From Lytechinus pictus (Eukaryota): DNA of 64,000 nt. Positions 1-64,000 of this stretch are shown piece after piece (the first letter of the stretch is position 1; the number at the start of each line of letters is the position of its first letter). The notes beneath the pieces are model-generated. The model was not told the origin of the DNA, ran no database searches, and saw only the letters and a program-made list of their open reading frames with translations. The stretch is from positions 3,226,001-3,290,000 of the forward strand of contig NC_087252.1 of assembly GCF_037042905.1 (NCBI RefSeq), in the 5' to 3' direction. The translations under genes and the position numbers were made by a program.

Positions 1-300
1 TCTAGCAATGACGGGACAAAAATTAGCAATCTGACCGAGCATAAGATCAAGGAGGTTCGCTTTTTGTTGAGCAGTGTTGCGTAGCTCTGAAGGAAGAGAG
101 GGATTGTCATCTATGAAACCCCTTGTGGGGTTAGCTTTTGTTTTCTTACCCCATGTTACCGACTCAGAAAGGAAGAATGTAAAGTTAGGGTCAATATTCA
201 AGGTGTACAAAAGATTATGTCTCCATCCTTCAAAGGATGTAATTGATTCGAATTTACCCAAGCATCATTGCTTTGGTACTTTCGGCATACTGCACGCCAT
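1..300 (-). pseudogene. N-terminus of Ty3/Gypsy LTR-retrotransposon Gag, runs off the window edge; one in-frame TGA at 265-267
   Basis: Manual translation from ATG 300: MACSMPKVPKQ*CLGKFESITSFEGWRHNLLYTLNIDPNFTFFLSESVTWGKKTKANPTRGFIDDNPSLPSELRNTAQQKANLLDLMLGQIANFCPVIAR. This matches, from memory, the invertebrate Gypsy gag pattern PKQWCL...ITSFExWRxNL...LMLGQIANxCPVI. Absent from the ORF track. Confidence 0.75.
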
Positions 301-762
301 TGTAAGGCTGTGGGACCAACACTAATTACGGCTAGATCTAACCAACTACTCGTTCACGGTAAACTTACATTTACGGTGCAACCGGCAAAGTCCAGCAAAG
401 TCTCAGCAAAGTCCTTCAAATGTGGCCTAAGAAAAACATTCAGGCGTGAGTAAATCCCAATAGCGGCCACCACGACAATAAATTAGGACACGGAAGCAAC
501 TTTGTAGTTAGGATCAATATTGAATTAACCGTAATCAAATCAAGGAGGGCGCTATTTCCACTCTTTCTTGTAAGTTACGACTTCATGAAGCTCTGGAAAT
601 ATCTCTCTACATCGACAAAATCAAAGGATTATTTGGAATATAAATTACTTGGACTTGAACAATATAGACAAAGGCAGCAGGGATCTGTTGTTTGGACGAA
701 AATTTGACTGGATTCTGTCAGATTTTGGATATAGTTTATGATACGACTTTGCAATTTTGAAA

Positions 763-1985
763 ATGGCGGCTTATAACACGGAAGCCAATGACAGGCAATC
801 ATACGCAGCTGCAACAGGGATCAAAGACAAACACACCATTACTGGTAAGCCAGTTTTCTTTAAACGTCGGGATGTACCCCATGTTATGGAAAAGGACTTG
901 GAAAGTCAAGAAGTAAACAAGGCCCTACTAAAGTCTGTACCTACATCTCATATCATGGGCATACAGAAAGTTGGTGGGCTATGGAGGTTATACATTACAC
1001 ATCAGGACTATAGAATTGCACTGATAGCAAACGGTTTGAACATTCGTAATGCATGCGTAGCAGTGTATGATTCTAACCCATTTCTAGCGGGTGGAAATGA
1101 GAACCTTCTTAGACTAACTGTGAAAGACATTCCTTTGTAGACAACTCAGTGATTGTAGATGAACTTGAGAAACGAAAATACAAGGTGTCGGGAAAGGTTA
1201 CGTTCCCAAAGTTGAGGGTAAATGGCCAACTAACAAACTGCCTAATGGGCGACAGAGTCATCTATATAGAAAAACCAGCACAACCTGTTCCGATAATCTT
1301 GTCTTTCGGAAATTTTCGTGGAAAAGTCTTACATGCAAACCAAGTCATCAAAGATCAAATCACATGTTCAAACTGTCTTAAGAAGGGACATCATCGTTCA
1401 ACATGCACAAACCAGATAGGTCGGCTGTGCAAGAGGGAAGGGCACTTACAACGAGATTGTCCGAGCCCCGGATTAACAAGCGAAGAAGGCCGAGAGGAGC
1501 TGATCGGTAAGCAAGGAGCCTTGGATATTCGGGAGCGAAGTCAGAACGACAAAAGGGAGCCGATGCGAGCCGTCGTCAAGACAACCAGCCACATAGCTTA
1601 CATCCAGGCTGGAGTTGAGCTGCCGAAACGGACCTTTACCAAGACAACGAGACGAACAGCTGACAACTAAGAGGCTACCGAATTGCAGACCCTTTCACAA
1701 GATGAAACGTCGGGCAACACACAGTCAAAGATTACGCAATTTATTCGTAGCGAGCGTCTCAAACAAGCAGACCGGGATCGAGTTCACACATAAACCAGCG
1801 CTGACGAATCGAGTGATGGTGATAGTCTAGAAATCGAGACGGATGATTGTCCAGAATCGGAAGTATCAATAGAGTCACTCGAGTTGCCGAAGACCAGATC
1901 TCAACTCGCAGCGAAGAAACCAGCTAAGAAAAGGAGAAGAAATCAAAGAAAAAGTGAGGAAAAATCTTATTGGTGTCTCACCGTA
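763..1985 (+). pseudogene. Tx1 ORF1 (CCHC zinc-knuckle nucleic-acid-binding protein), disrupted
   Basis: MAAY...SYAAA start, LTVKDIPL, knuckles CSNCLKKGHHRSTC and (C)RLCKREGHLQRDC, stop at 1138 and a frameshift, basic C-terminus. Confidence 0.85.
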
Positions 1986-2806
1986 ATTTTCTTACATCAT
2001 GTCAACGTGTCATCTTTTGAGCGTTAATGTGAGGGGATTGCGCAACAAAACCAAGCGGAACATCTTCTTCAAATGGTGTCAAAACCAAAAAGCTGAACTC
2101 ATTTAGCCCAAGAAATGTGTTGGTCGACGCTGATCGAACCAGTCATTAATAGTGAATGGAAAGGCAAAGTTTTTTTATTCTCATGGAAGCAATCGTGCAA
2201 GAGGTGTCGCAGTTATAGCAAATGAAAATATAAATATCAACATGACTAAAGACAGTAGCTGTGTAGATAACACTGGAAGACTATTAGTGATAAAATTAAC
2301 GTAGAACTCTGCTAATTATTGTCTGATTAATTTGTACGCCCCAACAGAGAAAAAGAACAAATATTCATTTTTTAGGAAACTATGAAAAACAATCGATCAT
2401 ATCCAAAAAGAAGACAAAGATTGTTATCTAATTATTGGAGGCGACTGGAATTCTATATTAGACCCAGGTAAAGATACAAAAGGGTCAAAAAGCTTTTACT
2501 ATAAAACTCCACACAATCTTAAAACTTTGCTGAAAAATTAAGTGTTTGCAAATGTCTGGAGAAAATTTAACAAAGATGTAAAACAATTCACTCGGAGAAA
2601 TATGAATATGGATATTGCATCCAGATTAGACTATTGGATAATAAGTAAGGACATGTTGGGGAAAGTTGTCTCTACAGACATTAGACCCGTTATTAAGGGA
2701 TATCATAATGCAATTTCTTTGAAATTAAGATTGAGCGATATAATTAAAGGTCCAGGATATTGGAAACTAAATACTTCCTACCTTAGTGACAATAACTTTA
2801 AGACAG

Positions 2807-2992
2807 TGTCATGTACCTGTGCGATTCTTGTCAGCGCATGGGGGCGCCTTCGCGTAATAAAATAAGTGTCAAGGTAATTTTATGAATTATTGTCTCTATT
2901 TCCGTTCTTTTCTGTTTTATATTGTTGATGGAGTTGTTGTGATAGTCATACCAGGAAGGGTATTTTCTAAAGCTTGCCTCCCTGATATGACA
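2807..2992 (+). repeat. 5' LTR of Gmr1-like element
   Basis: Direct repeat of 7442-7627, TG...CA ends. Confidence 0.95.
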
Positions 2993-2994
2993 TA

Positions 2995-3037
2995 TGGGGG
3001 CCTGTCCGGGAGTCGAACCCGGGACCTCTCGCACCCC
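2995..3037 (+). other. Primer-binding site extended to the complement of the tRNA-Pro 3' half
   Basis: TGGGGGCCTGTCCGGGAGTCGAACCCGGGACCTCTCGCACCC is the reverse complement of a tRNA-Pro-type sequence from the CCA end through the T arm to the anticodon loop. Confidence 0.85.
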
Positions 3038-4537
3038 CAGCCAAATCATTGCCAAGCAGCATTGTGATCCCCTTCATAGGCAATCGAGAAACAATGCCAA
3101 CTGTCACTCGCCCAGAAACCAGCCCACTACAAAGTTCTACATCATATAGAGGAACAGATTTGAAACTCTCATTCACATCTTGGATCAGAACTCTCATGCC
3201 TGTGAAACAGCAAGATTCCAAGGATGACTCATCAGCAATTAATAATGTCTGAACAGAGCCAGTATCTCTCAAAATCACAACAGGAAATTCTTCTCCATCA
3301 ACAGTGAACTTCACCGTGCCATCAGAAATAAATTCCTTGTATCCTTCATCCACCCCATCACGAAACTTCTGCTTTACCCCATCACCACACACAGGGTCTC
3401 CTACACAAACCGTAGCCGGCCGAACAAAACCGCTGGCCTGGACTTTATTCTGACCAGTATTCTTGTCCTTTAGTTTCTGACAGTGAGAAATAAGGTGTCC
3501 ATCCTTCTAACAGTATGCACAAAACAACCTGCCCTCTGGTTTAACACCATTAGCTTGGCAACCACCACTCAACTTACTCTTCGGTGACTTTGACCTCTCT
3601 ACTTCCTTATGTAACGTCTCGAACCTACTCCAACCAAAACCACTCGCTAACGGACTAGGAGGTTGGAGCTGCGATGCGCTACCTCTATGTGACAACTCAT
3701 ACCCATCTGCCAACATTGCAGCATTTCTGACACTAACAACAGCATGATCATTCATGTATGTTTTAACATCACGGGACATGCATCTTGTGAATTCATCAAT
3801 CAAAATAACCTCACGCAGTGATTCATATGTCGTCTCAATTCTCAGAGACCGGATCCATCTATCAAATGCGACCTCTTTGCGACGTGCAAACTCAACACAA
3901 GTCTCTGCGGGATCCCTCTTGAGATCACGAAACATCTGACGGTATGCCTCTGGGACTAGCTCAAACGCCTGAAGGATGGCATCTTTCATTTTCCAATAGT
4001 CAAAAGCATGATCATAGCTCAATGCAGACACGACAGACTGTGCCTTGCCTCAAACAAAAGAAAGAGCGAGTCTAAATCAGTCTCATCATACCTTGGAATA
4101 AGCTTTACCCTGGCAGAGAACCCAGCTTCCATTGACCTTTTCTCTCTCTCACCCAACTGACCACTCTGAGACACCATTTCACTATGCCGCATCATCTCAA
4201 ACTCCAGTCGCTTTCTTTCCATTTCCCTCTCATGCTCAGCAGCTCTCAGCCTATCTCTTCTTTCTTCGAGTTCAATACGGGCCAGTGCAAGCCGTACCTC
4301 ATCACCGTCAAGTTTAGTTCTGTCATCACAATCATTATCAGAATCACCACTCACACTTTCAGGTATCAATTCCGCACGGGCCGCAATAGCAGAAAATAGC
4401 TCTGCCTTAGTCTTCAAACCCGAAAGATCTAGCGACATTTTCTGTCCAACCGCTATCAGATCATCTTTACGCAGCTGACGCAAGCCAACGAGTGTAAGGT
4501 CTGCCTCCAAAAACGCATCTACATTAAACTGTTCCAT
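3037..4537 (-). pseudogene. Inverted gag-protease of the Gmr1-like element
   Basis: ORFs 4019-4537, 3507-4031 and 2967-3392: SCAN-like capsid segment (ELVPEAYRQMFR...EEF-like...AAMLADGY), zinc knuckle (CAYC..GH..SHC), aspartic protease LRDTGS...LLGNDLAGG. Antisense to the LTR/PBS/pol orientation. Confidence 0.9.
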
Positions 4538-5199
4538 ATTTCTCTATCCAGTAAATCGACAGAAAAAAAGAATAAAAAGAAAGAAACAAGTATTTAGGAG
4601 ATCTAACAGTACACTGTCTAAAAAAAAATCATTAAAATGTTATGCGCCCATGCCACGGCCCAGGCTATGTCACACGTGTTTCAGTTTCGAAACCATAAGT
4701 TTAGGCCTAATGTCAAAATGGTATGACCCAGTCTAACATTAAAGAGACAAAACAGAAGTCACATCAAAAACTCCTCTAACTCTAAGGCTCTAGAATGGCA
4801 TAGGACCTAGATTGACTAAAGAATCAAGGATAGGTCTAAATCACCGAAGTAGACAACGTTACGAAATGAAGTCTGTTCTTGCCGGCCAAACTCATCCAGG
4901 CAATGAACAGAGCAGAATCGCGACGAAAAAATGTCCTGGAAAGTGCAGAAAAATGCACAGTAAAAATATTAAATAGCACCAGCCAACGACTAAAGTACAA
5001 GCTATTTAATAAATAGACCTAAATCCTGAAATCGAGATCACAAAGAACGTACAAAACTCAGAAGTAGCCGAGACTAGTAGGCAAATGCCAAAGCAGAGAG
5101 AAAACCCCGACATCAAATTAGATACGTGGGACAATCACGTAAACCAAAGCGAGATCGGACACAACCCGAGCAAGAAAAATGGCTTGTAGAATTATATTT

Positions 5200-5703
5200 C
5201 TAGTCTTCAAACCCGAAAGATCTAGCGACATTTTCTGTCCAACCGATATCAGATCATCTTTACGCAGCTGACGCAAGCCAACGAGTGTAAGGTCTGCCTC
5301 CAAAAACGCATCTACATTAAACTGTGCCATATTTCTCTATCCAGTAAATCGACAGAAAAAAAGAATACAAAGAAAGAACGAGTCTAAATCAGTCTCACCA
5401 TATCTTTGAATAAGCTTTACCCTGGCAGAGAACCCATCTTCCATTGACCTTTTCTCTCTCTCACCCAACTGCCCACTCTGAGACACCATTTCACTATGCC
5501 GCATCATCTTAAACTCCAGTCGCTTTCTTTCCATTTCCCTCTCATGCTCAGCAGCTCTCAGCCTATCTCTTCTTTCTTCGAGTTCAATACGGGCCAGTGC
5601 AAGCCGTACCTCATCACCGTCAAGTTAAGTTCTGTCATCACAATCATTATCAGAATCACCACTCACACTTTCAGGTATCAATTCCGCACGGGCCGCAATA
5701 GCA
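5200..5703 (-). repeat. Two internal partial duplications of the inverted gag 5' region
   Basis: About 5200-5365 repeats about 4409-4575, and about 5370-5703 repeats about 4060-4393 (paralogous ORFs 5118-5330 and 5337-5534). Confidence 0.85.
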
Positions 5704-6639
5704 AAACATATCTCTGCATTTGTGACCCCACAGGGGTTATTCCAGTGTCGGGTAATGCCATTTGGCATGAGGAATGCTCCAGCGACATTTCAACGGCTCA
5801 TGAATTGTGTAATTGCCGGACTTGACAATGTTGTAGTATATCTTGATGATATTCTAGTAGTTAGTGATACCTGGTCAGATCATCTAACTTGCTTGAGAGA
5901 CGTGTTTGTCAGATTGACCAAGGCAGGACTTGTTGTGAATTTGTCATAGTGTGAGTTTGCGCAGGCGACAGTAACTTACTTGGGTCATGTAGTAGGGCAT
6001 GGACGCGTTGCCCCACGAGAGGCAAAGGTCCAAGCTATTGTGGATTTCCCTGCCCCTTCCACAAAGAGGGAGGTGATGAGGTTTCTGGGCATGTGTGGGT
6101 TTTACCGCAAGTTTGTTCCGAATTTCAGTGACATTTTTGCTCCTCTTACAGATCTTCTCAAGAAGGGGACCAAGTTTGATTGGACCAAACCATGTGAGAT
6201 TGCCTTTCAGAAATTGAAAGCTGTTCTGATCTCAAAGCCTGTGTTGCAGGCTCCTAACTTTGAGCATCCGTTCCTACTGGTCACTGATGCAAGTGAGGTA
6301 GGAGTTGGTGCAGTTCTCCTTCAGTTGGATGAAGAGGGTTTCATGAAACCCGTGAGCTACTTTTCGAAGAAGCTTGATGTACACCAGTAAAGATACTCTA
6401 CGGTAGAGAAAGAGTGCCTAGGTCTGGTGCTGGCAGTTCAACACTTTGACGTGTATTTGAGTAGCTGCCCTGATGTGACCGTTTTCACGGATCACAATCC
6501 ACTAACCTTCCTCGAAAGGTTTAGGAACAAGAACCAGAGATTGTTCCGTTGGAGTCTGTTTCTTCAGCCTTATGGGCTGAACGTGACTCATATCAAGGGA
6601 AGTGACAATGTTATTGCGGATGCACTTTCTAGAGTTTAG
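5704..6639 (+). pseudogene. RT (3' part) and RNase H of the Gmr1-like element
   Basis: VMPFGMRNAPATFQRLMN, VYLDDILV, TDASEVGVGAVL, FTDHNPL, NVIADALSRV*; in-frame stops near 5949 and 6390. Confidence 0.92.
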
Positions 6640-7441
6640 GCAAATCTAACAGTCAATTGCCGAATAACCTCATTAGAAACAACAAACAAAACAATAATAA
6701 AAAAAACAACAACAACAACAAAACAAACAAAACCGGAAAGCTGCAAACCGTTTGTTAACTGGTATTCACATAAAAAAATAAAAAAATAAATACCAACAAT
6801 AATAATATAAACAGAAAATGTGATTTTCTTTTTACTCCAAAATCCAGGTGGTCAAGCAATGTTTCGAAATGAATGTCTATAACAATTTATTAACAACTAT
6901 CTTACTTTTAGTGACAAAATCGTTTTATCAATTACGTGGAACAATTTATTATGTTCTAACATGTCTATATATTCTAACTCTTACTCTCTTCATTTATTTT
7001 ATTTTTTCTCTCTTTTCATGTTCTGCATTTGTAAAATTGAAGCTGGATCAAAGTTCTTGCATTTAAGGGCTTAATTTCATTTGTTATGATTAAATAGCTC
7101 ATGTTGCTATAGAAAGGTTTTATATAAATGTATATAAGAGACAAAAAAGTCTTACATAGTTTTGAGTCACCTTGTTGTATTGGCATATGTTTTTTTTTCA
7201 TGTGATATTGGAATTTCTAAGGTAAAAAAAAAAAAAGCTTGTTATTGACTGAAGTTTTCTGCATCTCTTCTTGAAAAGGTTTTATGATGCTACGTCTTGA
7301 ATATACACTTGAATGGATTTTTTTGTTTGCTTTCATATTCCTCGTTCTTCTGAGTGTTATAATGTTATGTTATTTCAACATGCTCCTTTAAATGAAAGAA
7401 AGTTAAATTGCTATAACTTTCTTCTTCTAAGGGGGGAGGTA

Positions 7442-7627
7442 TGTCATGTACCTGTGCGATTCTTGTCAGCGCATGGGGGCGCCTTCGCGTAATAAAAGAA
7501 GTGTCAAGGTAATTTTATGAATTATTGTCTCTATTTCCGTTCTTTTCTGTTTTATATTGTTGATGGAGTTGTTGTGATAGTCATACCAGGAAGGGTATTT
7601 TCTAAAGCTTCCCTCCCTGATATGACA
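7442..7627 (+). repeat. 3' LTR of Gmr1-like element
   Basis: Direct repeat of 2807-2992, preceded by the PPT. Confidence 0.95.
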
Positions 7628-10600
7628 ACATGAATTAGAAATGTTATATCAAAATGTCTCAGTGATAATGAAAATACCTCTATGATGAAACTAAAGATTC
7701 TGAAGATTAAATATAGAGAATTTGCTCAGAAATTCAGCAAACGAAAAAGGAAAACAAACGTGAAAAAGAACTTTTGGAAATTGAGTTAGCCAAATGTGAA
7801 TGTGATTAATGATATATCAAAAGAAAAATACCTTCAAGTTAAAGAAAAGTTAGAGAAATTATACATAAATGAATGTAAAGGGGCCACAGTAAGGTCACGG
7901 ATCAGATGGACGGAAGAAGGGAAAAAAACACAAACTATTTTTTATCCCTTGATAAAAAAATTTGGAAAATAAGCTTTTTACTCAACTAAGAATGAATAGG
8001 AAGAGACATGTAGTTACTAAGCAACAACATGTCTTAAGAGAAGTTAAACTGTATTATGAAGATCTGTATAAGAGAAATCATATTAATCTAGATCATATGA
8101 ATGAATATGTGTTCTCACAAGATGTGAAAAGGCTTAGTCAAGATGAAATAAATAAATGTGAAGGCTTAATGAATATGGCAGAATGCAAAAAGGCTGTTTT
8201 CTCTATGAAGAGGAATAAAGCGCCAGGTATGGACGGCCTGCCTATCGAATTTTATCAAGTTTTCAGGGAAGAAATAGGCGAGTTGTTAATTAATGCATTC
8301 AATGCATTTTTCAGTAATGGACAGATGTCGCCTTTACAACGAAAAGGTCTCATAACTTTGATTTATAAAAAAGGAAACAGTGACGATTTAACACTGTTCA
8401 ATTGCGACTATAAAATAATTGCAACAGGTCTAGCATTAAGATTACAAAAGATTTTAACGAGTATTATTATGGAAACACAAGTAAGGTATATTAAAGGACG
8501 ATTAGGAGGTTTCAATGAAAGAATTGTTAAAGATATGATAGATTACATCCATGAAAATAATGGTTGATTTCACCAAAGCATTTGATTGTATTGATATATC
8601 TTTTATAATGAAATGCTTAGAAATATTGAATTTTGGCAATGAATTTTGCAATTGGATCTGTGTCCTTTACAATCAAATAGTAAGTTCAGTAATTGTAAAT
8701 GGCAGGATAACAGAATAGTTTCAAGTGCAAAGAGGAATACGGCAAGGCTGTCCTATTTTGGCACTCCTGTTTGTGATTGCAGCTGAATTCTTTGCAAACA
8801 AAATACGTAAAAATGATACTATAAGAGGTGTTTGTTTTGATGAAACCAATGGTCACTTTGAGTTAAAGGTATTACAGTATGCAGATAATACTACCTTTTT
8901 TGTTGGAGACGATATCTCATTAGAAATTATTTTAACTGAATTAGAAGATTTTGGTAGTGTAGCCGGTCCTAAAATTAACAAAGAAAAAACTGCACTCTTA
9001 TGGATAGGTAAGAAAAAAAAAATCGATGGGTGATACAATACCTTGACCTGACATGGGCAGAAAACCCGGTAAAATATTTGGGCTTTTTTAATCTCTAATA
9101 ATGAGCAAATTGCTAACAGTGCAAATTGGGAAAATAAGTTAGAGAAAATGCAACGTCTCCTAGATAATTGGCGTAAAAGAAATTGACATTATATGGTAGA
9201 GTGACGATTGTGAAATGCCTGGCACTAAGCCAATTAGTTCATTTGCTTATGTTTAATTCAGTTCCATCAATAATTATTAAGAAAGTAAATAGAATATTTT
9301 TCAAATTTCTTTGGAACTCACGAATGGAAAAGGTTAGAAGATGTGATTTTATCAAAGATTACACACAAGGTAGTTTGAAAATGGTTGATATAGAAAAGAA
9401 AGTAGTCAGTTTCAGATTAAGGTGGTTATGAAGGTTAACAAATGAGGTAAATTATATGTGGAAAACACTTGGAAATTATTGGTTTGAGCGTTTTGGAACT
9501 CGTAATCTAATCTTGAATAGCGACTTTCGGGTTCACAACGTTACCCCATTGTTTTATAAGAAAATACCTCCATTTTATGTTGAAATAATTCGATCTTGGA
9601 GTCTGATTGATAACGAAATGTTATTCAGAAAAGAACATTAGCTTGAAAATATGTTATGGTTTAATCATTATATTGTTTTTAATAAATCACCACTATTTTT
9701 CAAGGAATGGTACAATAGCGGAATAATATACTTAGAAGACATTTTGAATGTTGATGGAGGCTTTAAAGATGTATCCGAAATTTTATCGATGTTGAAATTT
9801 AATAATAGTAAAAGGTCTGTCATATTTCATTATTCAAAATTGAGGCAAGCTTTACCAAAAATTTGGCTTTCAAAATCTTTTATTAGGAACCTACAAAGAT
9901 CTGCGCATCTTGATATACCGAAACTAAAAATAGGTAACTCAGTAAAATGTCTGGACCACGTACCTTAAAGATACTTTTACAATTATATTATACGTCTTGA
10001 AGGGTCAAATTCACGTTGTTGTTTCTTTTGGGAAAATATTTCGAAAATGAGTATAGGCTGGAATATTTGTTTCGGGAGAAAACTTGTTAACAGTAAAAGA
10101 AAATAAACTTAGATCATTTAATTTAAAAATACTGTATAATATATTGCCTGTGAAAAGAAATTTATGTAAATGGCATATAAGTGAAGATGCTTATTGTAAT
10201 AGTTGCCATGTAGAAGAAGACATAACACATGCTTTGATCACTTGTAAATTGAATCAAACGTTTTGGTCATATATAATTTGGTTGATTAAACAATGTCGAT
10301 CTTTTGATAAAAAATAACGAGCACAGAGAACTAGATGATATCATTAATATAGCTTTTTGGACTGTGTATAAATCAATTTTGCTACGTAATTACAGGAAAG
10401 TAGACAATAGACCATCAAATAAAACGTTTTTATTTAAATAAGAATTGCGTAGGAGACTAGAAATGAAAACTGTACTGGTAAATCTCTGTATCGTCTTCCG
10501 TATGTATTATTTGATTATGTTTAATGTATTTTGATGTAAATGTGAAATGTATATACAGATGATTAAGTAAATGCTATTGAAAGAAAAAAAAAACACGGAA

Positions 10601-10765
10601 TCAAGTCTAGAGTCGGACAAACGTGTTTCCGTATAACTGACGCAGATGGCGCTAGTCATGGCGGCTTGTCATTGTTCAAAACCCACCTTCACCCGACAAA
10701 GGAAATTCTAATTTTATAGTGTAGAAAATCTGACGGTCAATCGGGGTCGCCCTATCCACTAACCC

Positions 10766-10837
10766 GTCTCTGTGGTCTAGTGGTTAAGGCACCGGCGTTC
10801 AAAGCTGGGGGCACGGGTTCGATCCCCGGCAGAGATA
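10766..10837 (+). tRNA. tRNA-like gene with UCA anticodon (opal-suppressor-like or pseudo-tRNA), short variable arm
   Basis: Cloverleaf GTCTCTG TG GTCT AGTGGTTA AGGC A CCGGC GTTCAAA GCTGG GGGC ACGGG TTCGATC CCCGG CAGAGAT A, with A and B boxes and a T6 terminator at 10838-10843. Anomalies: G32 and an A49:G65 mismatch. Confidence 0.65.
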
Positions 10838-10843
10838 TTTTTT

Positions 10844-11255
10844 CGGCATCACCACTTGGTCTGATAGCCACTTGGTCTAATACCCAATTGGTCTAATGAC
10901 CACTTAGTCTAATAACCACTTGGTCTAATGCCCAGTTGGGCTAATCGTCATTTGGTCTAATTGCCATTTCGTCTAATGTATTTTATTGCCACTTGTTCTA
11001 GTTGCATTTGGTCTAATATTAGTTCGTCTAATAGTCGGATGGTCTAATACTAGTTGGGCTAATACCAGTTGGTCTAATCCTCACTTGGTCCATTATTCAT
11101 GTGGTCTATATTGCAGTTGGTTTAATCCTCACTTGGTCCATTATACAGTTGGTCTAATGTGCAGTTGGTCTAATTTCCATCTCGGTCAATCTCCACTTGG
11201 TCTAATTTCCAGATAGTTTAACATTCATTTCGTCTACATGCATTTTGGTCTAATT
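10844..11255 (+). repeat. About 20-bp TTGGTCTAA-core tandem array (left subterminal array of a foldback-type DNA element)
   Basis: Repeated cacttggtctaat units; inverted counterpart at 12905-13450; no TSD found. Confidence 0.75.
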
Positions 11256-11619
11256 TGTAAAGTCTGCATGGTGTTTTGTTTTCAATTTTCTGGTGAAATT
11301 TTTAAAGTAACTTTCCGCGCGCTGGCTTCGAATCTTCACACGCACGCCCCTCGATATTGGACTACAGTTACAGTGACGTATATTTCGTCCCCCAACTGAA
11401 TTTTGAAAATATGGGGATTTTCGAAAGCCTGTGGGGACGAAAAAAATATGGGGATTAAACAAACTTTGGGGATTTTTTAAGGTTTTGATGAAAAACAATA
11501 AAATTAGCTATTTTTCTGTAAAATAACGCTAATATAGAGTTGGAAAAAAATATGATATTTATCTATCAACCTCTATGTATACGATCTATTGTAGATAGTT
11601 AACGCTTGCTTAACCCAAT

Positions 11620-11826
11620 CATGGTTCCCAACTTTTCAAGAAAACAAAAATCCATGATTTTTCTCTGATGAAGTTAAAAAATTCCCGAATTATTTAAACC
11701 CATTCCCAGTTTCTCATGTTTTTTAAGTTGTTGCAGTGAAGTACATGTATTATCATTTTTTTTTGGATATGCATGTATAATGTACCACTAGGCCTATACT
11801 TGTATTGTTGTAAAAGAGGCTACACT

Positions 11827-11857
<31 letters not shown>

Positions 11858-12030
11858 TAATATACAATAAAATATAACAGAGTCTGAATGACTATCGTGC
11901 TTTCGACTCTTGGGCCGATCAAAATTCCCTGATCTTGCCCTATTGAGGCATTTTCCCCGGATTTGAGGCAATCCTGACTGGAGAAACGTTTTAAAAAATC
12001 TCCGATTTCCCTGATGGGGTGGGAACCTTG
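11620..12030. mobile_element. hAT-like MITE with 5-bp TSD
   Basis: TIR CATGGTTCCCA / TGGGAACCTTG; TSD CCAAT at 11615-11619 and 12031-12035. Confidence 0.7.
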
Positions 12031-12904
12031 CCAATCCATTTTAAGGAGGAGGCGAAGAAGTAGAACAAAAAACAGATTAAGAAGATGTATAAGATGGATG
12101 ACTACTGTGGTGATAACTAATAAAGGTCTGCAAGCGTAGACTATACTGTGTTATTACCAAAGAGTTAAATACGTGTTTAGGTTCATATAACTCTATGGTC
12201 TACGTCAGAATGATGTGGCTGCTACCAAGATGGTCGCAGTTATGTTGTTGCAGCTAACCCGATAGACCTCTATAGTGTTATCAAACTATATCTAACTGGT
12301 CTGTTATTTGCCTCCAAAGAAACTATTTAATTAACTAAACAAAATATTCATAACAAAATTACATGATTTAATTATAATGGCTTTGTAGTTTTGGAATCCC
12401 CAAACTGCTTAACTAGCCATCAAGTTATAGTATCGTCCGTAATGTAATGGTGCATCACAATGATTTAAAAGAGGCATAAACACGTTTACCGAAGACGTAT
12501 CCACACCATCAAATACAATATATTTTGGTTCCTTTCTCCATAATAATGTTATTCTGATGAAACCCCGCCATTCGACCATTACAAGCTACAAGGTCCCCAA
12601 ATTATTGTTCTGTAAATGTGCATGCTGTGATGTAATGATTATGAGTATGATTAAATTTTCATCATCATCTTATAATCGATATAGAGGCCTAATCTTAAGA
12701 ATTATTTGATGAGCGACTATCTCATCATCGATAGTCCTTCACGGTGAGGTTTTGCGCCCACCAGCCCCACCCCGGCTCTACCCCTCCGGATCCTTGCGAT
12801 ATGTATATATTAACTAATGCATGGTATTTATCCATTACGTACCATATTCGCTAAATCTAGATAAAATAAATAATAATAAATGATACTATATTAGAATAAA
12901 TGGA

Positions 12905-13450
12905 CATTAGACCAAGTGACGATTAGCCCAACTGGTCATTAGTCCAATTGGCGATTAGACCAAGTGGTCACTAGACCGTTTGGCTATTAGTCCAAGTGGT
13001 CATTAGACCAATTAGATAGTAGACGAAGTGGAAATTAGACTAAATGGAAATTAGACCAAGTGAAAATTAGACCGAACGGTCATTAGACGATGTGGCAATT
13101 AGACAAAATGGTAATTAGACCAAGTGGAAATTAGCCGAAGTGGAAATTAGCCTAATTGGTGTTAGACCAACTGGAAATTAGACTAAATGGTTTTAGCCCA
13201 ACTGCTCGTTAGACGAATTGGATATTAGACTAAGTGAGAATTAGACGAATTGGATATTAGACCAAGTGAAAATTATCCCAACTGGCTATTAGCCCAAATG
13301 GAAATCAGACGAATTGGATATTAACCCAAGTGGGAATTAGACGAATTGGATATTAGACGAACTGGTTGTAGACGAAATGAGTTTAGACTATGTGAAGTTA
13401 GACGAACTGATAAGTAGACCATGTGGTATTAGACCATCCGTTAATTCACC
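12905..13450 (-). repeat. About 20-bp TTAGACCAA-core tandem array (inverted partner of 10844-11255)
   Basis: Repeated attagaccaagtgg units. Confidence 0.8.
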
Positions 13451-14536
13451 ATCTTACCTGCCATAAGTTTGCTTTTCCTGGCCTCCCTTTATCATGTTTA
13501 TACAGTGAAATTTCAAGGAAGTCTCATTCGTTCCCATCCATACTGTATAATAAAGGGTTGTCAGCTCTAACAAACACAAGAACACATTTCCAGTATTTTT
13601 CCTTGAATATTAATATTAGGATTGGAATGCTTAGTGATAGCAGCATATTAATTTGAAAAAAAACTGAAATGTTTTCTCACTGCAGTCAATGTGATAAAAA
13701 TCCAAATTTCTTGACATTTTCCATATAAGGATACTTATTTGCATAATATGCAAATAAGGCAGATTTGCTAGCTTTTTTAAATAAAGACATTGAACTTATT
13801 TATTCATCATGAACTTTTGTTCGAAATTACTTGCTGTGGACATTTGATTTGTAATCTTTGGATTAATTTCCTCATTTTCTATTTTCTTAAATGGCTAATT
13901 TACATAATATACAAATTGATTTTCAGGCATTGGAATGACTTATCATGCTTAGTGATATAGTTGCATATTAATGTTAACATTAATCATGTTAATGGAATGC
14001 TTTTAAGCAGTCTATATGAGAAAAATCACAATATCTTGACATTTTTTCCATAAGGATGTTTATTTGCATAATATGCAAATGAGGTGGAAATGTTTGCACT
14101 TTTGATTAAAAACACTGAATTCAGTTATTTATCATGAATTTCCATTCAAATTAAATTGTTTTGGACATTTGATTTGTAATCTTTGGATTATTTCCCTTCT
14201 TTTTCTATTTTTTTTCATGGCTAATTTGCATAATATGCAAATTCAAGTTTAAGTTCAAGTTCAATTTTATTTTCTCAACAATATATATAAAAAAAAAACA
14301 ATATACAATATGTACAAGAATGAAAATTACATCAGAGAAAAACAGAAGCTACTGAAAAGTTCATAAGAACTTGTGAGTTGTAGCTCCCAAAATAAATTCC
14401 CACTGCTTGGATTCCTCGGGACTTTTAGTATGTGGTTTAGGGGACCTTCCTGGAAAGCATTTCAGTGGAATATCTCGTGTTGCAATTAGTGGTGGGTTAC
14501 CCCCCCCCCCCTATTCTGGCTAGATTGTATGGACTA
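13451..14536 (-). mobile_element. Partial inverted copy of Academ-like family A, including its CR1 cargo
   Basis: Reverse complement of about 17203-18782, ending ...GGACTA. Lacks the Kolobok-like insertion (empty site) and has its own short LINE-tail-like insertion at about 14243-14390. Confidence 0.85.
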
Positions 14537-17500
14537 ATACAGCATACTTGCGAAAACACACATACGCACACACAGCGTCGCTTTCCATATAGCCTCCCAC
14601 GCCCATGCACACGCCCTCACATGCACACCCACGACCCTTGCACATCCACACACATCCTTACAGTCAAAAATCCCTCTCTCGATCTCCCTTTGTCTTTTAT
14701 CTCATTATTCACCTCAGTTTTCATTTGCGTTGGCATAGTTGGTGCGTGTGCAAGCGAGTTGTGCTCAGCTATACAGGCGGGAAATTTAATCTACATAGTA
14801 AGAATTTACTATGTCGATAAAAATTCTTATAATCTGGTCACATAAGCATCGGCAATTGTTTGTTTATAATAAATAGGCATTCATTGCATTGATAATTATG
14901 CCGAAAGAAACAGTCTACGTTTATTTTACATTTAAAAGAAAAATAATTTGCACCTGAATACATAATCATACATAAACATTTAAAATTGGAACTATACTCG
15001 GTATAGCCTATTTTGCAATTTGTGGAGACGCCTTTTCCATTTATCATGTACTTCATCATCACGTGTTTTATTTCTATTTTTTATTTATTTATCTAAGTGT
15101 TTGTATGCACCAGTAATAGAAATGCGTTAATCAAAATAGAGTACAAATACCATAATACATTACATATTTGTCATTTGTCATTTGTCACATTCGTCATATA
15201 ATTAGTACTCTTGGTACAAACCTGTAAAATGTGTTTATTGGTACATTGAACAAGTACAGCAGTCCATATACTTTGTATTCAAATGAACACAAGCTATGCG
15301 ATTAATTTTAAATCTGCCAGAGCCGACATTACGGCGGCTAGTATAGATATTACTTTTTTGAAATTTTAAAGAGTTTCCCTTTCCTCTAATTACCTTTAAA
15401 AATGGAAACATATGAGTTGGGTTTAATTACCATTTTAAAGATCCCGACACAATCAACTTGATGGGATTTGTTGAATATTTGGACCAAACTGATTAGATTA
15501 ACCTAGCACATTTTTGTTTTATCAATATTCCTTTTTTGTTCCCTTTGTTTGGAAGGGATGATGAGATGGGGTTGTCCGGTAACCAGGGGTAAAATTACAT
15601 CCATATATTTTGGAAACAAACCTATAGTTAAAGGGCATTTTCATCGCTAATCATCCCAATTTTTCTAGAATTCCCAGCTTTTAGCAGTAATTTTATTTTT
15701 TTAATAAGCCTTGTTACTATCAGGCATCAGATCCTATACAAAGCATTTCATTGGCCCGATTGTCTGGGGACATCATGGACAATAGCGACCTTATTATGCT
15801 TGTGCACCGGGCCCATACCGTATTTCTGTGTCATCCTTGATACCGGATACGATAGTGATCACTATGGTGGAAAATGTATTATCCTTGAAACACAAATATA
15901 AACTTAATAAAATCAAACTATAAATAACTAACGTAACAATGAAACAGGCCATTGTCAGACTATCTTCTCTCAGTAGGATCCTCCATTTATTTTGCAACGA
16001 TTAGTGTTAGGCCTATATTCCTGACATATCCCCGGTAACCTTTGAGTGACTTTGAGTAAGGGTTGGGAAAGGGTTAAAAAGTTTAAATTTAAAATCTGTA
16101 CAAACTTCAAAACCTTGAAGGCCATGAAGAGTTTTCTTTTGAAACCATCATTTATTTACTTTCAAGCACCATCTATTTTCAGAAAGCGAATCATATCTCA
16201 CCCCTTCAAGAGGAGTTGTAAGGAGGTCAACCAAGCATTTCCTTAAGCGAAGTGCATTACGTTTAAGGCGAGAGTTGTCACAATGGCACATTTTTTGTCA
16301 GCTAGTAACAGGTCATATTCTGTTTCGGGGAAATGAATCCCTGAAACGTAATGTTCATCTCAAAGTATGACTTCCACCCCCCCCCCCCTTCGGGGAAGGG
16401 GAAGGGGGGTATTCATGGTATTATTGGAATGCATGTTAAGTGACATTAATTTTCTTATTTGAGTGCTATGCATTCTGATATAACGGGAGAACACTCAGGT
16501 TCATTAGCTCAAATCAAGTTTGTGAACTGGTTGTGACGACAGAGTGGCGTGCCATAGTTTCTTGCAAATATGAAAACAGTATTACGCAAGTAAAGATCAA
16601 CTGAAATGATTGACCCCCTAAATAGAAATGAAAAAAACAAAACAACAAACAATCAAAATAACAACAACATCACCAACAACCATCACAAAAGCAGAATCAA
16701 AATAACACAGGAATACGATTGATTACATTTTGATTGCTTCATAAGACTGCAATGTAATTGGTCATCATTAATCATAATATTAGCTGTGTACTATACGCTC
16801 TAAAATGTGGAGTGGTACCAGTTTGGTTAATATGTGTGAGTCTTACAATAACTGACGTCTAAATGTGAAATGAATATACGTTGATATTACAATACATATA
16901 TGTTTATTAATCGTATATTTTACTAACCCTAGATTTAAACACAGATCAAAATAATATGCCGCCCTTTCGTGTTTTGAATGATGACTTCAGTGGAAAATAA
17001 GGCTAATGACGAATTTTGAGCACATGTGAAACCAAAACTAGAATATGATTAGAATCACAAACGATAATCACAATCAAGAATTCAAATTCTACTCCGAAGG
17101 TGAATTCCAGTTATGTTTGACTCAAATTACGGCACGAATTTTGCGCGTGGCATTAATCGTAGTTTGATTTGCGATTTAGTGCTTTGATTGACAAATCACC
17201 AATAGTCCAGTCAATCTAGCCAGAATAGGGGGGTAACCCACCACTAATTGCAACACGAGATATTCCACTGAAATGCTTTCCAGGAAGGTCCCCTAAACAA
17301 CATACTAAAAGTCCCAAGAAATCCAAGCAGTGGACATTTATGAAATTTGCATATTATGCAAATTAGCCATGAAAAATTAGAAAAAGAAGGGAAATAATCC
17401 AAAGATTACAAATTAAATGTCCAAAATAATTTGATTTGAATGGAAATTCATGATAAATAACTGAATTCAATGTTTTCAATCAAAACAATTTCTACCTCAT

Positions 17501-17604
17501 TTGCATATTATGCAAATAAGCATCCTTATATGGAAAAAATGTCAAGATATTGTGATTTTTCTCATATAGACTGCTTGAAAACATTTCATTAATGTTGACA
17601 TTAA

Positions 17605-18201
17605 AGGGGAATCCAACCCAAATAAAAAATTGTTTTTATAAGGAAAAGAAAAATCAGACAAGTTGATAGGTGAAAGTTTGAACAATATGTGACAAACAAC
17701 AAGAAAGTTATGAATTTTTAAAAGTTATAAATATTGGTAATCACTGTACCCATGGAGACTTCAAATTGGCTGCATATGGGATGTCATAGTGATGTAAGGC
17801 AAGGACTACTCTTCCATGTACTCCAATTCATATTATGGCGAAAATGTGATTTTTTCCCAAAAGTTTTATTTCAAATTAATATTTTTCTTTCATGAGGACA
17901 TAAAACAATATACTACCTGGGTTATATTTAGATTACTGCCCCAGGGGAATGGGTACTTAGGAGAAAACCACTAATCCCTGATAATAAAGAACATGGCCTA
18001 TGGGAAAGTTGTCCTTGCCCCTTGTCATAATTTACCTATCCAGTTGCCAATTTGAAATCTACATAGTATTAGTGATCTCAATTTTAAAGCAGCTATAACT
18101 TTCTTATTGCTTGTCCGATTTCTTTCAAACTTTCACCATTCTGTTTAATTTATTTTTCTCCTTCCCAACACAACATTTAATGGCCAAGGCTGGATTCCCC
18201 T
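17605..18201. mobile_element. Kolobok-like non-autonomous element
   Basis: TTAA TSD, TIR AGGGGAATCCA / TGGATTCCCCT; absent from the paralogous arm near 13970. Confidence 0.85.
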
Positions 18202-18604
18202 TTAATATGCTACTATATCACTAAGCATGACAATTCATCCCAATGCCTGAAAATTAATTTGCATATTATGCAAATTAGCCATTTAAAAAAATAGAAAATG
18301 AGGAAATTAATCCAAAGATTACAAATTAAATGTCCACAGCAAGTAATTTTGAACATGATGAATAAATAAGTTCAATGTCTTTATTTAAAAAAGCTAGCAA
18401 ATCTGCCTCATTTGCATATTATGCAAATAAGTATCCTTATATGGAAAATGTCAAGAAATTTAGATTTTTATCACATTGACTGCAGTGAAAACATTTCAGT
18501 TTTTCAAATTAATATGCTGCTATCACTAAGCATTCAAATCTATCCTAATATGATTTATATTCAAGGAAAAATACTGGAAATATGTTCTTCGCTTCCTAAG
18601 CATT

Positions 18605-19650
18605 AGTCTGACAAGATGATGGGATTGGCAAGAACAAAGCACAGTATTTGAATTGGTGTGTAGTTTGTTAGAGTTGACAACCCTTTCTTATATGGATGGG
18701 AACGACTTAGACTTTCTTGAAATTTCACCGCATAAACATGATAAAGGGAGGCCAGGAAAAGCAAACTTATGGCAGGTAAGATCTGATGAGTAGTCTCAGT
18801 AAGAAGTGCAGCAGAGATTCCGTCTGGCCTAGTAGCTTCATGCAGGTTGTTTTCTTTAACAATTTCTTCAGTAGTCTGGCTACACATGCTTGACTAAACA
18901 ATATGTTATCTGGCCATATCTGGGTCAGGAATGGGTCCCAGGACTTCAGCGTCATCATCATCATGATCAGTGGTGAATACTAAGACTAAAAATCTTTGCC
19001 TTCCTTTAATAATGATATTCCAATGTAGTCATAGCTATTGATTTTAAGGGCTCCCAACATGCTAATTGTTACAGCCTGGATCATTGTCAATCCGGGCAAC
19101 AAATCATGTATTATAGGCTTGTCTACAAACCCTCTTATGGTCCTCTTTAATGCATTGTAGCAATTCTGAGCTTTACCTTACTGATGCTTTTGGAGCTCTA
19201 AAATGTGCAAGCCTTCCTAGCCTTTCTCTAAAACTCTTGACATCTTCCGACACAACTTATGTCCATTCTCTCATTGAGGCAACTTGTGTCGGAAGAAGAC
19301 ATGGTTAACTGTGTGTTCTTGTTAAAGTCCTCTTGATTGGCATTCAGTCTCCTATGCTCGACTTGTCGGATTTCAGTACAGAGAGTTGTATGATTGTCCA
19401 AAGTACATCTGCATGACACTATTTAAGTCAGCATTCCTCCAGAAGAACATCCTTAGTCGTACCATAAAATGTTTATTCCTCTGGATAACCTCACAGTATA
19501 CCCATGAGTAGCACATTGTGGCAAATCAATCTTGGAAGTGGTACACACTGTCTAATCAATGTTGGATGGTATTTGATGGTGATGTTAAGGGTGTTCCATT
19601 ATGTTGTGTCCTCTTGTTGGAAAGGCAATAATCTGGCTTAGTTCTCCATC
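18605..19650 (-). pseudogene. Decayed CR1-type LINE ORF2 fragment
   Basis: EATRPDGISAALLTET.HQILPAISLLFLASL...HPYKKG..TLTNYTPI resembles the KAxGPDGI...VPLYKKG...NYRPISL pre-RT motifs. The upstream boundary is approximate. Confidence 0.7.
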
Positions 19651-20026
19651 TGGTTTGTTCATTGTCTCACTGAGAAATTTCTGTTTACCATAAATATCAG
19701 GAAATTAATATTATTTTTTGCATACGACTTTATACTTAGAAACTATAGCTTTAATATTTGTAGATGGTTGCCATAGGAGATTTATCAAAGAGGAAAGAAC
19801 AGAAAATGGATGCTTCATCATGAAGCAGCAACTGGATTCAGCAAGAGCGTCTAATACGATTCTTGTATCTGAGAAAGATGCCTATAATGCACTTTAAGCC
19901 TTCATCATGAATTTATGAATGGCTTTCATGTCGCTCGTATAGGCAAATGCCCATTGTTACTCTTATTAAGCATGCCCAGAGATCGTGTGATCCAAGCAAG
20001 TACTCATATTCACCACCAAGACAAGT

Positions 20027-20480
20027 GATGATGATGATGATGATGGGTTCTTGTAAAGCGTCGGTATCCGCCTCAGCTGGGCGCTCATGGCGCTTGCTCA
20101 AAAATAGGAAATATCTCACAAATTTCAATGTCTTCAAACAGTGCTTAGGATCATCATTCAGTTCAAATACTATCCTAGTAATGCTACAATTGAGTTATAC
20201 TTGTCTTGGGATAATGTTGGAGTGGGGAACAGAAAGGTCTTCAGGTAAGACTCAAAAGTTGATTGGGTCTCTGCTCTCCTGATAAATTGGGGAAGGCTAT
20301 TCCACAGCTTTGGTCCAGAGATGTAGAAGGCTCTGTCATCCCAGGTTGTGTGGCTGAGAGATTCCCTAAGCAATGCTTGAGCTGCTGATAAGAGCTCTGA
20401 GATGTAGGGTGGAGATTTATCGTTAAGCGCTTTAAATACAAGGACCCCAAGTTTATAAGCTAATTGGTGTGCTACAAGGA
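20027..20480 (-). mobile_element. L2-clade LINE 3' fragment
   Basis: AYKLGVLVFKALN...WDDRAFYISGPKLWNSLP...FESYLKTFLF with (CAT)n tail; same family as 52533-53690. Confidence 0.85.
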
Positions 20481-22323
20481 CCAAATATTCGAAGCTAATG
20501 GGCTTTTATTTGTACGGGTGTGACTTCTTGTGCTGATCACTTGGCAATCCAGGAGTTGCTAGCGTGGACTATACTCGCAAGAAACGCAAAGTCTCTATAC
20601 AAAGTCAAGAAGAGAGCAAGATTTGGATGGAAATAATGAAACATTCAAGCAGTGGGATCCATGTAGAATGGACTCATCGTTGTACAATATGAGTGGGGTA
20701 ACTGCTCGTTTACAAAACTCAATAGCAACCAAGCAAGAAGTGTAGGGAAGGTCATCATGGTTAATACACAATAATCTACATGGAATTTTAGAGGAAAGTA
20801 TCACTTATGTGTTTCCTTGAATATTTATAACTTGTCGGATGCTTATTTGCATAATATGTAAATTACACTTCAGATATTAAGCTGATTATTAATGTATTTG
20901 CCATTCTTAGTGATCACATCATATTGATCTAGACTGAAATGTTTTCATAACTGTTTTTGTGAGAAAAATTAAAATTTCTTGATTTTTTTCCATATAAAGA
21001 TGCTCAAATATATATGCGAATGAGGTAGATTTATTTACGATTTTTTACTTAAAACCTAAATAAATTTGTAAAACTTATTATGGGCTTCAGTTCAATTTGT
21101 ATTGATTGCACTTGATTTCCAATATTTGGATTATTTTCCTTATTTGTAATTTATCATGGCTAATTTGCATAAAATGCAAATTCTGTGATTTTCCTATATG
21201 CTTGTATATTTAAGGACTTTTAATATGGTGTTTAGGAAACCTTCCTGTACTTGCTGTAAGGTATTGCCATATTCCAATTTCAATAGATAATCTACTTGCA
21301 ATTTTTGAGGGATGTATCACCAGTGTGTTTTCTTGAATATTCATAACATGTTAGATACTTTTATTTGCATAATACGCAAATTACACTACAGACACTAAGC
21401 TGAATACAAATGTATTCAACGTCCTAAGTGATAGCAGCATGTAAATTCCAACATTAATGAAATTTTCAAGCAGATAATGAGAGAAAAATCACAATACCTT
21501 GACATTTTTCCATATAAGAATGCTTATTTTCATATTATGCAAATGAGGTAGATTTTTTTGCACTTTTGACAAAAAACATTGAATACCGTTACTTATCATG
21601 AATTTTCGCTCAAATTGAATTGTTTTGGACACTCAATTTGTAATCTTTGGGCTATTTTCCTTATTTTTCTAACTTTTTAGCGCTAATTTACATAATATGC
21701 AAATTTCATAAATTTCTACTGCTTGGATTTCTTGGGACTTTTGGTATGTTGTTTAGGGGACCTTCCTTGAAAGAATTGCAGTGGAATATCTCGTGTTGCA
21801 TGAGTGGTGGGTCAAACCCTATATTGACTGGACTACAAGGAAACATACCACCTTCGTTCTGGAATTTGAATTCAAATCACAATTTTAGAGTGGGCTTGTG
21901 AAAGGTCCGATGATTCTAAAGACGACTTGCAATCATCAGTACAATGATGATTCAAGATTCTCGTGTGAAAAAGGCCCATAGTCACGCCCGGTCCGTTTAC
22001 CGATGAAAGTATGTTACGTCTAGTATTGATTAGTGGATTGATATTTTTCTTTCATAGGAACTTTATCAAACCAAGCATTTCTTTTCCGAAGTATCTCAAA
22101 ACTATTCCACCCAAAAACTGTAATTTGTCCCTCGAAATGCTCGAATGCAGTGTAAAGTTGTGAAGAATGCAATAATTTATATACATTATTAACGCATAAA
22201 CGACTTTCAAGCTATTTCTATTCAAGATTTTTTTTTTTCATCTTGAGACAGTTTCTTAAGACAAATGGATTTCATGACCAGGTATTAATCTTGATATTTA
22301 AAAGGAGAAACAAATATATAATG

Positions 22324-22329
22324 TTTATT
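22324..22329 (-). terminator. Candidate polyadenylation signal of the Ig gene
   Basis: AATAAA on the minus strand about 230 bp after the stop codon; AT-rich context makes it weak evidence. Confidence 0.35.
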
Positions 22330-22555
22330 TTGTCAAGTCCACGTTGATTATGTTATAAAATCTAGATTACAAATAGATTGCTAATTTATGTTTAATTTGT
22401 CTTCCGTGATCAGACATATTTAAATGTCTTTTAATGTGTGTTCCCTAGCAATACTATTTCACTTTTTTGTGATGTGGTCACAGCTTCTCTAAAAGACATT
22501 TTTATAAAATAATGGTAACTATTACTAATACCCTGACCAATCATATGGAAGTTAA

Positions 22556-22897
22556 TTATAAATATGTGGTGATCACCGAATCAGGACTTTCTAACGCAAT
22601 TCCTTGCTGGGGAAGAAATGTTGTAGGACCTGAACAGGATATGTATCCCCCGTCACAGGAATTAAGAATGATATCTAAAGTTGAACCCCCTTGCCATGCT
22701 TGCAGTGATGAATCACATGCTGGTTGTGTTGGATTCAGAGAAGAAAAGTTACCAGGTGGACTGGTTTGATGATTGGATGGAATTGTTGGGAGAGATATTG
22801 GCTTCATCTCCATGTATACGTGAGCATCCTGGATGGGTTGCTTAGGAACTACATCACTTCGGGAAACAGCGGGATCTCCACAAACACCAGGATTGGA
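22556..22897 (-). CDS. IgSF receptor, last coding exon (cytoplasmic tail with YMEM, ends ITTYL*)
   Basis: Acceptor ttttccttaactgtag, phase 0, 342 bp open to TAA: SNPGVCGDPAVSRSDVVPKQPIQDAHVYMEMKP...ITTYL*. Confidence 0.75.
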   Translation of the reverse strand, partial: SNPGVCGDPAVSRSDVVPKQPIQDAHVYMEMKPISLPTIPSNHQTSPPGNFSSLNPTQPACDSSLQAWQGGSTLDIILNSCDGGYISCSGPTTFLPQQGIALESPDSVITTYL

Positions 22898-23507
22898 CTA
22901 CAGTTAAGGAAAATGTATGAAACTGTATAAGATTGAAACATTTACTGAGTAACACCTTTAATAGTTGACTTCGAATTCAAAATATAAAAATATTCTTATA
23001 CCACAACCACTATGCTCTTGCGAATAATAATCCTAATAAAAAAATCAAATTGCTCACATGGCTGTAGAAAATATAGATAGACATCTAATGGCCCACTTAG
23101 CTCAAGTGAGTTTCGATTTACACCAATTTAATCGTTGTAGATGCACAATGTACATGATGTATATACAATGTCATTAGGTGATACGATTTTGAACGTATCT
23201 ATATAATCTATATTCCGTTGTATTAAACTAATGGCGTAGAAAAGTGAGCACATATATTACAATTGTGTTTTTTTTTCTTCAACAATGTCACACGGAATGG
23301 CATAGCCATTTTCATTTACTATTCTACAATCTGCATATAATTAAATGTGACGAACCCTACAAGATTATACGATTTGGTATCGGTGATATTCTAGACTGGA
23401 TTCTATTCAAACATACATTCTGTTTTATCTCGGTGAAGAAATAATAGCTTGATCGTTATGATTTCATCAACAATATTGCACGGGGTGGTATTACCAATTC
23501 TATTTAC

Positions 23508-23587
23508 CATGGTAAAATCAGCATGAGCGGGTTCTTGGTTCGAGTCCTTCAGGTGTATGGTGGTCATTGAAACCCCGTCTGCATTCC
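23508..23587 (-). CDS. IgSF receptor coding exon 7 (juxtamembrane tail)
   Basis: Acceptor ttctttatattgcag, donor ATG|gtaaat; 80 bp, phase 1 to 0, GNADGVSMTTIHLKDSNQEPAHADFTM; joins the last exon in frame. Confidence 0.7.
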
Positions 23588-24532
23588 CTGCAATATAAAG
23601 AACAATTTGAAAGTAATATAAGGAATTATTCGTGAGAGTCGTTAATAGACAGTCATGATAACTCATATTTAAGATAAACAGATTGTGTATGTTCAAAGTT
23701 AACTCCGTGTATATATATTTTTTTTTCAAATAAATGAGTAATCAAAATGAGCGGATGATTGGAAAGGGGAATACTGCATATACAATTATGACATCATGGT
23801 AAATATCTAACACGAAGCGCATCGTGAAATATGAAAATGTAGACCACAGATACGCAGAAAATCTCAAACAAAAAAGAAAATCAATGGTGGGCTTGGGCAT
23901 CATGGCAGTTAAAATGAATCGTTTCATTGGAAGTATACAACGGTAATTACTAAACAATTACTTATTTCAAATTGAGTCATCTGGCACATATTAATAAATA
24001 CATATAAATAATATAAAATATATTCTGTTCCCTGCAATATAAAGAACGAACTAAATTTTGTTCCCTTCTAATCTATCTTTGCATTTTGCGTTAAAGTGCA
24101 CTGATGTGCTTGTTGAACTTGTTATTTTTATCAACATTGGATATGAGTCAAATCGGCTGGGGAAATTCGCCCTGAACAAAAATTTGTTGTAAAAATTATA
24201 GTAGGACAAATATTTGATGGCTTAAGATTAAAGGTAAACAAAGGTATAAGAATACTAGATTTTGGATTTGTGACGTCATGAACGAGCAGCAGCTCCATAT
24301 GTTGTCAAATATGAAATGCATAAGTTTTATTTTATGAATCACGATGATTTATTTTTTGTCCTTAGTATAGCTTCAAATGTGTAACGTTTAACCAAAGCCT
24401 AATAGGTCCGCACTCAACAAGATCCGAATGGAAAGCTGGTAAACTTTTGATTTGACAAAAATGTGTTTCAACTATTTTTTGTCAAATGTAACACTGATAT
24501 TCAGCAAGCATCTTAACAAGAAAACGACTTAC

Positions 24533-24631
24533 CAATTCTCTTTCTATAACCGATGATACCGCAAACGCTTGTAATGAGAAATACGAAGCTCAAACATCCA
24601 ACAACAATAACAGTGTGCACTGGCTTCCAAT
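24533..24631 (-). CDS. IgSF receptor coding exon 6 (transmembrane)
   Basis: 99 bp, phase 1-1, donor gtaagt; DWKPVHTVIVVGCLSFVFLITSVCGIIGYRKRI is a hydrophobic helix followed by basic stop-transfer residues. Confidence 0.85.
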
Positions 24632-24872
24632 CTTCAAGTTAATATGAACAAGAAAACAACACCTTAATAAGTCTAGTGGAAAGATAACTTGTATCAAAAT
24701 TTATCAATAAACATATTTTTGCTTTCTTTGAATTGAATCTGATTCGAGGAATTAAAGAGAAGGATTATATCAATAAAATGTTTATTTTACGATCGCGATT
24801 CGTTAACACTGATGTTTTCATAACATATTCTTGTGACGATTCCTACATCCCATCGTTTGGTAGTCACTTTAA

Positions 24873-25466
24873 AGGACAAGTCCACCCCAACAAACCTCAA
24901 AAACCTCAAAAACGGAGAAAAATCTAACAAGCAAAACAATGAAAATTTCATCAAAATCGGATGTAAATTACGAAAGTTATGACATTTTAAAGTTTCGCTT
25001 AATTTCACAAAACAATATACGCACATCCTGGTCGGTATGCAAAGAGGCAGACTGATGACGTCACACACTCACTAGTTATTTTGTATTTTATTATATGAAA
25101 TATGAAATATTCTACTTTTCTCCTCCTTGTCAAATGAAACAAAGTTTAATTTCTCCCTGAACATGTGGAATTACCATTATTTTAAAAGTTTATGGTTAAG
25201 TTAAGTTGGTCCTTATTGTCAAATCTGTAAAAATTGAAATATTGTATTATTCAAACAAAAGAAATAGTGAGTGATGGACGTCGCAGACTCTCTCATTTGA
25301 AAATCGCTGAATTGTGCATTTAACTGTTTTGTGAAAAATAAGCGATACTTAAACATTTCATAACTTTCTTTTTTTACATCCACTTTCGATGAAATTTGGA
25401 GCTTTATGTTTGTTTGATTTTTCTCTATTGATTCAAATCAACAATTTTCCTGGGTGGACCTGACCT
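24873..25466. mobile_element. Kolobok-like non-autonomous element
   Basis: TTAA TSD, TIR AGGACAAGTCCACCC / GGGTGGACCTGACCT. Confidence 0.85.
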
Positions 25467-26039
25467 TTAATAATTACAAAACTACTATACGCTTTACATG
25501 GACATCACCACCCTTCCCTCACATCATACAATCATGCCAGGGTCCCGTCTTAAAAGAAATTACGATTACTCTATGGAAATCCTTCTTCAGGAAATTTGCA
25601 CAATGTCCTCTGTAAACAAAAAGAAGCACGGTGATTTTTCAAGAAAACCATGAATACATGAATATACATCATACTTAGAAAATATGTTGAACACAAATGC
25701 ATAATAGATGATGGCGTTGCTGGCCGTCCATAGTTGTGATTGATCGCATCATCGCAACTTTTAGTAAGACGGGGCCGATGTTTCACAGGTACATGTATAT
25801 ACCGAGTAAAGAAGAGCCGAAAGAGAGCTCATCTCTCTCCCCTGCCAGAGGCTTTTCATGAATCTACAAGATGGTTATGGTATTAATAATGACGTTCAAC
25901 TATGATACAGATAATCTATAGATTCTTCTCACAATCATAAAAATGTGAGTTTTAAAAATGAAAAACCTAACATTCAGCATTACATGTTTATTATCTACAA
26001 TTACTTGCTAAATTGAAAATTGATGAATAGAAAATTTAC

Positions 26040-26120
26040 CTTCCGACTGTCCACATTTAGCAGTGCTTGAATGACTATACAGAAGTCTCGTTACAGGACT
26101 GTTTCCGACAGCTGTGGATT
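26040..26120 (-). CDS. IgSF receptor coding exon 5 (stalk repeat 2)
   Basis: 81 bp, phase 1-1, tttag acceptor and gtaaat donor; ESTAVGNSPVTRLLYSHSSTAKCGQSE. Confidence 0.7.
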
Positions 26121-26285
26121 CTAAATAGATAACATAAAACTCGTGTTAAAATGAAAATACACTTAACACCACACGAAAATGAAATGTGTAGATGAGATGA
26201 ACAAAATGATTGTATTAATGGTTATTGTGATTTGGATATTATATCAACCAGAAAATTCCACGTTGGTATCAATATTCATATTCAT

Positions 26286-26466
26286 CATAGTGGAGGTGCC
26301 GTGGCCTAGTAGTCTATACATTGAAAGTCCGGAGTTCGATCCCCGGCCGCGGTACCTATGCCCGTGAGCAAGGAATTTAATCTACAATGCTCTTTTATCC
26401 TGCTTTCAAATGAAAATGCTATGTGCATTACTGGTAAGTAGGTGTGCAATTGTCAAAAAAGAAAAG
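26286..26466 (+). mobile_element. tRNA-derived SINE (internally deleted)
   Basis: A box TGGCCTAGTAG, B box AGTTCGATCC, A-rich tail, 15-bp TSD AATATTCATATTCAT at 26271-26285 and 26467-26481. Confidence 0.75.
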
Positions 26467-26737
26467 AATATTCATATTCATGAGGATGATGATCTAAGAT
26501 TATATATCAATAATGATGAACATAATTATGATTTTACTGACGATGATTTTTTATATTAATAATGACGTCAGATTATGATAGATATAATTTCTAATTTCTT
26601 ATAATGATCATGAACATTTGAGTTCTTAAAATTTGCAAAACCTAACTAAAAAAGAATATTGTAGGTTAATATTTTAACAATTAAATGCTAAATAAAAAAA
26701 TCATATTCAAGAATATTAACCTTTCGACTGTCCTTAC

Positions 26738-26797
26738 CTGTGTTTGAATGACTATAGTACAGGCTCGTCATAGGACTGTTTCCGACAGTTTTGGGTT
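26738..26797 (-). CDS. IgSF receptor coding exon 4 (stalk repeat 1)
   Basis: 60 bp, phase 1-1, tttag acceptor and CAG|gtaagg donor; EPKTVGNSPMTSLYYSHSNT; paralog of 26040-26120. Confidence 0.65.
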
Positions 26798-27395
26798 CTA
26801 AATTACGTATTAAAAAACACGCGTTGACATGAAAATACATTCAACATCAGACGAAAATGTAATATGTAAATGAAATGTACAAGTCATGTACAAATTGAAA
26901 ACATGATGATAATAATAAAAACATAAATTATAAATGTGTTAAACGGTAATTTCCACTATGACGATTGTGAAGTGGAAACATGAATGAATAAATGCATGGT
27001 TATATATGCACTATTGCGCATTCGTAGATATTTACTGAATAAAAATCCGTAACAGTTTTCTCTTTTGCTCTTTGTAATTTTGAATCATAAACTACAATAT
27101 TTCGTTCATATTAAGTTTCAACTGTATCAAATTCTACACGAATCGAAGTAAATATTAAAAAGGGGGGTTAAATTTGAAACTATATAAGAATGACCCCAGT
27201 CCGTGTTTCGTCCTCCACAAAATATCTTTGTTTGATTGGATATACATGTAATGCAAAACAAATATATTTCTCACTTCCATCTGCATTATACAATGCACAA
27301 AAATGATATAGCAATATTTTAGGGTTATTTATTAGGGAATAATTTTAATTTCTTATAATAATTGTGTGAAGAAAAAAATATGTACACGAACTCAC

Positions 27396-27767
27396 CATGC
27401 GCACCCTCCTTTTTTATTATCACGGATGCATTGATTTGGCTGGAATTTTTGACGATACAAACGAGCTCTATTTCACCATCATCGTCATCCATATAAGTTG
27501 GTGAGAAGTCTATAGTTAGTGTTGGCAAAGCAAGTCTATTATCATTTGAGTCATTAAGAAGCTTTGGAGGTCGAACGATGTACCATAACATGATCATGCC
27601 CTTTGGAATCTCCCATTCCAGGTCCACAGGAAGTTTCACTGACGTATTGGTCTTACAGACTAACGTCTTGTTTCCCCCTTCTGCAACAACAATTGATCCT
27701 CCTTTCGGAATTAATTTATCATCCAGGTCGTATACATCTTCAACCAACATCAACCCTTTCGCTGGAA
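27396..27767 (-). CDS. IgSF receptor coding exon 3 (C2-like Ig domain)
   Basis: 372 bp, phase 1-1, tttactag acceptor and gtgagt donor; EGGNKTLVC...PVDLEW...LTIDF...DDGEIELVCIVKN shows the B-Cys, C-Trp, F-Cys pattern. Confidence 0.85.
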
Positions 27768-27959
27768 CTAGTAAATAACATTCGGAAGTAAGGACAATAC
27801 ATTATGTTTGTATAAAAAAAAATAATTTGATATCAATTATGTTTATATAATTAACAATCATATATTTGGGAAAGATCCAAATATACTCCAGACATTAAGC
27901 AGGTGAATTATTTTATTGAAATGCGTTTGGAATAGTGGCCTCAACTTCAAAGACATTTT

Positions 27960-28800
27960 TTGTTGAAATTTGAAGTATATGGTGTCTACTTTAAGAATCT
28001 GATGGGTGCCACCTGGCCACCCTTCTTTGTCAATAGTTTAACGTCATAGACTACGCCCACTTGTTCACGTACCTCTCAAATATGACTTTCATGTTTTACA
28101 GGATAAGCAAGTCATGTTTGGTATCAAATTAAAACAAATGAAAATCAAATGCAAATATAGGTCAGCTAAAGTTCATTTAAGGTCATATGTCATATTGCAT
28201 TAGAATGTAAGTAATACATATAGATGTCAAGCAAGTTATATGCATTATTTTTGCTAATAATCAAGTTGAGGGTGAGAATATTACGAATCCGATGAATGGT
28301 ACCTTGGCATCATGAGGAATTTCATTTTTTTCTGACGTTATAAACCACACCAACTTTCTTACATTCCTCCTAATTATGCATTTTCCATTGAGAGGGATAG
28401 ACACATCATGTTTAGTATAAAATTAAAGCAAATGCAAAATTCAGGGTCCGTGTCCAGGGTAATTAAAGTTCACTTAAGGTCATAAAAGGTCAAACTGGAT
28501 CTCAAAATGTAAGTAACTAATGCGGAATATATCAAAACAATTTCGATACAATAATATGCTCTTTATTGCTGCAAGAAAAATTTGATGGTGTGTATATCAA
28601 GAATCTATCGGGTACCACCTGCTCACCCTTTGGCACTAATGTCTGTTCTCAAACGTCATAAACCACGCCCACTTTTCAAATAGGCCTATACGTAATTATG
28701 ACAGAATGTGACATTTTAGAGAATATACCTATCGTGTTTGGTGTCTAATTAAAGCTTGTGGCAAGAGAAATGTAAAACTCAAGGTTAAAAGAGAAATTGA
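27960..28800. repeat. Three degenerate about 300-bp tandem units; related inverted fragments near 45340-45900
   Basis: Recurring gtcataaaccacgcccac...catgtttggtatcaaattaaagc...aaagttcatttaaggtcat. Confidence 0.55.
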
Positions 28801-30074
28801 ATACATGTCAAGTTTACCTAAAGTACATTTATTCTAATGATTGGTCAAATGCTGTCAATGAACTTTGCAAGACGTTAATTAAAACATGTATTATCATTAT
28901 GCTTGGTATCATATCACACAATTTTCTTAAATAAAAATACACAGTGTTTTTGTTTTATAAGTTTCAATAAAAACATATTAACTATAATCAAGGTCAGAGT
29001 CATGCACGGTAAAAAATGTATTACACACAAGTTCTGGTTTAAGATCGATCGTGTTAGAACTACATGTACCTAGGAATGTTACTTCTGAAACACAAGTTCA
29101 CATTTTAGAAAATTATCAAATTACATAAATTAAAAATTTTACACCATCCTGACACCGCTACATTTTTTCCGGTTCCTCTTCTGGAGACTCGTCTGATTCC
29201 ACCCGCCCCTCTCTCTTCAGTCTCACAGTGCTGCATGTTCAATTTCATTGTACTCTATTTATAATGACACAATGCTATTTACTATATACACCAAAGTAGC
29301 AAATGCTCGCTGTGGAACATGGTATCCCTGATTTGCATCCACATGGAACAAGTTCTAATAAATCCTTATTGGTAACCACTGTGCTATGAACAGATACAGT
29401 AATGCCCTTTTATTTTTTACGTCTCATTCATATATGGAAGGTATAATGTTGCAGGGGAGTCATTCAGATTAGTTGCTCTCCAGATAAAGCTCCTGAAGAA
29501 TATTGTAGCATAATGAGTTGTACCTTAAAGTTATATGTCATAATTTGATCGTAGAGGGTGATATTTTCATGATGTGATATTTGCGTTTATTGGAGAAGTA
29601 CGTCAGTTCGCTGGGAGCTGCGATGGCGTGCGGTTGTAAGATGTAAGCTCCGAATAAATCAAAATGAACTATATACTGAATATTTCCTAGGTTGCTTCAT
29701 TTGCATACTTTAGGGTGAGTGAGCGGGAGATTTGGTGTATTTCAGAGGAGTGAGAGAGTGTATCACGTTGCACAATAGACTTTTGTGAGCGAATCCGCCC
29801 CAAAGTGGATTTACAAGTGAGGAGAAGCGTGGACCGGGTTCTGGAGACTGCGAGACGGCAGAACGCTACCCCAACAGGGCCCGGTTCCGCCACACTGGTG
29901 GCAGCGGTGGGATATTACAACGTGGTACTGGAACACAACTAACTGTTGGCGCGCCTATGGATTTTCACCTATTGTAGAGCGCCTATACACATTAATGAAT
30001 AGCGCCTGGAAAGAGGCAAGAAGCGAGCGCCTACGTCGATGAAGGCGCCTGGAAAGAGGAAAGAAGAGAGCGCA

Positions 30075-30625
30075 TTGAGTGTGTGAGGCGGAGATAGCGC
30101 CTATACACGTTGGTGAATAGCGCCTGGAGAGAGGGCAGAGGAGAGCACCTACGGAGAGCGCCTGCGCCTGGAGAGAGGCAAGAAGAGAGCGCCTACGCCT
30201 AGAAAGGGTGCCTGGAGAGAGGAAAGAGAGCGCTTTGGGTGTATGTTGCGGAGATAGCGCCTCCACACGTTGGTGAATAACGCCTTGAGTGTGTGTGGCG
30301 GAGATAGTGCCTACACACGTTGATGAACAGCGCCTTGGGTGTGTGTGGCGAAGATAGCGTCTACACACGTTGGTGAATAGCGCATTGGGTGTGTGTGGCG
30401 GAGATAGCGCTATTCACCTACACACGTTGGTGAATAGCGCCTTAAGTGTGTATGCCGGATATAGCGCCGTCACACGTTGGTGAATGGCGCCTTGAGTGTG
30501 CGTGGCGGAGGTAGCGCCTGTACACGTTGGAGAATAGCGCCTTGAGTTTGTGTGGCGGAGATAGCGCCTATACACGTTGGTGAATAGCGCCTTGAGTGTG
30601 TGTGGCGGAGAAAGCGCCTATACAC
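30075..30625 (+). repeat. 50-bp minisatellite inside the LTR element
   Basis: Unit GAGATAGCGCCTACACACGTTGGTGAATAGCGCCTTGAGTGTGTGTGGCG at 30251, 30301, 30351, 30401 and onward. Confidence 0.9.
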
Positions 30626-31495
30626 GTGTACACGACAGCGTAGATAGCTCCTATACATGTAAATGTATAGCGCCTAGGAATTGCGCATGTGAGGGGCGCC
30701 TATGATGTTAGAGCGCCTACGGGGAGCGCCTGGAAACGGAGGAGCGACTTTTCCCTGCATATACGCTAGTGTATGTTGACTATGATGTTGACGTTTAATC
30801 TGGAGCTCGCCAACATGAGGCGGGACAGCAAAAATAGCTTAGAATTAATTGCAACTTACTAGAGTGTCGTCTGTGTACATAAGAAATAGTGTTCGAGTGT
30901 CGTCTGTGTACATAAGAAATAGTGTTGTATAAATGGCTGAACGAGTGGCTATGAAGAATCTGAAATCTGGATCTGAAATTCTGTGCAGGATAAGTCCGGG
31001 ATAAGTGCAGCGTGGAGATGGGGATCTCTGAACGTCGAAGAGAAGTACTTGTTGGATATGCAGATACTAGCAACGAGGGAACTGAATCTTTCCTATGATG
31101 GGAAGAAGCAAGTCATATTCCTGCTAGTGGGGTACTGCATTCAGGAAGCAGAGAAGAACTACTATCGGGCTCAAAATGAGTCATGGGCCATGGTAGTATT
31201 TCGGAGCTGCAACAGAACTTCTATGGGCGGAGATCAGGACGGATCATCGGGCACTTGGTTTGATCTTTGCAGAGGCAAGGGTGGTGCCGTGGAACTTGAC
31301 ATCAGCAATGAGCAGTTACCAACAGAAAGAACCTTCGATCAGGTAGATCTTGAAAGCAGAGCATCAGTCAGTCGACCGGTCCGATTGGTCAACGGTGGCT
31401 TCACAGTCTAGTGTGGAGAAGTCCTATTGGAGGATGCACAGCTAGAGATGAAGCAAGAGACACTCTACAAGAAGTAAGAGTGTGACCAAGGTCGG

Positions 31496-32015
31496 AATCA
31501 ACACAGGGAGCTCCCGCCCGCGCAGCGGGCGGGAGCCCAGGAGCTTACCGTGTATTTGACCATAGTCACCGGACTAGGGTGATTTATGGTCTAAATATTT
31601 CTCCAAATCAATTGTGAAACATAAAGTATACAATTACCACGATTATATGGATGAAGGTCTAACGAGTGGCAGTTTCCTGACATCTGGGCACAGACTGGAA
31701 CCTCAAAAAGCGAAAAGTTATCTCCTCTACCCCAGTCTCGATCGGCCATTTTGTTACAATTTTTAACAAAAATGGCCGATCGAGACGGGGGTAGAAGGAG
31801 AGAACTTTTCGTGTTTTTTTTTTTGAGGTTCCAGTCTGTGCCCAGATGTCAGGAAACTGCCACTCGTTAGACCTTCATCCATATAATCGTGGTAATTGTA
31901 TACTTTCTGTCTTCACAATTCATTTGGAGAAATATTTAGACCATAAATCACCCTAGTCCGGTGACTATGGACAAATACACGGTAAGCTCTTGCGCGGGCG
32001 GGAGCTCCCTGGATT
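31496..32015. mobile_element. About 520-bp almost fully palindromic MITE
   Basis: Arms CAGGGAGCTCCCGCCCGCGC... pair with few mismatches around a centre near 31758; flanking direct repeat AGGTCGG(AAT). Confidence 0.85.
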
Positions 32016-33163
32016 AGGTCGGAATGTAACCTGGCATTTGATGTTGTTCTTCAAATAGATAATTTGAAGGAATTGCGTTGGAATAGATGCACATCCGCTG
32101 GTTGTTACGGCAGGGTAACGCCTTGGCCTTCAAAGAAGTTTTTACAGAGAGATCGAGATAATGAAACGTAGTTCTAGACATGCGCCTTGAAGAAACCCCC
32201 AAGAAGAAATCCTCTAGTAATTAGAAATCCGCAGAGTAGATATTGGACATTAGTTTCGCTATAACTTTGTGCCAGAAACAGTTAGTAAAAGACTCTGACG
32301 CATTTGATTTTTGTATTCAAAATGTTTTTTTATGCATTGATGTATGCTTTACATTTTGCTTCCGTGTTTTCCTTTTCCTATTTTCTTTATTTTATCATTC
32401 TCATCTTGACATTTTCCTGATCTCAACTCTCTTTGCTCTTTCTATCTATTTCTGTATATAGATTATTTTGGTTGTTAATGTAAGAACGGTACTTCCTTTA
32501 TGTACTATGCCAATGTATATACCTGTATGCGTTTAACGATGTTTTAATGTTTTCTATACTTCTTGGAAAGAGCGATATAACATTTAAAGAAATTCATTTT
32601 TATGCTTTGTTGTTAATATACCTGGTCCGTGAACAGCCCAGACTTTGGGAGGGGATGTGTAGCATAATGAGCTGTACCGTAAAGTTATATGTCATAATTT
32701 GATCGCAGAGGGCGATATTTTTATGTTGTGATATTTGCGTTTATTGGAGAAGTACGTCAGTTCGCTGGGAGCTGCGATGGCGTGCGGTTGTACGATGTAA
32801 GCTATGAAGAAATCAAGTTGAACTGTATACTGAATATCTCCGAAGTTGCTTCATTTGCATAATTTAGGGTGAGTGAGCGGGAGATTTGGTGTGTTTCAGA
32901 GGAGTAAGAGAGTGTATCACGTTGCACAATATACTTTTGTGAGCGAATCCGCCCCAAAAGAGATATAAAAGTAAGGAGAAGCGTGGACCGGGTGCGAAAT
33001 TATTTTTCCCACCGAGTTATGGACCAATTATGAATATTCATGACTTGCGTCTTCGGATTAAGAGTACGCATGCGCGTGGACTCGACCAGTGCCGGTCGTA
33101 AGCATTCACGTTCAGTTGCTCAGAATGAATTAGCATCGTCAAATTACCGGTACCCTTACATAG

Positions 33164-36100
33164 TAGACGGGTCAATATACGACCAAAAATAGCCTTACCC
33201 GGAACAAATTGCAACAAATGATTTTTCAACGGTATTTTGTACTATTTGACCTCAGGAATAACATACTAAAAATCTACCAAAATCCGAACCCGGGAAAGTG
33301 GTTATTTTCAAGATGGCGTCCAAGATGGCCGCCATTCACTGAAAATTGATACAACTGACACATTATCCACTCTAGAATCCTATTTCGGTTCATATTCCAT
33401 GTTCTGGGGTTACAAAAACTGATTTAGGCTAGAATGAATTATAAGCCCTCCAGTGTACCAGGCAAATCCAAGATGGCGCCCAAAATGGCTGCCATATAGG
33501 CTGAAAATCAACAATTCATCTAAATTTGTTTTTATTCAATGGTTTTAAGGGTAAAATATTACGTCGAAACAAGTTATAAGGACAGCCAGTGGTCTGGTGT
33601 GTCCAAAAATCCAAGATGGCTTCCAAAAATGGAGTTTAAAATGGCTGTTGATAATTAAAATGGACATAGTTCATTTCATATCCGCCTGGGACATAATGAT
33701 TTGGTGCGAAGACCATGATTTCAATGGTCAAATAAGACATTGGGACAAGTTACAAACACAGTCAGTGGTCTAGTATGTAAAAAAATCCAAGATGGCCTCC
33801 AAGAATGGAATCGAAAATTGCTGTTGCAACTTCAAAAAATCCGTCATAGTTTGCTCAATGTCCAGAAATATGATTTTTGTGTCTTATACCATGGTTAAAT
33901 GGGTCGAATAATACATTGGGACAAGTTACAAGGAAAGTCAGTGGTCTGGTATGTGCAAAAATCCTCGATGGATTCTAGAAATTGATTCTGAAATGGCTGC
34001 TAATACTTAAAGCGGACGTAGCTCATTTCATTTTGGCCTGGGATATGTGATTTTGATGTCTAAACCACTGGTTTCAAGGGTCAAATAATATCTTAAGATA
34101 AGTTAAAAGGACAGTCAATGGTCTGGTTTGTCCAAAAATCGAATATGGCGTCCAAAAATTGGTCTTAAAAATATGCTGCTGATACTTAAAGTGGACAAAG
34201 CTCATTTTATATCGGCCTGGAAATGTGATTTTGGTGTCTAAACCACTAGTTTCAAGGATCAATTTATACATTAGGGCAAGTTACAAGGACAGTCAGTTGC
34301 CTGGTCGGTCAAAAAATCTAAGTTGGCTTCCAAAAATTGAATCTAAATTGACTGCTGCTACTTAAAGCGGACATAGCTTATTTTATATTGGCATGAGAGA
34401 TGCGATTTTGGTGTCTAAACCGCTGGTTTAAGGGCCAAAATAATACATTAGGACATGTTTTAAGGCCAGTCAGTGGTCTGGTATGACCAAAAATCCAATA
34501 TGGCTTCCAAAACTTGATTCATAAATGGCTGTTGATACTTAAAATTGGCATAGCTCATCTTAAATCCTCCTGTGAGATATGATTTCGGTGTCTAAACTAT
34601 GGTTTCAAGGGTCAAATTATATATTAGGACAAGACAATGGCAGTCAGTGGTCTAGTATGTCCAAAATTACAAGATGGCTTCCAAAAATGGAGTAAGAAAT
34701 GTCTGATGTTACTTATAAAAGGACATAGTTTGTTTAATATCTGTATGGGGAATATGAGTTTGGTGTTTAAAGCATGGTTTAAAAGGGTCAAGTAATACAC
34801 TAGGGTAAGTTACAAGACCAGTCAGTTGTCTGTATGTTAAAAAATCGAAGATTACTTCAAAAAATGGGGTGTAGATTGACTGTTGCTACCTAAAAGTATG
34901 CATAGTTTATTATAAATACACCTTGGAGGTATGATTTTACTGTCTATACTAGAGTTTACAGGGTCAAGCAATACATTGGGTTAAGTTGAACAGACAGTCA
35001 GGTGTCAGGTATGTCCAAAAATCAAAGATGGCTTTAAAAATGGGGGTCTTAAATGACTGCTGTTACGTAAAAGTGGATGTAGAACATTATAAATACACCT
35101 TGGGGATATTATTTTGGTGTCTACACTAGGCTTTCAAGGGTCAAACAATACTTTGGGACTGGTTACCAAGATATGCAGCTATCCATTTTGCCTTAAAATC
35201 AAAGTTGGCTTAAAAATGGGTTCTAAAGCATGTAAAGTGACTACTGCTCCATAAAATATCTACCTGTTAGGAATAATCTTGGTGTCTACACTTAAATGCA
35301 TGGGGACAAGTTATCATATTGCTTCATGAGTTAGTAACAGCACCCATTTTGATGAAATTTTAGAATCTATCATGGATTCTTTGACAAAATGGAGTACTAA
35401 CCATCCTGTTACTTGTCCGAGTGTATTATTTGACCCTTCATACCACAATTTGGACACCAACATTATTTCTTGCAGATGAATGTTGTAGAACTCTGACCAC
35501 TATTGAATGATATGAGTCGTTTTAGATTCCTTTTTTAAAAACCCTCTTGTGTTTTAGGCAAATTGGACAACTGCATATCAATGTAACCAGTCCAAACGTA
35601 TTATTTTAACCATGAAACCATAGTGTGGACACCGAAATCATATCTCCTAGGTGGATTTTAAATGAACTATGTCCATTTTTTAAGTAACAACAGTCATTTT
35701 AGACTCCGATTTTTGGAAGCTTTCTTAGATTTTCGACATACTGGACCACTGACTGTCCTTGTAACTAATTTTCTGCCTTTTGAAACCATGATATAGGCAA
35801 CAAAATCATATGCCCTTGACGAATAAAACATGAATTATGTCCATTTTTAAATACCATCGCGGCTGATTGATACTATTTTTTTAGCCACCGTAGACTTTTG
35901 GACATACTTGACCACCAATCGTCCTTGTAAAAGATCCCAATTTATTATTTGACCCATTTAACCATGGTATAGGCAAAAAAATCATATTCCAGGATATTGA
36001 ACAAACTATGTTGGGTTTTTTTTTTAGTAGCAACAGCATTTTTACTCCATTTTTGGAAGCCATCTTGGATTTTTGAACATACCGGACCACTGACTGTTCT

Positions 36101-36701
36101 TGTAACTTGTCCCAATGTATTATTTGACCATTGAAACCATGGTCTAGACACCAAATCACATCTCTCAAGTGGATGTGATATGAGCAATGTCCAATTTAAG
36201 GATTAATAGCCATTTTAAACTCATTTTTTGGAAACCATCTTTTATTTTTAGACACACCAGACCCACTGGCTGTCTTTGTAATTTGTCCCGATGTACTACT
36301 TCATCATTAAAACAATCGAATGGAAACCAAATTAAAGCCACTTAAGTAATAGATGAATTGTGGATTTTTTAAACTACGGCAGCCATTTTGGGCGCCATCT
36401 TGGATTTTCCTGGTACCCTGGAGTGCTAATATTCACTCTAACTTGTATAAATAAATTCTTTTACCCATTGGACCATGGAACATGAACCCAAATAGGATTC
36501 TAGGGTGGATAGTGAGTGAGTTATATCCATTTTTGGTGAATGGCGGCCATCTTGGACGCCATCTTGAAAATAACCATTTTCCCAGATGCGGATTTTGGTA
36601 GATTTTTAGTATGTTATTCCTGAGGTCAAATAGTACAAAATACCGTTGAAAAATCATTTGTTGCAATTTGTTCCGGGTCAAACCATATATTGACCCGTCT
36701 A
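33164..36701. mobile_element. Non-autonomous Academ-like element (family B) built of about 177-bp inverted tandem arrays
   Basis: TIR TAGACGGGTCAATAT, TSD TAG; units recur at about 33573, 33750, 33926, 34102, 34280 and onward, inverted after about 35330. Confidence 0.85.
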
Positions 36702-36734
36702 TAGTTACATAGGCCTTGCAGGCTTAGATCTGTA

Positions 36735-37608
36735 GGGGAAGGCGGGGTAAGTTGAGCATAGGGGCAAGTTGAGCCACCAGCCCCAGGCCAATAATGAATG
36801 AGTCAGACATTATGGTGGTGTCATTTATTGATGACCCATTACATAACCCTTAATCCCACCATATTGTTTTCAACTTTGGAACAAAAAGTACTTTTTTTAG
36901 AGTGACAAATACAAATTTCAGCCAAAAAAGTAGGAAAGGTGTGAAATAGATAACTGCTTTTTACCCACACACGTCTTTAAATATGATAAAGAAATAAGAA
37001 CAATATCGTTAGTCCAGGTATGGATTCTCATGCATGTCATAGTCTTTTACATGATGAATGCATAAAAATATGGATGGATGGATGTAAAAATATTGCATGA
37101 AGTTAAGACTGGGGTAAGTTGAGCCAGGCAACATGGGGCAAGTTGAGCCATGGTAATTCTTATGGTAATGTATAATATAAAAAAAAAATAAAAAAAAATC
37201 TTTAAAAAGCAATTGATACGCAGGCAGAAAGGAGCAAGGCCACATGACAGTTCTTTTACTTTTAGAGGATGTTGGTATTTATAGAGAATTGGCAAGTGAA
37301 AATACTTTTAATAAAAAAATGGCATACTGGTTCTTCCCGCATACATTTTGTACATAGTTTTTGTGGCTCAAATTACCCCAGAAGGTGGCACAACTTACCC
37401 CACATATGGGGCAAGTTGAGCCATTTGACATCGTTTTTTTTAAAGGTCACAATGACTTTCAGTGTGGGGGTAGGAAGTTATATATAGGTGAAAAATATTT
37501 CCCAAGAATCAAATTTAAAGGCAAGGTACTTATTTCTACAATATAATTATTCATATAAATTCTAACATGCAAAATGCAAAAAGTGTCACAACTTACCCCA
37601 CCTTCCCC
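36735..37608. mobile_element. Tc1/pogo-like MITE
   Basis: TA TSD, TIR GGGGAAGG(C/T)GGGGTAAGTTG, internal GGGGCAAGTTGAGCCA repeats. Confidence 0.85.
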
Positions 37609-37744
37609 TACATATATATATCCAATTCTTAAATACTTATCAACTAGCTGCCATTAATGGCAAGACATGTGCTAGGCGAGGGCTCGCTTAGGCTAGCACA
37701 TAACTTTACCTCAAATCTGGACCTGTCTTATGCCTAGTACTAAT

Positions 37745-38677
37745 CAGTGTTGTAGTGCCTTGATGCTCGGCCGTGGCCTTAAGGCCTACTTTTTTTCAAA
37801 GCCCTGGCCTTGAACATTCAAGCATTGACCTTGAGAGGGCCTTAATGGCCTTGAGGATTTTGAGCCTTGAAATTTCAAGGCATTTCCAAGGCATTTTCAA
37901 GGCCTTTTCAAGGCATTTTGTACTTTCATTTGTTTTAAATAAATGTTTCAATTTTCTTATATATTTAATGACACTAATGGTCAATACTACCAGTCACCAG
38001 TAACATTAGCAGCAGCAGTAGTAAGTGTACTATCAGTGTCATCAATTGTAATTGTCAAGAATTTTTAAACAAAGAATACATCAGTTATGAAAAATAGCAT
38101 TATGTATTGGTAATGTGTTGTAATCATGACTAATGATGATAATGACAGTAAATAATAATGATCATGATCAAGATAATAGTGCTTTGATGACAAGAATACG
38201 TTTTGTCATCTGACTGCAATTTTGACAACAATTTTCATACTTTAAACATAACTAACTCTAAAGAACGATAACAAGGTTGACTTCTATTCCATTAGGATTT
38301 TCCTTGTATTATTTTCTTTGGCCAACAAGAATGTTTTAAGTCTTGATGATATTCTGAAAAGATTTGGTAAACTTGAACCAGGGACGTGAGAGGGCTTCAA
38401 TTTTGTCATATCCAAATGGGTTATGCCAATGGCATGATGAGCCAGAAACTATGAGGGGCCAAGCATGGCATATAGAGCAAAATTTCTGTCAAAAAAAAGA
38501 AGAAAGCGATTAAAGCGAGCGAGTGAACAAAATTTATACCCCTCTTTCTATAGGAAAAGCTAATTTTGCAATAGATTGTTTAAAAAATAATCACAATTAC
38601 TCCATCTTCGGTTTTCATGCCCTTGCCTTGGGTATTGAAGACTTTACCTTGAGGTTAGAGCCTTGAGTACAACACTG
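37745..38677. mobile_element. Non-autonomous TIR element (CAGTGTTGTA ends)
   Basis: TIR CAGTGTTGTA/TACAACACTG, flanked by AAT, subterminal GCCTTGA repeats; absent from the opposite arm of the host element. Confidence 0.75.
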
Positions 38678-38872
38678 AATAGCCGACTAATGCCATGATT
38701 AACTTCGAACTGGTTAATTCCGATCTTTACGTTTAATTAGGTTTTATGTTAGCTTATTTGCCATGGTTTGTCTAGTCCGTATACAAAACCAGTCCTAGAT
38801 CTAAAAAAATTATCTTAGTTCGAGTCTAGTCTCTAGATCTAGACTCTGATCTACGCTGTATCAGCATGGAAC

Positions 38873-39139
38873 CACTAGTGTACCAAAGGGGGGGGGGGCA
38901 GACTGCCCCTCTGACGAGTCACAACTGATTCAGCGGACGTGCCCCCCCCCCCTTTGAGATGCCAAATTAATAATTTGTAATGTAAAATGCAATGAAAAGA
39001 CGTATGTCCCCTCTTTTGAACGTGAAGATCTTTTTTTTTTTTTTTTTTTTTGGGGGGGGGGGCTTGTCACATTTTTTCGCGGACGAAATTTCCTCCAGAA
39101 AATTTGCCCCCCTTTTGGAAAATCCTAAGTACGCCAGTG
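38873..39139. mobile_element. hAT-like MITE
   Basis: Ends CACTAGTGTAC / GTACGCCAGTG; 8-bp TSD CATGGAAC, whose right copy is split by the next insertion. Confidence 0.75.
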
Positions 39140-39142
39140 CAT

Positions 39143-40455
39143 CAGTGGCGTAGCTACGGGGGGGGGGCACGTGCCCCCCCCCCCCCTGAGATTTGGTGTG
39201 CCCCCCAGAAAAAAATTGGCAGAGCAAAAAAAAAAGGGGGGGAGAAAGATGAAAAGAAAAAGGAAAAGAAGAATAAAGACAGGATAAAAAAAGAAGAGGA
39301 AAAAAGGGGAAGAAGGCGAGTGAATGAAATAATGTGAGGGAAAAATCTTTCATGTTACTATATAAGATTTTTGCTTGCGCTTCGCGCCAGAATTGCCTGT
39401 TCGATGAGATTCATTTCTTGCTCAATAGGCTGATATGGAGCAAGTTTTGAAGTCAATATACAAAACATATTTTAGCTCGGGACTTCGTTTGATCTTTCTT
39501 GATTTTTTTTCATTTACAAATTTAAGTGCTCTGTGAAATGTCCGTTTTATGGTCTACATATCAGCATTTTAAGTTCACGCGGCGTGGTCACATTGTTGGA
39601 TTTGCCAAGTTCATAATGTCTACGTGTATTCCATAGTGTTCCATTAAACAAATGTATTCAGAATGCCCAGATTCTAGGTCTAAATCTAAAACATGCGCGA
39701 TAGCCTGCATGTTCTTTATTTAAAATGTACGTAAATTATCAGGTTTTACATCAGAATAACAATAATTGTCTGCTCACGCTTCACGATCGCATTGTTAATG
39801 ATACCCAATTAATTACACCTTTTTATGATTACAAAAATTAATAGAGTGTCCTGCTTTTAGGTCTAAAATCTCAATTTTCTTCCTCTCGCGCTCGCATCAA
39901 TTGTTTAGTTACATACCTTTCCCATTTATTAATACAAAAAGTGCTTAGAATTATCATTTTTTAGGTCGGAATGTCAAAAATTGCTAGCGCTTCGCGCTCG
40001 CATTATTGAAATATATACCGTCTTCGTGGGTAACTGGAAGCAGTCCTTAACAGGTCCCTTTGCGATAATGCTAGAACAGTTAATACAAATTTCTGCTCGT
40101 GCTTGGCGTTTGCAGTAACCATCTAGTTACATACGAATCTTGTTCAGGATCACACAAACCATTGCCCATAATTTTTTTTTAAATCGCTCGCGCTTCGCGC
40201 TCACACTTTTTATAAGGCTTATGAGATTATTTCATATTTATGTCGTTTTATAAGAGTAAAACTAAGAAGTGACTGATCGGGGAAAATATAGGTGAAGATA
40301 ATTTCGGGCCCCGTCCCCTATTGGCGAAAGTCCGATCCGCCCTTGTGACACATACACACACACCAGAAAAAAATGGCCGGTGCCCCCCCCCCCTCCTGAA
40401 AAAGCAAGGACCCCCCAGTGCCCCCCCCAGGAAAAAAATCCTACCTACGCCACTG
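39143..40455. mobile_element. Non-autonomous hAT element
   Basis: TIR CAGTGGCGTAG / CTACGCCACTG; 8-bp TSD CAGTGCAT at 39135-39142 and 40456-40463. Confidence 0.9.
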
Positions 40456-43364
40456 CAGTGCATGGAACGTATTCTAACGTCAGGCACAAACTAACGTCAG
40501 TGATCTTGATCCCCGTCTTCACCCCAAATTAAGGATTTCTTAGCTGAAAAAAAAATTGACAAGCAAAAAAAAAAAAAAAAAAAGATCTTCACGTTCAAAA
40601 GAAGGGACATAAGTATTTTTTGGTTGCATTTTGACATTACAAATTATTATTTTTGCTCCTCAAAGGGGGGGGGGGGGGGCTCGCCCCCTGGATCAGTTGT
40701 AAATCGTCAGGGGGCAATCTGCCCCCCCCTCCCCCCTTTGGTACACTAGTTGTTCCATGCTGATACAGCGTAGATCAGAGTCTAGATCTAGAGACTAGAC
40801 TAGAACTAAGATATTTTTTAGATCTAGGACTGGTTCTGTATACGGACTAGACGTATTAAACCATGGTAAATAAAATCAAACGTAAAATTAAGTTCGGAAT
40901 TGACCGGTTCGAAGTTAACCATGGCATTATTCGGCTATTACTATTAGTATTAGGCATTAGACAGGTCCAGATTTGAGGTAAAGTTAATGCGCTAGCCTAA
41001 GCTAGCCCTAGCCTAGCACATGTCTTGCCATTAATGGCAGCTAGTTTGATAAGTGTTTAAGAATTGGAGATATATATATATATATATATCTAAGCCTATA
41101 AGGCCTGTGTAATTTGACGATGCTAATTCATTCTGAGCAACGTGAATGCTTACGACCGGTGTAGCGGCGGATTTGGTTCACCGGCGGATACCGTATCCGC
41201 CGGCAGATATGGTTCTAAATGGCCGATATCGTTTTTAATTGGAACCATATCCGCCGGGTTTGACGCGGCTTGATGTTTGCAGATTTGGTTCCTCGGCGGA
41301 TTTGGTTCTATTGACTATACGTTTAATATTGATTTGGACCGACAACCTCGACAGCGCGCGCATGTGCGGCTCTGCAGGCAATGTCGATCGCAATGGGGGG
41401 GGGGGGATTTTCGTCCGCCTTTAGTGAATTCTTATTCAGGGGCGGATCCATACAGCTTTTGACAAAGGGCTCGATGGGGATGAGGATTAATAGGAGAAAT
41501 GATGTCTCGATATTTCATTTATTACATAGACCTGGCACATACGCCAAAACTATGCTATTTATAATTATAAGATTTTGATGACATTTTCATCATTTTATTT
41601 TGTGAATTTTTATACTATTTTCAGTCCGCAGTATGCATCGATCTCTTTAACTGTGCTTTTTCACACCATGTTTAGTGTCAGTTTGCCAGACTGTTTGGCG
41701 AAAATGTGCACCCCATATAGGCCTATAGGTTTTTTTTAAACTACAAATGTTTAGAAAAAAATCAACTAGTTAAAACTTCATATTTCAAAATAAATGATGC
41801 AAATTATGTATGAAAATATGTTTTGCTGTAAACTCATATCATTGCTTGTAGAATGCTAATTTTTGGTAAAAACATAAATTTGATATTTCTAACAAACATC
41901 AAAAAAAGAATGTCAAAACGTAATCAACTTCTTATGTAGTTTATTGTAAGCCTATTTTTAATTTTTCATGTATTAAAAAAAACATTTTTTTTTTCAATAT
42001 TAAGGAAACTGAATTAATTAAAGGGGACCGGAAGTTCACCCTGACAAAAGTTAGATACGCCACGTTTGGTGCTTCCTAATTTACCTCTCAGTCATCAAAT
42101 TTTAAGATCAATATGGGATCTTTAGTGAAATATAATTTCTCCTTTATATCTTTTGTTTCTCATTATACCCCTCCTGGTTTTCATTTCTTTATTTGTTTTG
42201 CCTTTCATTCTATCCCTGCTAATTTCGCCCCTTTTGCCTCTTTTCCAGTTTCGTAACCTTTCTGGCACATTATGAATAATATATCTGGGGCGTATACGCG
42301 TGGGTAATATAGCACCAAAAAGAAGAAAGAGGAAGGGGAGGGAGAGAAAATTAAAAAAAATATACGAGAAAATGTGGAGGAAATAATAGTAATACATTGG
42401 AATTTCGTAAATCAAGATTTTCATTTGCAGTGATCATTATTCACACTTCCCTTTAGAAAGCTTATTACAGAATACTGATTTTAATTATCGAAACTGCCAT
42501 TGTTTGCCTTCATTTAATACTCTGTATTAATCATATTAATTGATGCATCTTGTGCCCAATTTATCCCTAAAATTGTGATAAGAAGGATTTTTCATACTGC
42601 AATAAATTAATAGGTATGAAATGAATTAACAAATGCATGTTATTTGAATACAAGCATTATCTTGGGGGAAAATTCTTTGTATACTAGTAGTGCAGCAGAC
42701 ATTGACAATTGAATGAAGACTAAATGTGGACTATTTAAAGACCCAGACCAGACCCCAAAATTTAATTGACAAATCAGACAAATCGAAAGCTATTAATTTA
42801 AACTAAAAACAGAAATGCAAGTTTCATGCAGTCATCGCTTACAGCTGAATATTTTGCTTAAGAATAACTCCAATTATCGGGTTTCGAAAATGCTTTCATC
42901 GGCCTCGCAATGTTAGAAGTGGTGAAATTCCATAGAGTTGTAACAAGAAAATGCGTTATTTTCTTCTTTCAGATTACGCATTTTATTTTTTCACTCTTAT
43001 CACATAGAGATAACATAAATATCATTTTCTGCAAGCTTTAATTGATGAAATCTACCGCTTTTGACTAGTTTTCTCGTACCAAGTGACGTATGTGAATGAA
43101 GGATATCGCGATAGCGCAAGAACGATATCTTCCGAAGAGAGTGGTACTGAATCCGCCAGAGTAGAACACGATCCGCCGGCGGATTTGGTGTCTAGAACAG
43201 TATCTGCCAGGCGCAGGATCCGACGGTACACCGGCACTGGTCGAGGCAAAGTCCACGCGCATGCGTACTCTTAATCCGAAGACGCAAGTCATGAATATTC
43301 ATATGTTGGTCCAGAACTCGGTGGGAAAAATAATTTCGCGGACCGGGTTCTGGAGACTGCAAGA

Positions 43365-46300
43365 CGGCAGATGGCTACCCCGACAAGGCCCGGTTCCGCC
43401 ACAATATCATCTTTGACATGCTATGTCATTTGCAGGTCTTGCTAAATTGTGAAGTATATTACATCTTCTTTTGCATCATGCTCGATAGATTAGGATTTTT
43501 TTTCGAGCAGAAAGTTTAGAGTGGAAGTTTGTCCCTTTCTGATTGGACACTATGGTATCACATCCTTATTGTCTGTACACAGCCAGCATTTTTCTCCCAG
43601 CTTTAATTTCAAACCTTTAATGTGAGTTACTTTTCCATAAAACTTGTAAACCCAAAAGGAGAGCAGTAGAAAAACAAAAATGACAGTGTCGTCAGAGAAA
43701 AAAGTAATATACATGCATGCTTCTACCATGTCTACTAAGTTCAGAAGATATCTGATAGTACTCGGAACAGGACATTGCCCGTATTTGCTCATGACACAGT
43801 GGTTGCTCCTAATTAATTACAAGAACTTGCTTGTCCATGCAATTCAGTGTCACCATTTTATCTATGGCTTAATGCAGTTGCTGCCCAGCCGTCAAATCAT
43901 ATCATAATTAATACTTAAAATGTTAAGCGAAGTAACACAGCTATGAGAGATATGTTATGGGAGATTTACGAGGAAGGTTGGTTGCAAAGGAATGGGACAG
44001 ATGGTAGTATAGAGAGGAACATGGTGTAAAATGTAGGTTTCGCCTTTGTAATTCCGAAGGTTCGTGATTCCGAATCACGTATATTGCCTATAGATTCGTT
44101 AATCCGAAAAAGAAAAAGGGCTCGTTAATCCGAATATTTGTGGCGTTATTGCGAAGGTTCGTTAATCCAAAAACAATATAGGAATAAGTATTCCGAGGGT
44201 TCGTTATTCCAAAAACGAAATAAGGCTCGTTATTCCGAAAATGAAATAAGGTTTGTTAATCCGAAGGTTCATAAGTCAGAAAGCGAAAAAAGGCTCGTTA
44301 TTCCGAAGGTTCGTTAGTCCGAAAATGAAATAAGGTTCGTAATTCCGAAGATTCGTTGTTCCGAAAATGAAATAAGGTTTGTTAATCCGAAGGTTCATTA
44401 GTCAGAAAGCGAAATAAGGCTCGTTATTCCGAAGGTTCGTTAATCCGAAAATGAAATAAGGTTCGTAATTCCGAAGGTTCGTTGTTCCGAAAAATGAAAC
44501 AATCTGTGGTTATGTGGGTGGGAGGGCAGGGGTGCGACGGAACGCATTTCCCTTGGGGGAGCTAAAAGGGGAATTATTATGTCAAAATGATCTCTTTGGA
44601 GATATTTCACCATGAGATTATCATCTGTGTGATATCGTTGTGTGTTTTGTTGTAATCAAGTTGAGCAAAGCCTTTTTGAAGGGATTTTTGATCATTATTG
44701 TATATTTTTGGGACATTTCAATAAAAATGAAAATAAGACATTCCGAGCAGTTTTCGTAATCATAAAAACTTTTATGATATTCCAAACTGAAAAAAATGGA
44801 CTATCTTAGCATTGTTATAAACAGAAAAAAGGTGAGTACCTTAATTACCGCCCTTTCACACGAAAAAAAAATTATTTGAATGATGATTCCAGTGAAAAAT
44901 ACGGCTTGTGACGAATATTTAGCACGTGTGAAACCAAACTAGAACATGATTAGAATCATGAACGCAATCACAGTCACGATAAGAATAGCAATCATCATTA
45001 CAATAATGATTCAAGATTCTCGAGTGAAAATGCCCTAATGCGAACGCGAAGCGCGAGCAAAAAAAATAAAAAAGAGTATTAATATTGAAAACTGAACATT
45101 AATTTTCCAAATAAGCATTTGTTTTTTGAAAAAGTGCATTTTTCCTACGGGGATTTTTATTTCTTCAGTAGAAGATATTAAAATGACACATCCTCCCCTA
45201 TAAATCCCTTATCTGGAGGTTATTTCGTTTTCGGATTAACGAACCTTCGGAATATTCCAATCTTCGGAACAACGAATGTAACCCAAAATGTTTCATTTGT
45301 ATAGATTATTTTGAATCACATGCATTGCTTGATACCCCAAAATATATGTTACACTTTTTGTTTATTTGACCTTTAATGAGCGTAAATTACTACAAGGTGA
45401 TCTCTATATGTGTTTTCCCCTACCTTTTAAATGTGCATTCCATTTTCAATAAGCTTGAATTTTATACCAAACATGACATGTTTATCCAGTACACTAAATA
45501 AACCTTAATTAAGAGATTGGCCTATGTGAAAGGGGGGGGGGGTGGATTATGACGTCAGGAAATGACATTGATGACATTGCCTAATGATGACAAAGTAGCC
45601 CCTGTCAGAATATACACATCCTCAACATAACTCTCAGCGAAATATACTAATGCCCAACTTATTTGTGTTCCAAACATGATATATTCTGCATTGTATGTTG
45701 CATTATTTACATTTGTGACCCATTTTGACACTGTATGACCTTGAATGCACTGGAAACGTTTTAAATGCCTTGTGATTATAATTTCCGCATTTGATTTTGG
45801 ATTTGCTTTAATATCAAACATGATATGTTTATTCCACTCAGTAGAAAAGTAATACTCTAGAGAAATATAGGAAAGGTGTTACCAAAGCAAATTATGATCA
45901 AATTTGTTGCATTTTGGAATTGTTAGGTATCACAATTAATTGCAGACACAGAAGCAAATGCTCATATTATTTTATCGGCAGATGGCTACCCCGACAAGGC
46001 CCGGTTCCGCCACAATATCATCTTTGACATGCTATGTCATTTGCAGGTCTTGCTAAATTGTGAAGTATATTACATCTTCTTTTGCATCATGCTCGATAGA
46101 TTAGGATTTTTTTTCGAGCAGAAAGTTTAGAGTGGAAGTTTGTCCCTTTCTGATTGGACACTATATTGTCTGTACACAGCCAGCATTTTTCTCCCAGCTT
46201 TAATTTCAAACCTTTAATGTGAGTTACTTTTCCATAAAACTTGTAAACCCAAAAGGAGAGCAGTAGAAAAACAAAAATGACAGTGTCGTCAGAGAAAAAA

Positions 46301-48572
46301 GTAATATACATGCATGCTTCTACCATGTCTACTAAGTTCAGAAGATATCTGATAGTACTCGGAACAGGACATTGCCCGTATTTGCTCATGACACAGTGGT
46401 TGCTCCTAATTAATTACAAGAACTTGCTTGTCCATGCAATTCAGTGTCACCATTTTATCTATGGCTTAATGCAGTTGCTGCCCAGCCGTCAAATCATATC
46501 ATAATTAATACTTAAAATGTTAAGCGAAGTAACACAGCTATGAGAGATATGTTATGGGAGATTTACGAGGAAGGTTGGTTGCAAAGGAATGGGACAGATG
46601 GTAGTATAGAGAGGAACATGGTGTAAAATGTAGGTTTCGCCTTTGTAATTCCGAAGGTTCGTGATTCCGAATCACGTATATTGCCTATAGATTCGTTAAT
46701 CCGAAAAAGAAAAAGGGCTCGTTAATCCGAATATTTGTGGCGTTATTGCGAAGGTTCGTTAATCCAAAAACAATATAGGAATAAGTATTCCGAGGGTTCG
46801 TTATTCCAAAAACGAAATAAGGCTCGTTATTCCGAAAATGAAATAAGGTTTGTTAATCCGAAGGTTCATAAGTCAGAAAGCGAAAAAAGGCTCGTTATTC
46901 CGAAGGTTCGTTAGTCCGAAAATGAAATAAGGTTCGTAATTCCGAAGATTCGTTGTTCCGAAAATGAAATAAGGTTTGTTAATCCGAAGGTTCATTAGTC
47001 AGAAAGCGAAATAAGGCTCGTTATTCCGAAGGTTCGTTAATCCGAAAATGAAATAAGGTTCGTAATTCCGAAGGTTCGTTGTTCCGAAAAATGAAACAAT
47101 CTGTGGTTATGTGGGTGGGAGGGCAGGGGTGCGACGGAACGCATTTCCCTTGGGGGAGCTAAAAGGGGAATTATTATGTCAAAATGATCTCTTTGGAGAT
47201 ATTTCACCATGAGATTATCATCTGTGTGATATCGTTGTGTGTTTTGTTGTAATCAAGTTGAGCAAAGCCTTTTTGAAGGGATTTTTGATCATTATTGTAT
47301 ATTTTTGGGACATTTCAATAAAAATGAAAATAAGACATTCCGAGCAGTTTTCGTAATCATAAAAACTTTTATGATATTCCAAACTGAAAAAAATGGACTA
47401 TCTTAGCATTGTTATAAACAGAAAAAAGGTGAGTACCTTAATTACCGCCCTTTCACACGAAAAAAAAATTATTTGAATGATGATTCCAGTGAAAAATACG
47501 GCTTGTGACGAATATTTAGCACGTGTGAAACCAAACTAGAACATGATTAGAATCATGAACGCAATCACAGTCACGATAAGAATAGCAATCATCATTACAA
47601 TAATGATTCAAGATTCTCGAGTGAAAATGCCCTAATGCGAACGCGAAGCGCGAGCAAAAAAAATAAAAAAGAGTATTAATATTGAAAACTGAACATTAAT
47701 TTTCCAAATAAGCATTTGTTTTTTGAAAAAGTGCATTTTTCCTACGGGGATTTTTATTTCTTCAGTAGAAGATATTAAAATGACACATCCTCCCCTATAA
47801 ATCCCTTATCTGGAGGTTATTTCGTTTTCGGATTAACGAACCTTCGGAATATTCCAATCTTCGGAACAACGAATGTAACCCAAAATGTTTCATTTGTATA
47901 GATTATTTTGAATCACATGCATTGCTTGATACCCCAAAATATATGTTACACTTTTTGTTTATTTGACCTTTAATGAGCGTAAATTACTACAAGGTGATCT
48001 CTATATGTGTTTTCCCCTACCTTTTAAATGTGCATTCCATTTTCAATAAGCTTGAATTTTATACCAAACATGACATGTTTATCCAGTACACTAAATAAAC
48101 CTTAATTAAGAGATTGGCCTATGTGAAAGGGGGGGGGGGTGGATTATGACGTCAGGAAATGACATTGATGACATTGCCTAATGATGACAAAGTAGCCCCT
48201 GTCAGAATATACACATCCTCAACATAACTCTCAGCGAAATATACTAATGCCCAACTTATTTGTGTTCCAAACATGATATATTCTGCATTGTATGTTGCAT
48301 TATTTACATTTGTGACCCATTTTGACACTGTATGACCTTGAATGCACTGGAAACGTTTTAAATGCCTTGTGATTATAATTTCCGCATTTGATTTTGGATT
48401 TGCTTTAATATCAAACATGATATGTTTATTCCACTCAGTAGAAAAGTAATACTCTAGAGAAATATAGGAAAGGTGTTACCAAAGCAAATTATGATCAAAT
48501 TTGTTGCATTTTGGAATTGTTAGGTATCACAATTAATTGCAGACACAGAAGCAAATGCTCATATTCTTTTAT
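43365..48572 (+). repeat. Near-identical 2.6-kb tandem duplication (43365-45975 and 45976-48572)
   Basis: Identical ORFs offset by 2597 bp; copy 1 has 14 extra bp near 43554-43567. Confidence 0.95.
44035..45284. mobile_element. TIR element with 42-bp subterminal repeats (short-array copy; duplicated at 46632-47881)
   Basis: 7-bp TSD AAAATGT; the left end is the reverse complement of 63160-63307. Confidence 0.75.
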
Positions 48573-48882
48573 CAAATTATGGTTCAATATAAATTTTCCA
48601 AATTGGATGAAACGTAAAGGGAATTATACATAAAATTAAAAGTGTGGTGTGTTCCTCGGTAAAAAAATAGTTGTTTTGTCATGCTTCTCACTTTCCGCCC
48701 TTTCAGACAGTACAAAATCGTAATTTTAATGATGATTCCAGTGCAAAAATAAGGTTAATAACGCGTTTTCAGCAAACTAAAAAATGATGAGAATCACGAA
48801 CGCTAATCACAACCACGAATTCAAATTATACTCCGGAAGTGAATTCTAGTTAAGTTTCACACAAATTACGGTAAGAATTTTG

Positions 48883-49184
48883 ATAATAATAATAATAACA
48901 AAATAGAGTATTTCTAAAGCGCCAAATCCACATTGATTATGTGCTTAAAGGCGCTGAAATATACTTGGTATATTATTATCACCCCGGCTGTAGCTGAGCG
49001 GCCATATAGGCGCTAAAGCATTCAAGGAATAAATCCTACCGGGTACCCATTCACCACACCTGGGTCGATTGCAGCACAATGTGGATAAATTTCTTGCCGA
49101 AGGAAATTACGCCATGGCTGTGGTTCGAACCCACAACCCTCTGTTTCAAAGTCCAAAGACTAATCCACTGGGCCACAACGCTCC
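48883..49184 (-). mobile_element. tRNA-derived SINE (SINE2 type)
   Basis: Head GGAGCGTTGTGGCCCAGTGGATTAG...GGGTTCGAACC, central TGAATGGGTACCCGG, (ATT)n tail. Confidence 0.9.
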
Positions 49185-49314
49185 ACATTTTGCGTGTAAA
49201 AGGCTTGAACTCCCAAAACATTATACTCTGACCGTCATTAGTTGTGCTACCTTACATTTCCCCAAAGCACCAAATGTTATCACCTATAAGTTTCATTACA
49301 GTAGAGTCTTTTAC

Positions 49315-49400
49315 CATTTACAGTCAAGATGGTTCTACATTCCACGATATCTTAATGATAAATCACACGGAGATATTCGCATTCATCCGTAAACGAAACA
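49315..49400 (-). pseudogene. Pseudo-exon fragment paralogous to the 3' half of the first Ig exon
   Basis: VSFTDECEYLRVIYH*DIVECRTILTVN with G|gtaaaa donor, versus VSLADESEYDLVVRYPDYTEECITILTVN. Confidence 0.75.
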
Positions 49401-49543
49401 TTGAATTATAATTTGATGAAAAACTATGAGCATTTTGCTTCTGTGTCTTACTACTCTGACCGCAATTAATTGTGATGCCTAACAATTCCAAAAAGCAACG
49501 AATTTTATCATAATTTGCTTGATTGCAACAGAGAGTGTTTTAC

Positions 49544-49828
49544 CATTAACAGTCAAGATGGTTATACATTCCTCAGTGTAGTCAGGATAACGCACAACAA
49601 GATCATATTCTGATTCATCCGCCAACGAAACATCCCATATTGTTAGATAAGAACCGATTACCGAAGCATCTCCGTCACATGGGGTGCATTTTTCGATGTA
49701 ATTGAATAAAATTTTCGAGTCGTAATTCCGCTTCAATGTTATATGCACTCCATAGGTTAGGTTGATTTGCATACACCGTAGATTGACGTCATCTCCAGCA
49801 GTTACGGATTTGTATTCACGTTTTACAT
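49544..49828 (-). CDS. IgSF receptor coding exon 2 (atypical V-like Ig domain)
   Basis: 285 bp, phase 1-1, ttttttattcaag acceptor and gtaaaa donor; GDDVNLRC...SYLTIWDVSLADESEY...ILTVN; joins the next exon as LTVN-VPAK. Confidence 0.85.
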
Positions 49829-51243
49829 CTTGAATAAAAAAAATAATCAATTTCTTCCTATTATTAGTAAATTGCATAAAACTCCAAGTATATAGTGATC
49901 ACTATCATTAGTTACCCGTACGGAGTACATGGAGTATGTAGCCGCATGATATATACTTCATATACATTCCTATAGTACAACTAATCATATAGGATCGAAT
50001 AATAATACACTGTAAAAATAAAGGCTTATTTCAGATAGAAATGCATATATTACATTTAAATGTACTCAACACATATTGTTTAAATTTTGGAGGTTTAGAT
50101 AAATAACAAGATGAGTACATTTTAATAATATTTTATAGGTATCCACTGCTCATGATTATTTTTATTCGTTAATGAATACAATATTTGCCAATATAAATAA
50201 TAATATGTGTCTGTTATGGTGGCAAGCATTCCTGTGTATTTATTTTTTTTTATAACGGTTGAATTGACATCTAATTAAAATCAATCAAAATTAACATTAT
50301 TTATCAAAACGTATATTTATCAACAGATCAAGACTCTCCTAAACCATATGGGCCTTGATAAGAGATTGGCTATGTGGTTGACCCAAATATGATTGATTCA
50401 GTTGAATACTTTTTGAAAATCAATTCTTTATTCATTCAAATTCAAAGAGGTAAAAAACATATGCACAATGCAAACAATTATTAGAAGTGCCAAAAATACT
50501 GCAAGATAACATCATGTCATGAATATGCTATACATTGCCTTGATTACATATTATCATTGAATGAAAAAAAACTTATAAAAGCAAAGAGGTCTTGTGAAAA
50601 ATATGTTCTGTAAAAGAAATTAAGATACGTATTATATGGTAACTTTATCTCTTGCCTCCCAAATGCCTGTGAAAACATATTGACAACTCTCTCGGACTGG
50701 CATGTCAAGTCGCTTATATTTATATTTCATGCGTTCATGACAATTAATAGGCTAAAATATGCGTACAAATATACATCGCTAGAGTGAGCCTACAAATAAA
50801 CTGTAGAAGCAGTACAAATAGCTTTTTCTCTGAAAAGGTTTATTCTGTATTGAAGGGGGGGGGGGTGATGGATCGATTTTTTTAGGGGGTAGGGCAAATT
50901 GGACATTTCGAGTCTATTGGGGTGATATCGGGGCACTTTTTCTTAACTTTGGAGGGATAAAGGATCACACACTCCTTTTACTATCTCCGGCACAGTTTCA
51001 TGTGTGAAAACTAGTGTAAATTATCTTATATCTTGAAAAGTAAGAATTGTGAAAAAGAAGAAGAAATTGTGCAGATTGCTAAAAAGAAAATTAGCCCTTC
51101 TTCCTACAATGATATAGTTGAATTATTTAAGAACTGTCACATTTTACTGTTTGCGATAATTATACATTTACTCATGCGAGAGAGAGAGAAAAAAAATGTC
51201 ATGCAAAATCTATGCACCATAACAACTACAATGACCTACTTAC

Positions 51244-51292
51244 CAACAGAGCAAGTTACGAATCCGATTATGAAAATATACAATTTCCACAT
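51244..51292 (-). CDS. IgSF receptor first coding exon (signal peptide)
   Basis: atcATG TGG AAA TTG... gives MWKLYIFIIGFVTCSV, then G|gtaagt (phase 1). An upstream acceptor at 51339 suggests a further 5' UTR exon. Confidence 0.75.
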
Positions 51293-52532
51293 GATAACTA
51301 ATACAGATTTGTGTTCACTCTACGAGAATGTAAGTATTCTGTAACAGAACGCTAGAAAAATATTACGAGTGGCAATGTTTTAAGTTTGCACATTTTGCCC
51401 CTATACTTTTCAAAACACAAATGACAGTCTAACTGTTAAAATTCCATGATGTTGGCGCTCTTTGAATGGGACATGTATTAAAAATTGCGCCCATATAATT
51501 TTTTAACACGTAAAAGCTCGGCATAGAAAGGCTAGCCAAAACATGGCATACCTCTAAATGCAAAATGTTCTGGATATCAGTTTCTATATCGTTTTGCGTT
51601 GAGGGTCACAACAATTGTGAAAGAAAATGGACCACTGAAAAAAGGAGATGGGTATATTCCAATTAATTTGTCATTATTGTCCTTATTATTATTTGTCGGA
51701 TATATTATTTTTTGAGAAATTCAATTTTATCCAATTTTCATTGAGCATGATGAATATCCGACATATTCGACCTTTTTACCTGCCAATTCTACAGCAAAAT
51801 CAGAAAGTTATTTCTTTAAATGTCGGATTTTTTTTGTATAGCTTTCTCACGTTTTTCTCCTAAGAGAACCTTGAACAGTTCGTAATATCTTATCAACAAA
51901 TGTCAGGGGAAGCCTCTTTAATCGAAGGGGACATTGATAGACGGTAAATAAGAAGACAGCGAATATATAACTGAATATTTAATCTGTTAATTTGCACCTA
52001 TAAGTATCATTGAATGAATACTATTGCATGGGGGGGGGCAATTTCTGGAGTCACTTACATGTAGTTGGCGCGCAAACCCTCTAAAAAGCCAGGTATATTG
52101 ACCTAATAGCGATATTTTAAATACTTCACAAATAAAGGCAGCGCGAAGCGCGAGCTGATCGTTTTTTTAGTCAGGCCTAAAGACGTTATCAGCAAATGTG
52201 TGTAATCATGATACATACCTGTCTCACTAAACAAACAATGTAAGCGCGGAGCGCGAGGTAAAATTTTTGTGTATATCGACTTCAAACAGCGACGTTTTTA
52301 GGACTAGTTTTCAGGAATCCATTAAGGGTGTACATTTCTCACTTATAAAATATAGCGAACGCGGAGCGCGAGCTGAAATTTCTTTATATTCGGACCTGAA
52401 GAGGGGCATTATAAGGCTTTTTTGTAGGAATTCATTAGGAACATACGTATTTCCATAATCAAGTGATGCGAGCTCGAAGAGCAAGCTAAACATTTTTTAT
52501 ATTGAGACCAGACAAAAAAACTACATTTTAGA

Positions 52533-53690
52533 ATGATGATGATGATGGGTTCTTGTATAGCACCGGTTTCCGCTTTTGCTGGGCGTTAATGGCGCTTGTT
52601 CGAAAAAGGTAATCTTTCATAAATGGCAATGTCTTCAAACATGCCTTAGAATCATAATTCAGTTCAAATACTGTCCTAGTAGTTCTACAATTTAGTTATT
52701 TTGCGATAATGTTGGAGTGCGGAACAGAAAGGTCTTAAGGTAAGACTCAAAAGTTGATTCGGTCTCTGCTCTTATGATAAATTGGGGCAGGCTATTCCAC
52801 AGCTTTTGTCCAGAGATGTAGAAGGCTCGGTCACCCCAGGTTGTGTGGCTGAGATATTCAGTCAGCAATGTTTGATCTGCTGATCTGAGACTGCATGGTG
52901 GTCTATGCTGAGATAAGAGCTCTGATATGTAGGGTAGAGATTTATTGTTAAGCGCTTTAAATACAAGAACCCCAAGTTTGTAGGCGATTATCTGGTTGAC
53001 GGGAAGCCAATATAGGTCACGCAGTATCGGAGTAATGTGGACTCTCTTTCTTTGAAGGGACACAAGATGTGCTGCCATGTTCCGCAGACACTGAAGTCTT
53101 TGCAGTTGATGTTGAGTCAAACCAGTCAAAATCGATTTGAAAATGTCCAGTAGGGTTGTTACAAAGGCATGAGCAAGGAGTTCAGCAACTTTCTTAGCTA
53201 CATGCTTGCTGATCTTTCCAAAATTACGGATAGAGATGCAGACAGCCTTGGAAGTGCATGTGACATGCCGCTGCATTGTAAGTGAGGAATCAAACACCAC
53301 TCCAAGGTTTTGATACGAAGGCTTGATTAAAGAGCTGCGAATTCTTAGATGGTTTATTGCCACTTTGGCTCGCTGTTGACGATATCCCACAAGGAATTCC
53401 GTCTTGTCCTCATTAATCTCTAGATAGTTATTAGACAACCATTCCTGGAGGTCAGCTACACAAGATTGAATGCGCTGACGTCCTAAATTGACCTCAGTGT
53501 GAGATGAGGTGACAGTACAGTAAATCTGTGTATCACCTGCATATCAATGGTACTGGAGTCCATGGCTCTTGATGATGGGAAATATGGGCGAAGTGTACAT
53601 GCAGAACAACTGCTTGCCGATGACAGAGCCTTGAGGAACGCCATACTTCAGTGTTGATGAGTTGGATCTCGCACCGAACTCTTGTTCCTT
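52533..53690 (-). mobile_element. 5'-truncated L2-clade LINE
   Basis: YGVPQGSV, YAGDTQIY, INEDKTEFL, HITPILRDLYWLPV, SLRSADQ, WGDRAF...LWNSLP; (CAT)n tail. Confidence 0.92.
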
Positions 53691-53869
53691 GAAGTTAGCT
53701 GACGTCACTGAGGGTTGGTCTTTTATGGTCAGGGTTTGGAAGTTAAATGGTATTTTTTTTTTGAATTCTTAGATGACATTTGGGGAGTTTGTAAATAAGT
53801 GAAGATGGATGACTGAAAGGATAACAGGAAGTTAAACACATACTACATAACAGTACGTCGGGACAACTT

Positions 53870-55914
53870 ACAATAACAACCAGTGGTCTTGTGTGTCCAA
53901 AAATCCAAAATGACTTCCACAAATGGATTTTAAAATGCCTGTTGATAATTAAAATGGGTATAAATGTAGCTCATTTCATATCCACCTGGGAGATATGAAT
54001 TGGTGTCTAGACCATGGTTTCAATTGTCAAATAATAAATTGGGACAAGTTACAAGGACAGTCAGTGGTCCTGTATGTTAAAAAATCCACATGACTTCCAA
54101 AAATGGAGTCTAATGTTGCTGTTGCTACTTTTAAAACTACCGACATACTTTGTTTGATACCCAGGAATACGATTGTTGTGTCTATACTGGGTCAAATAAT
54201 ACATAGGGATACGTTGCAAGGACAGTCGGTGGTCAAGTATGTCAAAAAAAAAAATCAATGGTGGCTTTAAAAAAATGAGTATAAAATATCCGCTGTAATT
54301 TAGAGATAGACATAGTTCATGTAGTATCCGTAAAGGGCATATGGTTTTAATGTTTAAACCATCATGAATTTAAAAGTTAGAAAAATTAGTTACAAGGACA
54401 GTCAGTGGACCAGTATGTCGAAAAAAATCAAAGATGGCTTCCAAAAAACAGAGTCTTAAATGCCTGTTGTTACTTAAAATTTGACCTAATTCATTACAAA
54501 TTCACCGAGGAGATATCATTTCTGTATCCACGATATCGTTTGATGGTTAAAATAATAAGTTATGACTAGTTACAATGATATGCAGTTGTCCATTTAACCC
54601 CAAAATCAAAATGGCATGTTAAACGACTCCTATCACCCAATAATGGTCAGAGATCATACAATATTAATCTGTGAGAAATAATTTTGGTGTCTGCAATGTG
54701 GTTTGAAGGGTCAAAATAATACATTCGGACAAATAACAAGGATGGTTAGTTTTCAATTTCCCCCCGCCCCCCCCCCCCAAAAAAAAAAAAGCCAAGGTCG
54801 ATTCCAAAATTTCATAAAAATGGGTGCTGTCACCAACTCATGAAACAATAAAACTTATCCCCATGCATTTAAGTGTAGGCACCAATGTTATTTCTCACAG
54901 GTGGATATTGTATAAACTATGTCCACTTTTAAGTAACAACAGTCATTTTAGAACCCATTTCTCGGAAGCCAACTTGGATTTTAAGGCGAAGTGGATTTCT
55001 GCTTATAATTGCAACCAGTCTCAAATATCTTTTTGACCCTTGAATTCCTGGTGTAGACACCAAATTGTTTTCCTCAAGGTGTTCTTTTTTAATGTTCTAA
55101 ATCCAGTTTTACAGCAGTCATTTAAGACCCAACTTTTTAAAAGCCATCTTGGATTTAAAAAAAATATACTGACACCTGACTGTCCTTTCAACACACAAAA
55201 AAAATAATCCTTGATCTTGAACAAACTGTAATGTCGGATTCTTTAAGTAGCAACATCAATTTTAGACTCCATTTTTAAAAGCCATCTTGGGTTGTTTTAG
55301 CATAGGCCTACTGGACCACTGAGTGTCCTTGTACCTTGTCAAAATATATTTGACCCTTGGTCTAGACACCAAATTCATATCTCCCGCAGGAGGATGTGAA
55401 ATGAACAATGTCCATTTAAAGTATCAACAGCCATTTTAAACTCCACTGATTTTTTAAAATCCATCTTGGGGTTTTGGCCACACCAGACGACTGGCTGCCT
55501 TGTAACTTGTAATATTGTATTACACCACCGTTTAAACCATTGAATAAAAGCCAAAGTAAAGCGACTTTAGGAAGTAATAGATGAATTGTGGATTTTTAGC
55601 CTACGGCAGCCATTTTGGGCGCGATCTTGGATTTCCCAGGTACCCTGGGGTGCTTTACTCTAGCCACTATAATTTTTTTTGCCCCCTAAACCATGGAATA
55701 TGAACTGAGAATGGTTTCTAGGGTAGATAATGAGAGAGTAATATCAATTTTCAGTGAATGGCGGCCATCTTGGACGCCATCTTGAAAATAAACTATTTCC
55801 CCGAACGCGGATTTTGGTAGATTTTTAGTATGTTATTCTGAAGTTCAAATTGTACAAAATCCATTGCAATTTGTTCCGAGTAAGGGTATTTTTGGTCGTA
55901 TATTGATCCGTCTA
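53870..55914. mobile_element. Second, left-truncated copy of Academ-like family B
   Basis: Same about 177-bp arrays in both orientations; right terminus ...ATATTGATCCGTCTA. Confidence 0.8.
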
Positions 55915-56075
55915 TACAGACCAAGTAGGTCTTTGCGCTCATCCACTTCTGGCTACCTCCTTATTCGAACAGTTTCAAAAACTGGGGGGGGGGGGGGCCT
56001 TTGTTTTTTAAGTATGCGTGCCCTACTTTGTGGAATCCCTGAAACGTAATATTCATCTTAAAGTTCAAGTATGAC
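55915..56075 (+). mobile_element. Short L2-like ORF2 C-terminal remnant
   Basis: YRPSRSLRSSTSGYLL...YACPTLWN. Confidence 0.55.
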
Positions 56076-56128
56076 TTCCAGCCCCCCCCCCCCATTTTTC
56101 GGGGAAGGGGAAGGGGGGGGGGGGATTC

Positions 56129-59100
56129 CGCATACATTCGTAATTCCGAAGGTTCGTTTATCCGAAAACGAAATAAGGTTCGTAATTCCGAAGGTTCGTT
56201 AGTCCGAAAACGAAATGAGGTTTAATAATTCCGAAGGTTCGTCAGTCCGAAAACGAAATGAGGTTCGTAATTCCGAAAGATCGTCAATCCGAAAACGAAA
56301 TGAGGTTCGTAATTCCGAAGATTCGTTATTCCAAAAACGATATAAGGTTCGTTAATCCGAAAATTAAATGAGGTTCGTATTTCCGAAAATGAAATTAATT
56401 CATTTTGGTAACAAAAACGGTGTTTTCATTACAATATAACACGATATTATGCAATAATAGTAATAACGATCGATGATACATGTGTGTGTTGTGGCCGAAG
56501 CATGTATTGCATTAAAAATAAGTGCCCGGATCAGGTCAGAGCTTATATTTCAAATTTCTGTTCGCGCTTCTTGCTCGCAGTTATTATCTAGTTACACAGG
56601 CATCTCGTTTTGAAGATCACAAACATATTGCCCATCATATTAAATGAAGAAATATAGCTCGTGCTTCGAGCTCGCATTGTTTAAAAAGGGCTTATAATGT
56701 AGTATATATTTACTTTATTTTATAAGAATAAAGCTAATTATTGAATGTTAGGACTACCCTTTCAAAGAAACAAACAACAATCAACTTTGAGCTGCCGATC
56801 GGGGAAAATATGGGTGAAAACAATTTCGCCCCCCCCCCACCTATTGGGGGTACTTGTACCTAAAAAAAAAAAAAAAACAACAGGGAAATGCTATTTTTCC
56901 AAAATGGGAAATTCCCTTTTTTCCAAAAAAAAAATGTGACGTGTTTCGAAATAAAATACTCTTTTTAAAGTATACATTTTACATTAGTTTTCAGGCTGGA
57001 ATATTACAAATTTTCAGTTCGCGCTTCGCACTCTCAATTATTCGATTGGTGAAATATGTATCCCAAAGAGGTCACTACATGCTTTTTTTAACAGGTTCCT
57101 TTTTTGGTCAGTATATTTAAGCTCGTTTTGCGCTCTTGTTAATTCTTTAGTTAGATCCACATCTTTTTAATGACAGCAGAAACCTGCTCGGATTTTTTAA
57201 AATTTATTTCCATTTCTTATTGAAATGCCCTACAGTTTTAGCTTGTGATTCAACACCTCGCAATAATGCCATTGTAAGAATAATTGACCCCCAAAACGAT
57301 TTTTACAACTTCAGCTTTGAATTTTTTTCCAAGCCGCTCGCTCATTATACTCTCTCGCGAAAAATAAAGCCTAAATATACATTTTCCCATAATCGGAAGT
57401 CACTTTATAAAGGCTTTTTTTAACTTAATTACTATAAAACACACAATGACTTCACGCAGATGATAATATCAAGGTGAAAATATCACCAAAGTGCCCATTT
57501 TGACGTATAAGTTTAATTTCTGGCCTTGCCCCCAAACGAATATTCGTTCGGCCGCCCTTGCTTTCCCATCCTCATAATAATTGAACGGCAACAGTGTCCC
57601 CCCCCCCCCCCACACTTGCCTCTACCTCTGCTTTCCCAGTTTTCATTTTTCGGATTAACGAACCTTATTTTGTTTTCCGATTAACGAACCTTCGGAACAA
57701 CAAACCTTATTTCGTTTTCGGATGAACGAACCTTTGGAACAACGAACCTTATTTCGTATTCGGATTAACGAACCTTCGGAACAACGAACCTTATTTCGTT
57801 TTCGGATGAACCAACCTTCTGAACAACGAACCTTATTTCGTTTTCGGATTAACGAACCTTCCGAACAACGATCCTTATTTCGTTTTCGGATGAACCAACC
57901 TTCTGAACAACGAACCTTATTTCGTTTTCGGATTAACGAACCTTCCAAACAACGATCCTTATTTCGTTTTCTGATTAACGAACCTTTGGAACAACGAACC
58001 TTATTTCGTTTTGGGATTATCGAACCTTCGAAACAAGGAACCTTATTTCGTATTCGGATTAACGAACCTTCGGAACAACGAACCTTATTTCGTTTTCGGA
58101 TGAACCAACCTTCTGAACAACGAACCTTATTTCGTTTTCGGATTAACGAACCTTCCGAACAACGATCCTTATTTCGTTTTCGGATTAACGAACCTTTAGA
58201 ACAACGAACCTTATTTCGTTTTGGGATTATCGAACCTTCGACACAAGGAACCTTATTTTGTTTTCGGATTAACGAACCTTCGGAAAAACGAACCTTATTT
58301 CGTTTTCGGATAAATGAACCTTCGGAACAACAAACCTTATTTCGTTTTCGGATTAACGAACCTTCGGAACAACAACCTTATTTCGTTTTCGGATAAACGA
58401 ACCTGCGGAACAACAAACCTTATTTCGTTTTCGGATGAACAGACCTTCGGAACAACGAACCTTATTTCGTTTTCGGATTAACGAACCTTGGAACAACGAA
58501 CTTTATTTCTTTTTTGGATGAACGAACGTTCAGAACAACGAACCTTATTTCGTTTTCGGATTAATGAACCTTCGGAACAACGAACCTTATTTCGTTTTCG
58601 GATTAACGAACCTTCGGAACAACGAACTTTATTTTGTTTTTGGATGAACGAACCTTCGGAACAACAAACCTTATTTCGTTTTTGGATTAACGAACCTTCG
58701 GAACAACAAACCTTATTTTGTTTTCGGATTAACGAACCTTCGGAACAACAAACCTTATTTCGTTTTCGGATTAACAAAACTTTGGAACAAGGAACCTTAT
58801 TTTGTTTTCGGATGAACGAACCTTCGAAACAACGAACCTTATTTCGTTTTCGGATTAACGAACCTTCGGAACAAAGAACCTTATTTCCTTTTTTGGATGA
58901 ACGAACCTTCGGAACAACGAACCTTATTTCGTTTTCGGATTAACGAACCTTCGGAACAACGAACCTTATTTCGTTTTCGGATTAACGAACCTTCGGAACA
59001 ACAACCTTATTTCGTTTTCGGATAAACGAACCTTCGGAACAACAAACCTTATTTCGTTTTCGGATGAACAGACCTTCGGAACAACGAACCTTATTTCGTT

Positions 59101-62100
59101 TTCGGATTAACGAACCTTGGAACAACGAACTTTATTTATTTTTTGGATGAACGAACCTTCAGAACAACGAACCTTATTTCGTTTTCGGATTAATGAACCT
59201 TCGGAACAACGAACCTTATTTCGTTTTCGGATTAACGAACCTTCGGAACAACGAACTTTATTTTGTTTTTGGATGAACGAACCTTCGGAACAACAAACCT
59301 TATTTCGTTTTTGGATTAACGAACCTTCGGAACAACAAACCTTATTTTGTTTTCGGATTAACGAACCTTCGGAACAACAAGCCTTATTTCGTTTTCGGAT
59401 TAACAAAACTTTGGAACAACGAACCTTATTTCGTTTTCGGATGAACGAACCTTCGAAACAACGAACCTTATTTCGTTTTCGGATTAACGAACCTTCGGAA
59501 CAAAGAACCTTATTTCCTTTTTTGGATGAACGAACCTTCGGAACAACGAACCTTATTTCGTTTTCGGATTAACGAACCTTCGGAACAACGAACCTTATTT
59601 CGTTTTCGGATTAACGAACCTTCGGAACAACAAACCTTATTTCGTTTTCGGATTAATGAACCTTCGGAACAACAAACCTTATTTCGTTTTCGCATTAACG
59701 AACCTTCCGAACAACGATCCTTATTTCGTTTTCGGATTAACGAACCTTTGGAACAACGAACCTTTTTTTCGTTTTGGGATTATCGAACCTTCGAAACAAG
59801 GAACCTTATTTTGTTTTCTGATTAACGAACCTTCGGAACAACGAACCTTATTTCGTTTTCGGATTAATGAACCTTCGGAACAACGAACCTTATTTTGTTT
59901 TCGGATTAACGAACCTTCCGAACAACGATCCTGATTTCGTTTTCGGATTAACGAACCTTTGGAACAACGAACCTTATTTCGTTTTGGGATGAACGAACCT
60001 TCAAAACAAAGAACCTTATTTCGTTTTCGGATGAACGAACCTTCGGAACAACAAACCTTATTTCGTTTTTCGGATTAATGAACCTTCGGAACAACGAACC
60101 TTATTTCGTTTTCGCATTAACGAACCTTCCGAACAACGATCCTTATTTAGTTTTCATATTAACGAACCTTTGGAACAACGAACCTTTTTTCGTTTTCGGA
60201 TGAACGAACCTTTGGAACAACGAACCTTATTTCGTATTCGGATTAACGAACCTTCGGAACAACGAACCTTATTTCGTTTTCGGATGAACCAACCTTCTGA
60301 ACAACGAACCTTATTTCGTTTTCGGATTAACGAACCTTCCGAACAACGATCCTTATTTCGTTTTCGGATGAACCAACCTTCTGAACAACGAACCTTATTT
60401 CGTTTTCGGATTAACGAACCTTCCGAACAACGATCCTTATTTCGTTTTCGGATTAACGAACCTTTGGAACAACGAACCTTATTTCGTTTTGGGATTATCG
60501 AACCTTCGAAACAAGGAACCTTATTTCGTATTCGGATTAACGAACCTTCGGAACAACGAACCTTATTTCGTTTTCGGATGAACCAACCTTCTGAACAACG
60601 AACCTTATTTCGTTTTCGGATTAACGAACCTTCTGAACAACGATCCTTATTTCGTTTTTGGATTAACGAACCTTTGGAACAATGAACCTTATTTCGTTTT
60701 GGGATTATCGAACCTTCGACACAAGGAACCTTATTTTGTTTTCGGATTACAAACCTTCGGAAAAACGAACCTTATTTCGTTTTCGGATAAATGAACCTTC
60801 GGAACAACAAACCTTATTTCGTTTTCGGATTAACGAACCTTGGAACAACGAACCTTATTTCGTTTTTGGATGAACGAACCTTCGGAACAACGAACCATAT
60901 TTTGTTTTCGGATTAATGAACCTTCGGAACAACGAACCTTATTTCGTTTTCGGATTAACGAACCTTCGGAACAACGAACTTTATTTTGTTTTTGGATGAA
61001 CGAACCTTCGGAACAACAAACCTTATTTCGTTTTCGGATTAACGAACCTTCGGAACAACGAACCTTATTTTGTTTTCGGATTAACGAACCTTCGGAACAA
61101 CAAACCTTATTTCGTTTTCGGATTAACAAAACTTTGGAACAACGAACCTTATTTCGTTTTCGGATGAACGAACCTTCGAAACAACGAACCTTATTTCGTT
61201 TTAGGATTAACGAACCTTCGGAACAAAGAACCTTATTTCCTTTTTTGGATGAACGAACCTTCGGAACAACGAACCTTATTTCGTTTTCGGATTAACGAAC
61301 CTTCGGAACAACGAACCTTATTTCGTTTTCGGATTAACGAACCTTCGGAACAACAAACCTTATTTCGTTTTCGGATTAATGAACCATCGGAACAACGAAC
61401 CTTATTTCGTTTTCGCATTAACGAACCTTCCGAACAACGATCCTTATTTCGTTTTCGGATTAACGAACCTTTGGAACAACGAACCTTTTTTCGTTTTGGG
61501 ATTATCGAACCTTCGAAACAAGGAACCTTATTTTGTTTTCTGATTAACGAACCTTCGGAACAACGAACCTTATTTCCTTTTCGGATTAATGAACCTTCGG
61601 AACAACGAACCTTATTTCGTTTTCGGATTAACGAACCTTCCGAACAACGATCCTGATTTCGTTTTCGGATTAACGAACCTTTGGAACAACGAACCTTATT
61701 TTGTTTTGGGATGAACGAACCTTCAAAACAAAGAACCTTATTTCGTTTTCGGATGAACGAACCTTCGGAACAACAAACCTTATTTCGTTTTTCGGATTAA
61801 TGAACCTTCGGAACAACGAACCTTATTTCGTTTTCGCATTAACGAACCTTCCGAACAACGATCCTTATTTCGTTTTCGGATTAACGAACCTTTGGAACAA
61901 CGAACCTTTTTTCGTTTTGGGATTATCGAACCTTCGAAACAAGGAACCTTATTTCGTTTTCTGATTAACGAACCTTCGGAACAACGAACCTTATTTCGTT
62001 TTCGGATTAATGAACCTTCGGAACAACGAACCTTATTTCGTTTTCGGATTAACGAACCTTCCGAACAACGATCCTGATTTCGTTTTCGGATTAACGAACC

Positions 62101-63307
62101 TTTGGAACAACGAACATTATTTCGTTTTGGGATGAACGAACCTTCAAAACAAAGAACCTTATTTCGTTTTCGGATGAACGAACCTTCGGAACAACAAACC
62201 TTATTTCGTTTTCGGATTAACGAACCTTTGGAACAACGAACCTTATTTCGTTTTGGGATTATCGAACCTTCGAAACAAGGAACCTTATTTTGTTTTCGGA
62301 TTAACGAACCTTCGGAACAACGAACCTTATTTCGTTTTCGGATTAATGAACCTTCGGAACAACGAACCTTATTTCGTTTTCGAATTAACGAACCTTCCGA
62401 ACAACGATCCTTATTTCGTTTTTGGATTAATGAACCTTCCGGACAACGATCCTTATTTCGTTTTCGGGTTAACGAACCTTTGGAACAACGAACCTTATTT
62501 CGTTTTGGGATCATCGAACCTTCGAAACAAGGAACCTTATTTAGTTTTCGGATTAATGAATCTTCGGAAAAACGAACCTTATTTCGTTTTCGGATGAACG
62601 AACCTTCAAAACAACGAACCTTTTTTAGTTTTAGGATTAATGAACCTTCGGAAAAACGAACCTTATTTCGTTTTCGGATTAACGAACCTTCGGAACACTA
62701 ACCTTATTTCGTTTTTGGATGAACGAACCTTCGGAACAACAAACCTTATTTCGTTTTCGAATTAACGAACTTTCGGAACAACGAACCTTATTTTGTTTTC
62801 GGATTAACAAAACTTTGGAACAACGAACCTTATTTCGTTTTCGGATGAAGGAACCTTAGAAACAACGAACCTTATTTCGTTTTCGGATTAACGAACCTTC
62901 GGAACAACGAACCTTATTTCGTTTTCGGATGAACGAACCTTCGGAACAACGAACCTTATTTCGTTTTCGGATTAATGAACCTTCGGAACAACGAACCTTA
63001 TTTCGTTTTCGGATTAACGGACCTTCGGAACAACAAACCTTATTTCGTTTTCGGATTATCGAACCTTCAAAACAACGAACCTTATTTCGTTTTGGGATTA
63101 TCGAACCTTCGGAACAACAAATCTTATTTTGTTTTCGGATTATTGAACCTTCGGAATAACGAACCATCGAAATAACGCCACAAATGGTCGGATTAACGAA
63201 CCCCTTTTCGTTTTCAGATTAACGAACATCGAGGAATAGGCAATTTACATGTTTCGGAATTACGAATCTTCGGAATAAAGAACCTTCGGAATTACGAAGT
63301 TTAACCG
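56129..63307. mobile_element. TIR element with 42-bp subterminal repeats, right array expanded into a satellite
   Basis: TSD GGGATTC; short inverted array at 56138-56395; the empty site is visible in the paralogous segment near 16410. Confidence 0.85.
57645..63165 (+). repeat. 42-bp satellite, about 130 units, with higher-order structure
   Basis: Unit GAACCTTATTTCGTTTTCGGATTAAC GAACCTTCGGAACAAC (26+16). Confidence 0.97.
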
Positions 63308-63649
63308 GGGATTCATGGTACTGGAATGCATGTTAATGACATTAATTTTCTCACTTAATTGAGTGCTATGCATTCTGATATAACCTGAGAACACTCAAAT
63401 TCATTATCTCAAATTAAGTTTGTGAACTGTTTGTGAAGTATTTATAAGTGTGGTGTGCCATATTTTCTTGGAAATATGAAAACAAATGTGCATGTAAATA
63501 TAAACTAAAATTATTGACCCCCTAAATAGAAAAAAAATAACAGCAACAACAAACACAAAAACAGATAAAATAAGCACTTCATACAGAAAAATACGATTGA
63601 TTACATTTTGTTTGCAGAAGAATGCTTTATAATTGTTCATCATTACACA

Positions 63650-63948
63650 CACTGTTAAAAAACCTGATTTTATAGAAAAAAACTAAATTTTGCAGAAAGC
63701 AATAACAGAATCATTCTGTAAATTCATAAAACGGGAATTTTTCTACAATTTAACAGAACAGGTCTGCTTAAAAAAGGGAAAATGGTGTTTTATTTAAGGA
63801 ACTTTGTAAGGTTCCATACATCTAATACAATTTCCTGTAATTTTACATGATATAATGTAAGATTACGCAATCTGGTAAGATTACAGGTGTTCTCGAGACT
63901 CTGCTGCAGGAACTTATTTGATTTATAAGGATAAATTTTCTAACAGTG
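63650..63948. mobile_element. EnSpm/CACTA-like MITE
   Basis: TIR CACTGTTA/TAACAGTG, 2-bp TSD CA; absent from the paralogous segment near 16770. Confidence 0.8.
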
Positions 63949-64000
63949 CATAATGTTAGCTTCCTATTAATGCTCTTAAATGTGGAGTAGTATCAGTTTT

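Follow-up and report, generated by a model that had tools for sequence, protein, structure and literature searches.

Sea urchin immunity as known rests on expansions of the TLR, NLR, SRCR and Transformer families; the literature searched describes no echinoderm family of Ig receptors in which tyrosine-motif tails of opposite kinds occur. The C2 domain of CD2/SLAM receptors has four conserved cysteines, and the ITSM motif has the pattern TxYxxI/V. As far as PMC10657885 describes them, typical SLAM members carry the ITSM and three atypical members do not. In the account given in PMC11599192, YxxM leads to PI3K and YxN to Grb2. Paired receptors with converted ligand domains are among those treated in PMC5112662, and PMC8699970 reports an Ig-NACHT receptor that binds bacteria in sea cucumber.

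The locus characterized here resembles several described systems in part. The window (the whole 64,000-nucleotide stretch of Lytechinus pictus DNA analysed) contains a predicted immunoglobulin superfamily (IgSF) gene that belongs to a tandem cluster. With the vertebrate paired Ig receptors (CEACAM1/CEACAM3, Siglec-11/16, SIRP, PILR), the cluster shares (i) its tandem arrangement, (ii) a variable N-terminal V domain, and (iii) in the genes g4 and LOC135154845, a near-identical ligand domain, conversion-like exchange and different tyrosine tails. It differs in that the presumed activating tail carries YxxM, YxN and a PDZ-type end, without an ITAM or charged TM adaptor; in that activating-type copies outnumber inhibitory ones 9 to 1; and in that the homogenised part is the tail, not the ectodomain. 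We read the likeness as a functional analogy rather than demonstrated homology. The Hydractinia Alr family, as characterized in PMC9546547, is similarly a clustered invertebrate IgSF group with unusual V domains and a mixture of activating-type and ITIM tails; urchins, however, are not colonial, and the cluster is known here from one assembly.

The initial annotation had called the window gene CD2/SLAM-like. The likeness extends to the V + C2 ectodomain, TM, tyrosine tail, single-domain phase-1 exons and a V domain without the F-strand cysteine, but a relationship did not hold up and membership was rejected: the ITSM occurs in none of four tails, the C2 domain has only two cysteines, and the V domain has conserved B- and G-strand cysteines. 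No SLAM or CD2 entry is found among the PDB sequence matches, 50 fold matches or Atlas neighbours listed, the nearest structures being SYG-2 D2, CADM, ALCAM and CD96. With CD28, ICOS and CD28X, in the description of PMC11599192, the gene shares the single-pass IgSF layout, a YxxM PI3K site (YMEM versus YMNM or YEDM) and an optional YxN. It differs in its two Ig domains, long stalk, 144-aa tail, multigene array and lack of orthology; CD28 membership was rejected on the two Ig domains and an FG loop without the proline motif, despite the YxxM. The family is undescribed in the literature searched (the Ig gene lists of Rast 2006 and Hibino 2006 may mention S. purpuratus relatives), and its gene and protein ids appear in no paper found, nor in the text supplements of PMC11688612 (two files) and PMC11574130 (three files).

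Structure of the window gene

Eight minus-strand exons assemble into 1,368 nt, encoding 455 aa plus a stop, with no internal stops. All seven introns are GT-AG, with phases 1,1,1,1,1,1,0. The features of the locus are as follows.

51244..51292, minus strand: exon 1 (49 nt), signal peptide, 16 codons + 1 nt; outside the RefSeq model
49544..49828, minus strand: exon 2 (285 nt), V-like Ig domain; outside the RefSeq model
49298..49401, minus strand: partial copy of the exon 2 3' end (78% nt); g1 equivalent at C8:3066282-3066188
27396..27767, minus strand: exon 3 (372 nt), C2-like Ig domain (CD80/nephrin-type), cysteines C149 and C215
26738..26797, minus strand: exon 4 (60 nt), Ser/Thr-rich stalk, duplicate of exon 5 (~80% nt); in the RefSeq model
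26040..26120, minus strand: exon 5 (81 nt), stalk
24533..24631, minus strand: exon 6 (99 nt), transmembrane helix and basic stop-transfer residues; type A TM, common to g1 and LOC135154845
23508..23587, minus strand: exon 7 (80 nt), juxtamembrane tail
22556..22897, minus strand: exon 8 (342 nt), distal tail and stop, homogenised among paralogs
22805..22816, minus strand: YMEM (YxxM), candidate PI3K p85 site; in 9/9 cluster tail exons and the L. variegatus protein
22634..22651, minus strand: GGYISC, second tyrosine, residues 425-430; copies vary (GGYLSC, GGYKSC, lost in g9)
22559..22567, minus strand: terminal T-Y-L, candidate class I PDZ ligand; SVITTYL ends 8/9 tail exons

The assembly bears out the 8-exon, 455-aa gene with GT-AG introns and compatible phases that had been proposed, RefSeq adding its own support for exons 3-8. 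The proposed type I membrane layout (V-like, C2-like, stalk, TM, tail) is likewise supported, with a tail of 144 aa; the TM helix (residues ~288-310) reaches a hydropathy of 2.6 and has no charged residue in its core. RefSeq protein XP_063959165.1 (LOC135154872, Lytechinus pictus) is identical to residues 118-455, so the exon 3-8 junctions agree. The description of the gene as hidden therefore applies to exons 1-2, which the RefSeq model omits, whereas exons 3-8 are already present there as an uncharacterized protein.

Exons 1-2 are probably joined to exons 3-8 across intron 2, which repeats have expanded to 22 kb. We infer this link because intron 2 contains no other V-like exon (a search of its 22 kb for a nearer V or leader exon found none), paralog g1 is collinear with the window gene, and the g1 and g4 chains are alike. 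In g1, the signal exon, intron, V exon, C2 and tail follow in the same order at 75-94% nucleotide identity, with a 90% nucleotide match between the leader exons; g1 and g4 are both open chains of the same layout, and hydrophobic leader-exon candidates lie upstream of all eight V exons in the cluster.

RNA-seq junctions, named by the initial annotation as a check, were not seen for exons 3-8 in the runs examined. Over window positions 21000-29500, depth on these exons was ~0 in all three raw RNA runs (one quarter of the reads per run; tissue unknown), and no spliced reads across them were seen in 4 of 24 listed runs, in which high read depth was confined to intronic repeats. None of their exon joints is among the 15 joints listed of 608.

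Tandem cluster, module exchange and selection

The main point of the analysis lies beyond what a sequence-only reader could see: a tandem cluster, swapped modules and an ITIM-like sister gene. The paralog search that the initial annotation had suggested uncovered ~10 tandem units in 345 kb (contig C8, 3.05-3.40 Mb), the window gene being one, with a total of 8 V, 9 C2 and 9 tail exons. RefSeq has models at four of the loci, one with five isoforms; at least three units are damaged or partial (g3 truncated, g7 frameshifted, g9 without ectodomain). The V domains share 24-90% identity, with dS mostly >1.2 or saturated between subgroups, and the tail exons 71-89%, with dS 0.04-0.31; judged by these comparisons, the last exon is homogenised among paralogs.

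Gene g4, an open 444-aa chain with a YxN/YMEM/TYL tail, is a mosaic of two other cluster genes. Its 5' 3.2 kb (signal and V exons) is 91-96% identical to LOC135154845 (V domain, 90% aa), while its TM and tail region is 90-93% identical to g2. A g4+g2 grouping is rejected by the V and C2 data (p-AU 8e-5 and 9e-9), whereas the tail tree joins the two (99/97). Sequence identity and tree topology together demonstrate that modules have recombined between cluster genes.

The tail of LOC135154845 is unrelated to that of g4 and lacks YxxM; its exons lie in order in the genome and are flanked by splice-type sequence. It contains two matches to the inhibitory ITIM consensus [I/L/V/S]xYxx[I/V/L], LDYDLL and SDYDLL, a weak signal (shuffle P 0.044) in which the motif copies are not independent since they lie in internally repeated exons; YxxL/V occurs at 5/8 tyrosines (P 0.005). 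A search with two of its exons returned no convincing second copy, only one weak match with four stops. Thus g4 and LOC135154845, like paired receptors, are clustered genes with a similar ligand domain and different tails, but in place of an ITAM (none in the four tails scanned) or a charged TM residue there is YxxM. Counted against a paired-type reading, classical paired families share ectodomains among many members, and here there is one such pair; the V domain of the window gene is 35% identical to that of LOC135154845, and an inhibitory twin with the window gene's V type is absent. Elsewhere on the contig, a distant gene at C8:38.1 Mb has V exons with stops or breaks; the tail profile does not match its tail, and its YMAMKP is like YMEMKP by eye only.

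In all four close pairs, dN/dS is higher for V (0.66, 0.73, 0.80, 2.0) than for C2 (0.45, 0.51, 0.57, 0.58; pooled Fisher p 0.047). Purifying selection acts on the C2 exons (pooled p 3e-5), and the tail as a whole is near neutral (mostly 0.5-1.3). Pooled V dN/dS does not exceed 1 (pN/pS ~0.8, p 0.15 versus neutrality) and the g4-g10 V excess is not significant, so positive selection is not demonstrated. The fast-evolving family initially proposed stands as a fast-changing, unnamed one; the suggested dN/dS check did not show positive selection on V.

These data also bear on the alternative that the cluster is a drifting, partly decaying array, in which the mosaic genes and the common tail are products of unequal crossing-over alone, the motifs persist by descent, and the window copy is perhaps silent or, as in RefSeq, without signal and V exons. 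We consider this improbable. The state of g3, g7 and g9, the broken V exons at C8:38.1 Mb, tail dN/dS of ~1, the lack of reads on exons 3-8 and the repeat expansion of intron 2 are what decay would leave, but it sits poorly with purifying selection on C2, with eight of eight V exons open and two invariant cysteines kept despite dS >1 between subgroups, with RefSeq models at four loci, and with a L. variegatus protein that keeps YENS, YMEM and TTYL.

Ectodomain and scaffold relatives

The window V domain has cysteines in strands B, C'/C'' and G; the F-strand cysteine is absent and the strand C Trp replaced. Across the cluster the F-strand cysteine is missing from all eight V exons, and the B and G cysteines are invariant in all 17 aligned rows, which suggests that these two form a replacement disulfide. 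Such a shift of the cysteine from strand F to G, with intermediates carrying both, would be a new way of stabilising a V domain. Of the V-frame signature as listed in PMC9546547 (Gly16, Cys23, Trp41, Arg75, Leu89, Asp98, Tyr102, Cys104), the window copy by eye has five residues (Gly, Cys23, Leu, Asp, Tyr) and lacks Trp41, Arg75 and Cys104. Its Pfam V-set E-value is 0.16 (11/17 rows match, best 9e-8), and neither window domain, V or C2, passes the Pfam cut-off. The AlphaFold model of the V exon is unusable (pLDDT 47), and a Foldseek search with it returned no match at E <= 0.001. The Atlas model of the L. variegatus relative's V domain resembles a V-set (TM 0.87 to a CD96 cluster), and PDB profile matches to the V domain are IgLONs, DIP/Dpr and NCAM.

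The C2 exons have the hallmarks of an Ig fold (B and F cysteines in 9/9 rows, C-strand Trp in 8/9), which may be of the C2, I or C1 subtype. The fold list for the window C2 model (pLDDT 64.5) is filled by Ig domains, the best match being SYG-2 residues 125-232 (D2; Z 8.3, rmsd 3.5, 101 aligned); Atlas neighbours of the ectodomain include CADM and ALCAM among those listed, and over 301 columns V + C2 can be aligned with a nephrin-like protein of Diadema (25%, E 5e-9). Echinoid nephrin-like/SYG-2/CADM/CD96-type V + C2-set proteins are the probable source of the two-domain scaffold. In them too, the V domain has paired C'/C'' cysteines and precedes a C2-set domain that begins P-P/A-x-G; the window family differs in having one V and one C2 rather than many Ig and Fn3 domains, B + G cysteines in place of the canonical B-F pair, and unrelated tails. 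Nephrin/SYG-2/kirrel proteins contain at least five Ig domains, and nephrin has Fn3 as well; membership was rejected on the two Ig exons of the window gene and its distant (25%) nephrin-like similarity. That the closest named scaffold, nephrin-like, is of the adhesion class was counted against the paired-type reading.

The same relatives raise the possibility, unlikely in our estimation, of a lineage-specific adhesion or cell-identity family shortened from a nephrin/SYG-2/kirrel-like ancestor, whose V domains would bind their own kind or sisters from cell to cell as the animal develops or its nerves are wired; signalling at junctions would run through PI3K and PDZ, and there would be no defence role. 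The Diadema alignment, SYG-2 D2, the Atlas and PDB matches and the PDZ-type tail, typical of junctional adhesion molecules, fit this account. Set against it are the silence of exons 3-8 in the three RNA runs examined; the birth-and-death, chimeric genes and ITIM-like sister, unusual among developmental adhesion genes; and the absence of a conserved one-to-one ortholog. Named relatives occur in only two Lytechinus species among the matches listed, and searches by shared words, by length window or over the best 150 of 269 rows found no named member outside Lytechinus, S. purpuratus included; in the searches made, no known adhesion molecule is a one-to-one ortholog.

Tail motifs and putative function

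A C-terminal S/T-x-L is the rule for class I PDZ ligands. The YxxM and terminal TYL to which the initial annotation drew attention are conserved among cluster copies (the g7 tail is frameshifted before SVITTYL) and in the L. variegatus protein, and the Lytechinus pictus genome encodes a p85-type gene (p85 iSH2). The single YxxM of the window tail has a shuffle P of 0.08, and YMEM invariance alone a P of ~0.07 against a 51% background; the C-terminal codons of cluster tails show almost no variation, silent sites included, so the constancy of YMEM could be due to conversion and not to selection. In exon 7, the window gene has H-A-D where g2, g4, g7, g8 and the L. variegatus protein carry a YxN motif. 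Without the Grb2-type YxN of its type B sisters, the window copy would signal via PI3K only.

We hold with moderate confidence that the product of the window gene is a single-pass receptor at the cell surface, and that its tandem IgSF family in Lytechinus has a build resembling that of paired recognition receptors; its function is presumably immune or allorecognition. The distal V domain, kept away from the membrane by the C2 domain and a glycosylated stalk, would bind a variable ligand, either on microbes or in the form of a self molecule that is polymorphic. Upon receptor clustering, a tyrosine kinase would phosphorylate YMEM, recruiting class IA PI3K through p85, while TYL would anchor the receptor to a PDZ scaffold. 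LOC135154845 may be a damping counterpart acting through SH2 phosphatases, with g4 as its activating twin, and unequal crossing-over or gene conversion could place different V domains on the same tail.

A bolder version, which we advance only tentatively, is that Lytechinus independently built a paired Ig self/non-self system. Divergent V domains, each stabilised by a non-canonical B-G disulfide, would be moved by germline recombination onto a standard tail that activates PI3K, and the V domain of the single ITIM sister would also be found on an activating twin. Splicing might even let LOC135154845 change its sign: an intact orphan TM-YMEM cassette (g9) lies 19 kb downstream, and joining the ectodomain to it would yield an activating isoform beside the inhibitory one from a single gene. 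According to PMC2832619, genes that evolve fast are usually immune or reproductive ones, and a reproductive recognition family (sperm-egg or gonad) would likewise be fast-evolving and genus-restricted. We nevertheless think this very unlikely, since a V domain shared by tyrosine-motif tails of opposite kinds would fit a signalling balance better than gamete binding.

If the paired-type reading is true, the balance of activating and inhibitory Ig receptors extends to a non-chordate deuterostome. The g4/LOC135154845 pair, with its near-identical V domain on two tails, provides a direct test, in a species for which PMC11361634 reports stable transgenesis. A further echinoderm parallel is the sea cucumber AjNLRC4 (Ig-TM-NACHT), also a membrane receptor with an Ig ectodomain, but the urchin cluster contains no NACHT match, the nearest of 73 genome matches lying ~1 Mb away. 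Among ten Atlas ectodomain matches, an echinoderm Ig-TM-NACHT (NLRC4-like) cluster has the highest TM by query (0.76), a value from structure comparison alone and under the Atlas naming bar.

Exons and product of the window gene

The initial annotation had proposed an eight-exon receptor gene. Assembled from the sequence, the eight exons have the claimed sizes and total 1,368 nt, with GT-AG introns (phases 1,1,1,1,1,1,0), a 455-aa product and no internal stops; the motifs YMEM, GGYISC and terminal TYL also lie where that annotation had placed them. The exons, in window positions, are:

51292-51244, minus strand: exon 1 (leader)
49828-49544, minus strand: exon 2 (V-like Ig domain, V)
27767-27396, minus strand: exon 3 (C2-like Ig domain, C2)
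26797-26738, minus strand: exon 4
26120-26040, minus strand: exon 5
24631-24533, minus strand: exon 6 (TM)
23587-23508, minus strand: exon 7
22897-22556, minus strand: exon 8 (last exon)

A protein search returned an existing RefSeq model for this gene (LOC135154872; XP_063959165.1, 338 aa), identical to residues 118-455 of the product. RefSeq therefore supports the exon 3-8 junctions, and omits exons 1-2. From the sequence, exons 1-2 are predicted to be joined to exons 3-8 across the 22-kb intron 2. Repetitive sequence and a 2.6-kb tandem duplication take up much of this intron, in which the family's V-exon profile detects no second V exon. From the leader exon through the tail, the related unit g1 and the window gene are collinear, g1 having the shorter intron, and both contain a partial duplicate of the V exon; g1 and a further unit, g4, likewise form open chains with this arrangement.

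Of the 24 runs listed, four were mapped to window positions 21000-29500 (exons 3-8); three of these were raw RNA sets, of which one quarter each was used (tissue not stated). In these three quarter-runs, the bins of exons 3-8 have approximately zero depth, and the high RNA depth in the interval belongs to intronic repeats. None of the 15 joints listed, of 608 in this interval, falls at an exon boundary.

Several other features of the window were recorded. The 2.6-kb duplication (43365-48573; 99.4% identity) is either very recent or an assembly artefact, and a 20-nt exact copy of the exon 7 acceptor region, a possible decoy, lies at 24028-24047, 460 nt upstream of the real acceptor. A 42-bp satellite occupies 57649-63165 (main array, ~131 copies), 44144-44499, 46741-47096 and 56137-56362, and accounts for the long repetitive ORFs. 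A 177-bp tandem repeat (~9 copies) lies at 33540-35166, and related copies in inverted orientation occur close by. Remnants of retrotransposons, in fragments (Gypsy-like gag/pol and LINE-like reverse transcriptase, identified by eye from the ORF list), are present at 742-10317 and 52692-53543.

A tandem cluster of mosaic genes

The 404 kb around the window contain eight V, nine C2 and nine last exons, every one on the minus strand, with hydrophobic leader-exon candidates upstream of all eight V exons. Gene structure, clustering, mosaicism and motifs are observed features of a family of approximately ten units (g1-g10; contig NC_087252.1, or C8, 3.054-3.397 Mb), the window gene being g6 and the window C8:3226001-3290000. 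Complete open chains are formed by g1, g4 and g6; g2, g5 and g8 were checked as single exons only. Unit g3 is truncated, g7 has a frameshift in its last exon, g9 is an intact TM and tail cassette for which no ectodomain exon was found, and g10 maps to RefSeq LOC135154845.

Some details of individual units deserve mention. The g9 cassette (TM, exon 7, exon 8, with YMEM and TTYL; C8:3371190-3372761) lies 19 kb downstream of the stalk exon of LOC135154845, has a phase compatible with that exon, and is a possible alternative 3' end; its exon 7 acceptor appears moved by 3 nt, frame intact. RefSeq LOC135154843 omits the intact V exon of g1, and LOC135154845 isoforms X2, X3 and X5 carry a V shortened by 23 residues (strands F-G gone); each may reflect alternative splicing or model error.

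V domains of the cluster are 24-90% identical in pairwise comparison, with dS between subgroups mostly >1.2 or saturated. C2 exons fall into types A and B, with 38-47% identity from one type to the other; the TM exons also form two types, nearly unalignable to each other. The last exon, in contrast, is 71-89% identical, with dS of 0.04-0.31 (eight copies, without g9, and g7 only up to its frameshift). Old ectodomains are therefore carried on a young or homogenised tail.

Judged by sequence, g4 (C8:3150468-3161888) is a chimera of a g10-lineage 5' part and a g2-lineage 3' part. Identity to g10 is 91-96% over its 5' 3.2 kb (leader and V), and identity to g2 is 90-93% over the TM and tail region. 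The tail tree unites g4 and g2 (support 99/97), a grouping rejected by V (p-AU 8e-5) and C2 (p-AU 9e-9); each tree had eight rows, and the groups tested were picked after pairwise identities had been seen. This gene is open (444 aa), and no RefSeq protein for it surfaced in searches.

By a simple counting method, V has a higher dN/dS than C2 in four close pairs (pooled p 0.047), purifying selection acts on C2 (p 3e-5), and V shows no departure from neutrality in a test for positive selection (p 0.15). We regard a drifting or decaying tandem array as improbable.

A further family member lies at C8:38.1 Mb and has four V exons, partly broken. This distant locus (C8:38093197-38110465) carries the V exons in tandem, several of them broken; it also has a single C2 and a TM exon, and its tail contains several tyrosines, one of them in YMAM. 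Outside L. pictus, the one named relative found in the searches is a L. variegatus protein, LOC121419687, which keeps YENS, YMEM and TTYL. A V profile searched against 1.84 billion representatives gave 269 matches at E <= 0.001; among the best 150 of these, rescored by domain, five unnamed single-exon V sequences score 90-104 bits and three sequences 40-45 bits, with generic Ig domains below 35 bits.

Tail motifs and a proposed function

YMEM is present in all nine last exons of the cluster, and SVITTYL forms the C-terminal end of eight. Under the class I PDZ ligand rule, the terminal TYL is a candidate PDZ ligand. Against a background of 51% invariant columns, conservation of YMEM alone has P ~0.07, of TYL plus four upstream residues 0.009, and of both 6e-4. 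Silent sites around the two motifs hardly vary, so conversion may contribute to their conservation. Exon 7 carries a YxN motif in g2, g4, g7 and g8, and lacks it in g1, g3, g6 and g9; g5 reads YAD. In the CD28 family, YxxM serves as the PI3K site and YxN as the Grb2 site (PMC11599192). A p85 inter-SH2 domain is encoded in the L. pictus genome.

The tail of g10 (224 aa, six exons) is unrelated to the YMEM tails and contains no YxxM. It has two matches to the ITIM consensus, as defined in PMC9546547 (P 0.044, shuffling), and YxxL/V at five of its eight tyrosines (P 0.005, a value that internal repeats inflate); a search with two of its exons found no convincing second copy of this ITIM-like tail. 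The V domains of g4 and g10 are 90% identical and their leaders the same, with opposite-looking tails. Paired CEACAM receptors are described as having such a layout (PMC5112662). The window gene is a putative activating-type member; it has its V type in common with g1 alone (66%).

We give roughly even odds, the highest among the readings considered, to the product being a variable recognition receptor, in which (i) the V domain would bind a changing ligand, (ii) phosphorylated YMEM would recruit PI3K, (iii) TYL would anchor the receptor to a PDZ scaffold, and (iv) g10 would damp the response. In this scheme the ligand, the cell type, the phosphorylation and the partners are all putative. That the variable V domains belong instead to a reproductive recognition family seems very unlikely.

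A literature search (without two 2006 sea urchin immune-genome papers) found no published description of this receptor family, and sea urchins are absent from the available portion of a 2025 invertebrate IgSF review (PMC11999971). Mixed-tail clustered Ig receptors are already known from vertebrates and Hydractinia, and the L. pictus cluster is therefore a variant of a known arrangement; g4/g10 offers a clear-cut paired layout that can be tested in an experimentally tractable urchin.

Ig domains and the probable origin of the scaffold

The V profile matches IgLON, DIP/Dpr, NCAM and CADM chains. With such matches, an adhesion code specific to the lineage comes into view, which we consider rather unlikely beside a variable recognition receptor. 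In the V alignment the F-strand Cys is replaced, and a Cys is present in strand G. Every one of the 17 V rows carries the B and G cysteines; the F-strand Cys is absent from all eight cluster copies and present alongside the G Cys in four unnamed rows. A B-G disulfide is accordingly a prediction for this domain.

The structure model of the V exon is of low confidence (pLDDT 47). As modelled in the Atlas, the L. variegatus V is matched to CD96 clusters (TM 0.85-0.87); Atlas matches of the g10 ectodomain include CADM, ALCAM, tapasin and an echinoderm Ig-NACHT cluster (TM 0.65-0.76). The C2 model (pLDDT 64.5) matches Ig domains, with SYG-2 D2 at the top (Z 8.3) among many near ties. The initial annotation called the architecture CD2/SLAM-like; membership of that family does not hold: the tail has no ITSM, and the C2 has two cysteines only, unlike the SLAM family.

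V and C2 together align to a Diadema nephrin-like protein (E 5e-9), and a separate array at C8:11.7-12.3 Mb consists of V and C2 exons of nephrin-like type that have the canonical cysteines. The V and C2 scaffold probably derives from this nephrin-like class. The separate array is the larger, with a V and several C2-set exons per unit at ~10 kb spacing; the 160 kb read contain 16 V-like exons, with B-F cysteines and a C'/C'' pair. At opposite ends of the contig lie two nephrin-like genes that closely resemble each other (V, C2, C2 exons; C8:958106-961367 and 38448137-38451445), neither of them more than a few Mb from a locus of the receptor family.
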